In this document: positions 1-64,000 of the stretch, one piece after another
Layout: the number at the start of each line of letters is the position of its first letter
Position numbering within the stretch: position 1 is the first letter of the stretch
Source: Gemmatimonadales bacterium
GTDB taxonomy: Bacteria; Gemmatimonadota; Gemmatimonadetes; Gemmatimonadales; JACORV01
NCBI GenBank assembly: GCA_049513575.1
Contig: JBEKVZ010000007.1
Span: 10,612 to 74,611 of the forward strand
Direction of reading: 5' to 3'
Length of the DNA: 64,000 bases
Made by a program: the position numbers and the translations under genes
The notes under the pieces: generated by a model
The model's input: only the letters and a program-made list of their open reading frames with translations
What the model was told of the DNA's origin: nothing
Database searches by the model: none

Positions 1-480
1 CTGGCGGCGCTGGAAACGCGGGCGCGGACCGGCCTGAGGGTGCTGATCGCGCGCTCCTTCCCGCACACGGGACCGGGCCAGGATGAGCGCTTCGTCGCGC
101 CCGCCTTCGCGCGCCGGCTGCGGGGAGCGCGCCTGGCGGGCGCCCGGGTGGTCAAGGTCGGGAACCTGGAGCCGGTGCGGGACTTCCTGGACGTGCGGGA
201 CGTCGCGGCCGCCTACGCGGCGCTGATCGCGCGCGGAGAGCCCGGGGAGGTGTACAACGTCGCGTCGGGGAAGGGTACCTCGCTCCAGGAGCTTTTCGAA
301 CGGCTGGCGGCGATCGTCGGCGTGAAAGCGATCCCGGAGCCGGACCCCGAATTCGTGCGTCCCGCCGACATCCCGGTGCTGGTGGGCGACAGCGCCAAGC
401 TCCGCTCCGCCACGGGATGGGCGCCACGCATCCCGTTCGATCAAACACTGCGCGACCTGGTCGATGCCCAAGCGGACTGA
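1..480 (+). CDS. NAD-dependent sugar epimerase/reductase, C-terminal part (GDP-6-deoxy-mannose reductase Rmd-like); 5' end outside window
   Basis: Frame 1 is open from base 1; the ORF track starts at 40 only because of the first Met. Extended-SDR C-terminal motifs [24 protein letters not shown]. Confidence 0.6.
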
Positions 481-3400
481 TCTCCACCGCATCCTGCTCA
501 TCGGCTCCGGCCCGATCGTGATCGGGCAGGCGGCCGAGTTCGACTATTCCGGCACCCAGGCCGTGAAGGCCCTCAAGGAAGAGGGCTACGAGGTCGTGCT
601 GGTGAACTCGAACCCGGCCACCATCATGACCGACCCCGAGCTGGCGGACCGCACCTACATCGAGCCCGTCACCCCCGAGTGGGTCGAGCTGGTGATCGCG
701 CGCGAGCGGCCGGACGCGCTGCTCCCGACGATGGGGGGCCAGACCGCGCTCAACGTCGCGATGGCGCTGCACCACAACGGGGTGCTCGAGCGCTACGGGG
801 TGGAGCTTATCGGCGCCAACGCCCGGGCGATCGAGATGGCGGAGGACCGCGAGGCGTTCGCGGAGGCGATGCGCCGGATCGGCCTCGAGGTGCCGATGGG
901 CGGTTTCGCCACCTCGGCCGAGCAGGCGGGGGCGATCGTCGCGCGCACCGGCTATCCGGCGATCATCCGGCCCAGCTTCACGCTGGGCGGCACCGGCGGC
1001 GGGATCGCCTACAACCCGGCCGAGCTGCAGGAGCTGGTACAGCGCGGGTTGGACGCCTCGCCGACCCACCGGGTCCTGATCGAGCAGAGCGTGGTGGGGT
1101 GGAAGGAGTTCGAGCTGGAGGTGATGCGCGACGGCCGCGACAACGTCGTGATCGTCTGCTCGATCGAGAACATGGACCCGATGGGCGTGCACACCGGCGA
1201 CAGCATCACCGTGGCGCCGGCGATGACGCTCACCGACCGCGAATACCAGGTGATGCGTGACGCGGCGATCGCGATCATCCGCGAGATCGGCGTGGAGGCG
1301 GGCGGCTGCAACATCCAGTTCGCGCTCAGCCCCGTGGACGGCGAGATGCTGGTGATCGAGATGAATCCCCGCGTCTCGCGCTCCTCGGCGCTGGCCTCCA
1401 AAGCCACCGGCTTCCCGATCGCGCGAATGGGGACCAAACTGGCCGTCGGGTACACGCTGGACGAGCTGCCCAACGACATCACGAAGACGACGCCGGCCTC
1501 CTTCGAGCCGGTCCTGGACTACGTGGTCGTCAAGTTCCCCCGTTTCCCGGTCGAGAAGTTCCCGCTGGCGGACTGGCGGCTCACGACGCAGATGAAGTCG
1601 GTAGGCGAGTCCATGGCGATCGGCCGCACCTTCAAGGAGGCGTTCCAGAAGGGGATCCGGGCGCTCGAAGCGGACCGGTCGGGCTGGGTGATCGGCCAGA
1701 CGGCGGCGGACGACCGCCTCGAGAACGACGATGCCACGACGATCCGCGCCGCACTTCGCCATCCGACGCCCGAGCGCGTGTTCCAGCTCAAGCGGGCACT
1801 TCTCGCCGGGATCGCGCCGCGGGAAGTCGCGCAGCTCACGGCCATCGACCCGTGGTTCGTCCAGCAGCTGGCCGAACTCCTCGAGGCCGAACAGGAGTGG
1901 ACGGAGTTCCGACGGGCGGGCTGGGGAGCCGCCCCGCCGGCCGAGCGCGCGCAGCGCCTGCGGGGGATGAAGCGGTTGGGGTTCTCCGACACGCAGCTTG
2001 CCGCGCTGGCGCTCACGTCCGAGGACGAGATCCGGCGCGAACGGCACTCCCTCGGCATCCGGCCGGCCTACAAGACCGTGGACACGTGCGCCGGCGAGTT
2101 CCCGTCGGCCACGCCGTACCTCTACTCCAGTTACGACGAGGAGGGTGAATCGCAGCCGTTCGGCGAGAGCGGCGTCGTGGTGCTGGGCTCGGGGCCGAAC
2201 CGCATCGGCCAGGGCGTGGAGTTCGACTACTGCTGCGTGCGCGCCGGCCTCGCCTTCCGCGAGCTGGGGTACCGCACGATCATGATCAACTCCAATCCCG
2301 AGACGGTGTCCACCGACTTCGACATCTCGGACAAGCTCTACTTCGAGCCGCTCACATTCGAGGACGTGATCGAGATCGTCGAGCTGGAGCGGCCGCTCGG
2401 GGTCGTGGTGCAGCTCGGCGGCCAGACGCCGCTCAAGCTGACCAAGCGGCTCGAATCGGCGGGAGTCCGGATCCTCGGCACCTCGGCCGACGCGATCGAC
2501 ACGGCGGAGGACCGGCGCCGCTTCGAGGCCATCGCGCGCCGGCTCGGCATCACCCAGCCGCCGAGCGGTACCGCCACCAGCACCGAGGAGGCGCTGGCCG
2601 TGGCGGAGCAGGTGGGGTACCCGGTGCTGGTCCGTCCGTCGTACGTCCTGGGCGGCCGCGCCATGGCGATCATGTACGACGCCGGAGCGCTGCGGGAGTA
2701 CTTTGCCAAGGCGGCTCGCGTCGCCCCGGAGCACCCGGTTCTCATCGACCGCTTCCTCGAGGACGCCTTCGAGGCGGACGTGGACGCCATTGCGGACGGC
2801 GCCACGTGCATGATCGGCGGCGTGATGCAGCACATCGAGGACGCCGGCATCCACTCGGGCGACTCCGCCTGCGTGCTGCCGCCGTATCTCATCGGCGAGC
2901 GCGAGATCGAGGAGATGCGCCGCCACACCAAGGCGCTTGCGGCGGCGTTGGGCGTGGTGGGCCTCATCAACGTCCAGTACGCCATCAGGGACGGCGTGGT
3001 CTACTGTCTCGAGGTGAACCCGCGCGGCTCGCGCACCGTGCCGTTCGTCTCGAAGGCCACCGGCGTCTCGCTCGCGAAACTGGCGGCCGGCGTCATGGCC
3101 GGGCGAACCCTCGGCCAGCTCGGGTTCACGGAGGAGGTCGAGCTGCCGTACGTGGCCGTCAAGGAAGCCGTGTTCCCGTTCAACAAGCTGCCTAACGTGG
3201 ACACGCTCCTCGGTCCGGAGATGCGCTCGACCGGCGAGGTGATGGGCATCGCGGATTCCTTCGGCTGGGCGTTCGCCAAGGCGCAGATCGGGGCCGACGG
3301 GGCGCTGCCGCTGGAGGGCGCGATCTTCGTGACGGTGAACGACCGGGACAAGCCGACCGTGACGCCGATCGTGCGCCGATTTCACGAGATGGGATTCCGT

Positions 3401-3739
3401 CTGATGGCGACCGAAGGCACGGCCCGTTACCTGCAGAAGCGCGGGATTCCGTGTGAGCGAGTAAACAAGGTCTGGGAGGGGAGGCCGAACGCAGTGGATC
3501 TGCTCATGTCTGACGGGGTGCAGTTGCTGATCAACACACCGCTGGGCAAGTACTCGCAGCGGGACGACTACGAGCTGCGGCGCGCGGCGCTGATGCACCG
3601 CGTGCCGTACACGACGACGATGTCGGCGGCGTCCGCCGCGTGCGACGCCGTCATTGCGCTCAAGCACGGGAGGGGCGAGGTGATGTCTCTGCAGGAGTGG
3701 TATGCGGGGCGACACGTCTCCAGCGAGCAGGTGGCCTGA
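464..3739 (+). CDS. carB: carbamoyl-phosphate synthase large subunit
   Basis: 1091 aa. N-terminus [30 protein letters not shown], two ATP-grasp halves, and a C-terminal MGS-like domain. Confidence 0.95.
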
Positions 3740-4698
3740 TGGCCCCGCGCAAGCAGACCGGCAAGGCGACGAAGGCCGAGGCGGTGAAGGGGCCGCCGAA
3801 GGGCTTCCCGGCGTTCCCGGGGGAGCAGCTCGGCGGCGTCTTGAAGTACGGCGAGCCGCTCGGGCGGCACACGACGTTTCGCATCGGCGGGCCGGCGGCC
3901 ATCCACTTCCAGCCGGCGACGGCGGAGGCGGCGGCCGGCGCCGTCGCCTGGGCCAAGCAGCACAAGGTGCCATGGCTCGTCTTGGGCCTCGGCTCGAACG
4001 TGCTGATCCGCGACGGCGGCTTCCCGGGTCTGGTGGTGAAGATCGCCAAGGGGCTGGACGCGGTGTCGCACCGCGCGGGCACCTGGAAGGTCGGGGCCGG
4101 GCTGGCGGTCCCCCTGCTGGCGCGCAAGACCGCGGAGGAGGGGTTCGCCGGCATCCACCGGCTCATCGGCGTGCCGGGCTCGGTCGGCGGCGGTGTGTTC
4201 ATGAACGCGGGCGCCCACGGCCAGAGCTTCGCCGAGGTGCTCATCTCCGCGACAGTCCTCGACCCGAAGGGGAAACTGGTCGAGAAGGCCAAGAAGGACA
4301 TCCCCTTCGAGTACCGGCGCAGCGGGCTGGACGGCCACGTCGTTCTGGGCTGCGCGCTGAGGCTCGAGCCGGACGAGCCGGAGAAGCTGAAGTCGGAGCA
4401 GAGCATGCTGCTGCGCAAGCGGCGTGAGGGCACGCCGTTCGACCAGCCGTGCTGCGGCAGCGTCTTCAAGAACCCCGAGGAGATGACGGCGGGGCGCCTC
4501 ATCGACCGGTGCGGCCTCAAGGGCCGCCGGGTCGGCGGGGCCGAGATCTCCAAGGTGCACGCCAACTACATCGTGAACCTCGGGAACGCCTCGGCGGACG
4601 ACGTGCTGAAGCTCATCGACATCGCGCGCACGGCCGTCTTCAAGGAGTTCGGGCTCGAGCTGGAGCTCGAGGTGAAGGTGCTCGGAGAGGGCAAGTGA
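3739..4698 (+). CDS. murB: UDP-N-acetylenolpyruvoylglucosamine reductase
   Basis: ATG 3739 overlaps the carB TGA (ATGA). Motifs [30 protein letters not shown]. The ORF-track start at 3640 lies inside carB. Confidence 0.9.
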
Positions 4699-5264
4699 GC
4701 GAGTACTTCGCGCATCCGACGGCGGTGATCGACGCGGGCGCCGTGATCGGCAGCGGCACCAAGATCTGGCACTTTTGCCACGTGATGCCCGGTGCGGTGA
4801 TCGGCGATCGGTGCGTGCTCGGCCAGAACGTCGTGGTGATGCCGGGGACCCGGATCGGCAGCAACGTGAAGATCCAGAACAACGTCTCGATCTACGAGGG
4901 CGTCGAGCTCGAGGACGACGTGTTCTGCGGGCCCTCGATGGTCTTCACCAACGTGACCTTCCCCCGCAGCCACGTGATCCGGAAGGGGGAGTACGAGCGC
5001 ACGCTCTGCAAGCGGGGCGCGACCATTGGCGCTAACGCCACGGTGATCTGCGGCAGCACGCTGGGGCGGTTCGCCTTCGTGGGCGCCGGCGCGGTGGTGA
5101 CCCGGGACGTGAAGGACCACGCCCTGGTGGTTGGCAACCCCGCCAAGCAGGTGGGGTGGATGTGCCAGTGCGGCGAGCGACTCCGGCTCGCTGCCGGCAA
5201 GGGCCGCTGTGCGCGCTGCGGCACCGCCTACGTCGAGCGGGGCGGGGAGCTGGTCGCGCAATGA
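4695..5264 (+). CDS. hexapeptide-repeat N-acetyltransferase (WbpD/WlbB-like, acting on UDP-aminosugar)
   Basis: GTG 4695 overlaps the murB stop. Left-handed beta-helix hexapeptide repeats ([40 protein letters not shown]). Confidence 0.75.
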
Positions 5265-6379
5265 ACGTTCCGCTGCTGGACCTGAAGGCGCAGCACCGCA
5301 CCATCCGCGACGAGGTGGTCGCGAAGGTCATGGAAGTCGTGGACGCGCAGCTCTTCATCCTCGGCCAGCCGGTGCTGGATCTCGAGGCGAGGATGGCGGA
5401 GCTCTCCCACGCCCGGTTCGGCATCGGAGTGGCGAGCGGGACCGACGCCCTCCTGCTGCCGCTGAAGGCCCTCGACCTCAGGCCCGGCGACGAGGTGATC
5501 ACGGTTCCGTTCACCTTCTTCGCCACGGCCGGCGCGATCCACAATGCGAGCGCCAAGCCGGTGTTCGTGGACATCGAGGCCGACACCTACAACATGGATC
5601 CGGCCGCCCTCGAGGCTGCGATCACGCCCCGCACGCGCGCCATCATGCCCGTCCACCTCTTCGGGCAGATGGCGGCAATGGAGCGGATCCTGGCGGTGGC
5701 CGGCCGGCACGGCATCCCGGTGATCGAGGACGCGGCGCAGGCGATCGGCGCGCGCCGCCGGATCGATGGCACCTCGCGGATGGCCGGAGAGCTGGGCGCG
5801 GCGACCGGATTCTCGTTCTTCCCGTCGAAGAACCTCGGCGGGTGGGGCGACAGCGGGATGGTCGTCGCGAACGACGAGCAGATCGCGATGCGGGTGCGCC
5901 GGCTGCGGGTGCACGGCGGGCTCCAGACCTACTTCCACGACGAGGTCGGGACCAACTCGCGGCTCGACGCCCTCCAGGCGGCGGTGCTGCTGGCCAAGCT
6001 CCCGCACCTCGCGGCGTGGAGCGCCGCGCGCCGCGCCAACGCCGCGCGCTACTCGCAGGCACTGGCGGGGCTGGGCGCGGTCCGGACCCCGGTGACCGAC
6101 CCGGCCAACGAGCACATCTACAACCAGTACGTCGTGTCGGTGGACCGGCGCGACGCGCTGCAGGCACACCTCAAGGCGCACGGCGTCGGCACGGCGATCT
6201 ACTACCCGCTGGCGCTCCACCTCCAGCCCTGCTTCGCGCACCTCCGCTACCCGAAGGGCGCGTTCCCGGTGTCCGAGGCGGCGACGGAGCGGGTCCTCGC
6301 GCTCCCGGTCTACCCGGAGCTCTCTGAGGCCCAGCAGGCGCACGTTGTAGAGACCATCCGGAGCTTCTACGGCGACTGA
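5261..6379 (+). CDS. DegT/DnrJ/EryC1/StrS family PLP-dependent aminotransferase (WbpE-like)
   Basis: ATG 5261 overlaps the upstream stop. N-terminus [12 protein letters not shown]; [10 protein letters not shown] region typical of the family. Confidence 0.85.
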
Positions 6380-6395
6380 GGCACGACGCGGAGGG

Positions 6396-7697
6396 TTGAT
6401 GGGAAAGCACGAGCAGGCTCTGATCAAGAAGGCGCAGGACCGCACCGCGCTGATCGGCATCGTCGGGCTGGGGTACGTCGGCCTGCCGCTCGCCGTGGAA
6501 TTCGCCGAGGCGGGGTACACCGTCCTCGGCTTCGACGTGACGAAACGGGTGGTGGACGGAATCAACGCCGGCCGCTCCCACGTGCAGGACATCCCCAGCG
6601 CGAGGCTGGGCAAGCTCGTAACGGCGGGCAAGCTCTCGGCGACCACCGACCTGGCAAAGCTCGGGGAGCCGGACCTGGTGGCCATCTGCGTCCCCACGCC
6701 CCTCTCGAAGACCCACGACCCTGACATCTCGTTCGTCAGCGCGGCCACCGAGAGCGTGGCGAAGGCGGTCCGGCCGGGACAGGCGATCGTCCTTCAGAGC
6801 ACCACCTATCCGGGCACCACGCGCGAGCTGATGATGCCGGCGCTGGAAAGGGGGGCTCTCAAGGTGGGGACCGACATCTTCCTCGCCTTCAGCCCCGAGC
6901 GCGTGGACCCGGGCAACCCGAGGTACAACACGCGCAACACGCCCAAGATCGTGGGCGGCGTGACGCCGGCCTGCACCCGCGTCGTGATGGCGCTCTATCA
7001 GCCGGCGATCGAGACACTGGTCGCGGTCTCGTCCCCCGAGGCGGCGGAGCTGGTCAAGCTGCTGGAGAACACCTTCCGCTCGGTGAACATCGGCCTCGTG
7101 AACGAGATGGCGATCGTCTGCGACAAGCTCGGCGTGGATGTGTGGGAGGTCATCGAGGCGGCCTCCACCAAGCCGTTCGGCTTCATGAAGTTCACGCCGG
7201 GCCCCGGAGTGGGCGGGCACTGCATCCCCCTCGATCCACACTATCTCGCCTGGAAGATGCGCTCCCTGAACTACCGCACCCGATTCATCGAGCTGGCGGG
7301 GGAGATCAACTCGGAGATGCCGGAGTATTGGGTCGAGAAGGTCGTGTCGGCGCTCAACGACCAGGGCAAGCCGGCGAAGGGCTCCACAGTGCTCGTCGTG
7401 GGGATCGCCTACAAGAAGGACATCGACGATCTGCGCGAGAGCCCGGCCTTGGACGTCATCCGACTCCTCGAGCGGCAAGGCGCCAAGGTCGAGTACCACG
7501 ATCCGTTCATCCCGGAGCTGCGGGAGGACGGGAAGACGCTGAAGTCAGTGCCGCTCACGGCGGAGACGGTGCGCGGCGCGGACTGCGTGGTCATCGTCAC
7601 CGACCATTCGAAGCTCGATTACGTGATGCTGGCGAAGGAGGCCAGGGCGCTGGTAGACACACGCCACGCCGTGGCGAGCCGCGCCAAGGCGAAGTAG
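6396..7697 (+). CDS. nucleotide-sugar 6-dehydrogenase (UDP-N-acetyl-aminosugar dehydrogenase type, WbpA/WecC-like)
   Basis: Rossmann GLGYVGLPLA and catalytic GGHCIPLDP. UDP-glucose/GDP-mannose dehydrogenase family architecture. Confidence 0.85.
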   Translation: MMGKHEQALIKKAQDRTALIGIVGLGYVGLPLAVEFAEAGYTVLGFDVTKRVVDGINAGRSHVQDIPSARLGKLVTAGKLSATTDLAKLGEPDLVAICVPTPLSKTHDPDISFVSAATESVAKAVRPGQAIVLQSTTYPGTTRELMMPALERGALKVGTDIFLAFSPERVDPGNPRYNTRNTPKIVGGVTPACTRVVMALYQPAIETLVAVSSPEAAELVKLLENTFRSVNIGLVNEMAIVCDKLGVDVWEVIEAASTKPFGFMKFTPGPGVGGHCIPLDPHYLAWKMRSLNYRTRFIELAGEINSEMPEYWVEKVVSALNDQGKPAKGSTVLVVGIAYKKDIDDLRESPALDVIRLLERQGAKVEYHDPFIPELREDGKTLKSVPLTAETVRGADCVVIVTDHSKLDYVMLAKEARALVDTRHAVASRAKAK

Positions 7698-7701
7698 CGC
7701 G

Positions 7702-8583
7702 TTGCGCGTCGGCGTCACCGGAGCGCGCGGCCTCCTCGGCACGATGCTGGTGCCGCTCTGGCGGAAGGCCGGTGCGCAGGTCGTCTCGTGGGATCTCGGC
7801 GATTTCGACGTGCGGGATGCGGACGTCGTGCGGCGCGCGATGGCCGATGCGCACCCGGACGTGGTGATCCACGCCGCGGCTTACACCGCCGTGGACCGCG
7901 CCGAGTCCGAGCCCGACTTGGCGATGGCTGTGAACCGGGATGGCACCGCCAACGTCTGCCGGGCGTGTGTGGAGGCGAAAGCGCGAGTGGTGTACGTCAG
8001 CACCGACTACGTCTTCGATGGGAGCGCCTCGGCGCCGATCTCACCCGGCGCCAGGCGCACGCCCCTCGGCGCCTACGCGCGGGCGAAGGCCGAGGGCGAG
8101 GCGGCCGTCGAGCGGTCGACCGGACCCTGGACGATCGTGAGGAGTGAGTGGGTCTTCGGCCCCGGCGGCCCCAACTTCGTGGATACGGTGCGCAAGGCCG
8201 CCGCGGAGGGACGCGCGCTCCGGGTTGTGAGCGACCAGGTCGGCGCGCCGACCTCGACCCGGCTGCTGAGCGAGGGGCTGTGGGGGCTGGTCCGGCTGGC
8301 GACGACCGGCCACTGGCACCTGACCGCGTCGGGTGCGGCGTCGTGGTTCGAGGTGGCGCGCACCGTCTACGCTGCCGCGGGTGCGGACCCCGCGCTCGTG
8401 ACGCCGTGCACCACAGCCGAATTTGGGCGCTCCGCGCCCCGCCCGGCCTACTCCGTGCTCGAGTGCGGCGCCACCCGGACGGCGCTGGGCGTATCCCTGC
8501 CGGCGTGGGAGAAGCACGTCACGGCCTACGTGCGCACCGGCCGCGTGCCGGGGCTGGGGCTCATCGAAGGGGAGGCTGCGTGA
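7702..8583 (+). CDS. rfbD: dTDP-4-dehydrorhamnose reductase
   Basis: TTG start. RmlD-type SDR with GARGLLG and STDYVFDG. Sits next to rmlA-like and rfbB. Confidence 0.8.
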   Translation: MRVGVTGARGLLGTMLVPLWRKAGAQVVSWDLGDFDVRDADVVRRAMADAHPDVVIHAAAYTAVDRAESEPDLAMAVNRDGTANVCRACVEAKARVVYVSTDYVFDGSASAPISPGARRTPLGAYARAKAEGEAAVERSTGPWTIVRSEWVFGPGGPNFVDTVRKAAAEGRALRVVSDQVGAPTSTRLLSEGLWGLVRLATTGHWHLTASGAASWFEVARTVYAAAGADPALVTPCTTAEFGRSAPRPAYSVLECGATRTALGVSLPAWEKHVTAYVRTGRVPGLGLIEGEAA

Positions 8584-9308
8584 AGGGCGTCGTCCTCGCG
8601 GGCGGGCTCGGGACCCGGTTGGCCCCGATGACCCGGGTGACCAACAAGCACCTCCTGCCGATCTATGACCGGCCGATGGTCTACTACCCGATCCAGGCGC
8701 TCGTGGAGGCTGGGATCAGCGAGATCCTCCTGGTGACCGGGGGGAACCACGCTGGCGACTTCCTCCGCCTCCTCGGCAACGGGAAGGACTTCGGTCTCAA
8801 GCACCTGAACTACACCTACCAGGAAGGGGAGGGCGGCATCGCCGCCGCCCTGCTGCTCGCCGAGGACTTCGCCGACGGCGAGCCCATCTGCGTCGTGCTC
8901 GGCGACAACATCCTCCAGAAGTCCATCCGGCCGGCGGTCGAGAAGTACGGCCGCAGAAACAAGGGCGGGATGATCCTGCTCAAGGAGGTCCCGGACCCGG
9001 AGCGCTTCGGCGTGCCGGTGCTCGAGGGCGACCGGATCGTGCGGATCGAGGAGAAGCCGAAGTCGCCGAAGTCCCGCTACGCGGTCATCGGCGTCTACAT
9101 GTACGACGCACGCGTCTTCGACATCATCAAGACGCTCAAGCCGTCCGGGCGCGGCGAGCTGGAGATCACCGACGTCAACAATCAGTACCTCGCCTGGGGC
9201 GAGCTCGACTACGGGCACGTGGATGGCTGGTGGACCGACGCGGGCGCCATCGAGAGCCTGTACCATGCGACCTGCCTCGTGGCGCAGGAGCGCTCGGAGG
9301 GGCGATGA
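8580..9308 (+). CDS. sugar-1-phosphate nucleotidyltransferase, short RmlA-like form
   Basis: GTG 8580 overlaps the rfbD stop. GGLGTRLAPMT pyrophosphorylase signature; 242 aa. Confidence 0.8.
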   Translation: MKGVVLAGGLGTRLAPMTRVTNKHLLPIYDRPMVYYPIQALVEAGISEILLVTGGNHAGDFLRLLGNGKDFGLKHLNYTYQEGEGGIAAALLLAEDFADGEPICVVLGDNILQKSIRPAVEKYGRRNKGGMILLKEVPDPERFGVPVLEGDRIVRIEEKPKSPKSRYAVIGVYMYDARVFDIIKTLKPSGRGELEITDVNNQYLAWGELDYGHVDGWWTDAGAIESLYHATCLVAQERSEGR

Positions 9309-10321
9309 AGCTCGTCGTGACGGGCGGCCTCGGCTTCATCGGATCGAACTTCATCCGGATGGTCCTGCGCGACCGGGCGGGCTGGTCGGTCACGAACCTC
9401 GACCTCGTGACCTACGCCGGCAATCCCGCCAACCTCGCCGATCTCGAGCGCCACCCCGACTACCGATTCGTGAAGGGCGACATCGCCGAGCCGAAGGACG
9501 TGGCCTGTGCCTTCGAGGGCGGCGCCGACGCCATCGTGAACTTCGCCGCCGAGAGCCACGTGGACCGCTCGATCCTCTCGGCCGAGCCGTTCGTGCGCAC
9601 CAACGTCGTGGGCACGGTCCGCCTGCTCGAGGCGGCGCGGGCACTGTCGAAGTGCCGGGTCGTGCACGTCTCGACGGACGAAGTCTACGGGGCGCTCACG
9701 CCCGACGATCCCCCGTTCACCGAGCAGACACCCCTGAGCCCGACCAGCCCCTACGCTGCGAGCAAGGCCGCCGCCGACCTTCTGGCCCTGGCCTTCGCGC
9801 GTACGCACGGCCAGGACGTGGTCGTCACCCGCTGCTCCAACAACTACGGCCCGTACCAGTTCCCCGAGAAGCTGATCCCGCTGATGATCACCAACGCGAT
9901 CGAGGGGAAGAAGCTCCCGGTCTACGGCGACGGGCGGCAAGTGCGGGACTGGATCCACGTGGAGGACCACTGCGCCGGCGTGCTGGGTGCGCTCGAGAAG
10001 GGCGCGGCGGGCGAGGTCTACAACTTCGGAGCGCGCGCCGAGCGGTTCAACCTCGACATCGTCTCGCGCATCGTGGCGCTGCTCAAGGTGCAGCCGGAGC
10101 TGGTGGAGCACGTGAAGGACCGGCCGGCGCACGATCGCCGGTACGCGATGGACGCCGCGAAGGCGGAGCGGGAGCTGGGGTGGCGGCCCGCCCGCACCTT
10201 CGAGCAGGGATTGGCCGACACGGTCCGCTGGTACGTCGAGCACGACGACTGGTGGCGCCCCGTGAAAGACGGCTCGTACAGGGACTTCTATCGCACCTGG
10301 TATGAGGAGCGCGGGAAATGA
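9305..10321 (+). CDS. rfbB: dTDP-glucose 4,6-dehydratase
   Basis: ATG 9305 (ATGA overlap). GGLGFIGSNF, YAASKAAADLL, RCSNNYGPYQFPEKLIP. Confidence 0.9.
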   Translation: MKLVVTGGLGFIGSNFIRMVLRDRAGWSVTNLDLVTYAGNPANLADLERHPDYRFVKGDIAEPKDVACAFEGGADAIVNFAAESHVDRSILSAEPFVRTNVVGTVRLLEAARALSKCRVVHVSTDEVYGALTPDDPPFTEQTPLSPTSPYAASKAAADLLALAFARTHGQDVVVTRCSNNYGPYQFPEKLIPLMITNAIEGKKLPVYGDGRQVRDWIHVEDHCAGVLGALEKGAAGEVYNFGARAERFNLDIVSRIVALLKVQPELVEHVKDRPAHDRRYAMDAAKAERELGWRPARTFEQGLADTVRWYVEHDDWWRPVKDGSYRDFYRTWYEERGK

Positions 10322-11616
10322 ACGTCGCGGTTGTGGGGACAGGCTACGTGGGGCTGGTGGTGGGCGCGGGCCTGGCGGAGATGGGAAACACGGTCGTCTG
10401 CGCCGACGTGGACGCCGCCAAGATCGAGCGCCTCAAGCGGAACGACGTGCCCATCTTCGAGCCGGGCCTGGAGCCGCTCGTGGCGCGCAACCAGGCCGAG
10501 GGACGACTCTCGTTCACCACCGACGTGGGCGACGCCGTGGAGCGGAGCGACGTGGTGCTGATCGCGGTCGGCACCCCACCGGACGAGGACGGCTCCGCCG
10601 ACCTGACGCATGTGCTGAGCGTGGCCGACACAGTCGGCCGCCACATGAACCGGCCCAAGGTGGTGGTGACCAAGAGCACGGTGCCGGTGGGCACCGCGGA
10701 AAAGGTCCGCGCGGCGGTCGCCGCGCGCACGAAGGTGCAGTTTCACGTCGCGTCCAACCCGGAATTTCTGAAGGAGGGCGCGGCGGTCCAGGACTTCATG
10801 AAGCCGGATCGCATCGTGCTCGGCGTGGACAGCCCCGAGGCCGAAGCGAAGCTCCGGGAGCTGTACGAGCCGTTTGTGCGCACCGGCAACCCACTCCTCC
10901 TCATGGACATCTCCTCCGCCGAGGTCACGAAGTACGCCGCCAACGCGATGCTGGCGGTGCGGATCACCCTGATGAACCAGTTCGCCAGCCTGTGCGAGAA
11001 GGTCGGGGCCGACGTGGAGCAGGTGCGGCGCGGGATCGGCAGCGACGCGCGGATCGGTAAGGCATTTCTTTTCGCGGGGCCGGGCTACGGCGGCTCCTGC
11101 TTCCCCAAGGACGTGAAGGCGCTCTGCGCCTCCGGCCGCGAGGTCGGCGCTCCGCTCGACGTGCTGGAGTGCGTGGACCGGGTCAACGGGCGCCAGAAGC
11201 GGATGCCGGTCGAGAAGCTGGGGCGCGCGCTCGGCTCCCTCGCGGGCAAGACCGTCGCGATCTGGGGCCTCGCGTTCAAGGCGCAGACCGACGACATGCG
11301 CGAGGCGGCCGCGCTGGTGGTGGTCGAGGAGCTGCTGGCGGCCGGCGCGAAGCTCCGGGTGCATGATCCCAAGGCGGTGGCCGAGGCGCGCCGCCGCTTC
11401 GGCGACCGCGTGATCTACGTCGAGCACCGCTACGACGCGCTGGACGGAGCCGACGCGCTCCTGGTCCTCACCGAGTGGCAGGAGTACCGGGTCCTGGACT
11501 ACGACCAGGCGAAGCGACGGATGAAACGGCCGGTGGTGGTGGACGCCCGCAACCTCTACGAACCGGGGCGCATGCGGGAGCACGGCTTCGCCTATGATTC
11601 GGTGGGGCGGCCCTGA
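10318..11616 (+). CDS. ugd: UDP-glucose 6-dehydrogenase
   Basis: [21 protein letters not shown] and catalytic GGSCFPKD; 432 aa. Confidence 0.9.
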
Positions 11617-12548
11617 TGCGCGTCCTGATCACCGGCGTGGCAGGCTTTCTCGGCTCCCATCTCGCGGACCGCTTCATCGGGGCGGGGCACTTGGTCGTCG
11701 GGATGGACAACTTCGTCACCGGCAGCCCGGACAACATCGCGCACCTGACGGGGAACAAGCGGTTCGCCTTTTTCGAGCACAACGTCACGAACTTCATCTA
11801 CGTCGAGGGACCGCTCGATGGCGTGCTCCACTTCGCCTCGCCGGCGAGTCCCCGCGACTACCTCGAGCTGCCGATCCAGACCCTCAAGGTCGGCTCTCTG
11901 GGCACGCACAAGGCGCTGGGGATCGCCAAGGCCAAGGGCGCTCGGTTCCTCCTCGCCTCGACCTCCGAGGTGTACGGCGATCCGCTGGTGCATCCGCAGC
12001 CCGAGGACTACTGGGGCAACGTGAACCCGGTCGGCCCGCGTGGCGTCTACGACGAGGCGAAGCGGTTCGCCGAAGCGATGACGATGGCCTACCACCGTTA
12101 CCACGGGCTGGACACCCGCATCGTCCGGATCTTCAACACCTACGGGCCGCGGATGCGGGTCCGCGACGGACGCGTGGTCTCCAACTTCATCGTCCAGGCG
12201 CTCAAAGGCGAGCTGATCACCGTGTACGGCGACGGCAGCCAGACCCGCTCCTTCACCTACGTGGACGACCTGGTGGACGGCATCGTGCGCCTGTTCGAAC
12301 GCGGCACCAGCGAGCCGGTCAACGTCGGCAATCCGAACGAGTTCACGGTGCTCCAGCTTGCGCAGCTCGTCCTCAAGCTGACGGGTTCGGCCTCGCGGAT
12401 CGTGCATGAGCCGCTCCCGCAGGACGACCCCAAGGTCCGCCAGCCCGACATCACGCGCGCCCGCTCGCTCCTCGGCTGGCAGCCGGCGGTGGAGCTGGAG
12501 CGGGGGCTGGGCGCGACGATCGACTACTTCAAGAAGAAGCTCGCGTGA
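11616..12548 (+). CDS. uxs: UDP-glucuronate decarboxylase (UDP-xylose synthase)
   Basis: ATGA overlap with ugd. [29 protein letters not shown]. Confidence 0.85.
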
Positions 12549-13513
12549 CCAGGGTGCTGCTCACCGGCGCCGCCGGGTTCATCGGCTCCCATGTCGCCGA
12601 ATGCCTGGTCGCGCGGGGCGACGAGGTGGTCGGGCTCGACAACTTCGACGCCTTCTACCCGCGCGCGGTCAAAGAGGCGAACGTGGCCGCCCTCCGGCGC
12701 GGGCCGCGCTTCCGGCTGGTCGAAGGCGACATCCGGGACGCGAAGACGGTGGCGTCGCTCGTGACGCCGGAGACGGTGTTAGTGCATCTCGCCGCTCGCG
12801 CCGGCGTCCGGCCGTCGCTCGAGGAACCTGCCCTGTACGCATCCGTCAACATCGAGGGCACCGCGGTGCTCTTGGAGGCGGTGCGGCGCGCCGGGGCGCG
12901 CCGGGTCGTGTTCGGCAGCTCCTCCTCGGTGTACGGCGACGCCGCGCCCGTCCCGTTCGGCGAGGACTGGCCGGCGCTCCTGCCGATCTCGCCCTATGCG
13001 GCGACGAAGCGCGCCGGCGAGCTGCTCTGCGCCACCTTTGCCCAGCTCTACGGTCTCCGGATCATGGCGCTCCGGTTCTTCACGGTGTACGGGCCGCGTC
13101 AACGACCCGATCTCGCCATCCACAAGTTCACGCGCCTGATCGCCGAGGGGCGGCAGGTGCCGTTCTACGGCGACGGGTCGAGCGAGCGGGACTACACCTA
13201 CATCGACGATATTGTGGGGGGCGTGCGGGCTGCGGTGGACTGGACGGCGGCTCCGGATAGCGCCGTGGAGATCGTGAACCTGGGCGAGTCGCGCACCACG
13301 CGCCTCGACGCGCTCGTCGCGCTGATTGCGCGGGCGGTGGGGAAGGAGGCGCGGCTCGAGCGCCTGCCGGCGCAGCCGGGCGACGTGCGCCGCACTTGCG
13401 CGGACGTGCGCAAGGCAGCCCGCGTCCTCGGCTACCGGCCGACGACGACGGTCGAGGACGGCATTCCGCGATTCGTGCGGTGGTTCAAGGAGGCCCATGG
13501 ACATCCAGCCTGA
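12545..13513 (+). CDS. NAD-dependent epimerase, UDP-glucuronate 4-epimerase-like
   Basis: GTG start overlaps the uxs stop. [34 protein letters not shown]. Confidence 0.75.
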
Positions 13514-14222
13514 CCGGATCGTCGAGCGTGCCAAGGAGCGGATCGAGGCGGGGGACCCCTACGGCGCGGTCCACCTTCTGCGCGAGGTCACGGCCTCCGG
13601 GCGTGCCTTCGCGGACGCGCACCACCTGCTGGGCCTGGCGTACTCGATGATCGGGCAGCCGGCCGAGGCGCTCGAGGAGTTCGACCGCGCGCTGGCCCTC
13701 AACCCCAGGTACGTGGACGCGCACCTCAACCGGGCCGTCACCCTGAACGAGATGGGCCGGTACGACGATGCCGTGGCGGCGTTCGCCGCGGCCCAGGGGC
13801 TGGGCGGCGTGGATCACACCGGGTTCCCGGCGCCGGAAGCCTCGCGCCTGGCGAACCTGCACGCCGAGCTCGCCGAGGCGTACGTGGAAGCGGGCGGCAT
13901 CCGTGACGCGATCGAGCAGTACGCGAAGGCCGCGGAGCTCCGGCCGGAGTTCCTCGACCTGCGCTACCGCCTCGCGCGCCTGCGGCTCGAGGTCGGCGAC
14001 GTGGCGCTCGCGCGCCGCGAGCTGGAGGTCATCCTCGAGGTGCGACCGTCGTTCTTCGATGCGCGCGCGGCCCTCGGGATGGCGTGCTACTTGGAGGGCG
14101 ATACGGCCGTGGCCCGCGCGGCCTGGCAGCAGTGCCGGGGCGAGCGTCCCGACGAGCCGCGCATCAGGGCGTACCTCGCTCTGCTCGACCGGGTGGCGAT
14201 GAAGGCGGAGGCGGGGCGTTGA
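13497..14222 (+). CDS. tetratricopeptide (TPR) repeat protein
   Basis: ATG 13497 chosen inside the longer ORF 13326. Repeated TPR-like helices (AHHLLGLAYSMIGQPAEALEEFDRALALNP). Confidence 0.6.
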   Translation: MDIQPDRIVERAKERIEAGDPYGAVHLLREVTASGRAFADAHHLLGLAYSMIGQPAEALEEFDRALALNPRYVDAHLNRAVTLNEMGRYDDAVAAFAAAQGLGGVDHTGFPAPEASRLANLHAELAEAYVEAGGIRDAIEQYAKAAELRPEFLDLRYRLARLRLEVGDVALARRELEVILEVRPSFFDARAALGMACYLEGDTAVARAAWQQCRGERPDEPRIRAYLALLDRVAMKAEAGR

Positions 14223-15133
14223 ACACCCTACACCCCACTCCCTACACCCTGTTGGTGCTGTTGCTCGCCGTCGCCTGCTCTCCGGTCGCGGACCACGCGC
14301 GGCTCGGCGACCGCCGGTACGCGGAGCGCGCGTTCGTGGACGCGCTCGCGGAGTACCGGCTCGCGATGCACCAGCGCGTGCCCGACGCCGAGCTCCGGGC
14401 CAAGTTCGCCGAGGCCGCGCTGCAGGCCGGCGCGCTGGGCGAGGCGGTCACGGCCTACCACGACCTGGCGCGCGCCGAGCCGGGGGCAGGTGACGAGGCG
14501 GCGGATGGGCTCACGCGCGCGGCGCGGCTGGCGATAGGCGCGCGCGACATCTCGGCGCTCTCCGATGCCCTGCTCGCCTTGCGCGACATCGCCCCGCAGC
14601 GGCCGGTCGGCTTTCTCGCGGTGGCGCTCGGCGCCGGCACCGCCTATGCCCGGCGCCCGGAAGCGATGGACGTCCTGTTGGAGGCGGCCGCCGCCGCGTC
14701 CACGGTGGCGGGCGCCGACTCGTTCCTCGTGGCCTACGCCGACCTCAACGTGCACATGGGCCGCTGCGACGCCGCGACCCGTACCTACGAGGCGGTCCTT
14801 CGCCGCAGCCGCCAGGTGCCGCCGCTGGTGGAGGCGGCGCGCGGCGGGCTCGCCGGCTGCTCGGTCGAGGACGGCAAGGCATCGCTGAGCGCCGGTTCGC
14901 TGCAGGACGCCGAGGTGCGCTTCCGGAAGGCGATCTCGATCGGGGAGCCCGACAGCGTCGTGCGCCTCGCGTGGCTCCTGATCGGCGACACCCGTTGGGC
15001 CAAGGGCGACACCGCCGTGGCCCAGGACGCGTACCGCCGCGCGATGTCGGGCGCCGCCGAGGGAGACCCGATCGCGGCGCGCGCGAACGATCAACTCAAC
15101 CGGTTGCTGGGGAAGGGAACTCCGACGCCATGA
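14219..15133 (+). CDS. putative lipoprotein with TPR-like helical repeats
   Basis: TTG 14219 followed by the lipobox-like signal LLVLLLAVAC. Alanine-rich helical repeats. Start is uncertain. Confidence 0.45.
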   Translation: MNTLHPTPYTLLVLLLAVACSPVADHARLGDRRYAERAFVDALAEYRLAMHQRVPDAELRAKFAEAALQAGALGEAVTAYHDLARAEPGAGDEAADGLTRAARLAIGARDISALSDALLALRDIAPQRPVGFLAVALGAGTAYARRPEAMDVLLEAAAAASTVAGADSFLVAYADLNVHMGRCDAATRTYEAVLRRSRQVPPLVEAARGGLAGCSVEDGKASLSAGSLQDAEVRFRKAISIGEPDSVVRLAWLLIGDTRWAKGDTAVAQDAYRRAMSGAAEGDPIAARANDQLNRLLGKGTPTP

Positions 15134-15888
15134 TCCGGGTTACCACGGGCGCCGTGCGGGCCCTGCCGGTCGTTGCACTCTGTCTCGTCGCCGCCTGCGC
15201 TCGCTTCGACCCGCGGCACTACACCGTGCCCGAAGACCTCTACCAGGCGTCGATGCACCAGTTCCGCACCGGCCACTACGACAAGGCGCAGTCCGGTTTC
15301 CAGACCCTCACCTTCGGCGTGGGCGCGCGCGACACGCTCTATCCGCTGGCGCGGTTCTTCCTCGCCGAGTCGTACTTCAGCCAGGGCGACTTTGCCACTG
15401 CGGCCCAGGAGTTCCGCCGCGTCGCCGACGAGAACCCGAACCACCGGCTCGCGCCGGACGCACTGCTCAGGGCCGCCGACTCGTACGCGAAGATGTGGGA
15501 GATGCCGGACCTGGACCCGGCCAACGGGCAGTCGGCGCTCGCGACCTATCAGGAGCTGTCCGGCCGGTTCCCGCAGGCGTCCGCGACGCGCGTCGCGGCC
15601 ACGCGGCTGCAGGTCCTGAACGAGAGGTTCGCGCAGAAGGAGATGAACGTCGCGCTCTTCTACTTCCGCCGCAACGCCTTCGATTCGGCGATCCTCTACT
15701 TCAAGGACCTAATCGCCAGCTACCCGTCGACGTCGCTGGTCCCCGAGGCCTACGTCTACATCGTCCGCTCGTACCACGCGATCGGGTACGCGGACCAGGA
15801 GGCGCAGTTCTGCAACGCGCTGCAGCAGTTCTACCCGCGGCTGGCCGACGCCAAGCGTTACTGTGGCAACGGGACTGCTGGGCGGTAG
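15130..15888 (+). CDS. bamD: outer membrane protein assembly factor BamD (YfiO)
   Basis: ATG 15130 (ATGA overlap). Lipoprotein signal VALCLVAAC and a TPR-like BamD fold (AESYFSQGDFATAAQEFRRV, ALFYFRRNAFDSAILYFKDLI). Confidence 0.75.
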   Translation: MIRVTTGAVRALPVVALCLVAACARFDPRHYTVPEDLYQASMHQFRTGHYDKAQSGFQTLTFGVGARDTLYPLARFFLAESYFSQGDFATAAQEFRRVADENPNHRLAPDALLRAADSYAKMWEMPDLDPANGQSALATYQELSGRFPQASATRVAATRLQVLNERFAQKEMNVALFYFRRNAFDSAILYFKDLIASYPSTSLVPEAYVYIVRSYHAIGYADQEAQFCNALQQFYPRLADAKRYCGNGTAGR

Positions 15889-16429
15889 CTTCGACCCGAT
15901 CCACCACGGCCACCTGATCGCGGCCGAGCGCGCCCTCGAGGCGCTGGGGCTCTCGCGCGTGCTGCTGGTGCCGTGCGCGCGGCAGCCGCTGAAGCGGCAG
16001 GGGCCGGTGGCGGCGCCGGAGCACCGCCGGGCGATGCTCGAGCTGGCGGTCGCCGGCGACGCAAGGTTCGCCGTCGAGGCGCTCGAGCTGGAGCGGCCCG
16101 CCCCGTCCTACACGGTGGACACCCTGCGCGTGCTCGGCGGGCGCTGCCCGGGCGAACGGTTCGTGCTGCTGCTCGGTGGGGACGCCGCTGCGGACCTGCC
16201 GCGCTGGCGTTCCGCCGAAGAGGTCGCCCGGCTGGCCGAGGTGGCGATCCTGACGCGCCCGGGAGCACCGGAGGTCCGGACGCCGCTGGTCCGGCACGTC
16301 GTGGCCACGCCGGCCATCGAGATCTCGGCGAGCGACATCCGCGCCCGCTGTCTGGCGCGAAAGAGCATCCGCTACCTCGTGCCCGACGCGGTCGCCGACT
16401 ACATCGAGAAGGAAGGGCTGTACCGATGA
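15863..16429 (+). CDS. nadD: nicotinate-nucleotide adenylyltransferase
   Basis: GGSFDPIHHGHL signature; ISASDIR near the C-terminus. Confidence 0.9.
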   Translation: MATGLLGGSFDPIHHGHLIAAERALEALGLSRVLLVPCARQPLKRQGPVAAPEHRRAMLELAVAGDARFAVEALELERPAPSYTVDTLRVLGGRCPGERFVLLLGGDAAADLPRWRSAEEVARLAEVAILTRPGAPEVRTPLVRHVVATPAIEISASDIRARCLARKSIRYLVPDAVADYIEKEGLYR

Positions 16430-16430
16430 T

Positions 16431-16512
16431 GGAGGCACGGAGGCACAGAGGTCCTGAGGCACGGGAACGGCGCTGCACCGGCCGTGCCTCCGTGCCGCCG
16501 TGCCCCCGTGCG
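16431..16512. repeat. octamer-periodic imperfect palindrome, GAGGCACG family (copy A1)
   Basis: Left arm is about 4x GAGGCACG at period 8; right arm is about 4x CGTGCCNC. Inner 9-bp stem GAGGCACGG/CCGTGCCTC. Fills the nadD-secA gap. Confidence 0.85.
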
Positions 16513-16523
16513 TTGGGCTGCTG

Positions 16524-19840
<3,317 letters not shown>

Positions 19841-19841
<1 letters not shown>

Positions 19842-19866
19842 TTGCCAGACGGCGAGTTGCCGAGAG
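19841..19866. repeat. GTTGCCAG-family half element (copy D1)
   Basis: GTTGCCAGACGGCGAGTTGCC directly after the secA stop. It matches the left arm of the palindrome at 51060. Confidence 0.6.
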
Positions 19867-20209
19867 CGCCGCAGCGGACATCCGCATCTGTTCGCCGCCC
19901 GCCCATCCGCTCAGGCCTGACGTGCCGGCCGGGCAATGCGCCACTGCTGCCACGCGATCGATGCGGTGCCCGATGACCGCCGATCCGATCGCGACGGCGC
20001 CGGCGGAGCCGGAAGCGAAGTTCTGTTCGGCGTGACGCGGGCCCTTGCATCGACGAGTTGGAGTCCGAATCCGGCGCGGCGCGGCGGCCCTGCCGCCTTG
20101 CCCGCGGCCGAACCGTGAGGCGCTGGCGTCCGGTGTCTCGGGCGCCCGCGCTTGCCCGTCCTCCGGCCTGCTGGGCCCCTTGTCAACAGCCAGATTGTGA
20201 CTGCGCCGG

Positions 20210-20390
20210 GGGAATTGTTCGGTGCCGAATCAACTCGCACCGGGCTGGAGGAGTGCTCCCGGCGTGCGCATGCGGACCGGAGGGGCTCCGGTCCCCTTCT
20301 CCGATCTCGACCGGATCGAGTGGCCTTCCGGCTCCGAGCCCTGCGACTTGGACCGCTGGCTGCATTTGATTCGCCGCCGAACTAATTCCC
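20210..20390. other. candidate structured RNA or MITE-like element bounded by about 24-nt inverted repeats
   Basis: GGGAATTGTTCGGTGCCGAATCAA (20210-20233) is complementary to TTGATTCGCCGCCGAACTAATTCCC (20366-20390). An internal perfect 9-bp hairpin lies at 20274-20294. Confidence 0.35.
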
Positions 20391-20679
20391 TCAGCACCGC
20401 CGTTTCCGATGGGCCACTGCGTTGGCGGACTCGGCACCCCAGCGCGATCGGCGACCGAGAGGTGTCCGACGAGCCCGGCGACTCGATCGTCCCTCTGCGC
20501 CGCTCCTGGAGAGCAGGGCAGTCCCAAGGTCCGACCAGACGTTCCACCCGGTGGGGACGCCCCCGGAGGCCGCCCCCCCGGCGTGAGGCGGCGGAGCGCG
20601 GGGCCACCGGTCGCGCGAATAGGCGCCGCGGCGCGGCGTTTGGGCCCGCGCAACCGCCGCGCCCGGCGCATGATGGGGC

Positions 20680-21363
20680 GTGGCGCTCCGCATCGCCGAG
20701 ACCCCCGCCGCCGACCGCCCCCGCGAGCGGCTGCTCCGGCTCGGTCCCTCCGCGTTGACGACCGCGGAACTCCTGGCGATTCTCATCGGTACGGGGCGCG
20801 CCGGCGTATCCGCACCTGACGTCGCCTCGGCGCTGCTCGCGAGCGGCGGGCCCGCGCTCGCGCATCTGGCCCGCCGCACCGCCGTGGAGCTGGCGGGCGT
20901 CCCGGGCGTTGGCCACGCCAAGGCGGCCCGCATCGCCGCAGCGCTCGAGCTGGGCCGGCGGCTGCAGGAGGAGGGAAGGCCGGACCGGACGCGGATCCGT
21001 TCGCCGGCTGACGTGTACCGCTGGTTTGCGCCGCGCCTGGCGGACCTGGCGGCGGAAGAGTTCCACGTGCTCGCGCTCGACAGCCAGAGCGGCATCCTGC
21101 GCGACCTGCTCGTGACCCGGGGGATCTTGAACAGCTCGCTGGTGCATCCTCGCGAAGTGTTCCGCGGCGCCATCGCCGAAGCCGCGGCCGGGATCATCGT
21201 GGTGCACAACCACCCCTCAGGGGATCCCGCGCCGTCGGCCGACGACCGCGCCGTCACGCGCCAGCTGGTGGAGGCGGGCAGGGTCCTCGACCTCCCCGTC
21301 TACGACCACGTGATCGTCGGGGCGCGAGGCTACCTCAGCTTCGCCGAGGCCGGGCTCCTGTGA
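20680..21363 (+). CDS. radC: RadC-family JAB/MPN domain protein (UPF0758)
   Basis: N-terminus ADRPRERLLRLGPSALTTAELLAILIGTG; JAMM motif HNHPSGDPAPS. Confidence 0.9.
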   Translation: MALRIAETPAADRPRERLLRLGPSALTTAELLAILIGTGRAGVSAPDVASALLASGGPALAHLARRTAVELAGVPGVGHAKAARIAAALELGRRLQEEGRPDRTRIRSPADVYRWFAPRLADLAAEEFHVLALDSQSGILRDLLVTRGILNSSLVHPREVFRGAIAEAAAGIIVVHNHPSGDPAPSADDRAVTRQLVEAGRVLDLPVYDHVIVGARGYLSFAEAGLL

Positions 21364-23540
21364 CCGTCGCTCCCGCCAAGCGCCCCGTCCCGGCCATCCC
21401 CGGCCTCACCGACGCGCTCGAGCCGTTCGCCGAGCGCCTGGACCTGGACCTGCTCGAGCGGGCCTACCAGTTCAGCGCCGCGGCCCACCGTGGCCAGAAG
21501 CGCTGGTCGGGGGAGGACGCGGTGTCGCACGGCATCGGCGTGGCCCGCATCCTCATCGAGGCGCACCTCGACGCGGTCTCCGCCGCCTGCGGGCTGCTGC
21601 ACGACGTGGTCGAAGACACCGACGTCACCGTGGAGGACCTCGAGCGCGAGTTCGGGAAGGAGATCGCCGCGATCGTGGACGGTCTCACCAAGATCTCGAC
21701 GCTGAACTTCCGCTCCACCGCCGAGGAGCAGGCCGAGAACTACCGCAAGCTCCTGCTCTCGGTCGCCAAGGACGCCCGCGTCGTCATCGTCAAGCTGGCC
21801 GACCGTCTGCACAACATGCGGACCCTGGAGCATCTGCCCGAGGAGAAGCAGCGGCGCATCGCGCTCGAGACGCGCGAGATCTACGCCCCGCTGGCGCACC
21901 GCTTCGGGATGGCCGGGATCAAGGCGGAGCTCGAGGACTTGGCGTTCCGGTTCCTGGAGACCGACGAGTACGCCTCGCTCGCGAAGAAAGTCGCGTCGCG
22001 GAAGGCCGAGCGGGAGGAGCTGGTGGGGCGGATGCGCGAGCCGCTGCAGCGCGAGCTGGAGCGCGCGGGCATCCGCGACGTGGACGTCACCGGCCGGCCC
22101 AAGAACCTCTGGTCCATCCACCGGAAGATCATCCGGCGCGACCTCCCCTACGAGGAGATCTACGACCTGATGGCGTTGCGGGTGCTGGTGAATTCGGTGC
22201 CCGACTGCTACCACGCGCTCGGCGTGATCCACTCGCGCTGGACGCCGCTGCAGGAGCGGATCAAGGACTACATCGCCCAGCCGAAGTCGAACGGCTACCA
22301 GTCCCTCCACACCACCGTCTTCGGCCCGACGGGCCAGCTGTACGAGATTCAGATCCGCACGCGCGAGATGCACCACACCGCCGAGTACGGGATCGCGGCG
22401 CACTGGCTCTACAAGGAGGGCCGCTCGCGCGACGAGCTGGACAAGCACCTCACCTGGTTCCGGCAGCTGGTGGACTACCAGCAGGAGGCGATGACCCCCG
22501 ACGAGTTCATCGAGTTCCTGCGCATCGACCTCTACCAGGACGAGATCTTCATCTTCACGCCGCAGGGCGACGTCAAACAGCTCCCGAAGGGGGCCACGCC
22601 GATCGACTTCGCCTTCGCGGTGCACACCGAGGTCGGGCTGCACTGCCAGGGCGCGAAGATCAACGGACGCATCGCGCCGCTGCACCGCGCGCTCAAGAAC
22701 GGCGACACGGTGGAGATCCTCACCTCGCCGACCGCCCACCCGTCGCGCGACTGGCAGGCCCACGTCCGGACCGCGCGGGCGCGGCAGAAGGTGCGGCAGT
22801 GGGTGAAACAGGAAGAGCACGAGAGCTCGATCGCGCTCGGCGAGGAGATCCTCGACCGCGAGCTCAAGCGGCGCCGGCTGGCGAAACCCGACCTGGCGGC
22901 GCTCGCCCGCGCCGTCGCCGCGCTGAACGTCCCCGATGTGGACCACGTGAAGGCGGCGTTGGGGCGCGGCGACCTGAGCATCACCCAGGTCCTGCGCGGG
23001 CTCTACCCCGACCTGGAAGAGAAGGAGGAGGAGTCGCCGCCGCCCAAGCCCGGTGCGCTCGGCCGCCTGGTGCAGCGGATCCGCGTCGGGAAGGGGGTCC
23101 GCATCCAGGGGGTGGACGGGCTGATGGTGCGCTACTCCCAGTGCTGCCAGCCTGTGCCTGGTGACGCCGTGACCGGCTACGTCACGCGGGGGCGGGGCAT
23201 CAGCATCCACCGGGTGGACTGCCCGAACCTCCTCGCCCTCGACAGCGAGCCCGAGCGGCGGGTGGACCTCGACTGGCGCGAGATCGAGGGGGAGGTCTTC
23301 GCGGTGCGCCTCGATCTGCAGGGCGAGGACCGCCGCGGTCTCTACGCGGACGTCTGCACGGCGATCTCCACCGCCGCCACCAACATCCGGAGCTGCGAGC
23401 TGGCCAGCGGCGAAGGCGGGATGACGGGGCTGGTGATCGTCGAGGTCGAGAACCTCACCCACCTCAACAAGGTCATGAAGGCCATCCGCCGCGTGAAGGG
23501 CGTCACCGACGTGCGGCGGCGCGAACGCCTGATCGCGTGA
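21360..23540 (+). CDS. relA/spoT: bifunctional (p)ppGpp synthetase/hydrolase
   Basis: 726 aa. HD hydrolase (HDVVEDT), RelA/SpoT synthetase (YQSLHTTV), TGS and ACT regions. Confidence 0.9.
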
Positions 23541-25627
23541 CGGAGTTCCGTCTCGAGGCACCCTTCGAGCCCGCCGGCGACCAGCCCCAGGCCATCGACG
23601 CGCTGGTCCGCGGCTTCACCGCCGGCGAGCGGCATCAGGTGCTGCTCGGCGTCACCGGCTCCGGCAAGACGATGACCATGGCCACCGCCGTCCGGCGACT
23701 GGGCCGGCCGGCGCTGGTTCTCTCGCACAACAAGACGCTCGCGGCGCAGCTCTACGGCGAGCTGAAGTCCTTCTTCCCGTCGAACGCGGTCGAGTTCTTC
23801 ATCTCGTACTACGACTACTACCAGCCCGAGGCGTACGTCCCGCAGACCGACACCTACATCGAAAAGGACGCCTCGATCAACCAGGACATCGAGCGGCTGC
23901 GCCTCCGGGCGACGTCGAGCCTGGTGGAGCGGGACGACGTGATCGTCGTGGCGACGGTCTCCGCGATCTACGGCCTCGGCGACCCGGTGGAGTACCGGGA
24001 GCAGATGCTGCGGCTGGGGCGCGGCGAGACCGTCGGGCGGCGCCCGATCCTCGAGCGGCTGGTCGGGATCCAGTACCAGCGCAACGACGTCGCGTTCGAG
24101 CCCGGCAACTTCCGGGTGCGGGGCGACGTGATCGAGGTCTTCCCCGCCTACGAGGAGCAGGCGGTGCGCATCGAGCTGTTCGGGGACGCCATCGAGCGCA
24201 TCGTCAAGATCGATCCGCTGACCGGGCGGAAGGTCGCCGAGCTGGAGCGGTGCGCGATCTATCCGGCCACCCACTTCGTCACGAACCGCCCCAACCTCGA
24301 GCGCGCCATCGGCCTGATCCGCGAGGAGCTGGCGGCGCGCCTCGCCGCGCTCAAGGAGGCGGGGAAGCTCCTCGAGGCCCAGCGCCTCGAGTCGCGCACC
24401 CGCTTCGACATCGAGATGATGCTCGAGGTCGGCACCTGCCACGGGATCGAGAACTACAGCCGCCACCTCTCGGGCCGCGCGCAGGGCGAGCGCCCGGCGG
24501 TCCTGATGGACTTCTTCCCCAAGGACTTCCTCGTGATCGTGGACGAGTCGCACGTCACCGTGCCGCAGATCGGCGCGATGTACGCCGGCGACCGCTCGCG
24601 CAAGGAGACGCTCGTCGAGTACGGCTTCCGCCTCCCCTCGGCGCTCGACAACCGCCCCCTGCGCTACGACGAGTTCCTCCAGCTCGCACCCCGCGCGCTC
24701 TTCGTCTCCGCCACCCCCGGCCCCGAGGAGCTGCGCCTCTCCGGCGGCGCCGTGGTCGAGCAGCTCGTCCGGCCAACGGGCTTGGTCGATCCGGAGGTCG
24801 AGGTCCGCAAGGTCGAAGGCCAGGTGGACGACCTGCTCAAGGAGATCCGCGCGCGGGAACGCCGCGGCGAGCGCGTGCTCGTGACCACGCTGACCAAGCG
24901 GATGGCGGAGGACCTCACCGACTACCTGGCTCAGGTGGGCGTGCGCGTCCGGTACATGCACTCCGACATCGACGCCATCGAGCGGATGGACATCATCCGC
25001 GGCCTCAGGCTGGGCGAGTTCGACGTGCTGGTCGGGATCAACCTGCTCCGCGAGGGGCTCGACCTCCCGGAGGTCTCGCTGGTCGCGATCCTCGACGCCG
25101 ACCAGGAGGGCTTCCTGCGCTCGCGTACGTCGCTCATCCAGACGGTGGGCCGCGCGGCGCGCCACCTCGACGGCAAGGCGATCCTCTACGCCGATCGGAT
25201 GACCGACTCGATGAAGGCGGCGCTGGCGGAGATGGACCGCCGCCGCTGCACCCAGGAGCGCTACAACGCCGAGCACGGGATCACGCCGCGCTCCATCGTC
25301 AAGTCGGTGGACCAGATCCGTTTCACCACCCGCGTCGCCGACGCGCGCGAGGACCCGGTCCCCCGCGCCGAGGCGGTGTCCCTGATGGGGAAGGCCGCGG
25401 GCGACTGGAGCGGCCTCGACCAGGCGCAGCGCGAGACGCTGGTCAGGCAACTCGAGGACGAGATGCGCCGGGCGGCCGACGACCTGGATTTCGAGCTGGC
25501 CGCGCAGCTGCGCGATCAGATTCTCGATCTCAGGGCGAGCACGCAGAATCGGGGACGCGCGGACGCACCGACGCATGGACGCACGGAAGAAGCTCGGGGT
25601 AGGCGTGGGCGGCCGGCGCGTCGATGA
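23537..25627 (+). CDS. uvrB: excinuclease ABC subunit B
   Basis: GTG 23537 overlaps the relA stop. [10 protein letters not shown] Walker [11 protein letters not shown] beta-hairpin region, C-terminal UVR motif. Confidence 0.95.
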
Positions 25628-26033
25628 AGCGGAGCTGGGCCGGTTCGGCGAGGCGTTCGCCCGCTCGCTCCGGCCGCCCGTTGCCGTCGGCATCGCCGGC
25701 GAGCTGGGCGCGGGCAAGACCACCCTGGTCCGCGCCATCGCCCACGGCCTCGGCGTCGTCGAGCCGGTGACCAGCCCGACCTTCGCCCTTGTGCACCGCT
25801 ACGCGGGCGGGGGCACGACCGTCTATCACGTGGACGGCTACCGATTGAAGCCCTCGGAGGCCGTGGCGGACCTCGGGATCGACGACGCGCTGGCGGAGCC
25901 GGACAGCGTCGTCCTGATCGAGTGGCCGGAACGGCTCGGCGAAGCGCTCCCGACGCTGGCTCACAGCATCCGGTTGAGTTACACGGACGACGACGAGATC
26001 AGGGAGCTCGAAGTGGACGGCAGGTCCCCGTGA
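25575..26033 (+). CDS. tsaE: tRNA t6A37 biosynthesis ATPase TsaE
   Basis: P-loop [14 protein letters not shown] and SPTFALVH. The start overlaps the uvrB end by 53 nt and is uncertain. Confidence 0.8.
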
Positions 26034-26665
26034 CCGGTCTCTTCCTCGCGCTGGATACCGCGACGGACGTGCCGTCGCTGGCCGTGGGCACGCCCCGGGA
26101 CCCGGGGCCCGGGATCCGGATCCCGGGACGCCGTGAGCTGTCCCGGGATCTCGAGCGCTGGACGGCGCAGCTTCTCTCGGCTCGCGGCGTGGAGGTGGGC
26201 GATCTCGCGGGCGTCGTCGTCGCCGACGGTCCCGGGAGCTTCACCGGCTTGAGGATCGGCATCGCCTTCGCCAAGGGGCTGTGTCGCGCCCGGCGCCTGC
26301 CACTCCTCGCCGCTCCCTCGCTCCTCGGCGCCGCCTGGACCGCCGCGCGGGGCTCGGGCGTTGCGCTGGCCGAGTACGACGCTCTGCGCGGTGACGTGTA
26401 CCGCGCCGCGTATCGGCTGGCCCCGGGAGGCGTCGAGGTCCTGCTCGCTCCCGCCCTGGCGGCGGCCGGCTCGAGCGCCGATCTGCCGGAGGGCTACGCG
26501 CGCGCGACGGCCGACCAGGCGTCGGCGGCCTCGCTCCTCCGCCTCGTCGGGCTGAGCGGCGGCGCGCACGCCGTCACCGATCCGGCGCGGTGGGAGCCAG
26601 CCTACGGGCGCCCGGCGGAGGCCGAGGCGCGCTACCGCGCGCACCAGGCGGCACATGGCGCCTAG
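26030..26665 (+). CDS. tsaB: tRNA t6A37 biosynthesis protein TsaB (YeaZ)
   Basis: GTG 26030 (GTGA overlap). LALDTAT and GPGSFTGLRIG motifs. Confidence 0.8.
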   Translation: MTGLFLALDTATDVPSLAVGTPRDPGPGIRIPGRRELSRDLERWTAQLLSARGVEVGDLAGVVVADGPGSFTGLRIGIAFAKGLCRARRLPLLAAPSLLGAAWTAARGSGVALAEYDALRGDVYRAAYRLAPGGVEVLLAPALAAAGSSADLPEGYARATADQASAASLLRLVGLSGGAHAVTDPARWEPAYGRPAEAEARYRAHQAAHGA

Positions 26666-27116
26666 GCCGCTGGTTGAGGCTGATCTCGACCGCGTCGCCG
26701 CGATCGAGCGCGAGGCCTTCACGGACCCCTGGCCGCGCCGGTCGTTCGTGGAGCTTCTGGCCGAGCCCCACGTGCGCGCCGTCGCGGTGGACGACGGCGA
26801 CGGTCGCCTCGCGGGCTACGCCCTCTTCTCGCTGGTCGCTGGAGAAGGGGAGATCCTGAACCTGGCCGTGGATCCCTCGGCGCGGCGGCGCGGCTTTGGC
26901 CGCCGCCTGCTCGACGCGGTCCTGGAAGCGATGCGCGCCGCCGGGACGACGGCCGTCTTCCTCGAGGTGCGGCAGTCGAACCACGCCGCCATCGAGCTGT
27001 ACGCCGGCGCCGGCTTCCACCCGGTCTCCATTCGGCGCGCGTACTATCGAAATCCTACCGAGCACGCCGTGACGATGGCCCTGCAACTGGTCCAGGAAGT
27101 GGCGGGAAAAGGATGA
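26655..27116 (+). CDS. rimI: ribosomal-protein-alanine N-acetyltransferase (GNAT)
   Basis: GNAT acetyl-CoA motif RRRGFGRRLL. Conserved tsaE-tsaB-rimI synteny. Confidence 0.8.
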   Translation: MAPRPLVEADLDRVAAIEREAFTDPWPRRSFVELLAEPHVRAVAVDDGDGRLAGYALFSLVAGEGEILNLAVDPSARRRGFGRRLLDAVLEAMRAAGTTAVFLEVRQSNHAAIELYAGAGFHPVSIRRAYYRNPTEHAVTMALQLVQEVAGKG

Positions 27117-27134
27117 GAACCTACGTCCTTTCGG

Positions 27135-27163
27135 TTGACAAAAACCGTTGTGGCGCCTATAGT
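27135..27163 (+). promoter_or_regulatory. sigma70-type promoter candidate for ssb
   Basis: TTGACA (27135-27140), 17-nt spacer, TATAGT (27158-27163). GAGGAGGG Shine-Dalgarno at 27196, upstream of GTG 27211. Confidence 0.6.
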
Positions 27164-27210
27164 TCCGCCCTGTCCGTGGTCCCCGAGCAGCCCCCGAGGA
27201 GGGCAGTCAG

Positions 27211-27744
27211 GTGAGTCGCAGTCTCAACAAGGTGATGCTGATCGGGAACCTCGGCGCCGACCCGGAGGTTCGGAGCACGAACAACGGGACGCGGGTCGCA
27301 ACGCTGTCGCTCGCGACCAGCCGCCAGTGGACGACCCAGGGCGGCGAGAAGCAGGAGAAGACGGAGTGGCACCGGTGCGTGGTTTGGAACACGCGCCAGT
27401 CGGGGCTCGCCGACGTGGTCGAGAAGTACCTCAAAAAGGGCGACCGGGTCTACGTCGAGGGACGGATCGAGTACCGGACGTGGAAGGACCGCGAGGGACA
27501 GACGCGGTACACGACCGAGGTCAATGTACGGGATCTCGTGATGCTCTCCGGCCGCGGCGATGGCGGCAGCGCCGGCGAGGCGGGATCTGGGGATCGGGCG
27601 GAGAAGGGGCGGCGGGCCGCCGCGCCGACCGCCGAGAAGGGGGCAGGCGCCGGAGCGGATTCGGCCGAGGCGCCGGCCAAGACGGATTCCTTCGAGGACT
27701 TCCCGGAGGCGCTCGATGAGGAGGATGACGATCTCCCGTTCTAG
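27211..27744 (+). CDS. ssb: single-stranded DNA-binding protein
   Basis: OB fold LNKVMLIGNLGADPEVR, Gly-rich linker, acidic tail DDDLPF. Confidence 0.95.
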   Translation: MSRSLNKVMLIGNLGADPEVRSTNNGTRVATLSLATSRQWTTQGGEKQEKTEWHRCVVWNTRQSGLADVVEKYLKKGDRVYVEGRIEYRTWKDREGQTRYTTEVNVRDLVMLSGRGDGGSAGEAGSGDRAEKGRRAAAPTAEKGAGAGADSAEAPAKTDSFEDFPEALDEEDDDLPF

Positions 27745-28966
27745 GGGAGCGCATCTGGCAGCCGTCGCTCTCGCCCTCGGCTTGCCTGCGGTCCCGTTGG
27801 CGTCCCAGCAGCCGCAGCCGCAAAGCGCGCCGGCTGCACAGCAACCGGCCGCCGCGCCCCAGACGCTCGGCGCGCCTCCCGCGACGCACACGGTCCAGCA
27901 GGGCGAGACGCTGTGGGGCCTGGCGAAGCAGTTCCTGGGCGATCCGCTGCTCTGGCCCGAGATTTACCGGCTGAACACGAACGTCATCGAGGATCCACAC
28001 TACATCTTCCCGGGCGAGGAGCTGCGCTTTGTGCCGCCCCTGCCCGAGACCGCCGCTGGGCCGGCGCCGGCGCCGGCCCAGGCGGCTCAGCCGGCGGCGC
28101 CTCCCGCTCCGGGCGAGATCACGGTGGCGCCGACGCCCACCGACACGACGGCGCCCCGGCCGCAGCCGGCGCCATCGGGGAACCCCTTCGAAGCGCCGAC
28201 GATCTTCACCGCCAAGAACGCGGTCGCGGTGTCGGCCAGCACCCTGCGTCTCCAGAGCGAGCAGGCCTATCGACCCGTGCGCGTGGGCGAGCACTTCTCC
28301 GCGGGGTTCCTGACCGAGGGCGAGCGGCTGAATCCGGGGCGGCTCCTGGGGAACACGCGGACCGCCTCGATCAGCCGCCTGACCGTCACCACCAGCGCGA
28401 CGCTGTTCAGCGAAGTCGCGGTCGCGCCGCCGCCGGGCGATACGCTCAAGCCGGCCGATCTGCTTCTCGCGTACCAGGTGCCGCGCCGCATCGATCCCTA
28501 CGGCGAGGTGATCCTGCCGACTGGCCTGCTCAAGATCACGGCCGTCGGATCGCCGACCGACAACGCGACGGCTCAGGTCATCGCGGTGTATCAGGCCATC
28601 GCCAGCGGTCAGTACGTGATTCGGGTGCCGGGCTTCGCGCCGGGCAATGAGCGTCCCGTCCCGGTGGACAGCGGCGGCGTGGTCGGCTCGGTCATCGACA
28701 TGCGGGATCCTCACGAGCTGGTGGCGTTCCAGGACGCGCTGTTCCTCGATCGCGGGCAGCAGGACAGCGTGCACCTGGGCGACATCTTCCAGATCAGCGG
28801 GACGACGACGGCGGCGAGCGGCATCGGCCACGTCGTCCAGAACCAGGTGAAAGTGCTGATTGTCTACGTGCGGCCGCACACGTCGACGGGGGTCGTCATC
28901 CAGATCGACCGTCCGGACGTCCAGCCCGGGTCGAGGGCGCGCCAGGTTCGCCGGATGCCTTCGTGA
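27725..28966 (+). CDS. secreted LysM domain protein
   Basis: ATG 27725 preceded by GAGGAGG. Signal peptide, then LysM (HTVQQGETLWGLAKQFLGDPLLWPEIYRLN), then a P/A-rich linker. Confidence 0.7.
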   Translation: MTISRSRGAHLAAVALALGLPAVPLASQQPQPQSAPAAQQPAAAPQTLGAPPATHTVQQGETLWGLAKQFLGDPLLWPEIYRLNTNVIEDPHYIFPGEELRFVPPLPETAAGPAPAPAQAAQPAAPPAPGEITVAPTPTDTTAPRPQPAPSGNPFEAPTIFTAKNAVAVSASTLRLQSEQAYRPVRVGEHFSAGFLTEGERLNPGRLLGNTRTASISRLTVTTSATLFSEVAVAPPPGDTLKPADLLLAYQVPRRIDPYGEVILPTGLLKITAVGSPTDNATAQVIAVYQAIASGQYVIRVPGFAPGNERPVPVDSGGVVGSVIDMRDPHELVAFQDALFLDRGQQDSVHLGDIFQISGTTTAASGIGHVVQNQVKVLIVYVRPHTSTGVVIQIDRPDVQPGSRARQVRRMPS

Positions 28967-28970
28967 TTGC

Positions 28971-29040
28971 AGTCGAGAGTTGAGCGCCGAGAGTTGAGAG
29001 TGCTCGACTCTCAACCCTCACAGCGCAAACCTCTCAGCGC
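28971..29040. repeat. imperfect palindrome, GAGAGTTGAG variant (terminator-like hairpin)
   Basis: GAGAGTTGAG occurs twice (28975, 28989). A 12-bp stem 28989-29000/29008-19 has one mismatch and a 7-nt loop. It starts 5 nt after the LysM gene stop. Confidence 0.7.
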
Positions 29041-29055
29041 AGGGTCCTTCATTCC

Positions 29056-30006
29056 ATGAAACGTCGCGTGCTCGTCACCGGCGGTGCGGGATTCATCGGA
29101 TCCCACGTCGCCGACGCCTTCCTCGCTGCGGGTAACGACCTCACCGTCATCGACAATCTGTCGCGCGGCCGCCCGCAGCAGGTGCCGCGGGCCGCGGAGT
29201 TCCGGCAGCTGGACGTCGGCTCCGAGGAGGCGCGCGCCCTGGTGGCGGGAGGCGGATTCGAGGTGATCGTCCACCTGGCGGCGCAGGTGGACGTCCGCGT
29301 GTCCGTGTCCGACCCGGTGTTCGATGCGGAGGAGAACCTGCTCGCCCTGCTGTCGCTCCTGGAGGGTGCGCGCGCGGGGGGGACGCGCCGGATCGTCTTC
29401 TCCTCGTCGGGCGGCGTGGTCTACGGCGAGCGGCGGCCGCCGCACGTCGAGACCGCGCCGAAGTTTCCGATCTCGCCCTATGGCGTGAGCAAGCTCGCGG
29501 CCGAGTACTACCTCGGCTGCTACGCGCAACTCTACGGTCTGGAGACGGTCGCGCTCCGGTACAGCAACGTCTTCGGGCCGCGGCAGGACCCGCACGGCGA
29601 GGCGGGCGTCGTCGCGATCTTCGGCAACCGCCTGCGCCAGAAGAAGGCGCTGACGATTTACGGCGACGGGAACCAGACCCGCGACTACGTGTACGTCGCC
29701 GACGTGGCCCGCGCGAACGTGCTTGCCGCCGACGCCGTGCTCCCGCCCCTCGACGGCACCATCGACGCGCGGGCGTTCAACATCGGTATCGGCGTCGAAA
29801 CCTCGGTGAACGCGCTCGCCCAGGCGATGATCGAGGCCTCCGGCGTCGAGGTCCCGGTCGAGCACGCCCCCGCCCGAGGCGGCGAGCTGCTCGCCAACGC
29901 CCTGACGGCGGACAAGGCCGCCCGGGTGCTCGGCTGGAAGCCCGGGGTGTCCCTCGCCGAGGGGCTGAAGGCGACCTACGACTGGATCGTGCGGGAGGCG
30001 TCGTGA
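29056..30006 (+). CDS. NAD-dependent epimerase (UDP-glucose 4-epimerase family)
   Basis: GGAGFIGSH, SPYGVSKLAAEYY, RYSNVFGPRQDP. Confidence 0.75.
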   Translation: MKRRVLVTGGAGFIGSHVADAFLAAGNDLTVIDNLSRGRPQQVPRAAEFRQLDVGSEEARALVAGGGFEVIVHLAAQVDVRVSVSDPVFDAEENLLALLSLLEGARAGGTRRIVFSSSGGVVYGERRPPHVETAPKFPISPYGVSKLAAEYYLGCYAQLYGLETVALRYSNVFGPRQDPHGEAGVVAIFGNRLRQKKALTIYGDGNQTRDYVYVADVARANVLAADAVLPPLDGTIDARAFNIGIGVETSVNALAQAMIEASGVEVPVEHAPARGGELLANALTADKAARVLGWKPGVSLAEGLKATYDWIVREAS

Positions 30007-30010
30007 GACC

Positions 30011-30106
30011 GGAGGCACGGAGGCACGGGCGCACGGGGGCACAGGCACGGCGACTCGCCGCCTGGTTGTCTGTGCCGCTGTGCCTCTGTGCCGCCGTGCC
30101 CGCTGC
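30011..30106. repeat. octamer-periodic imperfect palindrome, GAGGCACG family (copy A2)
   Basis: GGAGGCAC GGAGGCAC GGGCGCAC GGGGGCAC on the left; TGTGCCGC TGTGCCTC TGTGCCGC CGTGCC on the right. Fills the gap before tolQ. Confidence 0.85.
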
Positions 30107-30110
30107 GGCC

Positions 30111-30815
30111 ATGCAGGTGGGCGGCGCGGTGCCGACGTCCGAGCTCGAGCTGATCGCCGTCTCCAGCGTCGCGACCAAGGTCGTCCTGGGCGTGCTCGTG
30201 ATCTTCTCCGCGGTCTCCTGGTTCCTGATCTTCGCCAAGATGGCGCAGTTCCGCCGCATGCGCCGCGCGGCGGACCTGTTCTACGGCGCGACCCAGCACG
30301 CCACGCGGCTCGACGAGGCGCGCGAGTCGGTCGGCCGCCTCACGGCCTCGCCCTTCACGCGCCTCTTCGCCGAAGGCGTCACCTTCTTCTCGGAGATCCA
30401 TCCGGGCGGCCTTGCGAAGGACCCGGCCTCGGGCGCGACGCTCACGCCGACCCAGCTCGAGGCGCTGCGGATGGTGCTGGAGACCCAGGTGGACGCCGAG
30501 CACGACCAGCTGGGTCGCTATATCCCCTGGCTGGCGACGTTCGGCTCGGTCAGCCCGCTGCTGGGCCTCCTCGGCACGGTGCTCGGCGTGATGGATGCCT
30601 TCATCGGGATCTCGGTCGGCGGTTCCGGGAACATCACGGCCGTCGCGCCCGGCGTGGCGGAGGCGCTCGTGACGACCGTGGCGGGGCTCGCGGTCGCTAT
30701 CCCCGCGGTGATCGCGTACAACATCTTCACGGCGCGCCAGAACTTCGTCTCGGCCGAACTGGAGGGCTTTGCGCGCGAGCTGATCGTGACCCTCGCGCGG
30801 GAGGGCAGGCTCTAG
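30111..30815 (+). CDS. tolQ: Tol-Pal system proton channel TolQ (MotA/TolQ/ExbB family)
   Basis: ATG 30111 chosen; the ORF-track start at 30003 translates the repeat. TM helices and GLLGTVLGVMDAF motif. Confidence 0.85.
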   Translation: MQVGGAVPTSELELIAVSSVATKVVLGVLVIFSAVSWFLIFAKMAQFRRMRRAADLFYGATQHATRLDEARESVGRLTASPFTRLFAEGVTFFSEIHPGGLAKDPASGATLTPTQLEALRMVLETQVDAEHDQLGRYIPWLATFGSVSPLLGLLGTVLGVMDAFIGISVGGSGNITAVAPGVAEALVTTVAGLAVAIPAVIAYNIFTARQNFVSAELEGFARELIVTLAREGRL

Positions 30816-31226
30816 GTGGCCCGCCGCCGTTTCCGCGCCGGCTTCAACGCGGACATCAACGTCACGTCGCTGGTGGACGTCGCGTTCGTCCTGCTGATCA
30901 TCTTCATGATCACGGCCCCCATGATGCAGGGTGGGGTCCAGGTGCGGCTGCCGCGAGCCGAGGCGCGCCCGCTCGAGGAGCAGACGGGGATCACCGTCTC
31001 CATGGACCGCCGCGGCCGCATCTTCGTGGACCAGGCGGCCTTCTCGTATGAGGACTTCCGCGCGACTTTCCGCGCCCTGGTCGCGCGCCGGAAGCCCGCC
31101 GCCATCTACCTCCGCGCCGATCGCGGCGTGCCGTACGGGGACGTGGTGCGCGTCCTGGCCATCATCCGCACGGCGGGCATCCGCGACGTCGGCCTGGTGG
31201 CCGAGCCGGAGTCCGTGGGGCCGTGA
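30816..31226 (+). CDS. tolR: Tol-Pal system protein TolR (ExbD/TolR family)
   Basis: INVTSLVDVAFVLLIIFMITAP, the typical ExbD/TolR TM segment with conserved Asp. Confidence 0.85.
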   Translation: MARRRFRAGFNADINVTSLVDVAFVLLIIFMITAPMMQGGVQVRLPRAEARPLEEQTGITVSMDRRGRIFVDQAAFSYEDFRATFRALVARRKPAAIYLRADRGVPYGDVVRVLAIIRTAGIRDVGLVAEPESVGP

Positions 31227-31969
31227 GGGGCTTGCGGGAGCGGGCCGCCGAGGAGCGGCTGCGGGGGCCGGGGCTGGCGGGGTCGGCGGCTCTCCACGCG
31301 CTCGTCGTCGTCACCTTCCTCGTGGCGGGGGCCGGCCGCCATCGCCCGCCGCTGCCGCCCTTCTACCGCGTCTCGCTCGTGGCCCCGCCCGGCGTGCCGG
31401 CGGCGACGGCCGCCGCCGCGGCCCCCGCGCCCGAGAAACCGGCGCCCACGCTGGCGCGCCGCAATCCCCAACCTCCGGCCGCCAAATCCGCGCGGTCCCG
31501 CGAGCCCGCGGTGCCGCTCGCGAAACCGGCGGCGCCGAAGTCACGTCCGGCGCCGCTGTCGCCCGCTCCCTCGACTCCGCGCCCTGCGGCCGCCTCCGCG
31601 CCCGCCCAGCCGGTCGGCGTTCCCGGGGGCACGCCCGGCGGCACCGACGTCGCGACGATCAAGACGGAGGGGGTCGAATTCCCCTTCCCGGGGTATCTAC
31701 AGAACCTGGTGGGTCAGGTGTACCGGCGGTGGCGGCCCGCGCCGTCCAGCGCAGCGCTCGAGGCGGAGGTCTTCTTCTTCGTTCACCGTGACGGCTCCAT
31801 GACAGGCCTCCAGTTCATCAAGCGGTCCGGCTCGTTCGCGTTCGACCTCGAGGCGCAGGGCGCGATCGAGGCGGCGGCGCGTGCCGGCGCGTTCGGCCAG
31901 CTCCCCGCCGGGTACGGCCCGGACGTCCTCCCGGTGTCGTTCTACTTCAACCCGCGGAGCGTACGGTGA
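31223..31969 (+). CDS. TonB C-terminal domain protein, probable TolA analogue
   Basis: N-terminal TM, Pro/Ala-rich spacer, TonB_C-like end (FIKRSGSFAFDLEAQGAIE). Occupies the position between tolR and tolB. Confidence 0.65.
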   Translation: MRGLRERAAEERLRGPGLAGSAALHALVVVTFLVAGAGRHRPPLPPFYRVSLVAPPGVPAATAAAAAPAPEKPAPTLARRNPQPPAAKSARSREPAVPLAKPAAPKSRPAPLSPAPSTPRPAAASAPAQPVGVPGGTPGGTDVATIKTEGVEFPFPGYLQNLVGQVYRRWRPAPSSAALEAEVFFFVHRDGSMTGLQFIKRSGSFAFDLEAQGAIEAAARAGAFGQLPAGYGPDVLPVSFYFNPRSVR

Positions 31970-33300
31970 GCCGCGCGGCGGCGCTCGCTCTGGCCGCGGC
32001 CCTCGCGCTCCCGGCGGCGCTCGCGGCCCAGGACTCCACGCCCCCGGCGCCAACCGGCGTCCGCGTGGGGATCACGTACACCCCGGGTACGCGGCCCAGC
32101 ATCGCGGTCCTGGTCGCCGGCGGGGCGGCGCTGGACAGCGTCCGGACGATCCTCGGCCGGGACCTCGACTACTCGGATCGCTTCGAAGTGGTCGCGCCGC
32201 CGGCGGTGGCCGCAGCGCTGGACTCGAGTGGCGCGCCGAACTACCGCGCCCTGAACGCGCTGGGCACCGACTTCGCGGTCTCGGTCGTGGCGTCGGCCGC
32301 GTCCTCGGCCGATCCGCGCGCGCCGGGCGCCGTCGACGTCCTGCTGCACGACGTGCGGAGCGGCGCGGTGAAGAACCGGGTCACGCTTCAGGTGGGAGAC
32401 GCGGGCGGCTCAGCGCTGCGGCGCGCGGTGCACCGCGCGGCGGACGAGGTGGTGCAGTGGGCCACCGGGGCGAAGGGCATCGCGTCGTCGGTCATCTACT
32501 ACGTGGCGGATGGACGTATCTGGCGGGTGGACCCCGACGGCGCCGATCGCGTGCTGATCCCGACTGCGGGCCGACCGTCGCTCTCGCCGGTCCGGTCGCG
32601 CGACGGCCGCACGCTCGCGTACACGGCGTTCGTGCGCAGCGGCCAGCCGATCGTCCTGCAGGACCTGGCCTCGGGGCGGCGGGAAGTCCTGCCCGGCACC
32701 GAATACGGCATGAACATCACGCCGGAGTTCTCGCCGGATGGGCGCCGGCTCGCGTTTGCGCACGGCGACGAGAACGGCACCGACCTCTTCGTGTACGACC
32801 TGGCGCGGCGCACCACGACGCGACTCACGGTGGGGCGTTACTACGACAACCTCTCGCCGGCCTGGAGTCCGGACGGCCAGCGCATCGCGTTCATCTCGAC
32901 GCGCGCCGGGCTCCCGCAGCTGTACGTGATGCAGGCCGACGGGACGGGGCAGGAGGCGCTGGCGCGCTTCGACTACGGGTTCACCGGGATGACGTACGCG
33001 CCGGAGTGGTCCCCCGACGGCCAGGCGGTCGTCTTCCACCGCGAAGTCGCGGGCACACCGCAGGTCTTCGTCCTCGACCTCGCCACTCGCGCGGTGAAGC
33101 AGATCACCGGCGAGGGGCGGAACGAGGACGCCACTTGGGCGCCCGACGGGCGCCACGTCTGTTTCGCGTCCTCCCGCGGCGGCACCCGCCTCCTCTGGAT
33201 CGTGGATCTGGAGACCGGCCGGATGCGGCAGCTCTTCTCCACGGTCGGCGCCCGCCTACCCGCGTGGTCGCCCGGCCACGCATCTTTGGAGGCAGGATGA
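31966..33300 (+). CDS. tolB: Tol-Pal system beta-propeller protein TolB
   Basis: Signal peptide followed by repeated PxxSPDG beta-propeller blades (FSPDGRRLAF, WSPDGQRIAF, WSPDGQAVVF, WAPDGRHVCF). Confidence 0.9.
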   Translation: MSRAAALALAAALALPAALAAQDSTPPAPTGVRVGITYTPGTRPSIAVLVAGGAALDSVRTILGRDLDYSDRFEVVAPPAVAAALDSSGAPNYRALNALGTDFAVSVVASAASSADPRAPGAVDVLLHDVRSGAVKNRVTLQVGDAGGSALRRAVHRAADEVVQWATGAKGIASSVIYYVADGRIWRVDPDGADRVLIPTAGRPSLSPVRSRDGRTLAYTAFVRSGQPIVLQDLASGRREVLPGTEYGMNITPEFSPDGRRLAFAHGDENGTDLFVYDLARRTTTRLTVGRYYDNLSPAWSPDGQRIAFISTRAGLPQLYVMQADGTGQEALARFDYGFTGMTYAPEWSPDGQAVVFHREVAGTPQVFVLDLATRAVKQITGEGRNEDATWAPDGRHVCFASSRGGTRLLWIVDLETGRMRQLFSTVGARLPAWSPGHASLEAG

Positions 33301-33950
33301 TGCACCACGTTGGACTCGCGTCGCTCTCGGCGCTTCTGGTGGTCGCGGCCTGCAGCAAGCCGCCCGCACCCGCCGCGCCCGCCCCCGCGCCGGCTCCGGC
33401 CGCCGCGCCCTCGACGGCTGCGGCCGACTCGGCGGCGCGCGCCGCGGCCCGCCGCGACTCGCTCGCCGCCCTGGCCCGGGCCGACTCGCTCGAGCGCGCC
33501 GCGCGCGAGCGCGCGCAGGCCGACTCGGTGCGCGCCGAGGTGCAGCGCGCCCAGGCGGATTCTGCGGCCGCCGCCGTCCGCAGCGGCTTGTCTGCGGCCG
33601 ACTCCGGCGTCCTCGTCGACGCGGTCCACTTCGACTACGACAAGGCGGACCTGCTCGCGGCCGAGCTGCCGAGGCTCGATCGCAAGCTGGCGATTTTCCA
33701 GGCGCACCCGAGGATCGAGGTCCAGATCGCCGGCAGCTGCGACGAGCGGGGCTCGGACGAATACAACCTGGCGCTCGGGGAGCGCCGGGCGGCCGCGGCC
33801 AAGCGCTATCTGGTGGCCCACGGAGTCGCGGCCGACCGCATCACCATCGTTTCCTACGGGAAGGAGCGGCCCTTGGACCCGGGGCATACCGAGGAGGCCT
33901 GGGCGAAAAACCGCCGCGATGACTTCGTCGTGACGCGCGGAGCGAACTAG
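33297..33950 (+). CDS. pal: peptidoglycan-associated lipoprotein Pal (OmpA family)
   Basis: ATG 33297 overlaps the tolB stop. Lipobox LVVAAC and an OmpA-like domain (GSCDERGSDEYNLALGERRA). Confidence 0.9.
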   Translation: MMHHVGLASLSALLVVAACSKPPAPAAPAPAPAPAAAPSTAAADSAARAAARRDSLAALARADSLERAARERAQADSVRAEVQRAQADSAAAAVRSGLSAADSGVLVDAVHFDYDKADLLAAELPRLDRKLAIFQAHPRIEVQIAGSCDERGSDEYNLALGERRAAAAKRYLVAHGVAADRITIVSYGKERPLDPGHTEEAWAKNRRDDFVVTRGAN

Positions 33951-34783
33951 TGCGGCGCCTCGCCGGCGCGCTGCTCCCGCTGCTCGCCGCGGGCTGCGCC
34001 TGGCACAGCGACATCACGCGGCTCCAGGCTCAACTCCTGGACCAGCAGGTGGTCGCGGCCCGCGCCGACTCGGCGAACCGGGCGAACCTGGCGGCCATCG
34101 CCCGGCAGGTGCAGAGCGTGCTCGACTCCCTCGCCGCGCAGCAGGCGATGCTGAGTGCGTTCCGGGGCGACCTCCGCGTGGAGCTGTACAACGTCGAGCA
34201 GCAACTCGTCGCAGTGCAGGAGCTGACCGGTCAGAGCCAACAGCGCCTCACCGAGCTGCGGACGCAGCTGGAGCAGCGCTCCGAGCAGATCGCCGCCCAG
34301 AACGTCGCGCCCGCGGCCGCACCGGCGGCCGGAGCCCCGGCGGCGGCGCCCGGAGGGCAGGGGGCCGCCCCGGCCCCCGCTGCCGCGGAGCCGTCCCCGG
34401 ACCAGCTGATGGAGTTGGGGCTGCAGCAGCTGAGGCGCGGGAGCCCCGCCACGGCGCGCACCGCCTTCGCCGAGTTCCTCAAGAGCTACCCGCAGCACGC
34501 CCGCGCCGGTGACGCGTGGTTCTTCACGGGCGAAGCCTGGACCGCCGACCAGCGATCCGATTCCGCCGCCGCGGCGTACCAGCAGGTCGTCCAGCGCTTC
34601 CCCTCGTCCGGCCACATGGCGGCCGCGCTCTACAAGCTGGGGCTGATCGCCGTCCAGGCCGGGAACAAGGACGAGGCGCGCGCGCAGTTCAACCGGCTCG
34701 TGACCTCGTTCCCGCTGTCGGAGGAGGCCGCGCTGGCGCGCGACCAGCTGCGCGCGCTCGGCCCGGCGGCTCGCCCGCACTGA
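33950..34783 (+). CDS. cpoB: Tol-Pal associated TPR protein CpoB/YbgF
   Basis: Lipoprotein-like signal LLAAGC, coiled-coil N-half, C-terminal TPR (AWFFTGEAW, ALYKLGLIAVQAGNKDEA). Confidence 0.75.
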   Translation: MRRLAGALLPLLAAGCAWHSDITRLQAQLLDQQVVAARADSANRANLAAIARQVQSVLDSLAAQQAMLSAFRGDLRVELYNVEQQLVAVQELTGQSQQRLTELRTQLEQRSEQIAAQNVAPAAAPAAGAPAAAPGGQGAAPAPAAAEPSPDQLMELGLQQLRRGSPATARTAFAEFLKSYPQHARAGDAWFFTGEAWTADQRSDSAAAAYQQVVQRFPSSGHMAAALYKLGLIAVQAGNKDEARAQFNRLVTSFPLSEEAALARDQLRALGPAARPH

Positions 34784-34798
34784 GCGCGGGAGCGCACC

Positions 34799-35596
34799 GT
34801 GCCCCGATTCGAGCGCAATGAGCGCGGCGAGATGCCGTTCCTCGATCACCTCGAGGAGCTGCGCTGGCGGCTGATCTGGAGCCTGCTGGCGCTGACCATC
34901 GGGTTCGTCGTCGGGTTCGTGATCGTGGATGCGTTCAACGTGCTCGGCCTCCTCATGCGGCCGATCGCCCCGCATCTCCCCAACGGACGGCTCTATTTCA
35001 CGAGCCCGATCGAGCCGTTCATGCTCACGCTGAAGCTCGCGTTCTACACCGGGCTGGTCCTGGCCTCGCCGGTCATCGTCTGGCAGCTGTGGCGGTTCCT
35101 CTCGCCGGCGCTCTATGCGAAGGAGCGGCGGGTCGTGCTCCCGGTCGCGATCGCGGCCGCCGTGCTCTTCCTCGCCGGCGTGCTGCTGGCCTACCTGCTC
35201 GTGCTCCCCACCGCCATCCGGGTGCTGCTCGGCTTCCAGTCGCAGAGTCTGCAGCCGATCGTGACGGCGAAGGAGTACTTCGGCTTCGCGATGCAGGTGG
35301 TGATCGCCTTCGGCGCGATCTTCGAGATTCCGCTCGTGCTGCTGATGCTGGTCTACCTCAACGTCATCTCCGCGAGCTTCCTCGCCCGGAACCGTCGCTT
35401 CGCGATCGCCGGCAACGCGTTCCTCTCGATGCTGCTTTCGCCGCCGGACCTGGTCTCGATGACGCTGATGATGATCCCGGTGCAGTTGCTCTTCGAGGTC
35501 ACGGTCGTCATCGCGCGGGTGATGGAGCGCCGCCGCGCGAAGCGGCAGGCCTCCGAGGCGCCGTCCCCGGAGGCTGTCACCGCGGGCGAGGCGTAG
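34799..35596 (+). CDS. tatC: twin-arginine translocase subunit TatC
   Basis: FLDHLEELRWRL signature and six TM segments. The start could instead be ATG 34832. Confidence 0.9.
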   Translation: MPRFERNERGEMPFLDHLEELRWRLIWSLLALTIGFVVGFVIVDAFNVLGLLMRPIAPHLPNGRLYFTSPIEPFMLTLKLAFYTGLVLASPVIVWQLWRFLSPALYAKERRVVLPVAIAAAVLFLAGVLLAYLLVLPTAIRVLLGFQSQSLQPIVTAKEYFGFAMQVVIAFGAIFEIPLVLLMLVYLNVISASFLARNRRFAIAGNAFLSMLLSPPDLVSMTLMMIPVQLLFEVTVVIARVMERRRAKRQASEAPSPEAVTAGEA

Positions 35597-38412
35597 TGCG
35601 CCTCCGCCTGGCCGCACTCGCGATCGCGGCCGCGGCGTGCATCGCGGCGCCGGCCGCCGCGCAGGTGCCAGGGACCTTTCCGCCGGCCGGCCCCGCCCAG
35701 GCGGTGCGCCCCGACACCGGGCGCGCCCGCCGCGACTCGGCCGGCGTCGATACCTCCAAGGCCGGCCGTGGCGCGGGGCTCCCCGCCAAGCCGTCCCGCA
35801 GCTTCGCGACCCCCGATTCCGTCGCTGAGGCGCTGATCAAGCTCCGCGGCTTCCGGGTGACAAGGTACAGCGCGGACTCGGTCCAGTTCCTGCCGCCGGA
35901 GAAGCAGATTCGCCTCACCGGCAACTCGCTGCTGGAGCGCGACAACTCCACCCTCCAGGCCGATACCGTCGGCTACGACGAACACAACTGCCTGCTCACC
36001 GCCGCGGGCAGCCCGGAGATGTTCGATGCGCAGGGCGTCGTGGTCGGGCACGGGATGCGGTACGACGCCTGCAACCACGCCGGCATCGTCGGGAAGGCCA
36101 CGACCTCGTTCCCGGAGGGCTCGGCGACCTGGTACCTGCGCGGCAACATGGCGATGGACAATGAGGAGAACCGCACCTACGCGGCCGGCGCCACCATCAC
36201 CAGCTGCGACGACCCGGACCCGCACTATCACTTCGAGGCGCACGAGATCAAGTTCGTGTCCAAGAACCTGATGGTGGCGCGCCCGGCCCTTCTCTACGTC
36301 GCTGACGTCCCCATCCTCTGGATGCCGTTCATCTTCCAGGACATGCGGCACGGCCGGCATTCCGGCATGATCCCGCCGCAGTTCGGCATCAACGACATCG
36401 TCCGCAACTCGCCGACCTACCACCGTCACATCTCGAACTTCGGGTGGTACTGGGTGCTGGGCGACTACGCGGACGCGCAGGTGACGACGGATTGGTACGC
36501 GCAGAGCTTCTGGGACGTGAACGGCCGGGTGCGCTACCGCTGGCTGGACCGGTTCCTCGCCGGCGGCGTCTCCTACCAGGAGCTGCACGAGGTGGGCGGG
36601 GCCACGAGCGACCGCTTCACCTGGTACCACCAGCAGCAGTTCTCGCAGTCCAGCTCGCTCTCGGCCGGCATCGACTACGCGTCCAGCTCGCGCGTCATCT
36701 CGCGCAACGCCGTGGACCCGGTGCTCGCCGTCGCGACCATCGACAGCCGCGTCAACTACCAACAGACCTTCGCCTGGGGCTCGCTCTCCCTCGGCGGCAG
36801 CCGCACGCAGAACCTCGACAAGCCGCTGGTCACGATGTCGCTCCCCACGGTCGCCTTCACGCCGAACCCGATCGCCATCGGCCAGAACGTGACCTGGTCG
36901 CCCTCGTTCAACCTGACCAACGCGCTGCAGTACCAGCAGTCCACCGGGACCTACACCTTCACCGCGGCCGGGGATTCGTCCGAGATCCTGGCGAACTCGC
37001 GCCAGACCACCCTCTCGTTCTCGACGCCCTTCCGGATCGGCCGGTGGACGTGGAGCAACTCGTTCTCGGTGAACGACCAGGTCAGCGACGCGCACCGGAC
37101 GCTGCTGCTCCAGGACCCGGCCGATAGCACCAAGACGGCGGTGCGGAGCTACGCCGGGACCTTCGAGACCGACATCGACTGGAGCACGGGCATCGGGCTG
37201 CCCGTAGTGCTGCAGGGCACCTGGAACCTCCAGCCCTCCGTCAGCGTGGTGAACAAGACGGGGGGCGCCTTCCTGGTCCGCAGCCCCTACAGCGGCGGAG
37301 CGTTCGTGAGCCAGGGGAAGCGGCTGGGCTACAACCTCTCCATCTCGCCGACCTTCTTCGGCCTGTTCGGCGGGATCGGTCCGGTGGCGCGGTTCCGGCA
37401 CTCGATCTCCCCGAGCATCTCCTGGAGCTACTCGCCGGCCACCACGATCCCCGAGGCGTACGCGCGCGCCATCTCGACCAACGATTCGGTCGGCAACACC
37501 CACATCCCCGCGAGCCAGACGCTGACCTTCGGGCTCACGCAGAACCTCGAGGCGAAGCTGCGCCCGCCGCCGCTCCCGGCGGGGGACACGACCAAGGCCG
37601 CGAGCGACTCCGCCGGCGCCGCGCGCGAGGGGCCGAAGATCAAGCTGCTGTCCATCCAGACCAGCGGTCTCGCCATCGATCTCGAGCAGGCCAAGCGCGC
37701 CGGCCACACCGGCTGGACCACGGGCACGCTGTCCAACACCTTCAGCTCGGACCTGCTCCGCGACTTCAGCCTCTCGACGACCCACGACCTCTTCCAGGGC
37801 ACAGTCGGGACGGCGGGGTCGAAGTTCAGTCCGTACCTGACGAGCGTGTCCGCCCGCTTCTCCCTCGGGGCCAGCTTCCTGCAGTTCCTCGGCTCGCTGT
37901 TCGGCTTCGGCGCGGCGGCGCCGGCGCCGCCGCCGACCGCCGCGGCCCGGCGCGACTCCGTGCGCGCTGCCGACAGCATCCAGGTGCCGGCCATTCCCAA
38001 CTACGCCTTCCAGCGGGGCCCGCTCCAGAACCAGCCGGCCGCGCCCGACCGGATGCTGCCGCGCGGCGCGGTGGGCTCGTTCCGCGCGTCGCTGGCCTTC
38101 GACCTCCAGCGCACCAGACCCGTCCCCGGCCAGATCACGCCGCCGACCCGCAGCACGCTGAACGGCAGCATCTCCTTCTCGCCGACGCGCGACTGGTCGG
38201 TGTCGTGGCAGACCCTCTACGACTTCACGGCCGGCAAGTTCGGCTCGCACGTCCTGACCTTGAACCGCAACATGCACGACTGGCACGCCACGTTCAGCTT
38301 CGTGCAGTCGCCCAACGGGAACGTCGTCTTCAACTTCAACATCACCCTGATCGATCAGCCGGAGATCAAGTTCGACTACGATCAGCGGAACCTGCCGTCG
38401 ACCCCGTACTGA
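35596..38412 (+). CDS. large outer-membrane beta-barrel protein, LptD/OstA-like
   Basis: GTG 35596 overlaps the tatC stop. Signal peptide AAPAAAQ, OstA-like N-domain, long beta-rich C-part ending in an aromatic residue. Confidence 0.55.
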   Translation: MRLRLAALAIAAAACIAAPAAAQVPGTFPPAGPAQAVRPDTGRARRDSAGVDTSKAGRGAGLPAKPSRSFATPDSVAEALIKLRGFRVTRYSADSVQFLPPEKQIRLTGNSLLERDNSTLQADTVGYDEHNCLLTAAGSPEMFDAQGVVVGHGMRYDACNHAGIVGKATTSFPEGSATWYLRGNMAMDNEENRTYAAGATITSCDDPDPHYHFEAHEIKFVSKNLMVARPALLYVADVPILWMPFIFQDMRHGRHSGMIPPQFGINDIVRNSPTYHRHISNFGWYWVLGDYADAQVTTDWYAQSFWDVNGRVRYRWLDRFLAGGVSYQELHEVGGATSDRFTWYHQQQFSQSSSLSAGIDYASSSRVISRNAVDPVLAVATIDSRVNYQQTFAWGSLSLGGSRTQNLDKPLVTMSLPTVAFTPNPIAIGQNVTWSPSFNLTNALQYQQSTGTYTFTAAGDSSEILANSRQTTLSFSTPFRIGRWTWSNSFSVNDQVSDAHRTLLLQDPADSTKTAVRSYAGTFETDIDWSTGIGLPVVLQGTWNLQPSVSVVNKTGGAFLVRSPYSGGAFVSQGKRLGYNLSISPTFFGLFGGIGPVARFRHSISPSISWSYSPATTIPEAYARAISTNDSVGNTHIPASQTLTFGLTQNLEAKLRPPPLPAGDTTKAASDSAGAAREGPKIKLLSIQTSGLAIDLEQAKRAGHTGWTTGTLSNTFSSDLLRDFSLSTTHDLFQGTVGTAGSKFSPYLTSVSARFSLGASFLQFLGSLFGFGAAAPAPPPTAAARRDSVRAADSIQVPAIPNYAFQRGPLQNQPAAPDRMLPRGAVGSFRASLAFDLQRTRPVPGQITPPTRSTLNGSISFSPTRDWSVSWQTLYDFTAGKFGSHVLTLNRNMHDWHATFSFVQSPNGNVVFNFNITLIDQPEIKFDYDQRNLPSTPY

Positions 38413-38417
38413 GCAGC

Positions 38418-38438
38418 GGCGCCGCCTCCGGCGGCGCC
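38418..38438 (+). terminator. GC-rich hairpin after the lptD-like gene
   Basis: GGCGCCGCC tcc GGCGGCGCC: a perfect 9-bp stem with a 3-nt loop, 6 nt after the stop. No U-tract follows. Confidence 0.4.
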
Positions 38439-38618
38439 GTGCAATCGCCCCCGCCTCGCAACCAGCCTCTCCAGACTGTCCTGGCTGGGTGACACCCGGG
38501 CCCGGTCGAATGTCACACGCTGGTTTCTATCCACTTGAGCCGCAACGAGTTGGAGCGATCACCGGCGCCAGGCACGACACGTGCGTTTGATGGGGTCGGA
38601 CCCTCGCTGGAGCGGCAC

Positions 38619-39473
38619 ATGCGTCGGCTTCCCCTGCTGATCCCGTTGGTCGTGGCCTCCGCGGCCGCGCTGAACGCCTGCTACGATCGCGGCGTGAGCA
38701 ACCCGACCGTCGTCACCGTGCCCGCGCCGACCTATCTGAACAGCGTCTCGCTCAACGGCGCGGTGTACCTCAGCTGGGACGACACGCCGTACGCAAGCTC
38801 CCCGAACGCCTTCTCGCACTACCAGGTCTACAGTACGAGCTACGACTTGGACCACAACCTGTGCGGCAGCAGCTGGAGCGTGGAGGGGACCACCGTCTCG
38901 CCCGAGTTCCTGGTCGGCGCGCTCACGAACGGCGTGCCGCTCTGCTTGGCCGTCTCGGCGATCTCTGTGGACGACTATGAGAGCGACCGGTCGCCGCTCC
39001 GGAACGACACGCCGCGGCCCGATGCGCGGAACGTGGTGCTCTTCTCGACCGACACGCTGTCCGGTCAGCAGAGCGGCTTCCGCTTCTGGCTCGACGCCAA
39101 CGGCAACGCGCAGGTGGACGTCGGGGAGCTGGGGCTGGTCGGCAACAGCGCGACCGGCGCCAACGACTTCATCCTCACCCGCAACGCGAGCCGGCTCTGG
39201 CTGACGCCGCAGCGCTCCGGCGTGACGATGCAGGTGTATGGCACGACGCCGATCGCCGACCTCACTTCCATCGATCTCGCACCGAACGGTGGGTACAGCG
39301 GGAGCGCGATCAGCGCGGCGCCGATGTGGGGCTACGTGTTCCAGATCGTCGAGGGGCAGTTCTACAAGTACGGCGCGATCCGCGTCACGGCGGTCGGCCC
39401 GAACTACGTCATCTTCGACTGGTCGTACCAGACGGATCCCGGGAATCCGGAGCTGGTGCCGGGCAAGAGGTGA
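38619..39473 (+). CDS. hypothetical lipoprotein with FN3-like segment
   Basis: ATG 38619 gives the lipobox signal MRRLPLLIPLVVASAAALNAC. No family recognised. High GC3 supports coding. Confidence 0.55.
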   Translation: MRRLPLLIPLVVASAAALNACYDRGVSNPTVVTVPAPTYLNSVSLNGAVYLSWDDTPYASSPNAFSHYQVYSTSYDLDHNLCGSSWSVEGTTVSPEFLVGALTNGVPLCLAVSAISVDDYESDRSPLRNDTPRPDARNVVLFSTDTLSGQQSGFRFWLDANGNAQVDVGELGLVGNSATGANDFILTRNASRLWLTPQRSGVTMQVYGTTPIADLTSIDLAPNGGYSGSAISAAPMWGYVFQIVEGQFYKYGAIRVTAVGPNYVIFDWSYQTDPGNPELVPGKR

Positions 39474-39625
39474 GACAAGTGAGAAGGGCCAGGTGAGACG
39501 GCGAAGTGCGGGGTGAGAGGTGAGAGGCCGCGCCGCAGCTGACGGGCGACCTCTCACCTCTCGCGCTTCTCGACCTCTCGCCTCTCACTTTGCCCTCTCA
39601 GGTTTTTCCCCTCTCACCCCGCACG
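39468..39625. repeat. long imperfect palindrome, GTGAGAG family (copy B1)
   Basis: GTGAGA core occurs 5x on the left arm and TCTCAC/TCTCGC about 6x on the right. Inner 13-bp stem GAGAGGTGAGAGG/CCTCTCACCTCTC. GTGCGGGGTGAGAGG at 39506 has a perfect complement at 39611. Confidence 0.85.
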
Positions 39626-39641
39626 CCTTATCTTTGGAGCC

Positions 39642-41309
39642 ATGACCACGCTCGCCGGACCCCGCACGGTGCGCGCTCCCCGGGGTTCCTCGATTTCCTG
39701 CCGCGGCTGGGTGCAGGAAGCGGCCATGCGCATGCTGATGAACAACCTCGACCCCGACGTCGCCGAGCGGCCGGACGACCTCGTCGTGTACGGCGGCACG
39801 GGCCGGGCCTGCCGCTCCTGGGAGGCGTTCGAGGCAATCGTCGCCTCGCTGCGTACGCTCGGGAACGACGAGACACTGCTGGTCGCGAGCGGCAAGCCGG
39901 TCGGGATCTTCACCACGCACCCCGATGCGCCGCGGGTCCTCATCGCCAACGCGAATCTGGTCGGCCGGTGGGCGACCTGGGACGTGTTCCGCGAGCTGGA
40001 GAAGAAGGGCCTGATCATGTACGGCCAGATGACGGCCGGCTCGTGGATCTACATCGGCACGCAGGGGATCCTCCAGGGCACCTACGAGACCTTTGGCGCG
40101 GTCGCGCGGCAGCACTTTGGCGGCTCGCTGAAGGGCCGGCTGATCCTCTCCGGCGGCTTGGGCGGGATGGGGGGCGCGCAGCCGCTCGCGGCGACGATGA
40201 ACGAGGGCGTGTTCCTCGGCGTTGAGGTGGATCCGGCGCGCATCCGCCGCCGCATCGAGACGCGCTACCTGGACAAGGAGACCACGTCGCTCGACGAGGC
40301 GCTCCGCTGGTGCGACGAGGCGAAGCGGCAGGGCAGGGCGCTGAGCGTCGGGCTCCTCGGCAACTGCGCCGTGGTGCTGCCGGAGATCGTGCGCCGCGGC
40401 GTGGTCCCCGACGTCCTCACCGATCAGACCTCGGCGCACGACTCCCTGAACGGATACGTGCCGGAGGGCCTGTCGCTTGAGGCGGCGGCCGCGCTGCGGC
40501 AGTCCGACCCGAAGGCGTACGTGCGCCGCGCGATGGACTCGATGGCGGTGCACGTGCGCGCGATGCTGGAGCTGATGCGGAAGGGCGCGGTCACGTTCGA
40601 CTACGGGAACAACATCCGCACGCAGGCGCACGACGCCGGCGTCGCCGACGCGTTTGCCTTCCCCGGCTTCGTCCCGGCATACGTGCGCCCGCTCTTCTGC
40701 GAGGGGAAGGGGCCGTTCCGCTGGGTCGCCCTCTCCGGCGATTCGAAGGACCTGGCGCGCACTGACCGGCTGGTCCTCGATCTCTTCCCGGAGAACGAGC
40801 ACCTCCGGCGCTGGATCACGCTGGCGCGGGAGCGGGTGGCCTTCCAGGGCCTACCGGCGCGGATCTGCTGGCTGGGTCAGGGAGAGCGCGCGCGGTTCGG
40901 CCTCGCGCTGAACGACCTGGTGGCGCGCGGCGAGATCACGGCCCCGGTGGTGATCGGTCGCGACCACCTGGACACCGGGTCGGTCGCGTCGCCCTTCCGG
41001 GAGACCGAGGCGATGCTCGACGGGTCCGATGCGATCGCTGACTGGCCTGTGCTGAACGCGATGCTCAACGTGGCCAGCGGGGCCTCGTGGGTCTCGTTCC
41101 ATCACGGCGGAGGCGTCGGGATCGGCAACTCGCTGCACGCCGGCCAGGTGATCGTCGCCGAGGGGAGCAAGGGAGCGGCGGCACGGCTCGAGCGCGTGCT
41201 GACCAACGATCCGGGCATCGGCGTCGCTCGCCATGCGGACGCCGGTTACGACCTCGCCGTCGAGACCGCCCGGCGGCACCACATTCGCCTGCCGATGCAA
41301 GGTGCCTGA
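39642..41309 (+). CDS. hutU: urocanate hydratase
   Basis: 555 aa. Full-length urocanase pattern ([29 protein letters not shown]). Confidence 0.95.
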
Positions 41310-42612
41310 GGGCCGCCGCCTCGCCTTCGTGGGCGCGGGCGCCGTGGCCACCGGCCCCGCCGCCCCCGGCCCGGTCCGCCATCCCGCCTGGGACGATGTC
41401 GGCCTCAAGACCGGCGTCGGCGTCGGTGTGGAGGACGGGCGGATCGCGCTCATCGCGTCGGACGACGAAGTGGGGGAGTGGTTCCACGCGGCCCGGTCGC
41501 CGGACGCGCTGGTGGAGTGCGGCGGGCGCCTGATCACCGCCGGGCTGGTGGACCCGCACACCCACGCGCTGTTCGGGAAGCCGCGCCTCGAGGACCACGC
41601 GCGCCGCGCCCGGGGCGACGACTACAAGGCGATCGCGGCGGCGGGCGGAGGGATCCTCTCCTCGGTCGCCGATTTCCGGTCGCGCAGCGAGGACAGCCTC
41701 GTCGCGCTCGCCCTGCCGCGGCTGGCGATGCTGGCCGCCCTCGGAACCACGGCCGTCGAGATCAAGTCGGGCTACGGCCTCTCGGTCGAACACGAGCTGA
41801 AGGCGCTGCGCGCCATCGCGCGGCTCAGGAACGAGGTCCCGCTCCAGATCGTCGCCACCTTCCTCGGTGCGCACGAGGTGCCGGCCGAGTACCGCTCCCG
41901 CCGCGACGCCTACGTCCGCCTGGTCATCGAGGAGATGCTGCCGGCCGTCGCGCACTCCGCCCTCGCGACCTTCTGCGATGTCTTCTGCGAGCCCGGCGTC
42001 TTCAGCGTGGAGGAGAGCGAGGCGATCCTGCGGGCGGCCGCGGCCCTGGGGCTGGGGCTCAAGGTGCACGCGGACGAACTGGACCCCTCCGGCGGGGCGG
42101 AGCTGGCGGCGCGCCTCGGCGCCGCGTCGGCCGACCATCTCGGCGCCATCTCGCCGGCCGGCGTCGAGGCCCTCGCGGCCAGCGAGACCGCCGCCGTGCT
42201 GCTCCCGGGCACCCTGGTCTTCCTCGGCCGGAGCCGCCAGGCGCCGGCGCGCGCCCTCCTCGAGGCGGGCGCCATCGTCGCGCTCGCCACCGATTTCAAC
42301 CCCGGCTCGTCCCCGAGCGCCAACCTGCCCCTGATGATGGCCCTCGCCGTCAGCCAGGCTCGAATGCAGCCTGAGGAGGCCTTCATCGCCGCCACGGCGA
42401 ACGCCGCCCACGCCATCCGGCTGCCCGGTGGGCGGGGCACCCTCGCCGTGGGCGTCCCCGCCGACCTGGTGGTGTGGAATTGCCGGGACCTCCGGGAGCT
42501 GGCCTACTGGTACGGAATTCCGCTTGCCTGGCGGGTTTACGCCTCCGGTTATCCTTGTTTTGGGGGGGGCTGGGGAATATCTTCCCCAGGTTCCGCTGGA
42601 ACGGTGCTCTAG
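41302..42612 (+). CDS. hutI: imidazolonepropionase
   Basis: GTG 41302 overlaps the hutU end. Amidohydrolase motifs [25 protein letters not shown]. The start is uncertain. Confidence 0.85.
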
Positions 42613-42639
42613 CCGCCGATGTCCTGAACCGTCGGGCAC

Positions 42640-44946
42640 ATGGCGAATCTCGAGAAGTACAAGGAAAAAGCCCGGAAATTCGAGCAGAAGGAGCAGTGGG
42701 CGAAGGCGATCGAGGAGTATTCCCAGGCCATCGAGGAGATGGAGGGAATGCCCGAGATCCCGGAGGCCGAGCTGCCGCTGTACAACCGTGCCGGCGACCT
42801 GCACGCGAAGGTCGGCGACGCGCAGATGGCCGTCTCGCTCTACGAGCGCGCGGTTGACAAGTACCAGGAGATCGGGCTGGCGAACAATGCCATCGCCCTC
42901 TGCAACAAGATCGTCCGCCTCACGCCCGGCCGCGCCCAGATCTACCTCAAGCTCGGGATGCTCTTCGCCTCCAAGGGGTTTGGCGCGGAGGCGAAGACCA
43001 ACCTGCTCGAGTACGCCGACCGGATGCAGAAGGCCGGCCAGCTCGAGGAGGCGTTCAAGGCGCTGAAGAAGTTCGCTGAAATGACGCCGGGGCAGGACGA
43101 GATCTGGTCGGTGCTGACGCAGCAGCTGCGCGCCTCGGCGAAGACGCCCGAACAGAAGGAGCAGGTCGAGAAGCTGCTCAGCGAGTTCGAGGCGAAGGAC
43201 AAGGCGACCCAGCAGCGCAAGTCGCGGATGAGCCGGCATCAGATCACCGGCGAGGAGCTGCCGCCCGAGACCGGGCCGAAGAAGGGCGAGCTCGTCTTCC
43301 TCGATCTCGACGAGGCGCCGGCGCCGCGCAAGAGCACGGTCGCTGCCGCGCCGCCCAAGGCCGCCGTGCCGCCGCCCGCGCCCCCTCCGCCCCCTCCGCC
43401 GGCCCCGCGGAAGACCGCGCCGCCGGAGCCGGCGCCGGAGCCCGAGATCGTGCCGCTCGAGATCGAGCAGACGTCGCTCGCATCGGCCGAAGAGGCGGCG
43501 CCGACCATCCCGACGCTCGAGATCGAGAGCACCTCCCTCGCCGAAGAGGTGCCCGCGCCCGCAGGCGGCGCCGATCTGGGGCTGGAGCCGACATCACTGT
43601 CGGAGCCGACGGCGGAGGCGCCCGCGCTGTCGGAGCCGGAGGTGCCCGCGCTGTTGGAGCCGGAGGCGCCCGCGCCTCCCGAGCCCGCCGCGGTCGCCGA
43701 GGACCTCGGCATCCTGGACCTCGAGATGCCCGAGGCGCCCGCAGAGGAGCTGGCCGCAGGCGCTGCCATCGAGGGCCTGCCGATGCTCGACATGGGCGAA
43801 GCGGAGGCGGCGCCGGCGGCCCCCGAGATCGAGGTGCCGGCGCTCGAGGAGCCCGCGACGGCGGCGGAGGCCCCCGTGGCGGGCGGCTCCACGCTTGAGT
43901 TCATCGACCTGGGCGACGTCGAGGTCGCCGAGGGGCCGTCGGCGGCCGACCTCGAGAAGCGGGTCGCGAAGGACGCGCAGGACTGGGAGGGGCACCGCCT
44001 GCTCGGCGAGGCGCTGCTCGCGGACGGCGAGCGGGAGCGCGGCATCGCCGAGCTGGACGCCGCGCTGGAGGGTCTCGAGCAGGCCGACAACCTCGATGGC
44101 GCGAACGCGATCGCGGAAGAGATCCTGCGCCTCGAGCCCAACAGCGTGCGCCACCACCAGAAGCGCGTGGAGCTGGCATTCCGCCAGGGCGACCGCGCGC
44201 GGCTGGCCGACGCCTACCTCGAGCTGGCCGACGCGCTGCTGCGCTCCGGCGAGGCCGACAAGGCGGTCGCAGTCTACCAGCGCGTGCTGGAGCATGATCC
44301 GGCGAACGAGCGCGCCAAGTCCGCCATCGAGACGCTCGCGCCGCCGCCGTCCGCGGCGCCACCGCCGCGGCGCGCCACGCGGCCGCCGGCCCCCGTCGCC
44401 GCCCCCGCGGGGGGCGGAGACTTCGTGGACCTCGGCGCGATGCTGCTCGACGAGGAGGCGCCGAAAGACACCCGGATGCGGATCGAGGACGAGGAGCCTT
44501 CGGGGGACGAGCAGAAGGACTTCCAGACGATGCTCAGCGCGTTCAAGAAGGGCGTCGAGGCGAACGTGGACGAAGCGGACTTCCAGAGCCACTACGATCT
44601 CGGCGTCGCTTACAAGGAGATGGGGCTGCTCGACGAGGCGATCGCGGAGTTCCAGAAGGCCCTGCGCTCCCCGGAGGGGAAGCTCCGCGCGTCGGAGGCG
44701 CTCGGGCTCTGCTTCTTCGAGAAGGGGCAGTTCACGGTGGCGGAGACCATCCTGCGCCGCGCGCTCGATCTGCCGGCCAGCGGCGACGCGGAGCGGGTGG
44801 GGCTTCTCTACTGGCTGGGCCGCACCCAGGAGGAACTGGGGAAGACCCCGGACGCGCTCGTCTCGTACCACCGGGTGTTTGCGGTGGAGATCACCTTCCA
44901 GGACGTGAGCCAGCGGGTGAAATCATTGTCCCACGCGGGGGCCTAG
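42640..44946 (+). CDS. large TPR protein with acidic Pro/Ala/Glu-rich repetitive core
   Basis: 768 aa. N- and C-terminal TPR units (HYDLGVAYKEMGLLDEAIAEFQKAL) flank about 250 aa of low-complexity sequence. Confidence 0.7.
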   Translation: MANLEKYKEKARKFEQKEQWAKAIEEYSQAIEEMEGMPEIPEAELPLYNRAGDLHAKVGDAQMAVSLYERAVDKYQEIGLANNAIALCNKIVRLTPGRAQIYLKLGMLFASKGFGAEAKTNLLEYADRMQKAGQLEEAFKALKKFAEMTPGQDEIWSVLTQQLRASAKTPEQKEQVEKLLSEFEAKDKATQQRKSRMSRHQITGEELPPETGPKKGELVFLDLDEAPAPRKSTVAAAPPKAAVPPPAPPPPPPPAPRKTAPPEPAPEPEIVPLEIEQTSLASAEEAAPTIPTLEIESTSLAEEVPAPAGGADLGLEPTSLSEPTAEAPALSEPEVPALLEPEAPAPPEPAAVAEDLGILDLEMPEAPAEELAAGAAIEGLPMLDMGEAEAAPAAPEIEVPALEEPATAAEAPVAGGSTLEFIDLGDVEVAEGPSAADLEKRVAKDAQDWEGHRLLGEALLADGERERGIAELDAALEGLEQADNLDGANAIAEEILRLEPNSVRHHQKRVELAFRQGDRARLADAYLELADALLRSGEADKAVAVYQRVLEHDPANERAKSAIETLAPPPSAAPPPRRATRPPAPVAAPAGGGDFVDLGAMLLDEEAPKDTRMRIEDEEPSGDEQKDFQTMLSAFKKGVEANVDEADFQSHYDLGVAYKEMGLLDEAIAEFQKALRSPEGKLRASEALGLCFFEKGQFTVAETILRRALDLPASGDAERVGLLYWLGRTQEELGKTPDALVSYHRVFAVEITFQDVSQRVKSLSHAGA
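43615..43686 (+). repeat. 3 x 24-nt in-frame tandem repeat inside the TPR gene
   Basis: GAGGCGCCCGCGCTGTCGGAGCCG / GAGGTGCCCGCGCTGTTGGAGCCG / GAGGCGCCCGCGCCTCCCGAGCCC, encoding EAPALSEP / EVPALLEP / EAPAPPEP. Confidence 0.8.
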
Positions 44947-44950
44947 CCGG

Positions 44951-45940
44951 GTGAAGAGCCAGGCCGCCGGCGTGACGCTCGCCGACATCCAGCGCCCGGT
45001 CGCGGCGCAGCTCGGCATGGTCACGACGGAGCTCGCGCGCGTGGTCGCGGCCGACCTGCCGCTGATCCAGGACGTCAACCGGCACCTGCTGCGGATGAAG
45101 GGGAAGCTGTTCCGACCCACGCTGCTCCTGCTGGCGCACGAGGCGACCGGGGCGCGGGATCCCCGCGCCGTGTCGCTCGCCGCGATCGTCGAGCTGATCC
45201 ACGTCGCCACGCTGGTGCACGACGACTCGGTGGACCACTCGGCGCTGCGCCGGGGCATGCCGACCGTGAACTCGCAGTACAGCCACCAGGTCGCCGTCAT
45301 CATGGGCGACTACCTCTACTCGCGCGCGATCATCGAGTTGGTGCGCCTGGACGACCCGGAGCCGCTGCGCGTTCTGTCGCGCGTGACCAACGCGATGACC
45401 GTCGGTGAGATGCGGCAGCTGATGGCGTACGAGGTGCTGGGCTTCGACGAGCGTGAGTACGAGCTGCTCTGCCGCTCCAAGACCGCGTCCCTGTTCGCGG
45501 CGGCGTGCGAGGTGGGCGCGCTGCGGGCCGAGCCCGCGGAGCGGCGCGCGATGCGCCGGTACGGCGACGCGCTGGGGATGGCGTTCCAGATCGCCGACGA
45601 CCTGCTCGACTACACCGAGGACGAGGCGGTGACGGGGAAGCCGTCCGGGCTCGACCTCCGGGAGCACAAAGTCACGCTGCCGCTCATCGCCGCCCTGCCG
45701 CGGCTCGCGCCCGACGATAGGCGCGAGGTGGAGAGCCTGTTCCGCGAGACCTCCCCGGCCGACGCGCAGGTGGCCCGGGTCGTGCAGCTGGTCGAACGGA
45801 GCGGGGGCCTGGAGTACGCGCGGGAGCGCGCGGCGGCGTTCGCCACCGAGGCCGAGGAGGCGCTCGACGACCTGGCGCCGTCGCCGGGCCGCGAGGCGCT
45901 CCACGAGGCCATCGCGTACGCGGTGGAGCGGCGGAGCTAG
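44951..45940 (+). CDS. polyprenyl diphosphate synthase (IspB-like)
   Basis: Two Asp-rich motifs, LVHDDSVD and FQIADDLLDY. Confidence 0.85.
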   Translation: MKSQAAGVTLADIQRPVAAQLGMVTTELARVVAADLPLIQDVNRHLLRMKGKLFRPTLLLLAHEATGARDPRAVSLAAIVELIHVATLVHDDSVDHSALRRGMPTVNSQYSHQVAVIMGDYLYSRAIIELVRLDDPEPLRVLSRVTNAMTVGEMRQLMAYEVLGFDEREYELLCRSKTASLFAAACEVGALRAEPAERRAMRRYGDALGMAFQIADDLLDYTEDEAVTGKPSGLDLREHKVTLPLIAALPRLAPDDRREVESLFRETSPADAQVARVVQLVERSGGLEYARERAAAFATEAEEALDDLAPSPGREALHEAIAYAVERRS

Positions 45941-45941
45941 C

Positions 45942-46214
45942 GTGGCCAACGTCCCGCGCCGGCCGCTGTTCTACCTGGCGGTGCTGTCCACCGGCTTCGT
46001 GCTGGGCGCTTTTCTCTCCGCCTTCCTCGAGCGGGTGCTCCCGGCGGGCGCACCGCGCGAGGTGCTGACGTTCGCCGTGACGCCGAAGCTGGGCCCCGTC
46101 ACGGTGGATCTGCTGGTGCTCTGGTTCACCGTGGGCCCGATCGGCGTCAGGGTGTCCGTGCTGGCCGTCGTGGGCGTCGTGCTGGCGTATCTGCTGGCGC
46201 GCTCGCTCTTCTAG
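45942..46214 (+). CDS. small membrane protein, unknown function
   Basis: 90 aa with about three hydrophobic segments, high GC3, and a GTG start 2 nt after the upstream stop. Confidence 0.5.
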   Translation: MANVPRRPLFYLAVLSTGFVLGAFLSAFLERVLPAGAPREVLTFAVTPKLGPVTVDLLVLWFTVGPIGVRVSVLAVVGVVLAYLLARSLF

Positions 46215-46240
46215 CGGGTCATGAAGGGAAGGAGCAACCG

Positions 46241-46486
46241 ATGTTCGAAGGCTTGAGCCTGACCCACATTCTGCTCTTCCTGGTCATCCTGCTGCTGCTC
46301 TTCGGGGCCAAGCGGCTGCCGGAAATCGGCGGCGCGCTGGGGAAGTCCATCGGGGAGTTCAAGCGCAGCATGCGGGACGTGCAGAACGAGTTCAATACGT
46401 CCGCGAACCAGCAGGGGCGAATCGAGCCACCGCCGCCCCCCAGCCAGCCTGCTCCGCCGCAGCCGCCCAAGGCCCCGGGTGCGTGA
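46241..46486 (+). CDS. tatA: twin-arginine translocase subunit TatA/E
   Basis: AAGGAG Shine-Dalgarno. ILLFLVILLLLFGAKRLPEIGGALGKSIGEFK is the canonical TatA TM plus amphipathic helix. Confidence 0.9.
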   Translation: MFEGLSLTHILLFLVILLLLFGAKRLPEIGGALGKSIGEFKRSMRDVQNEFNTSANQQGRIEPPPPPSQPAPPQPPKAPGA

Positions 46487-46640
46487 GAGGTGAGAGGGAC
46501 CGACGGGACGTGAGACGGTGGAGTCAGACGTGAGCAGGGGAAAGGCGTGAGGGGTGAGGGGCCATACGCGGCCTCTCACCCCTCACCTCGTCCTCTCACT
46601 TCTCCCTTCGCCTTCTCACCCCTTGCGCCTCACCGCTCAC
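46483..46640. repeat. long imperfect palindrome, GTGAGAG family (copy B2)
   Basis: Sits between convergent tatA (+) and ppiD (-). Inner 17-bp stem GTGAGGGGTGAGGGGCC/GGCCTCTCACCCCTCAC has one mismatch. Arms overlap both stop codons. Confidence 0.85.
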
Positions 46641-48469
46641 TGTCCCTGATCGCTTCGCGGCTTGAATAGCGCCGCCCGATTGTCCACGACTTTCGCTTCC
46701 CTGCGGAGCGCATCCAGATACGCCTGTACGCGCACCTGGCGGGCCGCGCGGATTACGCCCGTGCGCTCGTCCTCCTTCTGCTTCTCGAACGCGGCCGAGT
46801 CGGCGCGCACGCGGCGCGTCGGCTCCATGACGAAGAAGCCGTCGGTGCCCGGCAGCAATCCGGAGCGCTCGCCGACCCGCAGCCGGAAGGCGAGGCCGAC
46901 CGCCTCCGACGCGGCGCCGAGGACGGCCACGTTCCCGGTCCGCGCGAAGGGGCCGATGATCTGGATCGGCAGCCGGAGGGCCTGCGCGACCTGCTCGAGC
47001 GTCTGGCCCGCGGCCAGGCGCCGCTCGGCGTCGTGCGCGATCGCCTCGGCCGCCGCGCGCTTCTTCTCCTCCAGGACGGCCGCGCGCACGCGCGCCTGCG
47101 CCGCCCCGAGATCCGGGATCCCCGCCGCCACCGAGCTGTCGAGGCGGAAGACGTAGTACGCGCTGTTCGTCTCGATCACCTGGCTCGTCTCGCCCTTCTT
47201 CCCCTCGAACGCCCAGATGCTGACGTCGGGAATGCGGTCGGAGCCGAGCGCCACGGGCTGGCCCTGGTAGAGGGGCCCCGCGCGCCGGACGGTCAGCCCC
47301 ATCTTCCGCGCCACGCTGTCCAGCACCGTCGGATCCGACTGCTCGGCCGCCATCCGGTCCAGCGAGTCGGCCCGCGATTCCAGCGTGTCCAGTCGCGCCC
47401 CCGTCCGCGTGATCGGAATCAGGATGTGGCGCGCCGTCACGCTGTCCTGCGTTCGCTTCTCCACCTTGATGAGGTGGATGCCGAACGGCGTGACCACCGG
47501 GGGCGAAACCTGGCCGATCGGGAGCTTGAAGGCCGCCTGCTCGAACGCGGGCGTCATCTGCCCGTGCCCGAAGGTGCCCAGCTCGCCGCCTTGCGCGCGC
47601 GAGCCGGAGTCCGCCGACTCGTTCTTCGCCATCTGCGCGAAGTCGGCGCCCTGCACGATGGAATCGCGCACCGCGCGCGCAAGCTGCATTGCGGCCTGCG
47701 TGTCCACCGCCAGCGGCACCTTGCTGATCGTGACGTACGACAGATAGGCCGCCGCCGGCAGCTTGAGCGAGTCCTTGTTGGCGGCGTACCACCGCTCCAG
47801 GTCCTGCGGCGTGATGCCTACCGACGCGTCGGCCACCGCCACGTCCGGATTGACCACCAGCGCCTTCACCGTGACCGAGTCGTGCTGGTCCCGGTAGATC
47901 CGCCAGAGCTTCGTGTCCGGGGCGTAGATGTCTGCGGTCACCGCTTCGAGGAGCTTGAGGCGCGGCAGCTCGGAGCGGTAGCGCGCCTCGAGGGCGGCCA
48001 GGAACTCGGGCTGCGTGCCGCTGGCGAGGAACCGCTGCCACTTCGACTGGTCGAACTTCCCGTTCGTCTGGAAGTCCCGGGCGCTGGTGACCTCATCGGG
48101 CGGGTAGCGCAGGGCCGCGTCGCGGACCTCCTCGTCGGTCACCACGATGCCGCGCCGCTTGTACGCGTCCTGGAGGACGCCCGCCTCGACCAGCTGCTCG
48201 AAGGCGTAGTCCTCCAGCGACTTCTGCTCCTCGCGGGTCAGCGACTGACCGGGATTCCGCTGGCGCGCCTGCTCCACCGTGGAGTTATAGGCCTGGAGCC
48301 AGGCCTGGTACTTGATCGGGTGCCCGTTCACCGAGCCGAGGTCCCGGGTGGTCGCGTTCTGACCGCGCCCCGTGACGCCCATCCCCACGTCGAACACCAG
48401 CCATCCGACGAACGCCACCGCCAGGATGAGCATGATGATCTTCGTCTTCTCGCGCATCGTGCGCAGCAT
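46637..48469 (-). CDS. ppiD: periplasmic chaperone / peptidyl-prolyl isomerase PpiD-like
   Basis: The only minus-strand gene. N-terminal TM (IIMLILAVAFVGWLVF), SurA-like N-domain, parvulin domain (FGIHLIKVEKR). Confidence 0.8.
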   Translation of the reverse strand: MLRTMREKTKIIMLILAVAFVGWLVFDVGMGVTGRGQNATTRDLGSVNGHPIKYQAWLQAYNSTVEQARQRNPGQSLTREEQKSLEDYAFEQLVEAGVLQDAYKRRGIVVTDEEVRDAALRYPPDEVTSARDFQTNGKFDQSKWQRFLASGTQPEFLAALEARYRSELPRLKLLEAVTADIYAPDTKLWRIYRDQHDSVTVKALVVNPDVAVADASVGITPQDLERWYAANKDSLKLPAAAYLSYVTISKVPLAVDTQAAMQLARAVRDSIVQGADFAQMAKNESADSGSRAQGGELGTFGHGQMTPAFEQAAFKLPIGQVSPPVVTPFGIHLIKVEKRTQDSVTARHILIPITRTGARLDTLESRADSLDRMAAEQSDPTVLDSVARKMGLTVRRAGPLYQGQPVALGSDRIPDVSIWAFEGKKGETSQVIETNSAYYVFRLDSSVAAGIPDLGAAQARVRAAVLEEKKRAAAEAIAHDAERRLAAGQTLEQVAQALRLPIQIIGPFARTGNVAVLGAASEAVGLAFRLRVGERSGLLPGTDGFFVMEPTRRVRADSAAFEKQKEDERTGVIRAARQVRVQAYLDALRREAKVVDNRAALFKPRSDQGQ

Positions 48470-48549
48470 CGCGTCCGCTCTCCCGCGGGAAAGGGCCTAA
48501 ATCTAGACGAGACAACGCGCAAAGCCAACCTCGCGCGGTGCCGTTCCCG

Positions 48550-48579
48550 TTGACACCCCGTGCCGGAATGCCGTATCTT
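48550..48579 (+). promoter_or_regulatory. sigma70-type promoter candidate
   Basis: TTGACA (48550-55), 18-nt spacer, TATCTT (48574-79). AGGAG at 48605 lies before ATG 48614. Confidence 0.45.
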
Positions 48580-48613
48580 CGCGGGCCGAACCTGTTCTGC
48601 CAGCAGGAGTTCG

Positions 48614-50575
48614 ATGGCCTCATCGAGCGAGATCGAAAAACTCGAACGCCGTTACGCCGAGAACCCCGATGGGCGGTTCTTTGCGCCGCTGGCGGACGCC
48701 TATCGCAAGGCAGGGCAGGTGGACCGGGCGTTGGAGCTGGTCCGGGCAGGGCTCGCGAAGCACCCCGACTACCTCTCCGCGCACATCGTGCTCGGCCGCT
48801 GCCTCCTGGACAAGGGGGCCGACCCAGACGCCGCGGCCACGTTTCAGGCGGTCCTCGCCCTGGACGGCGAGAACATCATCGCGCTGAAGAGCCTGGCGGA
48901 GATCGCCGAGCGCGCGGGGCGCCTGGACGAAGCCAGGGAGTGGCTCCAGAAGCTCCTGGCCGTGGACTCGATGAACAGCGAGGCCGAGGCGGACCTCCAG
49001 CGTCTGGGCGGCGCGCTCGCCGCTCCCGCGGCGGCCGTCGAGGAAGCGCCGGCCGAGATCGCGCCCGAAACCTCTTTCGCCGACGTGGCGCAGGAGATGG
49101 AGGCCGCGCCCGCCGCCGCCGAGGCCGCGCCCGCGGGCGGCGAGGCGACCCAGGTGGTCGCGGCGGTCCGCTCGCCCGAGCCGATCGAGGAGCCGGCGAG
49201 CGAGCCGGTGCCCCTGCCGATGCTCGAAGAGGCGGCGCCGGTGGCTGAGCCTGCCCCGGTCGCGGAGCTGGAGCCGGTGCTCGAGATCCCTCAATCTCGG
49301 ACCCCGGAGCCCGAAGCCCCGCCGCTGGTCGAGATACCGCCGCCGCCGCTGGAGGCCGTGCCCGTCGAAGAGCCGGGGGAGATGGTCCAGGCGGCGATGC
49401 AGGCGGAGCCGGCCCCCGCCGAGACCAAGCCGGACGTCCACCCGCTCCCGTCCGAGACGAAGGTCTCGGCCGAGGCGCTGGACGTGATGCCCTTCGACGA
49501 TTCGCTGGCGTGGGGCACGGGCGAGCGCTCCTCGCGGGCCATCCGGGCCGAGGATGTCGAGGCGGTCGTCCACGACGAACAGATCCGGGCCCCTGCCGTC
49601 GAGTTCATGTCGGAGATCGGCCTGCCTGCGACGGAAGCGGAAGCGCTTGCGGCACCGGCGGCCGAGTCCGCTGCGGCCGCTCCGATGCCGTCCCTGGACG
49701 ACTTCAGCATCGAGCCGCGGCCCGACCAGTCGCTGGGAGGCCTCGAGGCTGCCCCGGAACCCGGCAACGTCGAACTGCCCGCCAACCTGTCGGGCGCCTA
49801 CTCGATCGTTGACGAGGCCGCAGGCTCCGTCCTCGACATGCCCGCAGCCGCCGCGGCCCCGCAGCCGTCGGCGCCGTCCGACCTGCCCTTGATCATGCCC
49901 GAGGACGTGACGCCGCCGGACGAGCTGGCGCGCCCGTCGGCCAAGATGGTGCAGATGGTCTCGCCGCCGCCGCGCGAGGAGCCTGCAGCCCATCCGCCGA
50001 TGGCGACGGAGACGATGGGCGACCTGTACCTGAAGCAGGGGTTCCGGAACGAGGCCGCCGACGTGTACCGTGGGCTGCTGGCCCAGCGCCCCGGCGATGC
50101 GGGGCTCGCCGCGAAGCTGCGGGCGGCTGAAGGACCGCCGCCTGACCTGCGGGCGACGGCGCTCGGCGCCGAGTCGGTTGGGGCATGGCTGAAGCGCGTG
50201 GCCGGAGCGCGTCTTTCCACGGCGGCTGCGCCAGCGCCCACGCCGCAGGCACCGAGCCCCGAAGCGCCCACCCCCCTCGAGTCCGCGTTTATGGCGGAGC
50301 CGGAGGGGGAGCCCGCGCACCCGGCGCCCGACGCCTTCTCGCTCGATCAGATCTTCGGTGCGCCGGGCGAGGCCGCCCCCGCGACTCCGGCTCCGTCGGT
50401 CTCGGCCGCCCCGGTCCCTCCGCTCGGGGCCTCGTTCGACGAGTTCTTCGGCGCCGCCGCACCGGCGCCGGCACCTACGCCGCCCGAGCCCGCGGCGGCG
50501 CCGAAACGCCCTTCACAGCTCGGCGATGAGGACCTCACCGCCTTCAGCGCCTGGCTCCAAGGTCTCAAGAAATAG
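48614..50575 (+). CDS. TPR protein with long acidic Pro/Ala/Glu-rich core
   Basis: ATG 48614. N-terminal TPR units, about 400 aa low-complexity core, and a short C-terminal TPR-like segment (MGDLYLKQGFRNEAADVYRGLL). Confidence 0.7.
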   Translation: MASSSEIEKLERRYAENPDGRFFAPLADAYRKAGQVDRALELVRAGLAKHPDYLSAHIVLGRCLLDKGADPDAAATFQAVLALDGENIIALKSLAEIAERAGRLDEAREWLQKLLAVDSMNSEAEADLQRLGGALAAPAAAVEEAPAEIAPETSFADVAQEMEAAPAAAEAAPAGGEATQVVAAVRSPEPIEEPASEPVPLPMLEEAAPVAEPAPVAELEPVLEIPQSRTPEPEAPPLVEIPPPPLEAVPVEEPGEMVQAAMQAEPAPAETKPDVHPLPSETKVSAEALDVMPFDDSLAWGTGERSSRAIRAEDVEAVVHDEQIRAPAVEFMSEIGLPATEAEALAAPAAESAAAAPMPSLDDFSIEPRPDQSLGGLEAAPEPGNVELPANLSGAYSIVDEAAGSVLDMPAAAAAPQPSAPSDLPLIMPEDVTPPDELARPSAKMVQMVSPPPREEPAAHPPMATETMGDLYLKQGFRNEAADVYRGLLAQRPGDAGLAAKLRAAEGPPPDLRATALGAESVGAWLKRVAGARLSTAAAPAPTPQAPSPEAPTPLESAFMAEPEGEPAHPAPDAFSLDQIFGAPGEAAPATPAPSVSAAPVPPLGASFDEFFGAAAPAPAPTPPEPAAAPKRPSQLGDEDLTAFSAWLQGLKK

Positions 50576-51042
50576 TGCACATCGCGGTGGTGAACGGGCC
50601 GAACCTCAATCTCCTCGGGGTTCGGGAACCAGCGCTCTACGGCTCCGCGACGCTCGCGGACATCGAGGCCGCGGTCCGCGAGCGCGCGCGCGCTCTCGGC
50701 GTCGAGATCGGCTGGCTCCAGTCGAATCACGAGGGGGCGCTCGTTGAGGCGATCCAGGCGCTGCGGGGCCGGGCCGACGGGGCCCTGATCAACGCTGCCG
50801 CGTATACGCATACGTCCATCGCCGTCCGAGACGCCGTCCTCGTCGCCGCGGTGCCGTTCGTCGAGGTCCACCTCACCAACATCTGGGGACGCGAGGAGGA
50901 GCGCCGGAAGTCGCTGCTCGCCGACCTGGCCGTGGGCGTCGTCGCGGGCTTCGGCGGCCAATCCTACATTCTCGGGCTCGAGGGCCTCGTGAATTGGCTG
51001 AGACGCGGCTCATCCAAACCGTCGGGCAGTGTGGAGGTCTGA
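50575..51042 (+). CDS. aroQ: type II 3-dehydroquinate dehydratase
   Basis: VVNGPNLNLLGVREPALYG, IGWLQSNHEG and NAAAYTHTSIA motifs. Confidence 0.95.
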   Translation: MHIAVVNGPNLNLLGVREPALYGSATLADIEAAVRERARALGVEIGWLQSNHEGALVEAIQALRGRADGALINAAAYTHTSIAVRDAVLVAAVPFVEVHLTNIWGREEERRKSLLADLAVGVVAGFGGQSYILGLEGLVNWLRRGSSKPSGSVEV

Positions 51043-51043
51043 G

Positions 51044-51206
51044 GTACCAGTGATCGGAGCAGTTGCCAGACGGCAAGTACTGAAGTGGTCACCAGACGCG
51101 AGCTCACAGGAGCCAGACCAGTTGCCAGTACTGACAACTGGCCTGCGTTCCGCGGGCTGGCAACTGGTAACCACTTCCTCCTTCGCCGTCTGGCAACTGT
51201 CCTGAC
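51044..51206. repeat. long imperfect palindrome, GTTGCCAG family (copy D2)
   Basis: Outer stem CAGTTGCCAGACGGCA (51060)/CGCCGTCTGGCAACTG (51185). Central 24-nt palindrome CCAGTTGCCAGTACTGACAACTGG (51118-51141). Confidence 0.85.
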
Positions 51207-51212
51207 TTCCTT

Positions 51213-52301
51213 ATGACTGATCGCCGTGGCGAACGGATGGAGGCCCTCCTCTCCCGCCTGTCCCGGGACGGCCTGGACGCGCTCGTGGTCTCCCACCCCG
51301 CCAACATCCGCTATCTGACGGGCTTTTCGGGCACCAGCGGCCTGCTGCTCGTCGCGGGAAAGGGCGCCGTCTTCATCACCGATTTCCGGTACGAGACACA
51401 GTCCCGGGACGAGATCGGCTCGCTGGCCAGGATTGTGATCGACGGCACCGGCGCCTGGGAGCGCCTCGTCAAGGTGATCCCGGATTACGGCCTGCGCGCG
51501 GTCGGCTACGAGGCGCACGTCGTCACGGTGCGCGAGGCCGATCGCCTCGCGACGGACACGCTGCCGTGCCACTTCTGCCCGGTCACCGACCACGTCGAGG
51601 CGCTGCGCGCGGTCAAGGCGCCCGAGGAGGTCGAGGCGATCCGCACCGCGGCCGCTCTCGCGGGCGACGCGCTCGCCGAGACGATCCGCCAGGTGCGGGC
51701 CGGGCAGACGGAGCAAGAAGTCGCCGCGCTCCTCGAGGGCGCCCTCAGGAGCGGCGGGACCGAGGGGTATCCGTTCCCCACGATCGTGGCCTCGGGACCC
51801 CGCTCGGCGCTGCCACACGCCCGGACCAGCTCGCGCGTGATCGCGCCCGGAGACTTCCTGCTCCTGGATTTCGGCGCGATCGTCGACGGCTACGTCTCCG
51901 ACGTCACGCGCACCTTCGTCGTGGGCGCTCCGCCCACGGCGCGGCAGACGGAGGCCTATGGCCTGGTGGCGCTCGCGCAGCGCGCGGCCCTGGCCGGCCT
52001 CAGGGCCGGGCTCTCCGGCCGGCAGGCCGACGCGCTGGCCCGAGACGTGATGGAGGAGGCGGGGCAGGGCCCGGCCTTCGGCCACTCGCTCGGCCACGGG
52101 ATTGGCCTGGAGGTACACGAGGCGCCGAGGCTGGCGCGCACCGCCGACCAGGTTCTCCCCGCCGGCGCGGTGGTCACCGTCGAGCCGGGCGTCTATTATT
52201 CCGGTTGGGGTGGCGTCCGCCTGGAGGACGACGTGGCGCTGTCGGACGGCGGGACCGCCCTGCTCACCCAGTTTCCCCGTGAACTCTTGGTGCTTGGATG
52301 A
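51213..52301 (+). CDS. M24 family Xaa-Pro aminopeptidase/dipeptidase
   Basis: Creatinase-like N-domain plus pita-bread fold. Metal ligand motifs DFGAIVDGYVSDVTRTF, HSLGHGIGLEVHE, VEPGVY. Confidence 0.85.
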   Translation: MTDRRGERMEALLSRLSRDGLDALVVSHPANIRYLTGFSGTSGLLLVAGKGAVFITDFRYETQSRDEIGSLARIVIDGTGAWERLVKVIPDYGLRAVGYEAHVVTVREADRLATDTLPCHFCPVTDHVEALRAVKAPEEVEAIRTAAALAGDALAETIRQVRAGQTEQEVAALLEGALRSGGTEGYPFPTIVASGPRSALPHARTSSRVIAPGDFLLLDFGAIVDGYVSDVTRTFVVGAPPTARQTEAYGLVALAQRAALAGLRAGLSGRQADALARDVMEEAGQGPAFGHSLGHGIGLEVHEAPRLARTADQVLPAGAVVTVEPGVYYSGWGGVRLEDDVALSDGGTALLTQFPRELLVLG

Positions 52302-52768
52302 CCGACCTTGCTCTGCTCAAGGAGTTGCTGGCGCTCCTGGACGCGTCGAGCGCCACCACGATCGAGATCCGCCGGGGCTTCACCACCTACCGGGTGAGCC
52401 GCGAGGTGGGTGGCGCCGTGGTGATGCCGGCGGGCGCCGTGCATCACGCCGCCGCCCCGGGGCTCGCGCAAGCGGCGTCCCCCGCCGGCGCTTCGCCGGC
52501 GGAGGCCGCGGCTCCGGCGACCCGCCTGGTCGAGGTCAAGTCGCCGATGGTCGGCACCTTCTATCGGGCGCCGGAGCCGGGTGCGGACCCGTACGTGAAG
52601 CCGGGTACTCGCGTCAGCACGGGCCAGACGCTCTGCATCATCGAAGCGATGAAGATCATGAACGAGCTCGAGTCGGAGGTCGCCGGCGTGGTGCGCGAGA
52701 TCCTCGTGGAGGACGCGCAGCCCGTCGAATTCGGCCAGGTTCTCTTCCGGGTGGATCCCAATGGCTGA
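52298..52768 (+). CDS. accB: acetyl-CoA carboxylase biotin carboxyl carrier protein
   Basis: Biotinylation motif EAMKIMNELE. ATGA overlap with the upstream gene. Confidence 0.9.
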   Translation: MTDLALLKELLALLDASSATTIEIRRGFTTYRVSREVGGAVVMPAGAVHHAAAPGLAQAASPAGASPAEAAAPATRLVEVKSPMVGTFYRAPEPGADPYVKPGTRVSTGQTLCIIEAMKIMNELESEVAGVVREILVEDAQPVEFGQVLFRVDPNG

Positions 52769-54112
52769 ACCGGGTGCATCGCAGGTGCTGGGCGCGCCGA
52801 ACGCCGGACCGACGATGGCCAAGCCGTCGGCCGCGCCGGCCTTCTTCCCGGCCTCGATCCGGTGGATGGTGGAGCAGAAGGCCTCCGACCTCCTGCTGAA
52901 GGTCGGGCGGCCGCCAACGGTCCGGATCGCGGGTGACCTCGCAGCCACGCCCAACCAGCCACCGATGACGCCGCAGGACCTCAAGGCGCTGGCCGAGCAC
53001 CTGATGCAGTCGAAGCAGCTGAAGGAGTTCATGGAGACGAAGGAGGCCGACTTCGCGATCGGCGTGCCGGGGGTCGGACGGTTCCGCGTCAACGTGTACT
53101 GGCAGCGCGGTACCCTCGCCTTCGCCTTCCGGGTCATCCCCTACGAGGTGAAGACGATCGAGGAGCTGCGCCTCCCGAAGATCCTCGAGACGCTGGCCCT
53201 GAAGCCGCGCGGCCTGGTGCTCGTCACGGGCGTGACCGGCAGCGGCAAGTCCACCGCGCTGGCCGCGATGGTCAACCACATCAACCTCACTCGCCGCGTC
53301 AACATCATCACCATCGAAGATCCGATCGAGTTCCTGCACCGCGATGTCAACTCGATGATCAGCCAGCGGGAGATCGGCGCGGACACGCTGTCCTTCCACA
53401 ACGCGCTGCGCCACGTGCTGCGGCAGAACCCCGACGTCATCCTGGTCGGCGAGATCCGCGACATGGAGACGCTGGATACCGCGATCAAGGCGGCCGACAC
53501 GGGGCACCTGGTCTTCTCGACCCTGCACACCACCGACGCCACCCAGACCATCAACCGCGTGATCTCGTTCTACCCTCCGCACCAGCACGAAGAAGTGCGC
53601 CACCTGCTGTCGACCGCTCTCCAGGCCGTCGTCTCCCTCCGCCTGGTGCCGACCAAGGATGGGACGGGACGGGTGGCGGCGAGCGAGATCCTGGTCAACA
53701 CGGCGGCGGTGCGGGAGAACATCCGCGACGTGAAGAGCCAGCTCAACATCCCGGACCTGATCAAGGAGGGCACGGTCCAGTACGGGATGCAGTCGTTCGA
53801 CCAGAGCCTGATGCAGTGGTACTCCGACGGCGTCATCAGCCTCGAGTCGGCGCTCTACTACTGCACCAATCCGACCGAATTCCAGCTCCAGGTGCAGGGC
53901 ATCGCGGGCTCCAGCGACCGCACCTTCGAGGGCTTCGAGAAGAAGGGGGCCTCCGATCCGGGCAAGACCGGCGGCGCGGCGGGCCTTGGCGCGCGGCGGC
54001 CGGCGGCGCCGGCCCCGGCGCCGCCCGCGAAGCCGGCGACGGGGGCCACCGGGCCGGCGGACGCGGGCAACGGTGGCGTGTCCGGGCTGAGCAGGGACCC
54101 GTTCCAGCGCTG

Positions 54113-54113
<1 letters not shown>
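52761..54113 (+). CDS. PilT-family type IV pilus retraction-type ATPase with C-terminal low-complexity tail
   Basis: Walker [10 protein letters not shown], Walker [11 protein letters not shown], His box [11 protein letters not shown]. The start is 52761 or 52815. About 70 aa Gly/Pro/Ala tail. Confidence 0.85.
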
Positions 54114-55470
<1,357 letters not shown>

Positions 55471-55474
<4 letters not shown>

Positions 55475-56223
55475 AGATCGAGGTCGTCTTCACGCCGCAG
55501 GCGCTCGGCCCGAACGACCTCGCCGGCCGCACCGTCGTCGTCGTGGACATCCTCCGCGCCACCACCACCATCGCCGTCGCGCTCGCCAACGGCGCCAAGG
55601 CCGTGCTCCCGGCCGGCACGACCGAGGAGGCCCTGCGGATCGCGCAGAACCTGGAGCGCGACGCCGTCATCCTCGCGGGCGAGCGGAAGTCGGAGCGCAT
55701 CCCCGGCTTCGCCCTCGGCAACTCCCCCGCGGAGTTCGGCCCCGCTGTCGTGGGCGGCAAGACGATCGTGATGTCCACGACCAACGGCACGGCGGCGCTC
55801 GTCGCGGCGCAGGGCGCGCGCGAGGTCATCGCCGCGGCCGCCGTGAACTTCTCGACCGTGGCGGAGCGGTCTCGCGCCGCACTCGCCGAGCACGGCGACC
55901 TGATGATCCTCTGCGCCGGCGCCGAGAAGCACTTTGCCCTCGAGGACGCCTTCGCCGCGGGCCGCCTCACCAAGGTCCTCCTCCCGGAGGGCGGCTCCCG
56001 CAGCGTGAGCATCAACGACAGCGCCGTCGCCGCGCTGGAGCTGGCGCGGCACTACGGCGAGCGCTGGGGACGGGCCCTCAAGGCCAGCGCCCACGGCCGC
56101 GAGCTCGCCGCCCTCGGCTTCCGCGCCGATCTCGAAGCCTGCGCCGCCCAGGACACGCACCCGGTCCTGCCTCTCTATGCCGACCGCAGGATCACGGCGT
56201 ATCGACCCTCGAACGAAGGATGA
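55471..56223 (+). CDS. 2-phosphosulfolactate phosphatase family protein (ComB-like)
   Basis: [12 protein letters not shown] and [17 protein letters not shown] motifs of the ComB family. Confidence 0.75.
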
Positions 56224-58420
56224 TCTCTGGGCCATAGGGGCCCTGCTCGCGGGTCTGTTCCTGGCGCTCGCGGCGGCCCCCGGCGTTTCGCTCACCGGCC
56301 CGGTCGGCGTCGCCCTCGGGGCCGGACTGCGCTCCTTCTTCGGCGCCGGCGCCGCCGCCGTCCCGCTCATCCCGCTCTTCTGGGCCGTCGCGCTCTTCGG
56401 CCACCTCGACCGCAGCCTCGGCCGCCGCGTCACGATCCTCCTCGCCGGCCTCTCTCTCACCGTGCCGCTCGCTCTCGGCGTCGGCTACCAGACCTGGGAG
56501 AGCGTCGCGCACGCCGCGCTCGTGTCCGGCGCGCTGCCGGAATACCCGCGCTGGGTGGGCCTCGCCGGCGGGTTCCTTGCGTACGAGCTGAGGATCATCG
56601 GGCCCGTGGGCGAGGGCCTCCTCGCGCTGGGCATCTTCTCGGGGCTCACCATCGCCACGGTGGGATGGAATCCGCTGGGGATGCTGCGAAAACGGGAAGC
56701 GGCGTCGGGTGTCGGGGGTCAGGTGTCGGGGGCTGTCGAGGCGCCGCCTCCCGAGCTCCCGGAAGACGTCTTCGCGAGCGCTGAGGAGGAGGCTGAAGAG
56801 GAGTCCGTGCCCGCCAAGCGGGGCCGGAAGGGCGGGGCCCCGGCACCCGGCACCCGGCACCCGACACCTGCTTTGGCCGACGAGCTTCCCCCGATCGACC
56901 TGCTGAATCCCCCGTTGCCCCAGCCGGCCAACTTCGAGGCCGAGCTCGATCGCCTCCAGAGCGTACTGATCGACACGCTGAGGCAGTTCAAGGTCGAGGG
57001 GGCGATCGGCGGGCGGACCACGGGACCGGTGGTCACGCAGTTCGAGGTCGTCCCGGCCGCTGGCGTGAAGGTGGGGCGCATCGCGGCGCTCGCGGACGAT
57101 CTGGCGCTCACGATGCGCGCGCAGAGCATCCGCATCGTCGCGCCGATCCCGGGGAAAGGCGCGGTCGGCGTCGAGGTGCCGAATCCGACGCCGCGCCTGG
57201 TCGGCTTTCGCGAGCTGCTCGAGGCGCCCGAATGGCAGAAGGCGGTCCAGCGCCTGCTCCTGCCCGTCGCGCTGGGCCGGGACCTCGAAGGCCGGCCGAT
57301 CATCGCCGACCTGACGAAGATGCCGCACCTCCTGATCGCCGGCGCCACCGGCTCGGGGAAATCGGTCTGCATCAACACGCTCATCACGAGCCTCGTGTAC
57401 CGCTACACGCCGGCCGAGATGCGCTTCCTGATGATCGATCCCAAGATGGTCGAGCTGTCGATGTACAACGCGCTGCCGCACCTCAGGCACCGCGTCGTCA
57501 CCGACAACAAGGACGCCGCGCACGTGCTCAAGTGGGCCGTGTGGGAGATGCAGGATCGCTACGAGCTGCTCCACGCCAACAACGCCCGCAACCTGGTGGA
57601 CTTCAACCACAAGCTCGCCGAGGACCCGTCGACGATCGTGAAGCCGAACGGCGAGGCGTACGAGGAGGGAGCGCTCCCCTACATCCTCCTCTTCGTGGAC
57701 GAGCTGGCCGACCTCATCATGACCGTGCAGGCCGAGGTCGAGACGCCGCTGGCGCTGCTCGCGCAGAAGGCGCGGGCGATCGGCATCCACCTGATCCTCG
57801 CGACCCAGCGGCCGTCGGTGAACGTCATCACCGGCCTCATCAAGGCGAACTTCCCCTGCCGGATCGCCTTCCGCGTCGCGTCCAAGATCGACAGCCGTAC
57901 CATCCTCGATCAGAACGGCGCCGAAGCGCTGCTGGGCAACGGGGACATGCTCTTCATGCCGCCGGGGAAGAGCGACCTGATGCGGCTGCAGGGCGCGTTC
58001 GTCGGCACCGACGAGACCGAGAAGCTGATGCACTGGTTCGACGCGCGGGCCGAAGCGCGGCGTGAGGCGGCCGCTGAGGCCGCAGAGGCGGGCGCGGAGG
58101 GCGCTGAAGGAGAAGCCGGCGAGGCCGACATCCTCGAGGTCGTGCGCGCGCGGATCGCCGAGGAGGAAGGCGGCGACGAGGGCGGCGCCGACGCCGGCGG
58201 CGGGCTGGCGGAGCGCGATCCGCTCTTCCGCCAGGCCGCGGAAGTCTGCATCCAGAACCAGCTCGGCTCGACGTCGCTCCTCCAGCGGCGCCTCAAGATC
58301 GGCTACGGCCGCGCGGCCAGGATCATCGACCAGCTGCACGATGCCGGCATCCTCGGGCCGCCGGACGGGTCCAAGGCTCGGGAGGTGCTCGTGGGGTTGC
58401 AGGATCTCGATCAGTACTGA
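56177..58420 (+). CDS. ftsK: DNA translocase FtsK
   Basis: N-terminal TM segments, Walker A GATGSGKSVCINT, Walker B FVDELADL, C-terminal gamma winged helix GSTSLLQRRLKIGYGRAARIIDQL. Confidence 0.9.
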   Translation: MPTAGSRRIDPRTKDDLWAIGALLAGLFLALAAAPGVSLTGPVGVALGAGLRSFFGAGAAAVPLIPLFWAVALFGHLDRSLGRRVTILLAGLSLTVPLALGVGYQTWESVAHAALVSGALPEYPRWVGLAGGFLAYELRIIGPVGEGLLALGIFSGLTIATVGWNPLGMLRKREAASGVGGQVSGAVEAPPPELPEDVFASAEEEAEEESVPAKRGRKGGAPAPGTRHPTPALADELPPIDLLNPPLPQPANFEAELDRLQSVLIDTLRQFKVEGAIGGRTTGPVVTQFEVVPAAGVKVGRIAALADDLALTMRAQSIRIVAPIPGKGAVGVEVPNPTPRLVGFRELLEAPEWQKAVQRLLLPVALGRDLEGRPIIADLTKMPHLLIAGATGSGKSVCINTLITSLVYRYTPAEMRFLMIDPKMVELSMYNALPHLRHRVVTDNKDAAHVLKWAVWEMQDRYELLHANNARNLVDFNHKLAEDPSTIVKPNGEAYEEGALPYILLFVDELADLIMTVQAEVETPLALLAQKARAIGIHLILATQRPSVNVITGLIKANFPCRIAFRVASKIDSRTILDQNGAEALLGNGDMLFMPPGKSDLMRLQGAFVGTDETEKLMHWFDARAEARREAAAEAAEAGAEGAEGEAGEADILEVVRARIAEEEGGDEGGADAGGGLAERDPLFRQAAEVCIQNQLGSTSLLQRRLKIGYGRAARIIDQLHDAGILGPPDGSKAREVLVGLQDLDQY

Positions 58421-59448
58421 TGGCCGAGCCCAGCCAGGCCGAATTTGAAGAAGTTCCAGCGTGCCCGCTTTGCTCCGCCCGGGGACGGCTTCGGTACACC
58501 TCCATGCACGATCGGATCTTCAACGCACCCGGAACGGCGGAGATGCTGGAGTGCCCGGGATGCGAACTGTTGTGGCTGAGCCCTCGATTGACTCGTTCCA
58601 GCATCGCACGTGCCTACGGCGAGTACTACACCCACCAGGACGCGAGCGCCCGGTTCTTCGGCCGCGCGAGAGCGGCGACACGGTCGCTCGTGCTCGAGGA
58701 TGCGTTCGCAGATCGGAGTCTGGACCGGCCGCTCGTTCGGGCTCTGCTCGGTGGGGCCCTATCGAGCGTGCCATTCATCGCGGAGCGAGTGGATCCCCTC
58801 GTCAGAGAGTTCCGTCACAAGGGAGCGCGCAAGCTCCTGGACGTGGGATCCGGCGACGGCGTGTTCCTGGCCACGATGCACGGAGCCGGATGGGAGGTCT
58901 GCGGCCTGGAGCCCGACCCCGTCGCCGCTCGCCTGGCCCGAGAGAAGCGAGGAGTCCCCGTCCTCGACGGTACCCTCGACCAGGTGGACGCAGGCGCGCA
59001 GGCGTTCGACGTGGTCGTCTCGCGCCACGTGGTCGAGCACGTTCACGACCCTGTCGCCTTCATGAAGGCCTGCTTCCGGGCCGTCAGGCCTGATGGCTGC
59101 CTGATCATCCTCACGCCGAACTCACGCTCATTGTGTCACAGGATCTTCAGGCAGCACTGGCTGCACCTCGACCCGCCTCGCCACCTGCACGTCTTCTCCC
59201 GCCGATCGCTCGAGAAATGCGCGACTGCGGCCGGTCTGCGGTCGGTCCGCATCCGATCTCTCGCGCGCTGGGCTCGGACGACCTGGCAGTTGAGCCGCCT
59301 GATAGATCGCCATGGACATCTGCCGCCCGGCAGGACGCCGCTGCGGCTCTTGCTGGAGGGAGCGTGCTTTGCGGTGGTCGAGACTGTCGCCTCAAGGGGA
59401 CGTTCCGACGCCGGAGAGGAGCTGATGTTGATCGCTGAGAAGCGGTGA
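58420..59448 (+). CDS. class I SAM-dependent methyltransferase with N-terminal Cys4 ribbon
   Basis: CPLC...CPGC, then the SAM motif LLDVGSGDGVFL. ATGA overlap with ftsK. Many A/T-ending codons, unlike the neighbouring genes. Confidence 0.75.
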   Translation: MAEPSQAEFEEVPACPLCSARGRLRYTSMHDRIFNAPGTAEMLECPGCELLWLSPRLTRSSIARAYGEYYTHQDASARFFGRARAATRSLVLEDAFADRSLDRPLVRALLGGALSSVPFIAERVDPLVREFRHKGARKLLDVGSGDGVFLATMHGAGWEVCGLEPDPVAARLAREKRGVPVLDGTLDQVDAGAQAFDVVVSRHVVEHVHDPVAFMKACFRAVRPDGCLIILTPNSRSLCHRIFRQHWLHLDPPRHLHVFSRRSLEKCATAAGLRSVRIRSLARWARTTWQLSRLIDRHGHLPPGRTPLRLLLEGACFAVVETVASRGRSDAGEELMLIAEKR

Positions 59449-59544
59449 TGCCACGATCGTCTCTCCCCGGGGTTCTGCATACTTCGGCCAGGTTCTGCGA
59501 TAGTTTGATGCCACGCCTGTGGGGGCTGCCGTGTACGATGGCGC

Positions 59545-59928
59545 ATGCTCAAGTCCGACCCCAGCACCTGGAAGGACCCCCGGCACCGTGCGGGGGTCGA
59601 GGCCGAGTCCCTCGCGGCTGCGGCGATGCGCGTGCAGGGCTACCAGGTCCTCGAGCAGCGCTTCCGCTACGGGCATCACGACGTGGACCTGGTCGCGCGG
59701 CGGGGGAAGGTCGTGGTCTTCGTGGAGGTGAAATCGCGCTCCACGGATGCCTTCGGCGCCCCCTCCGAGGCGGTGACGGCCCGGAAGCAGGCGGACGTGG
59801 TCCGGGCGGCTTCGGTCTGGCTCTCCCGTCACGCAACTGCTTGGGACGCAGTGAGATTCGACGTCATCACGGTCCGGGACGGGAAGCTCGAGTGGCTCCA
59901 GGACGCGTTTCGGCCCGGGTGGCGTTGA
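59545..59928 (+). CDS. yraN: YraN family (UPF0102) PD-(D/E)XK endonuclease-like protein
   Basis: GEAESLAAAAMRVQGYQVLEQRFRYGHHDVDLVARRGKVVVFVEVKSR matches the typical YraN core. Confidence 0.85.
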   Translation: MLKSDPSTWKDPRHRAGVEAESLAAAAMRVQGYQVLEQRFRYGHHDVDLVARRGKVVVFVEVKSRSTDAFGAPSEAVTARKQADVVRAASVWLSRHATAWDAVRFDVITVRDGKLEWLQDAFRPGWR

Positions 59929-59964
59929 ATGGGGTTTCGGCATATATTCGGGTGGCGTGAAGGC

Positions 59965-59997
59965 GGGGGGTTAGGGGTTAGGGGTTAGGGGTTAGGG
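59965..59997 (+). repeat. (GGGGTTA)n heptamer tandem repeat, G-quadruplex-type motif
   Basis: GGGGGG TTA GGGG TTA GGGG TTA GGGG TTA GGG on the + strand, 115 nt upstream of the recA ATG. Confidence 0.9.
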
Positions 59998-60026
59998 CCG
60001 CGCGAGGCAGGTTCTGAATCTCGCGA

Positions 60027-60068
60027 CTGGCAACTGGTAACCACTGGCAACTTGCCGTCTGGCAACTG
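60027..60068. repeat. GTTGCCAG-family right-arm element (copy D3)
   Basis: Three direct CTGGCAAC cores (60027, 60044, 60059). A 19-nt identity CTGGCAACTGGTAACCACT is shared with 51157-51175. Confidence 0.8.
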
Positions 60069-60111
60069 AACCGTATCCGTCGGCTCTGAACTTTGTTTCC
60101 GCGAGGCGAGG

Positions 60112-61161
60112 ATGGCTGAGGAAATCGTGAAGGACGATCGTCGGAAGGCTTTGAATCTCGCGATCGCGCAAATCGAGAAGACATGTGGCAAGGGCTCGAT
60201 CATGCGCATGGGCTCCGAGCGGGCGCGGGTGAAGGTCGATGCCATCCCGACGGGGGCGATCAACCTCGACGCGGCCATCGGTACGGGCGGGATCCCGCGC
60301 GGGCGAGTGACCGAGATCTTCGGCCCCGAGTCCTCGGGGAAGACGACGCTGGCGCTGCACGTGGCGGCGAACGCGCAGAAGGCCGGCGGGGTGGCGGCAT
60401 ACGTGGACGCCGAGCACGCGCTGGACGTGGACTACGCGCGCAAGATCGGCGTGGACGTGGACAACCTCCTCATCTCCCAGCCCGACACCGGCGAGCAGGC
60501 GCTGGAGATCACCGACATCCTGGTGCGCTCGGGGGCGGTGGACGTCGTGGTGATCGACTCGGTCGCGGCGCTGGTCCCCAAGGCGGAGATCGAGGGGGAC
60601 ATGGGCGACTCGCACGTCGGCCTCCAGGCGCGACTGATGAGCCAGGCGCTGCGGAAGCTGGCGGGCGGGATCAACCGCTCCAGGACCTCCGTGATCTTCA
60701 TCAACCAGCTGCGGGAGAAGATCGGCATCCTCTTCGGCAACCCGGAGACCACGAGCGGCGGGCGCGCGCTCAAGTTCTACGCCTCGGTGCGGCTCGACAT
60801 GCGGCGGATCGGGCAGGTGAAGGAGCGCGACGTCGTGATCGGCAACCGCACGCGGGTGAAGGTGGTGAAGAACAAGGTGGCGCCGCCGTTCCGGCAGGCC
60901 GAGTTCGACATCATGTTCGACGAGGGGATCAGCCACAGCGCCCTGCTGGTGGATCTGGCGGCGGAATCGGGCGTGATCCAGAAGGCGGGCGCCTGGTACG
61001 CCTACAACGACCAGCGCATCGGGCAGGGGCGGGAGAACACCAAGCTCTTCCTCAAGGACAATCCGACGCTGATGGCCGAGATCGAGGCCAAGGTCAAGGA
61101 GTCGCTGGGCGTGAAGCCCGGCGCCGCGATCGCCGAAGAAGAGGGGACAGCGGAGGAGTAG
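60112..61161 (+). CDS. recA: recombinase RecA
   Basis: [12 protein letters not shown] Walker A and a full-length RecA pattern; 349 aa. Confidence 0.97.
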
Positions 61162-61796
61162 TGCCCAGCGTCACTGGCCTGGACGCGGACGCGAAGCAGA
61201 GCGGCGGCGTCCGCGTCTGGCTGGACGGTGCCTCGTTCGCGACCGTGGGCGCCGAGGACGTGCGCCCGCTCGCGCTCTCGGTCGGCGCGGTCCTGTCGGC
61301 GGGCGCGGTGTCCGAGATCGAGCGGCGCGCGGAGGTTTTCTCCGCTCGGCGCGCCGCCCTCCGGATCCTGACCTTCCGCGCGCTTCCCTCGCGCGAGATC
61401 CGCCAGCGCCTGGTCCGGAAGGGGTTCGTCCCGCCCGCGGCCGACGAGGCCGTCGGCGCGCTCGTATCCTCCGGTCTGATCGACGACCACGAGTTCGCCC
61501 TCCACTACGCCCGCACCCGGGCGCGCCGGTTCCGCTACGGGCCTGCGCGGCTCGCACGCGACCTGGAGCGGCTCGGCATCGCCGAGCGCGAGGCCAGGGA
61601 GGCGGTGGCGGCCGCGCTGGAGCTGGAAGGGGTGCAAGCCGTTGATCTGCTGAGGGAAGCGGCCGCCAAGAAGCTCCGGACCCTGCGCGGCCTCGACCCG
61701 GTCACCCGGCGTCGCAAGCTCAAGATCTACCTGCTGCGGCGGGGTTTCGCGGTCTCGGACGTCATCGAGGTGGTGAAGGCGGCAGTGGCGGGCTAA
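61161..61796 (+). CDS. recX: RecA regulator RecX
   Basis: GTG 61161 overlaps the recA TAG. Helical-repeat RecX pattern (ALRILTFRALPSREIRQRLVRKGF). recA-recX-alaS synteny. Confidence 0.8.
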   Translation: MPSVTGLDADAKQSGGVRVWLDGASFATVGAEDVRPLALSVGAVLSAGAVSEIERRAEVFSARRAALRILTFRALPSREIRQRLVRKGFVPPAADEAVGALVSSGLIDDHEFALHYARTRARRFRYGPARLARDLERLGIAEREAREAVAAALELEGVQAVDLLREAAAKKLRTLRGLDPVTRRRKLKIYLLRRGFAVSDVIEVVKAAVAG

Positions 61797-61811
61797 CTTT
61801 GTGCGGCTCCG

Positions 61812-64000
61812 ATGGATGCCGCACGGATTCGCCGCCGTTTCCTCGACTTCTTCGTCGAGCGAGGCCACCGCGAGGTAGCCTCGTCGTCGCTCGTCCCGCG
61901 GGACGACCCGACCCTCCTGTTCACCAACGCCGGGATGGTGCAGTTCAAGCGCGTCTTCCTGGGGATCGAGCGCCGGGACTACAAGCGCGCGACCACCTCC
62001 CAGAAGTGCGTGCGGGCCGGCGGCAAGCACAACGACCTCGAGCAGGTGGGGCACACCGACCGGCACCACACCTTCTTCGAGATGCTCGGCAACTTTTCCT
62101 TCGGCGACTACTTCAAGAAGGAGGCGATCGGCTTCGCCTGGGAGTTCGTGACCTCGCAGCAGTGGCTGGGCATCCATCCCGACCGCATCAGGATCAGCGT
62201 GCACGCGAAGGACGACGATGCGCGGCGGCTCTGGCACGACGTGGCCGGCGTCAGCGACGACCGCATTTACGGCCTGGGCGATGCGGACAACTTCTGGCAG
62301 ATGGCCGACACCGGCCCCTGCGGGTTCTGCAGCGAAGTGTACGTCGACCTGGCGGGCACGGGGGCACGGGGGCACGGAGGCACGGAGCTCGCCGAGCCGG
62401 TGAGCGACCACATCCACTCCCTCGACACGTTCGTGGAGTTGGCGGAGGCGGGGCGGTTCCTGGAGATCTGGAACCTCGTCTTCATGCAGTTCGACCGGCA
62501 GGCCTCCGGCGAGCTCGTGCCGCTTCCCGCGCCGTCGGTGGACACGGGTGCCGGGCTCGAGCGCATCGCCGCAGTGCTGCAGGGCGTCGGCTCCAACTTC
62601 CACACCGACCTCTTCGCGCCGCTCATCGCCCGTGCCGAGCTGGTGGTCGGCAAGGCGTACGACAAGGGGCCGGCCGGCGCGCCGTTCCGCGTCCTGGCCG
62701 ACCACGCCCGGGCGGTGGCGTTCCTGCTCGCCGACGGCGTCTATCCGTCGAACGAGGGGCGCGGCTACGTGCTGCGCCGGATCCTGCGGCGCGCGGTCCG
62801 CCACGCCTATCTCCTCGGGCGTCGCGAGCCGACGCTGGTGCGCCTGGTCGAGGAGGTCGCGCGAGTGATGGGGGGCGTCTACCCCGAGCTGCAGCAGCAC
62901 GCCGCGCAGCTCTCCGAGGTCACGACCGCCGAGGAGGAGCGCTTCCTCGAGACGATCGAGGGCGGGCTCGAGCGGCTCGCGGACTTGAAGGCGGTCTCGG
63001 CGGAGGAGGCGTTCAAGCTCTACGACACTTACGGTTTCCCGATCGACCTCACGCAGATCGTCGCGGCCGAGCGGGGCATCGCGGTGGACGTCCCGGGCTT
63101 CGAGAAGCTGCTCGACGGGCAGCGGGAGCGGTCACGAAATGCGGCCGGCACCGGGGCACAGAGGCATGGAGGCACGGGTGCCGGCGGTGAGGTTTCCCGT
63201 GCCTCCGTGCGCCCGCGCCTCAGTGCCTCCGACTGGGTGTCGGTCAAGAAGCGGGCCCGTCAACGCTGGGTCGGCTACGAGACCACGCGCGCCGAGACCG
63301 ATATCCTGGCGTTCGAGCAGGAGAAGGGCCGCGTCGGCCTGATCCTCCACGAGAACCCGTTCTACGCGGAGAGCGGCGGCCAGGTCAGCGACACGGGCGA
63401 GGTGAAGGGGCGGGGCTGGAGGCTTCCGGTGGAGGAGGTCCGCAAGGTCGAGGGCAAGACTGCCGTCTTCGGCCCGTTCCACGGCCCGTTCGAGCCGACG
63501 CCCGTCGAGGCCGTCGTCGACGGGCGGCTGCGGCGCGACACCGAGCGCAATCACACCGCGACGCACCTGCTCCACGCGGCGCTCCGCAAGATCCTCGGCA
63601 CGCACGTGCGGCAGGCCGGGAGCGTCGTCTCGCCCCAACATCTCCGTTTCGACTTCACGCACCATCAGCCGATCCCGCCGCTGGCCCTGGCCGAGGTCGA
63701 GGCGGAGATCAACCAGCACGTCTGGGAGAACCTCGACGTCGTGCAGAAGGAGATGGCGTACGCCGACGCGCTGACGGTGGGCGCGATGGCGCTGTTCGGC
63801 GAGAAGTACGGCGACGTCGTGCGGACGATCACCGTGCCCGGCGTCTCGATGGAGCTGTGCGGCGGTTGCCACGTGCGGACCACGGGCCAGATCGGCCTTC
63901 TGCGTCTGGTGGGCGAGACGGGCGTCGGCGCCGGCGTGCGCCGCGTCGAGGCGCTCACCGGGCCCGGGGCGTTCGACTGGCTGCTGGAGCGCGTGCGGCT
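61812..64000 (+). CDS. alaS: alanine--tRNA ligase, 3' end outside window
   Basis: Not in the ORF track because the frame stays open to the window end. Hand translation from ATG 61812 found no stop. Matches MDAARIRRRFLDFFVERGH, KCVRAGGKHNDLE, FFEMLGNFSFGDYFK and HTATHLLH. Confidence 0.95.
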   Translation, partial: MDAARIRRRFLDFFVERGHREVASSSLVPRDDPTLLFTNAGMVQFKRVFLGIERRDYKRATTSQKCVRAGGKHNDLEQVGHTDRHHTFFEMLGNFSFGDYFKKEAIGFAWEFVTSQQWLGIHPDRIRISVHAKDDDARRLWHDVAGVSDDRIYGLGDADNFWQMADTGPCGFCSEVYVDLAGTGARGHGGTELAEPVSDHIHSLDTFVELAEAGRFLEIWNLVFMQFDRQASGELVPLPAPSVDTGAGLERIAAVLQGVGSNFHTDLFAPLIARAELVVGKAYDKGPAGAPFRVLADHARAVAFLLADGVYPSNEGRGYVLRRILRRAVRHAYLLGRREPTLVRLVEEVARVMGGVYPELQQHAAQLSEVTTAEEERFLETIEGGLERLADLKAVSAEEAFKLYDTYGFPIDLTQIVAAERGIAVDVPGFEKLLDGQRERSRNAAGTGAQRHGGTGAGGEVSRASVRPRLSASDWVSVKKRARQRWVGYETTRAETDILAFEQEKGRVGLILHENPFYAESGGQVSDTGEVKGRGWRLPVEEVRKVEGKTAVFGPFHGPFEPTPVEAVVDGRLRRDTERNHTATHLLHAALRKILGTHVRQAGSVVSPQHLRFDFTHHQPIPPLALAEVEAEINQHVWENLDVVQKEMAYADALTVGAMALFGEKYGDVVRTITVPGVSMELCGGCHVRTTGQIGLLRLVGETGVGAGVRRVEALTGPGAFDWLLERVR
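62354..62386. repeat. GAGGCACG-family half element inside alaS (copy A3)
   Basis: CACGGGGG CACGGGGG CACGGAGG CACGGAG, four units at period 8, translated as AGTGARGHGGTE. Confidence 0.8.
63147..63231. repeat. GAGGCACG-family complete palindrome inside alaS (copy A4)
   Basis: Perfect 11-bp stem GGAGGCACGGG (63168-78)/CCCGTGCCTCC (63196-206) flanked by further octamer units. Read in frame as GTGAQRHGGTGAGGEVSRASVRPRLSAS. Confidence 0.85.

Follow-up and report, generated by a model that had tools for sequence, protein, structure and literature searches.

On balance, we favour reading the palindromic repeats in this stretch of DNA (64,000 nt of the genome of a Gemmatimonadales soil bacterium, hereafter the window) as complete and partial copies of several families of a lineage-specific, non-autonomous Gemmatimonadales repeat, with arms that would be shaped by slippage and template switching. 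Each element is a G-first palindrome of about 60–170 nt, and its arms are arrays of a 7–8-nt word. Comparison of related loci shows, at the level of sequence, that the elements create intergenic gaps rather than occupy pre-existing ones, and that gene junctions which are not orthologous carry elements of the same families, as do, in frame, permissive loops of essential genes. By the same comparison, word variants are common across loci within a lineage and different between lineages, and the two arms of an element change word together. The original prediction was of palindromes of a reiterated short word in nearly every sizeable gap, with a fixed orientation relative to transcription. The palindromes stand; the near-complete occupancy, the strand orientation and some of the locus placements do not.

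Ten loci and a G-tract at 59965 had been located, all of them correctly. Seven of the ten (16431, 28971, 30011, 39468, 46483, 51044 and 63147) are complete word-periodic palindromes. The three others, 19841, 60027 and 62354, are half-copies, a class that had also been proposed, and each has a folding z-score of about 0. Six of the seven compact complete loci are intergenic and 63147 lies within alaS. Their minimum free energy (MFE) z-scores against 60 dinucleotide shuffles range from -2.25 to -11.2, while sixty coding controls have a mean of -0.57 and a minimum of -2.74. The value for 16431 is inside the range of the coding controls, so the support for this locus comes from its complementary period-8 arrays instead. 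A split pair in ftsK (56690–56880) folds with a z-score of -4.4 against shuffles. The tight periodicity proposed for 51044 does not hold, as its 8-mers are spaced 15–17 nt apart. The arrays at 56704 and 56839 (ftsK), 14223 and 25553 had been overlooked. The features are as follows, with complete palindromes given without strand.

14223–14250, + strand: half array (ACACCCT)x4, fills the 29 nt from the stop of a TPR gene to the alternative start of the next gene (14252)
16431–16511: A-family complete palindrome, (GGAGGCAC)x4 ... (CCGTGCCN)x4, fills the nadD|secA junction, starts 2 nt past the nadD stop; z -2.25
19839–19866, + strand: D-family solo 5' end, TAGTTGCCAGACGGCGAGTTGCCGAGAG, overlaps the secA stop TAG
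25553–25587, + strand: half array (GGACGCAC)x4.4, uvrB 3' end / tsaE start
28972–29040: C-family complete palindrome of GAGAGTTGAG words, fills the LysM|epimerase gap; z -3.2
30011–30103: A-family complete palindrome in the 104-nt epimerase|tolQ gap; z -4.6
39469–39624: B-family complete palindrome, GTGAGAG / CTCTCAC, first word gives the TGA stop of the upstream gene; z -5.2
46481–46634: B-family complete palindrome in the convergent tatA/surA gap, tatA stop inside the first word; z -6.6
51060–51199: D-family complete element, CAGTTGCCAG...CTGGCAACTG, aroQ|pepP gap; z -11.2
56704–56730, + strand: G-rich heptamer array (GTCGGGT)x3.9, ftsK linker, 5' partner of 56839
56839–56868, + strand: C-rich heptamer array (CCCGGCA)x4.3, ftsK linker, 3' partner of 56704
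59967–59997, + strand: perfect heptamer array (GGGGTTA)4.4, a G-quadruplex (G4) motif, upstream of recA, adjoins the D 3' half
60010–60068, + strand: D-family 3' half, non-periodic GGTTCTGAATCTCGCGA and then three CTGGCAAC words
62354–62385, + strand: A-family half array (GGGCACGG)x4, in frame, variable loop of alaS, aa 181–192 AGTGARGHGGTE
63147–63230: A-family complete palindrome, in frame, interdomain linker of alaS, aa ~446–473; z -4.1

By TRF the arms have periods of 7 or 8 and 2.3–5.4 copies. At least six unrelated words coexist in the window, and GGGGTTA is the only one capable of forming a G4. The elements at 30011 and 16431 are identical in their first 16 nt. The copies at 16431, 30011 and 63147, which use the same word, have words and ends in common and unrelated central loops; this counts against the favoured reading and differs from typical REPINs or MITEs. 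Rotating the 14223 word gives TACACCC, used in the related locus L102 (related loci carry L numbers), and rotating the 25553 word gives that of the alaS site 1 array in species X (GCA_050015315.1). Inspection ruled out reading TGGCAAC...TTGCC as a sigma-54 promoter, the spacing being wrong. An Rfam 15 scan of the whole window gives zero matches at the gathering scores.

The elements are detected by the shuffle MFE z-scores and by a TRF-pair search for nearby tandem arrays with reverse-complementary units. The latter finds five loci in the 64-kb window, against four in unrelated loci totalling 1.3 Mb. The density of period-7/8 arrays is 29.7 per 100 kb in the window and 3.2 in high-GC controls (about ninefold), and periods 6, 9 and 12 show no enrichment over these controls. 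Most elements are missed by a strict periodicity filter and by Smith-Waterman inverted-repeat scoring, because the stems carry regularly spaced mismatches. Base-pair counts in unbranched hairpins do not discriminate in DNA of 70% GC, and in exact 6-mer recurrence GC-rich words hide the signal (42 clusters, compared with 12–20 in shuffles, at a score of at least 2).

Complete palindromes are found in six of the 13 gaps of at least 40 nt and partial copies in two. The five others (27117, 38413, 48470, 58421 and 59449) have no element and include true operon ends, so "nearly every sizeable gap" was too strong. The 838-nt secA-radC gap holds neither an ORF nor an RNA match. The elements do abut stop codons as proposed, at offsets of -7 to +17 nt, with some overlapping the stop. 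The loci at 62354 and 63147 had been placed among the intergenic ones; both are in frame within alaS and, together with the ftsK arrays, they are instances of the coding-region copies that had also been suggested. A G-rich arm lying 5' on the coding strand is not a valid orientation signal for complete palindromes, because a palindrome that starts G-rich on one strand does so on the other too and carries no strand information relative to transcription. The intrinsic polarity is consistent, with 12 of 12 paired loci in the sampled Gemmatimonadales G-first. A comparison of + and - strand MFE values reveals no consistent strand preference, and so gives no hint that G-U pairs are selected on either strand.

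That the elements create gaps follows from the same junctions being empty in close relatives, where stop and start codons are adjacent. At nadD|secA, L184 has an empty junction (TAAATG), L183 a 61-nt D-family half and the window a 94-nt A palindrome. At the 3' end of secA, where the window has the solo D 5' end, L184 carries a full D element. The epimerase|tolQ junction reads tgaATG with zero gap in L101 and L102, against the 104-nt gap with its element in the window. The aroQ|pepP junction is empty in L109 and L105 and full in the window, L104, L106 and L103; L111 has an internally deleted copy and L099 a solo end only. No target-site duplication is seen at nadD|secA, epimerase|tolQ or aroQ|pepP when empty and filled sites are compared. 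The re-use of a junction by different families is compatible with targeting or with mere tolerance.

Other junctions show re-wording of the arms. At hyp284|hutU the word is GTGAGA in the window and GTGATG in L102, the arms changing together; the L102 orthologue of the 39469 element has GTGATG/CATCAC on both arms. At tatA|surA, L101 has a small B hairpin and L102 uses GGGTGTA/TACACCC words. The GGGGTTA array upstream of recA is also present in L097 and L098 with other copy numbers, and in L099 the array and the D 3' half are missing as a whole block. Turnover of the elements is fast enough that they differ between genomes which are otherwise ~92–100% identical in a neighbouring gene. The near-identical strain contigs L001–L016 (0–5 SNPs per 14–23 kb, ~0.02%) have identical elements and are hence uninformative.

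Two sites in alaS are indel hotspots among 120 homologues. Relative to PDB entry 3HXU, site 1 is in a loop and site 2 is in an interdomain linker. Site 1 has no repeat in L099 and (GCACGGAC)x4 in L097. In L100, alaS contains two homologous palindromes of ~95 nt at two sites of the one gene, and between genomes identical peptide motifs are found at different positions in AlaS. The arms in ftsK differ by lineage and are complementary within each; they flank a conserved orthologous coding core of ~110 nt, so this pair cannot be one inserted unit. The reading frames of alaS and ftsK are kept across the in-frame copies.

The D family gives the clearest sharing between loci. Its 3' end can be aligned across five non-orthologous junctions, ~55 nt of non-periodic D sequence is common to non-orthologous loci, and the D 3' half at 60010–60068 closely matches the 3' half of the aroQ|pepP element of L106, again a non-orthologous locus. 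The words also vary by lineage. The window has eight copies of GTTGCCAG and one of GTTGCGAG, and species X has 0 and 8; as background, 957 kb of high-GC controls contain 3 and 12. The G variant alone is found in L184, a locus without an assignment to species X, and in L107 and L112, and the C variant alone in L098, L104, L106 and L099; at aroQ|pepP, L101 and L103 have the GTTGCGAG subfamily. All eight GTTGCCAG copies in the window are inside elements, with no single copy in coding DNA. In all, ~0.5 Mb of Gemmatimonadales sequence was sampled. A metagenome scan centred on PepP gave mostly short contigs, and the cross-locus word test was therefore assembled from contigs shown to be conspecific.

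A gene for mobilisation was seen neither in the window nor in the relatives' loci, so the mechanism that follows is inferred. Copies would spread by copying and pasting, with no target-site duplication left behind; the agent could be a REP/RAYT-like trans-acting enzyme, or else repair from a template or gene conversion among the copies. Once in place, the arms may lengthen, shorten and become uniform through replication slippage and template switching in the hairpin (quasipalindrome correction), which would account for periodic arms, half-copies and concerted changes. Copies would survive only at permissive sites, namely exact stop/start junctions, operon ends and flexible protein linkers, and hence abut or overlap stop codons. 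Within operon mRNAs the elements would form very stable stem-loops without a U-tract, and long-lived copies at operon ends (hyp284|hutU and tatA|surA) may since have taken on a role as 3' hairpins.

One generative mechanism for several word families, as originally proposed, is no more than plausible, with traces of both dispersal and slippage or template switching. Slippage on hairpins, one of the two candidates put forward, is favoured by the half arrays, the copy-number differences and the arms that switch word together. The other candidate, REP/RAYT-like mobilisation, agrees with the REP- or MITE-like dispersal (empty and filled sites, shared complex sequence and subfamilies), but no RAYT is seen. 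As the original prediction noted, the window has no transposase candidate. The precomputed Pfam listings for the window and ~0.2 Mb of relatives' loci contain neither a RAYT nor any other transposase, Y1 HUH (PF01797) included, so that the REP/RAYT label is not established. None of the seven complete copies has GTAG or CTAC, the REP-type 5' motif, 12 nt or less from an end, and a literature search on repeats or RAYTs of Gemmatimonadota found nothing relevant.

The elements could instead be hairpins under selection as RNA or DNA (terminators that need no U-tract, attenuators or stabilisers of mRNA 3' ends) that evolve in place, with sharing between loci secondary. Their starts 0–17 nt after stop codons, or overlapping them, agree with this, as does the persistence of the hyp284|hutU and tatA|surA hairpins in three lineages with both arms re-worded, which looks like compensatory evolution. 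The palindrome in the convergent gap has the classic layout of a bidirectional terminator, and the Xanthomonas arrays, equally close to stop codons, are transcribed (PMC4692102). We nevertheless judge this explanation rather unlikely. That U-tracts are lacking was borne out: the 3' flanks were read directly, and none of 10 terminator-like sites in 28000–47900 coincides with an element. The lack of U-tracts and the position inside operons argue against canonical terminators, in line with the original view that these are not ordinary ones. Two elements are inserted where relatives have adjacent stop and start codons, in the translationally coupled essential pairs nadD|secA and epimerase|tolQ; these insertions are recent, and termination there would be harmful. 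Complete copies also sit inside the coding sequence of alaS and ftsK, half-copies are unable to fold, presence varies among close relatives, and the five element-free gaps include true operon ends.

In a purely local origin, slippage would expand heptamers or octamers, fold-back or strand-switch errors would make the inverted arm, and nothing would move between loci. The specific enrichment of period-7/8 arrays, the half arrays at 14223, 25553, 59967 and 62354, the copy number that varies between relatives, the ftsK arms around a conserved core and the unrelated central loops of same-word copies all fit, and heptamer over-representation has been ascribed to polymerase slippage (PMC4692102). 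Complete elements of 61–104 nt at junctions that are spacerless in relatives do not. Nor do the non-periodic D sequence at non-orthologous loci, the two homologous 95-nt copies in one gene of L100 and the single rare 8-mer variant common to all loci of a lineage. This origin is already strained by the D sharing, the empty and filled states of nadD|secA and the lineage word variants, and we regard it as improbable.

We give equally little credence to a dedicated trans-acting system in Gemmatimonadales (perhaps also in Phycisphaerae and Xanthomonas) that writes or copies G-rich 7–8-nt words into DNA, possibly by extending the 3' ends reiteratively on both sides of a break. Writing at both ends would yield G-first palindromes, unrelated centres, half-copies and no target-site duplication. 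If the word were set by the template or specificity of the system, a one-base word variant would be common to every locus in a lineage. Such word-writing, if true, would be a previously unrecognised form of bacterial repeat generation, neither an ordinary transposon nor simple slippage.

Much the same lineage pattern could be expected of recognition sites for a trans-acting host protein (a DNA-uptake receptor or a nucleoid or partition protein) that accumulate by drive or selection and co-evolve with it. DNA uptake sequences (DUS) reportedly occur in dialects, which the lineage-specific word variants changing genome-wide resemble. In Neisseria, DUS are often inverted pairs at gene ends, and the D family includes GCCGTCTG. 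However, D words are confined to elements with no scattered single copies in coding DNA, one genome has several unrelated words, these form tandem arrays of 3–9 copies and not single sites, and no candidate protein was identified, which makes recognition sites very improbable. Hairpins and tandem repeats are known trouble spots of short-read assembly, but artefacts of GC-rich metagenomic contigs are a negligible prospect here, with every element identical in contigs from different samples that ENA and JGI pipelines assembled independently, the alaS and ftsK frames preserved by the in-frame copies and related elements present in many other MAGs.

The elements create most of the larger intergenic spaces in tightly packed operons, and so shape the genome architecture of a widespread, poorly studied soil phylum. 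They also extend or substitute peptide segments of the essential proteins AlaS and FtsK and in places provide the stop codon. The empty, filled and decayed states make this a natural system for the origin of word-repeat palindromes, and the lineage-specific word subfamilies point to information exchange between copies. In practical terms the elements can be expected to mislead gene callers and fragment assemblies, and could serve as strain markers. This kind of repeat is little known, its one earlier description being of a single word in Xanthomonas; we know of no explanation of paired heptamer arrays since that description.

Several known systems share part of these features. DUS/USS are single-copy words found genome-wide, coding DNA included, unlike GTTGCCAG with its copies all inside elements. 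MITEs are small and non-autonomous, with inverted ends, strain-variable presence and occasional in-frame insertion. The elements are likewise small, with inverted ends, variable presence and in-frame insertion. Unlike MITEs, they show no target-site duplication (three junctions) and have no known parent IS, and the whole element is a word-array palindrome rather than short terminal inverted repeats around a core. REP/REPIN sequences are reportedly non-autonomous extragenic palindromes mobilised by RAYT, a doublet forming a long hairpin. They leave no target-site duplication and form a genome population with a lineage-specific master sequence. Going by this description, the elements are similar in being non-autonomous palindromes with lineage-specific variants and no target-site duplication, but they lack the GTAG-type 5' motif, have word arrays as arms and include copies within coding sequence. 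REPs are moreover imperfect palindromes of 20–40 nt with a conserved doublet spacer, whereas the elements are 70–160 nt with unrelated central loops in same-word copies.

Rickettsia palindromic elements (RPE) are said to be dispersed palindromes of ~100–150 nt, in frame at permissive surface positions as well as intergenic, and we know of no transposase for them. They resemble the present elements as dispersed palindromic repeats in frame at permissive positions of conserved genes (alaS twice and the ftsK linker). Unlike the present elements, RPE are AT-rich, are not made of reiterated short words and come from reduced intracellular genomes; with phylum and base composition different, no homology to RPE families is expected. 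Cyanobacterial STRR, as cited in PMC4692102, are tandem heptamers between genes, and one genome can have several word families (Mazel et al. 1990), and the TAACTGA heptamer direct repeats of Beggiatoaceae include one inverted case among 170 sets (MacGregor 2015, PMC4679880). Both are intergenic tandem heptamers like those described here, but they are overwhelmingly direct and usually upstream of start codons.

Among described repeats, the paired GGGAATC heptamer arrays of Xanthomonas come nearest to the elements. The (GGGAATC)n arrays of Xanthomonas and the GGGGA(C/T)T arrays of Nostoc are G-rich heptamer arrays (Rehm et al. 2015, PMC4692102). In Xanthomonas, 70–75 cases per genome have the array closely followed by its reverse complement in convergent (G-first) order; 89–93% of arrays are intergenic, at a mean of 28 nt from the upstream stop with some overlapping it, and their length and sequence vary among close relatives, with no IS association and function unknown (PMC4692102). 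The Gemmatimonadales elements are similar in their tandem words (7 nt there, 7–8 nt here) of at least 2–4 units, in their reverse-complement partner in convergent G-first order (five window loci; 12/12 in Gemmatimonadales) and in being mostly intergenic within ~50 nt of the upstream stop (-7 to +17 nt here). Xanthomonas has one dominant G4-capable word per genome, whereas several unrelated 7- and 8-nt words, most of them not G4-capable, are used here. The complete in-frame copies in essential genes, the empty and filled junctions, the lineage word subfamilies and the occurrence in the phylum Gemmatimonadota go beyond the Xanthomonas description.

The window, from an uncultured Gemmatimonadales bacterium, has a GC content of 70%, and its RecA is 78–80% identical to RecA of Gemmatimonadales and Gemmatimonadaceae MAGs. 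The gene map is based on GC3 frame analysis and the recorded gene calls of JGI contig 3300038426 Ga0427943_000114, which is identical to the window across all stretches compared. Of the ~56 genes, only surA is on the − strand; exactly 13 intergenic gaps measure at least 40 nt. All loci of the original prediction, palindromes with arms of a reiterated short word, are found as described in the sequence, and the absence of U-tracts is confirmed. The claim that nearly every sizeable gap is occupied goes too far: complete palindromes are present in 6 of the 13 gaps and partial copies in 2, while 5 have none, among them the promoter gap of ssb and the divergent gap at surA. By word, the elements form families A (16431, 30011, 62354 and 63147), B (39468 and 46483), C (28971) and D (19841, 51044 and 60027); 62354 and 63147 lie within alaS, in frame. 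No Rfam family matches are found in the window. Six gaps are almost wholly filled by a word-array hairpin:

16430–16523: filled gap between nadD and secA, A family, 94 nt
28967–29055: filled gap
30007–30110: filled 104-nt gap between an epimerase gene and tolQ, holding the 30011 element
39474–39641: filled gap
46487–46636: filled gap
51043–51212: filled gap

The gap upstream of ssb (27117–27210) has a near-consensus sigma-70 promoter (TTGACA-N17-TATAGT) and no word element. Inside the tsaB coding sequence, (CCCGGGA)x5 at 26094–26129 has period 7, is partly self-complementary and may be another instance of these word repeats. A gene for a T2SSE-family (PilB/GspE-like) ATPase separates accB from accC (52761–54113), unusually for this acetyl-CoA carboxylase gene pair.

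Against dinucleotide shuffles, the MFE z-scores of the six filled gaps are −2.25 to −11.2, that of the 63147 copy is −4.1 and that of an ftsK pair (56704/56839), absent from the original prediction, is −4.4; all remaining gaps lie between −1.7 and +1.8. Sixty coding segments used as controls have a mean z of −0.57 and a minimum of −2.74. The 16431 element (z −2.25) does not exceed them by MFE alone, and its stronger evidence is its complementary period-8 arrays. An unbiased pair detector (two TRF arrays of period 5–12, at most 130 nt apart, with units that are reverse-complement rotations) finds 5 loci in the 64-kb window. Other Gemmatimonadales yield 2 in 117 kb, and unrelated loci yield 4 in 1.3 Mb, two of them from one Phycisphaera contig. 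Period-7/8 arrays number 29.7 per 100 kb in the window, 11–17 in other Gemmatimonadales and 3.2 in high-GC controls (0.94 Mb), and period-6/9/12 arrays show no enrichment (14.1 versus 15.6). Taken together, shuffles, pair detector and period-7/8 enrichment show that the architecture is real and far above chance.

Close relatives of the window, whose contigs carry L numbers here, show full synteny. Between the epimerase gene and tolQ, L101 and L102 read tgaATG where the window has the 104-nt gap. Between nadD and secA, L184 reads TAAATG, the A-family palindrome is present in the window, and a D-family 3' half (61 nt) in L183. The aroQ–pepP junction is empty in L109 and L105 and full in the window, L104, L106 and L103/L101; the L111 copy is internally deleted, and L099 retains the outermost 5' word only. 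These comparisons show that the elements make the gaps and did not settle in existing ones. Because the ancestral junctions had a spacer of only 0–30 nt, surviving insertions must abut the stop codon, which in the B family and at secA is supplied or overlapped by the first word itself. Between secA and radC, the window has ~810 nt (19867–20679) where L183 has 62 nt and L184 has 271 nt, taken up by a D element. The ~810-nt stretch shows neither a coding-signature ORF nor an Rfam match and could be a decayed insertion. A methyltransferase gene lies between ftsK and yraN (58543–59448) in the window and L097. L099 and L098 lack it, and in L098 its place is taken by a D-family element.

Similar sequence also recurs at unrelated sites. 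The D-family 3' end, ...TTCTGAATCTYGCGA-CTGGCAAC-TGGTAACCA-CTGGCAAC-TTGSCGT-CTGGCAAC-TG, is alignable at five non-orthologous junctions in different genomes (aroQ–pepP, yraN–recA, secA–radC, nadD–secA and ftsK–yraN). The window half-copy at 60010–60068 closely matches the 3' half of the L106 aroQ–pepP element, including non-periodic sequence. In the A family, 16431 and 30011 have the first 16 nt in common and similar 3' ends, with unrelated centres. The alaS gene of L100 contains two homologous ~95-nt palindromes at two sites, both in frame (ΔG ~ −120 kcal/mol). D elements also contain GCCGTCTG (51185–51199 and 60054–60068), which agrees with the Neisseria DNA uptake sequence GCCGTCTGAA at 8 of 10 positions. 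The likeness is probably accidental, since D words do not occur dispersed as isolated single copies. Upstream of recA, (GGGGTTA)4.4 on the coding strand (59967–59997) forms a canonical G-quadruplex motif 115–145 nt from the gene; L097 and L098 carry it with other copy numbers, and L099 lacks it. Nearby, GAACTTTGTTTC (~60088–60099; GAACTCTGTTTC at the same place in L099) resembles a GAAC-N4-GTTC box and may be a LexA/SOS box.

Words change in concert within a lineage. Species X comprises L097, L103 and L107 (99.8–100% identical over 540 nt of pepP) and L101, whose aroQ–pepP gap matches that of L103; its identity to the window is ~92%. Across 44 kb of sequence from species X, GTTGCCAG is found 0 times and GTTGCGAG 8 times, 7 of the 8 within two elements at different loci. 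The window has 8 copies of GTTGCCAG, all in three elements, and 1 of GTTGCGAG; high-GC controls (957 kb) have 3 and 12. Only the G variant (GTTGCGAG) is present in L184, L107 and L112, and only the C variant (GTTGCCAG) in L098, L104, L106 and L099, the last being 97% identical to species X. The X-type 3' end (TAACCG-CTCGCAAC-TCNNCGT-CTCGCAAC-TGTTC) is near-identical at aroQ–pepP of L101 and secA–radC of L184. The hyp284–hutU element occurs in all three lineages, with GTGAGA/TCTCAC in the window and L101 and GTGATG/CATCAC in L102, where both arms carry this form, ~nine words each. This lineage-wide pattern is beyond independent point mutation, so information must pass between arms and between loci, which requires re-insertion from an active subfamily, gene conversion, or both.

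Coding sequence also carries copies. Among 120 AlaS homologues (60–91% identity, 737–971 aa), the two strongest length-variable regions are the positions of the two alaS copies. At site 1, L099 and many others have an ancestral-looking loop, KDPKTGxWNGEH, in whose place the window and L098 have (GGCACGGN)x4 and species X has (GCACGGAC)x4; inserts of 30–50 aa are present at this site in several further genomes. Some genomes have at site 2 the peptide motifs (e.g. GRRGPREAGDGPS) that others have at site 1. Compared with E. coli AlaS (PDB entry 3HXU), site 1 is a loop, longer in the window protein, and site 2 begins exactly at the end of the crystallised catalytic fragment, in the interdomain linker. 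In the FtsK linker, a conserved acidic core (~110 nt) lies between an upstream G-rich and a downstream C-rich array. Their words are lineage-specific and complementary within a lineage (GGTGTCG/CGACACC in L111, GGGGTCC/GGACCCC in L099, GGGGATT/CCCCAAC in L098); the window pair is complementary only in part. L097 and L107, two contigs of one species (pepP 99.8% identical), differ in the ftsK 3' array (TACACCC versus AATCCCC) and in part of the acidic core (L097:4907–5113, L107:5410–5610), suggesting allelic replacement by recombination.

The G-rich arm was originally read as lying on the coding strand. Reverse-complementing (W)n-loop-(W')n gives (W)n-loop'-(W')n, therefore a palindrome with a G-rich 5' arm is G-first on both strands and uninformative on transcription or replication. 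The intrinsic polarity is real: the 12 paired-array loci found in Gemmatimonadales are G-first without exception. Some are orthologous, leaving at least 7 independent sites (two-sided binomial by our arithmetic, p ~0.016 for 7 sites, 0.0005 for 12). Xanthomonas paired arrays are likewise described as convergent in every case (PMC4692102). A possible reason for the polarity is that a C-first hairpin would expose C-rich, G-poor nascent RNA to Rho before the partner arm is made.

The observations cover insertion polymorphism, complex sequence spread over several loci, tolerance of in-frame copies, arms and loci that change together, and G-first polarity, with neither a U-tract nor a visible target-site duplication. 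The elements would be non-autonomous repeats that spread by copy-and-paste, through a putative enzyme or templated repair between copies. Afterwards, replication slippage would reshape their arms, together with template switching within the hairpin, which is known as quasipalindrome correction and is an established source of mutation. Such a combination would account for periodicity, half-copies, unrelated centres and arm covariation. It has three main weaknesses: no mobilising gene is seen in the window or in relatives' loci with Pfam listings, the ftsK pair cannot have been inserted as one unit, and same-word copies have unrelated centres. A purely in-situ origin fails on the clean 61–104-nt insertions at junctions and the non-periodic sequence common to different loci. 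A purely functional terminator role fails as well, given copies within operons and coding sequence and the missing U-tract; insertions between translationally coupled essential genes also argue against efficient termination. Co-option is possible for long-lived operon-end copies, those at hyp284–hutU and in the convergent tatA–surA gap. The original interpretation is supported in part, namely that these are not ordinary terminators; its strand-orientation reading was wrong, and the mechanism is one that we infer.

Among known repeats, Rickettsia palindromic elements are alike in their in-frame behaviour and REPINs in their population-like subfamilies. The GTAG motif and conserved spacer of REP are lacking here, and no RAYT gene is seen in the window or in relatives' loci with Pfam listings. 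The target-site duplication of a MITE is not visible at the three junctions compared (epimerase–tolQ, nadD–secA and aroQ–pepP). Our literature search found no description of such elements for Gemmatimonadota. More distant Gemmatimonadales have very regular palindromes with words absent from the window, (GTAGACG)x6...(CTACCGT)x8 at L025:4334–4451 (ΔG −91) and GAAGGGA/CTTCTCC at L018:103–191 (ΔG −81). A Phycisphaera MAG (L089, Planctomycetota) has the same architecture with AT-rich heptamers, GATTTTT/AAAATC and GGATTTC/GAAATCC (L089:12953–13054 and L089:19010–19127); it is therefore not confined to Gemmatimonadota or GC-rich words, and may be more widespread. Cyanobacteria and Beggiatoaceae also have heptamer direct repeats (PMC4679880). 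The closest known parallel is the G-rich heptamer arrays (GGGAATC)n of Xanthomonas (Rehm et al. 2015, PMC4692102), with ~185 arrays per genome, convergent pairs in 70–75 cases, 89–93% of arrays intergenic and a mean of 28 nt from the upstream stop codon, some overlapping it; they are transcribed, variable between species and have no known function. The architecture itself thus has a published precedent. The present elements differ from it in that a genome holds several word families of 7 and 8 nt, essential genes contain copies, junctions are documented as empty, filled or decayed, and word subfamilies change in concert across loci. Specialists would find two points notable, the change of words in concert between loci and the in-frame spread into alaS and ftsK, and this system allows ideas on how paired heptamer arrays originate to be tested.

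Follow-up and report, generated by a model that had tools for sequence, protein, structure and literature searches.

Four tandem octamers in the alanine--tRNA ligase gene alaS, predicted to be translated within the catalytic domain of the enzyme (AlaRS), are probably a solo copy of a dispersed tandem-repeat element in a permissive loop, that is, passenger DNA with no designed protein feature. The tract looks like tolerated passenger DNA because in related bacteria this position holds other repeats or no repeat at all. The element itself consists of the unit GGCACGGN, usually in 3-5 copies; its arrays are either single or paired convergently, a pair giving a long hairpin. Positions refer to the window, meaning the whole stretch of DNA that was analysed (64,000 nucleotides), and the alaS tract is referred to here as site 1.

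Sequence and Reading Frame of the alaS Array

The array (62354-62387, forward strand) reads GGGCACGG GGGCACGG GGGCACGG AGGCACGG AG, and was scored by TRF at 57, with a period of 8, 4.0 copies and 95% matches. It lies in frame with the alaS start at 61812, in a product matching the E. coli AlaRS catalytic fragment with E = 6e-144, and its predicted peptide (residues 181-192, Table 1) is preceded by GPCGFCSEVYVD and followed by RFLEIWNLVFMQF. The placement agrees with the original prediction, which had read the tract in frame within the aminoacylation domain. Its register, CACGGGGG/CACGGGGG/CACGGAGG/CACGGAG, was likewise recovered at 62357-62387, although the end it gave, 62386, was one base short. 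The peptide had further been described as non-periodic; a real period would be 8 residues (3 units = 24 nt), and the peptide appears non-periodic because only four units are present. The G-rich strand of the array has no T, so all frames are stop-free and survival in frame is easy.

Table 1. Repeat features and their host gene in the window (coordinates in window positions).
Feature	Position	Strand	Details
Intergenic hairpin	16431..16512	.	Cytidylyltransferase-like gene stop (16429) to secA start (16524); z = -3.4
Sister-octamer array, GGACGCAC x4.4	25553..25587	+	In frame, UvrB C-terminal tail; unit is that of relative P0002 at alaS site 1
Intergenic hairpin	30006..30101	.	NAD-dependent epimerase stop (30006) to MotA/ExbB-family start (30111); -72 kcal/mol, z = -4.6
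alaS (alanine--tRNA ligase)	61812..64000	+	First 729 codons; gene continues past window end
Variable loop of catalytic domain, codons 180-202, holding the array	62349..62417	+	Strand 173-179 before, helix 203-212 after
One-armed tandem array, 4 x GGCACGGN	62354..62387	+	Predicted to encode AlaRS A181-E192 (AGTGARGHGGTE)
Complete hairpin within alaS	63147..63227	+	GGCAC-type left arm, 17-nt loop, CCGTGCC-type right arm

A sequencing or assembly artefact had been named as one way in which the original prediction could fail. Four metagenome assemblies made independently of one another (L081, L086, L089 and L210) show the four-unit array at the identical place in alaS, and an assembly artefact is therefore rejected. 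A contingency switch, in which copy number varies to turn the gene on and off by phase variation, would suit a unit length not divisible by three, a property shared with phase-variable loci; alaS, however, is essential and single-copy here, and in all five independent assemblies, which come from different samples, the count stays at four units with the frame unbroken. We attach next to no probability to a phase-variable repeat or a mis-assembly. A count that stays at four across five lineages is strange if the repeat slips freely, and to that extent counts against the passenger reading.

The Repeat Family in the Window and in Metagenomes

A search of the window with the pattern GGCACGGNGGCACGGNGGCACGG (three units, up to 3 mismatches) found 13 matches, where 0.04 would be expected on the basis of 100 dinucleotide shuffles, and these were confined to four loci (16482-16512, 30006-30100, 62355-62385 and 63147-63227). 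Since the 13 matches fall at exactly these four loci, the site-1 unit is the unit of the intergenic elements, as had been proposed from its likeness to the left arms of the intergenic hairpins. Both the family membership of the site-1 array and its placement in frame are established at the level of nucleotide sequence. Period-8 arrays in general were also in excess, with 4 observed versus 0.37 in shuffles. The tandem arrays of the window have 3.6-5.4 copies by TRF, and arrays lie in frame in the FtsK linker and the UvrB tail as well.

The copies at 16431 and 30006 are non-coding and lie between co-directional genes, whereas the site-1 copy is coding. The complete hairpin within alaS, on which the original prediction was silent, lies 760 bases downstream of the array; its in-frame reading, GTGAQRHGGTGAGGEVSRASVRPRLSAS, falls within the linker that follows the aminoacylation and tRNA-recognition part of AlaRS. 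The hairpin folds at -62.5 kcal/mol (z = -4.8), its region has AlphaFold pLDDT < 50 at residues 448-472, and it is common to the window alaS and that of the relative P0003. Site 1, by comparison, is a single arm of 32-34 nt that is not palindromic and has no hairpin potential (z = +0.65, versus -3.4 to -4.8 for the full elements in the window), consistent with the earlier description of one arm only.

Metagenomes yielded at least 120 stretches matching the family. Among the 80 loci listed, 54 were solo arrays, 23 had a convergent inverted partner and 3 a divergent one; most had 3-5 units (three in 34, four in 27, five in 9, under a pattern that demanded at least three). Hairpins of the family fold with z = -3.4 to -7.5. 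Copies in frame were found in genes for UvrA, an FtsX-like permease, an aldehyde dehydrogenase, a beta-lactamase-family protein and RadA.

The predominance of one-armed arrays bears on the term 'half copy', under which the tract was first described. Such a copy could be what is left of a two-armed element that once stood in the loop and lost its right arm by deletion, leaving the left arm with or without part of the hairpin loop. The relatives P0063 and P0091 do have very stable full hairpins in the same AlaRS loop, and by eye the 3' flank of the array, CTCGCCGAGCCGGTGAGC, shares CTCGCCG and CGGTGAG with the hairpin loops at 30047-30069 and 63179-63195. However, because solo arrays are the commonest form in the family, being the majority of the loci listed, a half copy need not be a truncated hairpin. 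No right-arm remnant is present downstream of the site-1 array, a right arm is missing in all nine members of the clade to which the window belongs, and the hairpins of P0063 and P0091 are in another register and another clade. The strings shared with the 3' flank may be due to chance, as the loops of the family are not conserved. We regard truncation as doubtful, and a solo copy as the better reading of site 1.

A conserved loop or core, as a sign of a classical MITE, was sought in the compact family hairpins and none was found; some lower-GC metagenome copies are MITE-like, with (CACGGAGG)n ends and a core of 70-100 nt. Inspection by eye at 16431, 30006, 62354 and 63147 revealed no visible target-site duplication. 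Filled and empty alleles differ by replacement, so that element boundaries are not exact. No Rfam family matched anywhere in the window at gathering thresholds, and a literature search on Gemmatimonadota repeats returned nothing relevant, with the exact repeat strings turning up only in two papers on unrelated subjects.

Alleles at Site 1 in Related Bacteria

In relatives with about 90% identity, site 1 has the same four units, four units of ACGCACGG, or no repeat. Four units of GGCACGGN follow a shared junction, GAYCTGGCG, in the window copy (WIN) and in P0001, P0004, P0010 and P0009. In P0002 the array is 4 x ACGCACGG and the sequence 3' of it matches WIN exactly, P0003 is repeat-free, and P0006 has ACGCACGG / CCGTGCGG / ACGCACGG. 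In more distant orthologues this loop is occupied by complete hairpins or by different octamers: P0063 has a hairpin of 2+2 units, the unit being the same as in the window, P0091 a hairpin made of GGGCGGWT units, and P0083 an array of 8 x CCGCCGAY. The close AlaRS comparison was made by individual orthologue look-ups, and the best match listed in the contig scan has an AlaRS protein 66% identical. As judged from these alignments, the patchy presence of the array with switching of its unit among relatives about 90% identical is established, and so is the repeated occupation of the array loop by other octamer arrays and full hairpins.

The array-bearing alleles were not monophyletic in a neighbour-joining tree with variable regions masked. 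The sequences in this tree differ little, recombination between them is likely, and the codon register of the array is identical in three clades (WIN, P0009 and P0014). Such a shared register is equally compatible with a single old array that was lost many times, with spread by recombination, and with repeated gains.

Similar turnover was seen outside alaS. Orthologous intergenic spacers have four CCGTGCCT, four CCGTGCGT or none, and at another orthologous spacer (GGGGTTA)4, a GTGAGAG-type array, or neither is present. A separate dispersed element lies between genes in one genome, whereas in another it is translated at site 2, the second repeat site of alaS (49-nt exact match); it was absent from the 64-kb window.

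These alleles agree with the original prediction that the repetition is at the DNA level, since a relative about 90% identical has a different octamer there, giving a different peptide (ARTHGRTDAR), and since the array is also translated in unrelated proteins. The same observations weigh against an adaptive feature, in which a Gly/Arg/His-rich extension would be selected for a role of the loop (e.g., contact with tRNA or a partner) and the DNA periodicity would be incidental. The recurrence of TGARGHGG in P0001, P0004, P0009, P0010, P0014 and P0034, together with the stable copy number of four units, speaks in favor of selection on the peptide. Against it, close relatives lack the peptide or have another one from another octamer at the same place, the array DNA gives a like peptide in unrelated enzymes, and the loop, as described below, is variable in length and predicted to be disordered. 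An adaptive role is accordingly a very unlikely explanation, and tolerated passenger DNA is the reading that we retain.

The array could also act as nucleic acid, through a G-quadruplex or through Shine-Dalgarno-like GGAGG pause sites that tune alaS transcription, translation or co-translational folding. It has G5 tracts and one GGAGG, and the four-unit G-rich heptamers of Xanthomonas and Nostoc form G-quadruplexes in vitro with a preference for four units (PMC4692102). A regular expression for the canonical motif, (G3+ N1-7) x3 G3+, matched only P0004, however, and missed the window copy, P0001, P0010 and P0002, so that a G-quadruplex was rejected for the window copy, the motif being missing there and in 3 of the 4 array-bearing relatives. 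The ACGCACGG allele has GG tracts only, and some relatives are array-free. Local RNA structure at site 1 was rejected too, no stable fold being predicted at the z-score given above. A signal of this kind appears highly improbable.

The Loop That Holds the Array

In the AlphaFold model of AlaRS, coil covers the array between a strand and a helix of the catalytic domain, with pLDDT < 50 at residues 187-192 and 194-202. The array loop is thus predicted to be disordered, and the model is in line with the surface-loop placement that had been put forward for checking. Among 121 Gemmatimonadales AlaRS orthologues, the loop ranges from 20 to 71 residues and site 2 from 26 to 79, and the peaks of divergence along alaS are the array loop and this second site. 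From these comparisons and the model, the array is predicted to lie in a part of AlaRS where it is compatible with fold and function.

That the region is longer than in E. coli holds, although the excess is larger than the 10-13 residues first suggested: from (Y/V)D to R(Y/F)(I/L)EIWN there are 35 residues here versus 18 in E. coli AlaRS, an excess of 17 that is mostly a lineage-wide loop, SDHIHSLDxFVExAEAG. Nor are the extra residues a clean insertion of that size. Relative to P0003, the closest repeat-free orthologue, 35 nt of repeat take the place of 23 unrelated nt, and the protein is 4 residues longer as a result.

Possible Origin and Significance of the Array

In the explanation that we favor, a DNA-level process would have placed or rebuilt the array in alaS. 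One candidate origin is replication slippage, acting along with recombination between arrays or gene conversion by them; a transposition-like insertion is an alternative candidate. Selection would then have kept only frame-preserving versions in a tolerant part of the protein, here the outermost part of a surface loop that joins two conserved elements within the class II catalytic core. The array would there give a flexible run of Gly, Thr, Ala, Arg and His residues that has no necessary role of its own. The neutrality of the array for AlaRS function is an assumption of this scheme.

An active repeat-writing process may also be considered, one that makes arms of set length (~4 x 7-8 nt) and fixed polarity with no single unit sequence. 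As a candidate mechanism, the two 3' ends at a DNA break would each be extended on a template and then joined, which would yield (unit)n - filler - (reverse-complement unit)n. Writing of this type would explain the 23:3 ratio of convergent to divergent pairs, the non-conserved loops and the common solo arrays. If it were true, the process would revisit sites, and loops of essential proteins, among them AlaRS, FtsK, UvrA/B and RadA, would be rewritten repeatedly with different units in close Gemmatimonadales. We nevertheless consider it unlikely.

Rickettsia palindromic elements (RPEs), found in reduced intracellular genomes, are the textbook exception to the usual assumption that repeat DNA is kept out of essential, highly conserved enzymes. 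The present results suggest that a free-living, high-GC soil and water lineage has an RPE-like tolerance by way of short octamer arrays and hairpins, with two defined AlaRS loops serving as sinks that are occupied by different repeats in different relatives. The AlaRS alleles may be used as a natural map of permissive insertion sites and possibly as a fine-scale typing marker for Gemmatimonadales. They also offer a tractable case for how repeat families of 6-9 nt arise, hold at about four units and switch unit in concert, questions that are unanswered for Xanthomonas and Nostoc too. For annotators, low-complexity inserts in housekeeping proteins of Gemmatimonadota can be repeat DNA, and strong hairpins can occur inside coding sequence.

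Comparison with Known Repeat Systems

Short GC-rich intergenic palindromes, single or in inverted pairs, are a feature that the family shares with REP/REPIN sequences. REPs are mobilised by RAYT transposases and most are tagged by a conserved tetranucleotide at one end (PMC3733652). In contrast, no GTAG or CGTC head was seen at the array ends here (GGCACGG / CCGTGCC). REPs are not known to be composed of tandem sub-repeats.

The TAACTGA heptamer direct repeats of Beggiatoaceae, cyanobacteria and Bacteroidetes (MacGregor, 2015; PMC4679880) are similar in that they form short arrays of one heptamer, mostly intergenic, with some in ORFs. They occur in 2-6 copies, mainly just upstream of starts, and copies in ORFs survive mainly at the protein periphery (PMC4679880). 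They differ from the Gemmatimonadales arrays in unit and host lineages, in encoding stops on one strand, and in a near absence of inverted pairs, with one indirect repeat among 169 sets (PMC4679880).

The architecture resembles that of the G-rich heptamers GGGNATC of Xanthomonas and Nostoc, which are related to the cyanobacterial STRR heptamers (Rehm et al., 2015; PMC4692102). Those arrays have about four units, are solo or in convergent stem-loop pairs, and lie mostly between co-directional genes near a stop or start (PMC4692102). The family described here likewise consists of genome-dispersed, head-to-tail units of 6-9 nt, perhaps with about four per array, with solo or convergent stem-loop arrays, intergenic copies between co-directional genes, and repeat type and place kept between related genomes while length varies. 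It differs in its phylum (Gemmatimonadota), in an 8-nt unit, in the coexistence of several units (GGCACGGN, ACGCACGG and heptamers), in a window copy that has no canonical G-quadruplex motif, in its occurrence in frame in essential genes, and in the switching of units at an orthologous site. STRR repeats are also reported to occur inside a gene, that for RNase P RNA (Vioque, 1997, as cited in PMC2858038).

In-frame fusion with host genes is known for RPEs and other MITE insertions, and RPEs, of ~150 bp, form defined families with a conserved encoded peptide, always in frame and at sites judged compatible with protein fold and function (reviewed in PMC10969869). The present element differs in being a 32-nt array, or an 80-95 nt hairpin of arrays, and in lacking a conserved core; at site 1 the copy forms no palindrome and is no ~100-150 bp element with terminal inverted repeats, and the host is free-living with 70% G+C, in contrast to the reduced intracellular genomes that host RPEs. 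As with RPEs, a dispersed repeat is found both in intergenic regions and in frame in unrelated housekeeping genes, with the ORFs preserved. By analogy, the element resembles RPEs in its apparent behavior, while its architecture recalls the heptamer repeats, four units long, of Xanthomonas and Nostoc.

An Octamer Array Translated Within alaS

Tandem Repeats Finder reported the array at 62354-62387 (GGGCACGG GGGCACGG GGGCACGG AGGCACGG AG) with a score of 57, 95% matches, 4.0 copies and a period of 8. The surrounding frame, open from its ATG to the window end (729 residues), specifies alanyl-tRNA synthetase (AlaRS; E = 6e-144 against the E. coli catalytic fragment 3HXU), and the array encodes residues A181-E192 (AGTGARGHGGTE), preceded by GPCGFCSEVYVD and followed by RFLEIWNLVFMQF. 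Sequence, repeat finder and frame therefore agree with the original prediction of an in-frame octamer tandem, which had the location right and placed the end one base short. The unit had also been equated with that of intergenic elements in the window, and a three-unit pattern (GGCACGGNGGCACGGNGGCACGG, up to three mismatches) indeed matches at both. In the window this pattern matched 13 times, compared with an expectation of 0.04 from shuffled sequence, and every match fell at one of the four octamer loci in the table below.

Three of these loci are hairpins, i.e., two convergent arrays separated by a loop. The two intergenic hairpins consist of GGCACGGN left-arm units, a loop of 17-23 nt and NCCGTGCC right-arm units, and their neighboring genes place both in short spacers separating co-directional genes. 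The third, also within alaS, is translated in frame to GTGAQRHGGTGAGGEVSRASVRPRLSAS, part of the linker following the N-terminal 440 residues. No Rfam family matched any of the octamer elements. The array at 62354-62387 is solo, with the G-rich arm only and no hairpin potential.

Repeat elements and related features in the window (z, z-score of the fold)
Position	Element	Context	Fold (kcal/mol)	z
14223-14250	ACACCCT x4
16431-16512	Octamer hairpin	Between cytidylyltransferase-like gene stop and secA start	-51	-3.4
25553-25587	4.4 GGACGCAC units	In frame, UvrB C-terminal tail after UVR motif
26094-26129	CCCGGGA x5	Inverted partner at 26140-26161
28975-29033; 39450-39620; 46483-46640	GGTGAGA/TCTCACC-type heptamers, hairpin-type; architecture as octamer hairpins, unit different	Mostly near gene ends
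30006-30101	Octamer hairpin	Between epimerase gene and MotA/ExbB-family gene	-72	-4.6
51060-51199	Longest inverted repeat of the window; two adjoining 70-nt arms, 74% complementary
56704-56732; 56839-56868	Inverted GTCGGGT x4 and CCCGGCA x4, about 100 nt apart	In frame, FtsK linker before alpha domain
59967-59997	Perfect (GGGGTTA)4.4 array	UPF0102-recA spacer
60025-60075	Three to four CTGGCAAC(T) copies	Just upstream of recA
61812-window end	alaS frame, + strand
62354-62387	Solo octamer array (pattern matches and z for 62355-62385)	In frame, alaS site 1		+0.65
63147-63227	Complete octamer hairpin	In frame, alaS site 2, 760 bases downstream of the solo array	-62.5	-4.8

Two Hypervariable Loops in AlaRS

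The AlaRS sequences most similar to that of the window (at most 92% identity) were of metagenome origin and belong to Gemmatimonadales wherever the source gives a name. Aligning the window protein with 120 relatives revealed two places hypervariable in both sequence and length: the catalytic-domain loop that holds the solo array (site 1; 20-71 residues, median 26, window 35) and the linker that holds the full hairpin (site 2; 26-79 residues, median 35, window 41). The six closest alaS genes share 90-94% DNA identity, and divergence peaks at these two sites. An AlphaFold model of the window protein (80 sequences, mean pLDDT 82.8) placed site 1 in a coil (180-202) between a strand (173-179) and a helix (203-212) followed by a second strand (216-229), with pLDDT below 50 at 187-192 and 194-202; at site 2, residues 448-472 were coil with pLDDT of about 35.

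The site 1 loop has about 7 residues in Aquifex AlaRS, 18 in E. coli and 35 in the window, so the earlier claim that this stretch exceeds that of E. coli holds, with an excess of 17 residues rather than 10-13. Most of the excess is a clade-wide segment (SDHIHSLDxFVExAEAG) unrelated to the repeat. An adaptive loop, in which the inserted residues would be kept for the enzyme's sake, we consider quite improbable.

Turnover of Repeats at Sites 1 and 2

The alaS DNA of eleven orthologues was retrieved and site 1 was read in every one. These reads establish that the loop is occupied by at least four different octamers, solo and paired, across the order.

Site 1 in alaS orthologues
Orthologue	AlaRS identity	Site 1 DNA
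P0001, P0004, P0010	89-91%	Four GGCACGGN units following the common junction GAYCTGGCG
P0002	90%	Four ACGCACGG units; following 30 bases as in window
P0003	90%	Repeat-free; 23 nt AAGGACCCGAAGACGGGGCTGTG in place of the 35-nt repeat of P0004
P0006	85%	ACGCACGG CCGTGCGG ACGCACGG
P0009	81%	Same GAYCTGGCG junction, four GGCACGGN units, then one CGCGCGGA unit
P0014	79%	Four GGCACGGN-type units; codon register as in window
P0063	69%	Hairpin, 2+2 units of the window's octamer (z = -6.1)
P0091	65%	GGGCGGWT-unit hairpin (z = -7.5)
P0083	64%	Eight CCGCCGAY units

Array-bearing alleles were not monophyletic in a neighbor-joining tree with the variable parts masked, and a repeat-free motif (DPxTGxWNGEH) was present within both the window's clade and its sister clade. 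The array may be old and often lost, often regained, or moved by recombination; the codon register common to three clades fits the first and third of these, and the differing units and registers in P0002, P0006, P0063, P0083 and P0091 require several separate events.

The site 2 hairpin was also found in P0003; other relatives carry unrelated inserts of 26-79 residues. A 49-nt element (GGCGCGCCGCACACCGGCGCGCCGGCAGAGCGCTCGCGGAGCGAGCGCG; L084 11393-11441, L212 11186-11234, both metagenome DNA stretches), containing two small palindromes, matches exactly between site 2 of P0002, which translates it to GAPHTGAPAERSRSER, and a spacer between genes in the P0006 genome. Repeats of more than one kind therefore accumulate at site 2. 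This second dispersed element was absent from the window.

Arrays in Spacers, Other Proteins and Metagenomes

Orthologous spacers were compared among metagenome stretches. Between the SIS and short-chain dehydrogenase genes, L082 has four CCGTGCCT units, L084 and L086 have four CCGTGCGT units, and L089 has none. Between UPF0102 and recA, the window, L081, L084 and L086 carry (GGGGTTA)4-5 and the array is also present in L211; L089 instead has an array of GTGAGAG type there, and L082 has almost nothing, only two such units. Place is thus kept in both spacers, copy number usually so, and the unit is altered in all copies together; this change is concerted evolution, not point mutation. The repeats just upstream of recA, represented in relatives by TCTCGCAACTG x3 or GTCAACTGTCGAC-type copies, are a possible operator in recA regulation. 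The window's (GGGGTTA)4.4 array could form a G-quadruplex, because it has four G4 tracts. That the alaS array is itself a G-quadruplex or pause signal is quite improbable; the canonical quadruplex motif is absent from the copy at 62354-62387.

Arrays are also translated in other proteins. The FtsK arrays are read as GVGGQVSG ... APAPGTRHPTP, with variant versions in relatives, and the UvrB unit is the octamer that stands for GGCACGGN at site 1 of P0002. A metagenome scan for three exact units matched at least 120 stretches, and seven arrays among the matches listed are in frame in credible genes. Pfam identified five of these (UvrA, FtsX-like permease, aldehyde dehydrogenase, beta-lactamase-family protein and RadA); the remaining two (on L103 and L158), which had no Pfam match, are homologs of one another. 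The sense strand was G-rich in all seven, and the peptides are windows of a periodic GTGARGHG. Lacking T, the G-rich strand is stop-free in any frame, so any frame-keeping array length can be read through. Phase variation or an artefact as the explanation of the alaS array is extremely improbable; an assembly artefact was excluded by independent assemblies.

Among the 80 loci listed, unit number was three in 34, four in 27, five in 9 and higher in 10; 54 arrays were solo, 23 had a convergent inverted partner and 3 a divergent one within 150 nt. We regard it as unlikely that the one-armed alaS array is a truncated hairpin. The metagenome hairpins came in two forms: a compact one whose 1-28 nt loops are unconserved and, on lower-GC contigs, a longer MITE-like one bounded by (CACGGAGG)n ends. 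At five such loci (L097, L106, L113, L132 and L144), elements with cores of 70-100 nt have (CACGGAGG)3-4 arrays as their terminal inverted repeats (ends, e.g., TCTCACGGA...TCCGTGAGA). The octamer thus appears to be in use far beyond the lineage of the window.

Origin of the alaS Array

On sequence comparison, the repetition in alaS is a property of the DNA: it has an 8-nt period, its unit recurs in non-coding hairpins, a near relative encodes a different peptide there from a different unit, and the same array occurs in unrelated proteins. The original interpretation is supported, with corrections that include those to array end and loop length. We infer no separate function for the array in the enzyme, and its survival would follow from its position at the tip of a loop tolerating 20-71 residues. 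Slippage and conversion between arrays would account for the concerted unit changes; alone, they explain neither why the count stays near four units nor why, among the loci listed, convergent pairs exceed divergent pairs 23:3.

Comparison With Known Repeats

Our literature search found no paper describing these repeats. Closest in architecture are the G-rich heptamer repeats of Xanthomonas and Nostoc, which prefer four units, occur singly or as convergent pairs, and are located close to stop codons between aligned ORFs, their place being preserved among related genomes (PMC4692102). Closest in behavior are the Rickettsia palindromic elements, found as in-frame insertions in many unrelated genes (PMC10969869). 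The TAACTGA heptamer arrays are also similar in having ORF copies, which survive only at the protein periphery (PMC4679880). In contrast to these, the octamer repeats have an 8-nt unit and come with several units that coexist and replace one another; they recur in two defined loops of the essential AlaRS and belong to a different phylum, and the window's alaS copy lacks a G-quadruplex motif. The alaS array is thus repeat DNA of known kinds, differing from them in these respects, rather than a new system.

Follow-up and report, generated by a model that had tools for sequence, protein, structure and literature searches.

The 64,000-nucleotide stretch of Gemmatimonadales DNA that we analysed (hereafter the window) ends inside alaS, the gene for alanyl-tRNA synthetase (AlaRS), whose frame begins with an ATG at 61812 and stays open as far as the window reaches. 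Fragment 3HXU of E. coli AlaRS aligned to residues 3-446 of its product (E = 5.7e-144), homology to the editing domain picks up again at residue 498 (3WQY), and the Pfam domains tRNA-synt_2c, tRNA_SAD and DHHA1 are present in its homologs. Between these two structural matches lies an 85-nt imperfect palindrome (63147-63231), in which about four GGNGGCAC units on the left and about four inverted ones on the right enclose a 17-nt centre, and a second array, with one arm only, is found further upstream in the same gene (site 2). The features of alaS are the following:

61812 to 64000, forward strand: alaS (alanyl-tRNA synthetase), 5' 729 codons, truncated by the window end
62354 to 62385, forward strand: alaS site 2, four GGGCACGG copies in a one-armed array (95% matches), read in frame within a loop of the catalytic domain
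63147 to 63178, forward strand: left arm of the alaS element, about four octamers, GGCACCGG GGCACAGA GGCATGGA GGCACGGG
63179 to 63195, forward strand: centre (loop) of the element, the 17 nt TGCCGGCGGTGAGGTTT, which differ between copies and from the orthologous copy in the relative L081
63196 to 63231, forward strand: right arm, with some four units in inverted orientation, CCCGTGCC TCCGTGCG CCCGCGCC TCAGTGCC TCC

The repeat search delimited two arms of 32 nt each (63147-63178 and 63196-63227), 78% complementary and 17 nt apart, on both of which TRF detected period-8 arrays, of 3.6 and 4.4 copies. Their core is a perfect 11-bp stem, GGAGGCACGGG/CCCGTGCCTCC, pairing 63168-78 with 63196-206. 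The alaS frame is intact across the element, which reads as ...QRERSRNAAGTGAQRHGGTGAGGEVSRASVRPRLSASDWVSVKK... (residues 446-474) and is probably translated, judging from this open frame and from the presumed essentiality of alaS. The RNA of 63140-63238 has a predicted folding energy of -62.5 kcal/mol, compared with -49.1 +/- 3.2 for shuffled sequences (z = -4.24), and 0 of 200 shuffles were as stable. The palindrome with its centre and 11-bp stem, the open frame with its peptide, the very stable hairpin and the location before the editing domain had all been put forward in the original prediction, and they were confirmed, respectively, by the repeat search and the sequence, by translation, by folding and by the structural matches. 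An estimate that the protein is 20-25 residues longer there than E. coli AlaS also proved sound: the linker holding the element has 44 residues and that of Erwinia AlaS, taken as an enterobacterial proxy, 21 between identical anchors.

The match to the catalytic fragment stops at residue 446, exactly where the residues encoded by the element begin. In the AlphaFold2 model of AlaS, pLDDT falls below 50 at exactly residues 445-472 and 187-198, and neither segment has secondary structure; the element thus fits the modelled fold as part of a linker between the catalytic fragment and the editing domain. This linker is hypervariable, with about 30-110 residues between the anchors in 120 homologs of 737-971 residues, and its complexity is low in all relatives. 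The AlaRS hinge is one of two AlaRS positions where Gemmatimonadales accept almost any sequence. At site 2, the array encodes TGARGHGGT and stands in place of the native loop of the relatives, KDPKTGTWNGEH. An octamer array, its period not being divisible by 3, encodes the same 8-residue periodic peptide in all frames, so that only its total length must be a multiple of three.

Across the window, the bare 8-mer GAGGCACG is not enriched (10 matches versus 6.5 +/- 2.3 expected), and tests on arrays were used in place of this non-significant count. Runs of three octamer units gave 5 matches at 3 loci versus 0 in 30 Markov controls, with a strict pattern that misses the alaS element itself, whose units are too degenerate. 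The window holds 18 arrays of period 7-8 that reach 3.4 copies or more (3.4-5.4 each), versus 0-4 in the controls; 7 of the 18 are in frame, in the housekeeping genes alaS, ftsK, uvrB and a tsaB-like gene, six inverted pairs are able to form a stem-loop, and four arrays (at 14223, 16431, 28971 and 30010) begin 1-5 nt past a stop codon. The arrays outside alaS include:

14223 to 14250, forward strand: one-armed array of four ACACCCT copies, beginning 1 nt past a stop codon
16431 to 16511, no strand assigned: intergenic copy with the alaS-type unit, GGAGGCAC x4.2 and CCGTGCCC x3.8, beginning 2 nt past the stop of a cytidylyltransferase gene, with secA downstream
25553 to 25587, forward strand: one-armed array, 4.4 copies of GGACGCAC (one base different from the alaS-type unit), read in frame within the uvrB tail, C-terminal of the UVR motif
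26094 to 26129, forward strand: heptamer array of 5.1 CCCGGGA copies, within the tsaB-like open reading frame 25922-26662
28971 to 29041, no strand assigned: intergenic heptamer palindrome AGTTGAG / CTCAACC, 5 nt past the stop of a LysM-domain gene
30010 to 30105, no strand assigned: intergenic copy with the alaS-type unit, x5.4 and x4.4, beginning 4 nt past the stop of an epimerase gene
39512 to 39588, no strand assigned: heptamer palindrome GGTGAGA / ACCTCTC, in the intergenic region upstream of urocanase
46483 to 46619, no strand assigned: heptamer palindrome GTGAGAG / TCTCACT, in the intergenic region of convergent genes, with a fold of -105.9 kcal/mol
56704 to 56732, forward strand: left heptamer array of ftsK, GTCGGGT x3.9, in frame in the linker, of shared architecture and another unit
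56839 to 56868, forward strand: right array of ftsK, CCCGGCA/CCCGACA x4.3, complementary to the left one, in frame in the linker
59967 to 59997, forward strand: one-armed perfect array of 4.4 GGGGTTA copies, upstream of recA

The alaS element belongs to a dispersed family of tandem-octamer palindromes. Its type of unit recurs in further copies at 16431 and 30010, in the array at 62354 and, as a one-base variant, in that at 25553, as expected from the original prediction, which had placed the element in a repeat family; the 30010 copy is 91% identical to the right arm over 33 nt. Loop and unit number vary from copy to copy, and one-armed arrays also occur. The two ftsK arrays of the window lie about 105 nt apart with a conserved coding spacer between them. 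All the unit types found inside genes are open in six frames, and three of the four intergenic unit types tested have stops in 3-6 frames.

Comparison with relatives gave a more nuanced picture of the presence/absence polymorphism with precise boundaries for which a check had been proposed. The polymorphism exists: an orthologous, differently decayed copy of the element is found in L081/L082 (AlaS 90% identical), and the element is absent from the alaS DNA read in eight other relatives (L083, L084 and L086-L091). The boundaries are not precise, and among relatives with 85-91% identical AlaS none has a precisely bounded empty alaS site: where the element is missing, the entire linker is swapped, the flanks being replaced and not split, and several of these relatives have other dispersed palindromes at that linker site. 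Identity of the alaS DNA with L081/L082 is 91.6% overall and 82% within the element, and a different unit pair stays perfect in the window and in L081.

One palindrome in the alaS linker of a relative shares 55 nt, at 100% identity, with an intergenic site of another genome, and others of the relatives' alaS palindromes recur in frame in mgsA (90% identity over 92 nt), for which a clean empty allele was found. The 55-nt identity and the empty mgsA site, which concern a different repeat family, look like the insertion of a defined element. Other positions behave in another manner. Octamer-type peptides encoded by one-armed arrays occur at the alaS linker (site 1) in another clade, and the unit type of the alaS element shows up independently at the site 2 loop in several clades, with array boundaries that vary by lineage. 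Upstream of recA, the position of the array is orthologous in relatives and the unit has changed; in ftsK, no fewer than four distinct unit sequences, each complementary between the arms, occur across lineages, the arms co-varying at a spacing of about 105-130 nt on either side of the conserved coding segment.

Folding of the alaS linker in relatives showed that its hairpin is no conserved structural requirement. The z-scores were -3.9 for the window and -4.1 for L081, whose copy folds at -68.5 kcal/mol despite 18% divergence; they were -0.3 for L083 and +1.0 for L086, both with AlaS 88-91% identical to that of the window. Some linker hairpin is seen in the majority of close relatives (z of -1.5 to -4.1), and fold z-scores revealed no excess structure in the linkers of more distant Gemmatimonadales and of Erwinia. 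Rfam gave no match on the window at gathering thresholds, and on 14 metagenome loci only generic miRNA-hairpin matches, all below threshold.

In metagenomes, a scan turned up at least 120 (CACGGAGG)n stretches, and 35 of 84 matches have an inverted partner within 300 nt. The palindromes lie in contigs with a GC content of 0.38-0.74 and their ends are often similar (TTCACCAC...GTGGTGAA). Three metagenome candidates for in-frame copies were set aside: L131 matches the conserved NuoD motif GPCLRAS by chance, L117 is located upstream of a start codon and L151 has no frame of coding-like composition. The alaS repeat sequence had no match in full-text literature, and a search of the literature on repeats in Gemmatimonadetes or Gemmatimonas found nothing relevant.

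The explanation that best covers these observations as a whole, to which we give a probability of about 60%, is that a copy of a dispersed repeat sits in the AlaRS hinge as a tolerated passenger and that such repeats spread by copying linked to replication. The alaS element would be a copy of the dispersed type in which a short centre, not conserved, separates about four tandem 8-nt GGNGGCAC units from about four inverted ones, and was probably gained before the organism of the window and that of L081 split; after the split it appears to have drifted faster than the remainder of the gene. Its product would be a disordered stretch of about 28 residues, rich in Gly, Ala, Arg, Thr, His, Ser and Pro, which presumably makes the hinge longer without having a function of its own, and it may be tolerated by virtue of a unit that is stop-free in all six frames. 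New copies would arise through slippage, a switch of template within the strand, or conversion from other arrays at microhomology. Such replication-linked copying seems preferable to cut-and-paste transposition, which is disfavoured by the replaced flanks, the varying boundaries of site 2, the one-armed arrays, the unrelated loops and the lack of a transposase in the window ORFs scanned.

The alternative that survives best, though we consider it unlikely, is that the alaS element is a non-autonomous mobile element, similar to a MITE, a REPIN or a Rickettsia palindromic element (RPE), moved as a whole unit by an enzyme acting in trans and landed in frame. It would account for a dispersed family with intergenic and intragenic copies, for the near-identical palindromes of sister genomes (alaS versus intergenic, alaS versus mgsA), for the clean empty mgsA allele and for the often similar ends of (CACGGAGG)n palindromes in contigs of 38-74% GC. 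However, none of the copies inspected (alaS, 16431, 30010 and the SIS/adh_short spacer copies of relatives) shows a target-site duplication, and the flanks in alaS are replaced. Unit number and loop differ in all copies, one-armed arrays are common, and upstream of recA and in the ftsK arms it is the unit type that changes at a fixed position. Finally, no transposase family, including RAYT, was matched among the approximately 40 window ORFs scanned, and none was found among the called genes at the relatives' loci, in a search that covered about 64 kb plus flanks per genome. The original prediction spoke of an RPE-like selfish element. RPE-like behaviour was indeed found in the lineage, given that identical repeat sequences occur between genes and in frame in alaS and mgsA and that mgsA has a clean empty allele. 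The selfish mobility did not fare as well: for the alaS element it can only be inferred, because there is no empty site and no duplication, the copies are variable and the scanned ORFs hold no transposase.

Still less probable is that the hairpin itself is selected in the alaS mRNA or DNA, as a translational pause at the domain boundary or as a regulatory or processing site, the repeat merely building the structure. A linker hairpin of some kind occurs in most close relatives, and the ftsK arrays, complementary and co-varying between lineages, flank a conserved coding spacer. Since the window and L081 kept stable hairpins across 18% divergence, some selection on pairing of the alaS element may exist. 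Against a selected hairpin stand the lack of excess structure in L083, L086, distant Gemmatimonadales and Erwinia, the unrelated sequences found at the site in different lineages, which are copies of repeats present elsewhere, and the loss of pairing at different unit pairs in the window and in L081, without compensation. An ordinary low-complexity linker expanded in place by slippage, its palindrome and repeat likeness being coincidental, is very improbable and largely refuted: the linker is hypervariable and of low complexity in all relatives, the window has no excess of the bare octamer and a clean empty alaS site is absent, but no shuffle out of 200 folds as well, both arms share their unit with the 16431 and 30010 palindromes (the latter so close to the right arm), the unit occurs independently at the second alaS loop in several clades, and three-unit arrays were absent from all 30 controls.

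Beyond the tolerated, replication-copied repeat favoured here, a broader possibility can be raised tentatively: Gemmatimonadales, and perhaps many soil bacteria, may possess a process that writes arrays of about four copies of 7-8 nt at fixed positions and keeps the arms complementary while the unit turns over. If so, ftsK would be a case of concerted evolution of a coding hairpin, even inside essential genes, driven perhaps by template switching from arm to arm or by selection acting on a long-range structure of the mRNA or DNA, and the alaS palindrome would be a product of this process instead of a transposed element.

To our knowledge, the textbook cases of palindromic repeats in frame in essential genes come almost only from Rickettsia. 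The present repeats would constitute a second system, in a free-living, GC-rich phylum and with much simpler tandem units of 7-8 nt. They suggest a rule of tolerance, by which a unit that is stop-free in six frames can reside within a gene, and they draw a map of permissive sites (the AlaRS hinge, a loop of the AlaRS catalytic domain, the FtsK linker, the inter-domain linker of MgsA and the UvrB tail) which would be natural hot spots of insertion. Disordered linkers may lengthen from non-coding repeats, and alaS shows a route for this. In practice, in-frame repeats raise the apparent protein divergence and the length variation in metagenomic gene catalogues, and the hairpins are likely to trouble assembly and PCR. 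The co-varying arms of ftsK offer a test case for deciding whether complementarity is due to mutational copying or to selection.

Several known systems resemble these repeats in part. PMC10969869, which relates the work of Ogata et al. (2000, 2002), presents RPEs as ten families of complex sequences, some 150 bp in length, from AT-rich, obligate intracellular Alphaproteobacteria. The likeness lies in dispersed palindromes found between genes and in frame in unrelated housekeeping genes, with a peptide at permissive positions, and in the recurrence of repeat-derived peptides across proteins (alaS and mgsA in relatives; the two alaS sites and uvrB in the window). The alaS element, in contrast, is shorter and simpler (85 nt of tandem 8-nt units, 70% GC, in free-living Gemmatimonadales), its flanks are replaced and one-armed forms exist. 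Given the Gemmatimonadales host and the GC content, sequence homology to RPEs is not expected, and the two are likened by behaviour only.

REP sequences and REPINs are extragenic, have no tandem units and are linked to the RAYT transposase (Bertels and Rainey 2011, PMC3116915). They share with the present family paired inverted short repeats, a less conserved spacer, a long hairpin and abundant dispersal, but the window copies have tandem units and lie inside coding frames, and no RAYT was found within the window ORFs scanned. The arms of the alaS element are inverted like those of MITEs, but lack the flanking target-site duplication. Long inverted repeats inside translated functional genes have been described as perfect, up to 284 bp in length, with arms encoding conserved protein regions (2019, PMC6649704); hairpin and coding constraints act together there too, but the alaS arms encode a disordered, hypervariable linker. 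According to Monttinen and Loytynoja (2022, PMC8794818), template switching in replication is reported to create and maintain hairpins, in RNA genes and generally. Copying of one arm onto the other by this route could explain the co-changing ftsK arms without selection on each substitution, although neither tandem-unit arms nor coding regions are treated there.

Abundant intergenic tandem heptamers occur in several phyla, such as the STRR heptamer repeats of cyanobacteria together with small dispersed repeats (SDR). We know of no description of in-frame copies in essential genes for these repeats or for those of Beggiatoaceae. The latter are TAACTGA direct repeats (PMC4679880). Unlike the palindromes described here, all three are mostly direct repeats of AT-richer genomes.

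The closest architecture is that of the G-rich tandem heptamers of Xanthomonas, (GGGAATC)n, and Nostoc, (GGGGA[C/T]T)n, mostly in about four copies and frequently arranged as convergent inverted pairs (Rehm et al. 2015, PMC4692102). Each Xanthomonas genome has 70-75 convergent pairs of repeat sites, capable of forming stem-loops, among about 185 repeats; most repeats lie within 50 bp of a stop codon, and 7-11% (Xanthomonas) or about 32% (Nostoc) are intragenic (PMC4692102). The architecture of the alaS element matches these inverted heptamer pairs, as does the window more generally, with its arrays of 3.4-5.4 copies, six convergent pairs, four arrays starting 1-5 nt past stops and units of similar kind such as GGGGTTA and GGGGATT. 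The original prediction's statement that it was aware of no equivalent description of this repeat type is therefore superseded. The differences are a period of 8 and not 7 in the alaS element, its intragenic position, the mixture of many unit types in one genome and the 7 of 18 arrays in frame. Four or more tracts of at least three G are present in the GGGGTTA and GTCGGGT arrays of the window and absent from the alaS element, in which a three-tetrad G-quadruplex is not expected because GG tracts predominate in the GGNGGCAC units. PMC4692102 contains no analysis of the peptides encoded, of unit turnover at a fixed position or of co-variation between arms.

The element lies inside the open alaS frame, as had been predicted: the frame starts with an ATG at 61812 and meets no stop up to the window end, and the peptide encoded across the element is the one originally written. 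Its two arms (63147-63178 and 63196-63227), each a period-8 tandem array, are 78% complementary across 32 nt, enclose a 17-nt centre and include the perfect 11-bp core, and the stable hairpin also claimed was recovered by folding of the RNA (-62.5 kcal/mol, z = -4.24, with 0 of 200 shuffles as stable). In the protein, the alignment with residues 1-441 of the E. coli enzyme, the catalytic fragment crystallised as 3HXU, reaches as far as AlaS residue 446, the first one encoded by the element; homology to the editing domain (3WQY) picks up again at residue 498. At 44 aa, the linker that holds the element (site 1) is longer than that of Erwinia (21 aa) or of the shortest Gemmatimonadales sequences (29-32 aa). 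An AlphaFold2 model using 60 homologs as input (mean pLDDT 81) contains six segments with pLDDT below 50, including two long stretches without any secondary structure: residues 445-472, which are the element, and 187-198, which overlap a second octamer array in a catalytic-domain loop (site 2).

Further arrays and palindromes in the window
62354-62385, alaS: GGGCACGG x4 with 95% matches, in frame, encoding TGARGHGGT in the catalytic-domain loop
16431-16511: palindrome with the same unit as the alaS element, beginning 2 nt past a stop codon
30010-30105: palindrome with the same unit, beginning 4 nt past a stop codon
25553-25587, uvrB: one-base variant unit GGACGCAC x4.4, in frame at aa 672-683 of 696, in the tail that follows the UVR motif at the C-terminus
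26094-26129, tsaB-like ORF 25922-26662: CCCGGGA x5.1, at about aa 57-69, encoding PRDPGPGIRIPGR

Three-unit runs matched 5 times in the window and never in 30 Markov controls, and 18 arrays of period 7-8 with at least 3.4 copies were counted versus 0-4 in controls; the bare octamer count, taken alone, was not significant. The arms of the alaS and 30010 copies are 91% identical over 33 nt, and resemblance between window copies is confined to the arms. Four intergenic arrays (14223, 16431, 28971 and 30010) start just 1-5 nt past the stop of the gene before them, which suggests either a role as terminator or 3'-stabiliser or a spread until coding constraint was met. The window has a GC content of 70.5%, and the tsaB-like ORF an atypically low GC3 for it. 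The ORFs scanned against Pfam gave a housekeeping gene or no match (carB, murB, sugar-nucleotide enzymes, secA, relA/spoT, uvrB, tsaE, tsaB, ssb, tatC, lptD, hut genes, ftsK, recA, recX and alaS were identified), and no transposase was among them. SecA (16500-19838) has 1113 aa, about 200 more than that of E. coli, and the 290 positions of the SecA_DEAD profile are stretched across residues 16-560; further repeat-derived insertions are possible there.

A scan of metagenome contigs with a query of two exact units matched at least 120 stretches. The 80 loci read (L092-L171) span 38-74% GC, so that this type of unit is widespread well beyond the phylum of the Gemmatimonadales. Among the 84 matches listed, almost all were intergenic; for 35 of them an inverted partner array lay no more than 300 nt away, the loop between the two measuring 18-187 nt. 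Palindromes of the form (CACGGAGG)n ... (CCTCCGTG)n, often ending in TTCACCAC...GTGGTGAA, occur in these very different genomes and carry a repeated Shine-Dalgarno-like GGAGG on one arm and CCTCC on the other. Neither Rfam nor a string search of the literature returned a family or paper matching octamer-unit palindromes.

The best AlaS matches in genomes come from Gemmatimonadales MAGs (58-66% identity), and metagenomic proteins reach 91%. An FtsK (P0125) from a 12,969-nt JGI metagenome contig is 100% identical to that of the window across 87% of its length; public data therefore contain this organism or one almost identical to it, from which reads at the population level could be drawn. Two loci from independent samples (L081 and L082), with AlaS 90% identical to ours, carry an orthologous element; their alaS DNA is 91.6% identical to the window overall and only 82% within the element. 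The perfect unit pair is the innermost one in the window and the next one in L081, which indicates decay from a better ancestral palindrome, not compensation. The element is absent from L083, L084 and L086-L088 (AlaS 85-91% identical) and from L089-L091, and there the entire stretch from QRERSR to W.PVKKR differs from the window, so that a sharp empty alaS site is absent among these relatives. Of the pattern originally proposed for checking, the polymorphism among relatives stands, with an orthologous copy in two loci and none in eight others, and the precise empty boundary in alaS does not.

Site 2 has a native loop, KDPKTGTWNGEH, which is probably ancestral because it is present in two clades. 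In its place the window, L083 and L087 have (GGCACGGG)n, and L084 and L088 have (GGACGCAC)n, with boundaries that are not the same between cases; distant clades (P0009, P0014) add further independent examples. Exact 6-residue array peptides were found in 7 of 121 AlaS sequences (the window and six homologs), at sites 1 and 2 only, and the two sites do not vary together, P0003 having site 1 only and P0001 site 2 only.

Several relatives without the alaS element have other dispersed palindromes at the same linker position. A 55-nt double hairpin, GGCACGGCGCGCCGCACACCGGCGCGCCGGCAGAGCGCTCGCGGAGCGAGCGCG, in the L084 linker is 100% identical to a copy in the intergenic SIS/adh_short spacer of L088, and also occurs in the L087 and L088 linkers, the 3' end of the L087 SIS gene and the interior of L091 mgsA. 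Between L088 and L084 alaS its first stem shows paired changes (GGCGTGCC/GGCACGCC versus GGCGCGCC/GGCGCGCC). The L089 linker shares 92 nt at 90% identity with a segment within L090 mgsA.

Dispersed repeat and mgsA/rarA hot spot in relatives
L088 11180-11234; L084 11387-11441; L087 7809-7892 and 11509-11564; L091 20426-20493: 55-nt double-hairpin repeat, dispersed between genomes and loci
L084 19421-20974; L090 19696-21207; L091 19666-21201: mgsA/rarA hot spot, filled
L088 15722-17146: mgsA/rarA hot spot, empty

This in-frame hot spot lies between LEAAAEY and (R/V)(I/L)TA..VADALQ and receives palindromic repeats common to alaS linkers. The L088 allele is cleanly empty (LEAAAEY-QRS-GRLTAG), and L084, L090 and L091 have in-frame inserts of about 45-65 aa, with peptides matching those of alaS linkers in other genomes. 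The RPE pattern of PMC10969869 is demonstrated for these sister repeat families.

The linker folds with z-scores of -3.9 and -4.1 where it contains the alaS element and between -1.5 and -2.9 where it contains other palindromes, versus -0.3 for L083, +1.0 for L086 and about 0 to -1.6 for species further away; judged from these predicted folds, a hairpin in the alaS linker would not be needed. Tolerance inside genes follows the reading frames. The units GGAGGCAC, GGGGGCAC, GGACGCAC, GTCGGGT, GGGGTCC and GGGGATT are stop-free in all six frames, CCCGGGA of the tsaB-like ORF has no stop in any frame, and stops interrupt 3-6 frames of the intergenic-only units GTGAGAG, GGGGTTA and AGTTGAG. GGGTGTA is open solely as TACACCC, the orientation occurring in ftsK. 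Distant FtsK homologs (P0170-P0191) show one-armed 7-residue periodic peptides at the same linker position (PSAVSRQ xN, QVPGARG x3.5); for PSAVSRQ the inferred unit is (CCGTCAG)n, and the missing second arm fits the TGA in its reverse complement.

Heptamer arrays of ftsK and of the recA-upstream spacer
Window 56704-56732 and 56839-56868; L081 5985-6209; L083 1139-1366; L087 2199-2420; L212 2822-3040; L213 10382-10594: complementary in-frame ftsK arrays
Window 59929-60111 (array 59967-59997); also L081, L083, L084 and L087-L091: recA-upstream spacer

Between the two ftsK arrays lies a coding spacer that is conserved (..PEDLFA..VPAKRGR..). The arrays are mutually complementary in six lineages, and their sequences there are of at least four kinds (units GTCGGGT, GGGGTCC, GGGGATT/GGGGGTT and GGTGGTR). 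Cognate duplexes reach -57 to -67 kcal/mol versus mostly -30 to -47 for non-cognate ones, except for pairs sharing a unit type. The arms are mismatched in L084 and L091, L088 and L090 have no arrays, and left and right peptide types occur together across dozens of homologs. This complementarity could reflect selection for a long-range helix or template switching between arms, a route described for hairpins (PMC8794818). Upstream of recA, an array occupies the same position in 8 of the 9 loci read (it is absent from L081) with differing units: GGGGTTA in the window, L083 and L084, GGGGCTA in L091, GTGAGAG in L087, GGGTGTA in L088 and L089, and a degenerate GGTGGTR-like array in L090. It is one-armed and comes after a conserved TTCGG(C/T)(A/G)TATATTCGGGTG; the window copy, (GGGGTTA)x4.4, is perfect and telomere-like, with putative G-quadruplex potential, and G3-4 tracts at 7-nt spacing also occur in GTCGGGT, GGGTGTA and GGGGTCC. 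Repeated CTGGCAAC/CTCGCAAC motifs come after the array and could be a regulator-binding array, perhaps an SOS box; in L083, L087 and L091, inverted copies of them build long palindromes downstream of ftsK.

Classical cut-and-paste transposition as the source of the octamer and heptamer arrays is argued against by replaced flanks, one-armed arrays, unit numbers that vary between copies, unrelated loops, and the lack of a target-site duplication in the copies inspected and of a transposase among the ORFs viewed. A fixed position with a changing unit, as upstream of recA and in the ftsK arms, points to copying in place. The original reading is borne out in part: the alaS element is an in-frame copy from a dispersed family of palindromes and varies in presence between relatives; that it is a selfish mobile element, inserted precisely, is the less likely reading.

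Membership of the RPE, REP or MITE families was rejected on the features that could be tested. We conclude that the element is a palindrome of simple repeats whose RPE-like behaviour is new for the phylum and whose permissive sites are fixed while the sequence there turns over repeatedly. In architecture, the heptameric tandem repeats described for Xanthomonas and Nostoc come nearest: they have about 4 units, are found mostly no more than 50 bp from a stop and are intragenic in 7-32% of cases, with 70-75 convergent pairs of repeat sites among about 185 repeats in a Xanthomonas genome (PMC4692102); in behaviour, the nearest are the RPEs (PMC10969869).
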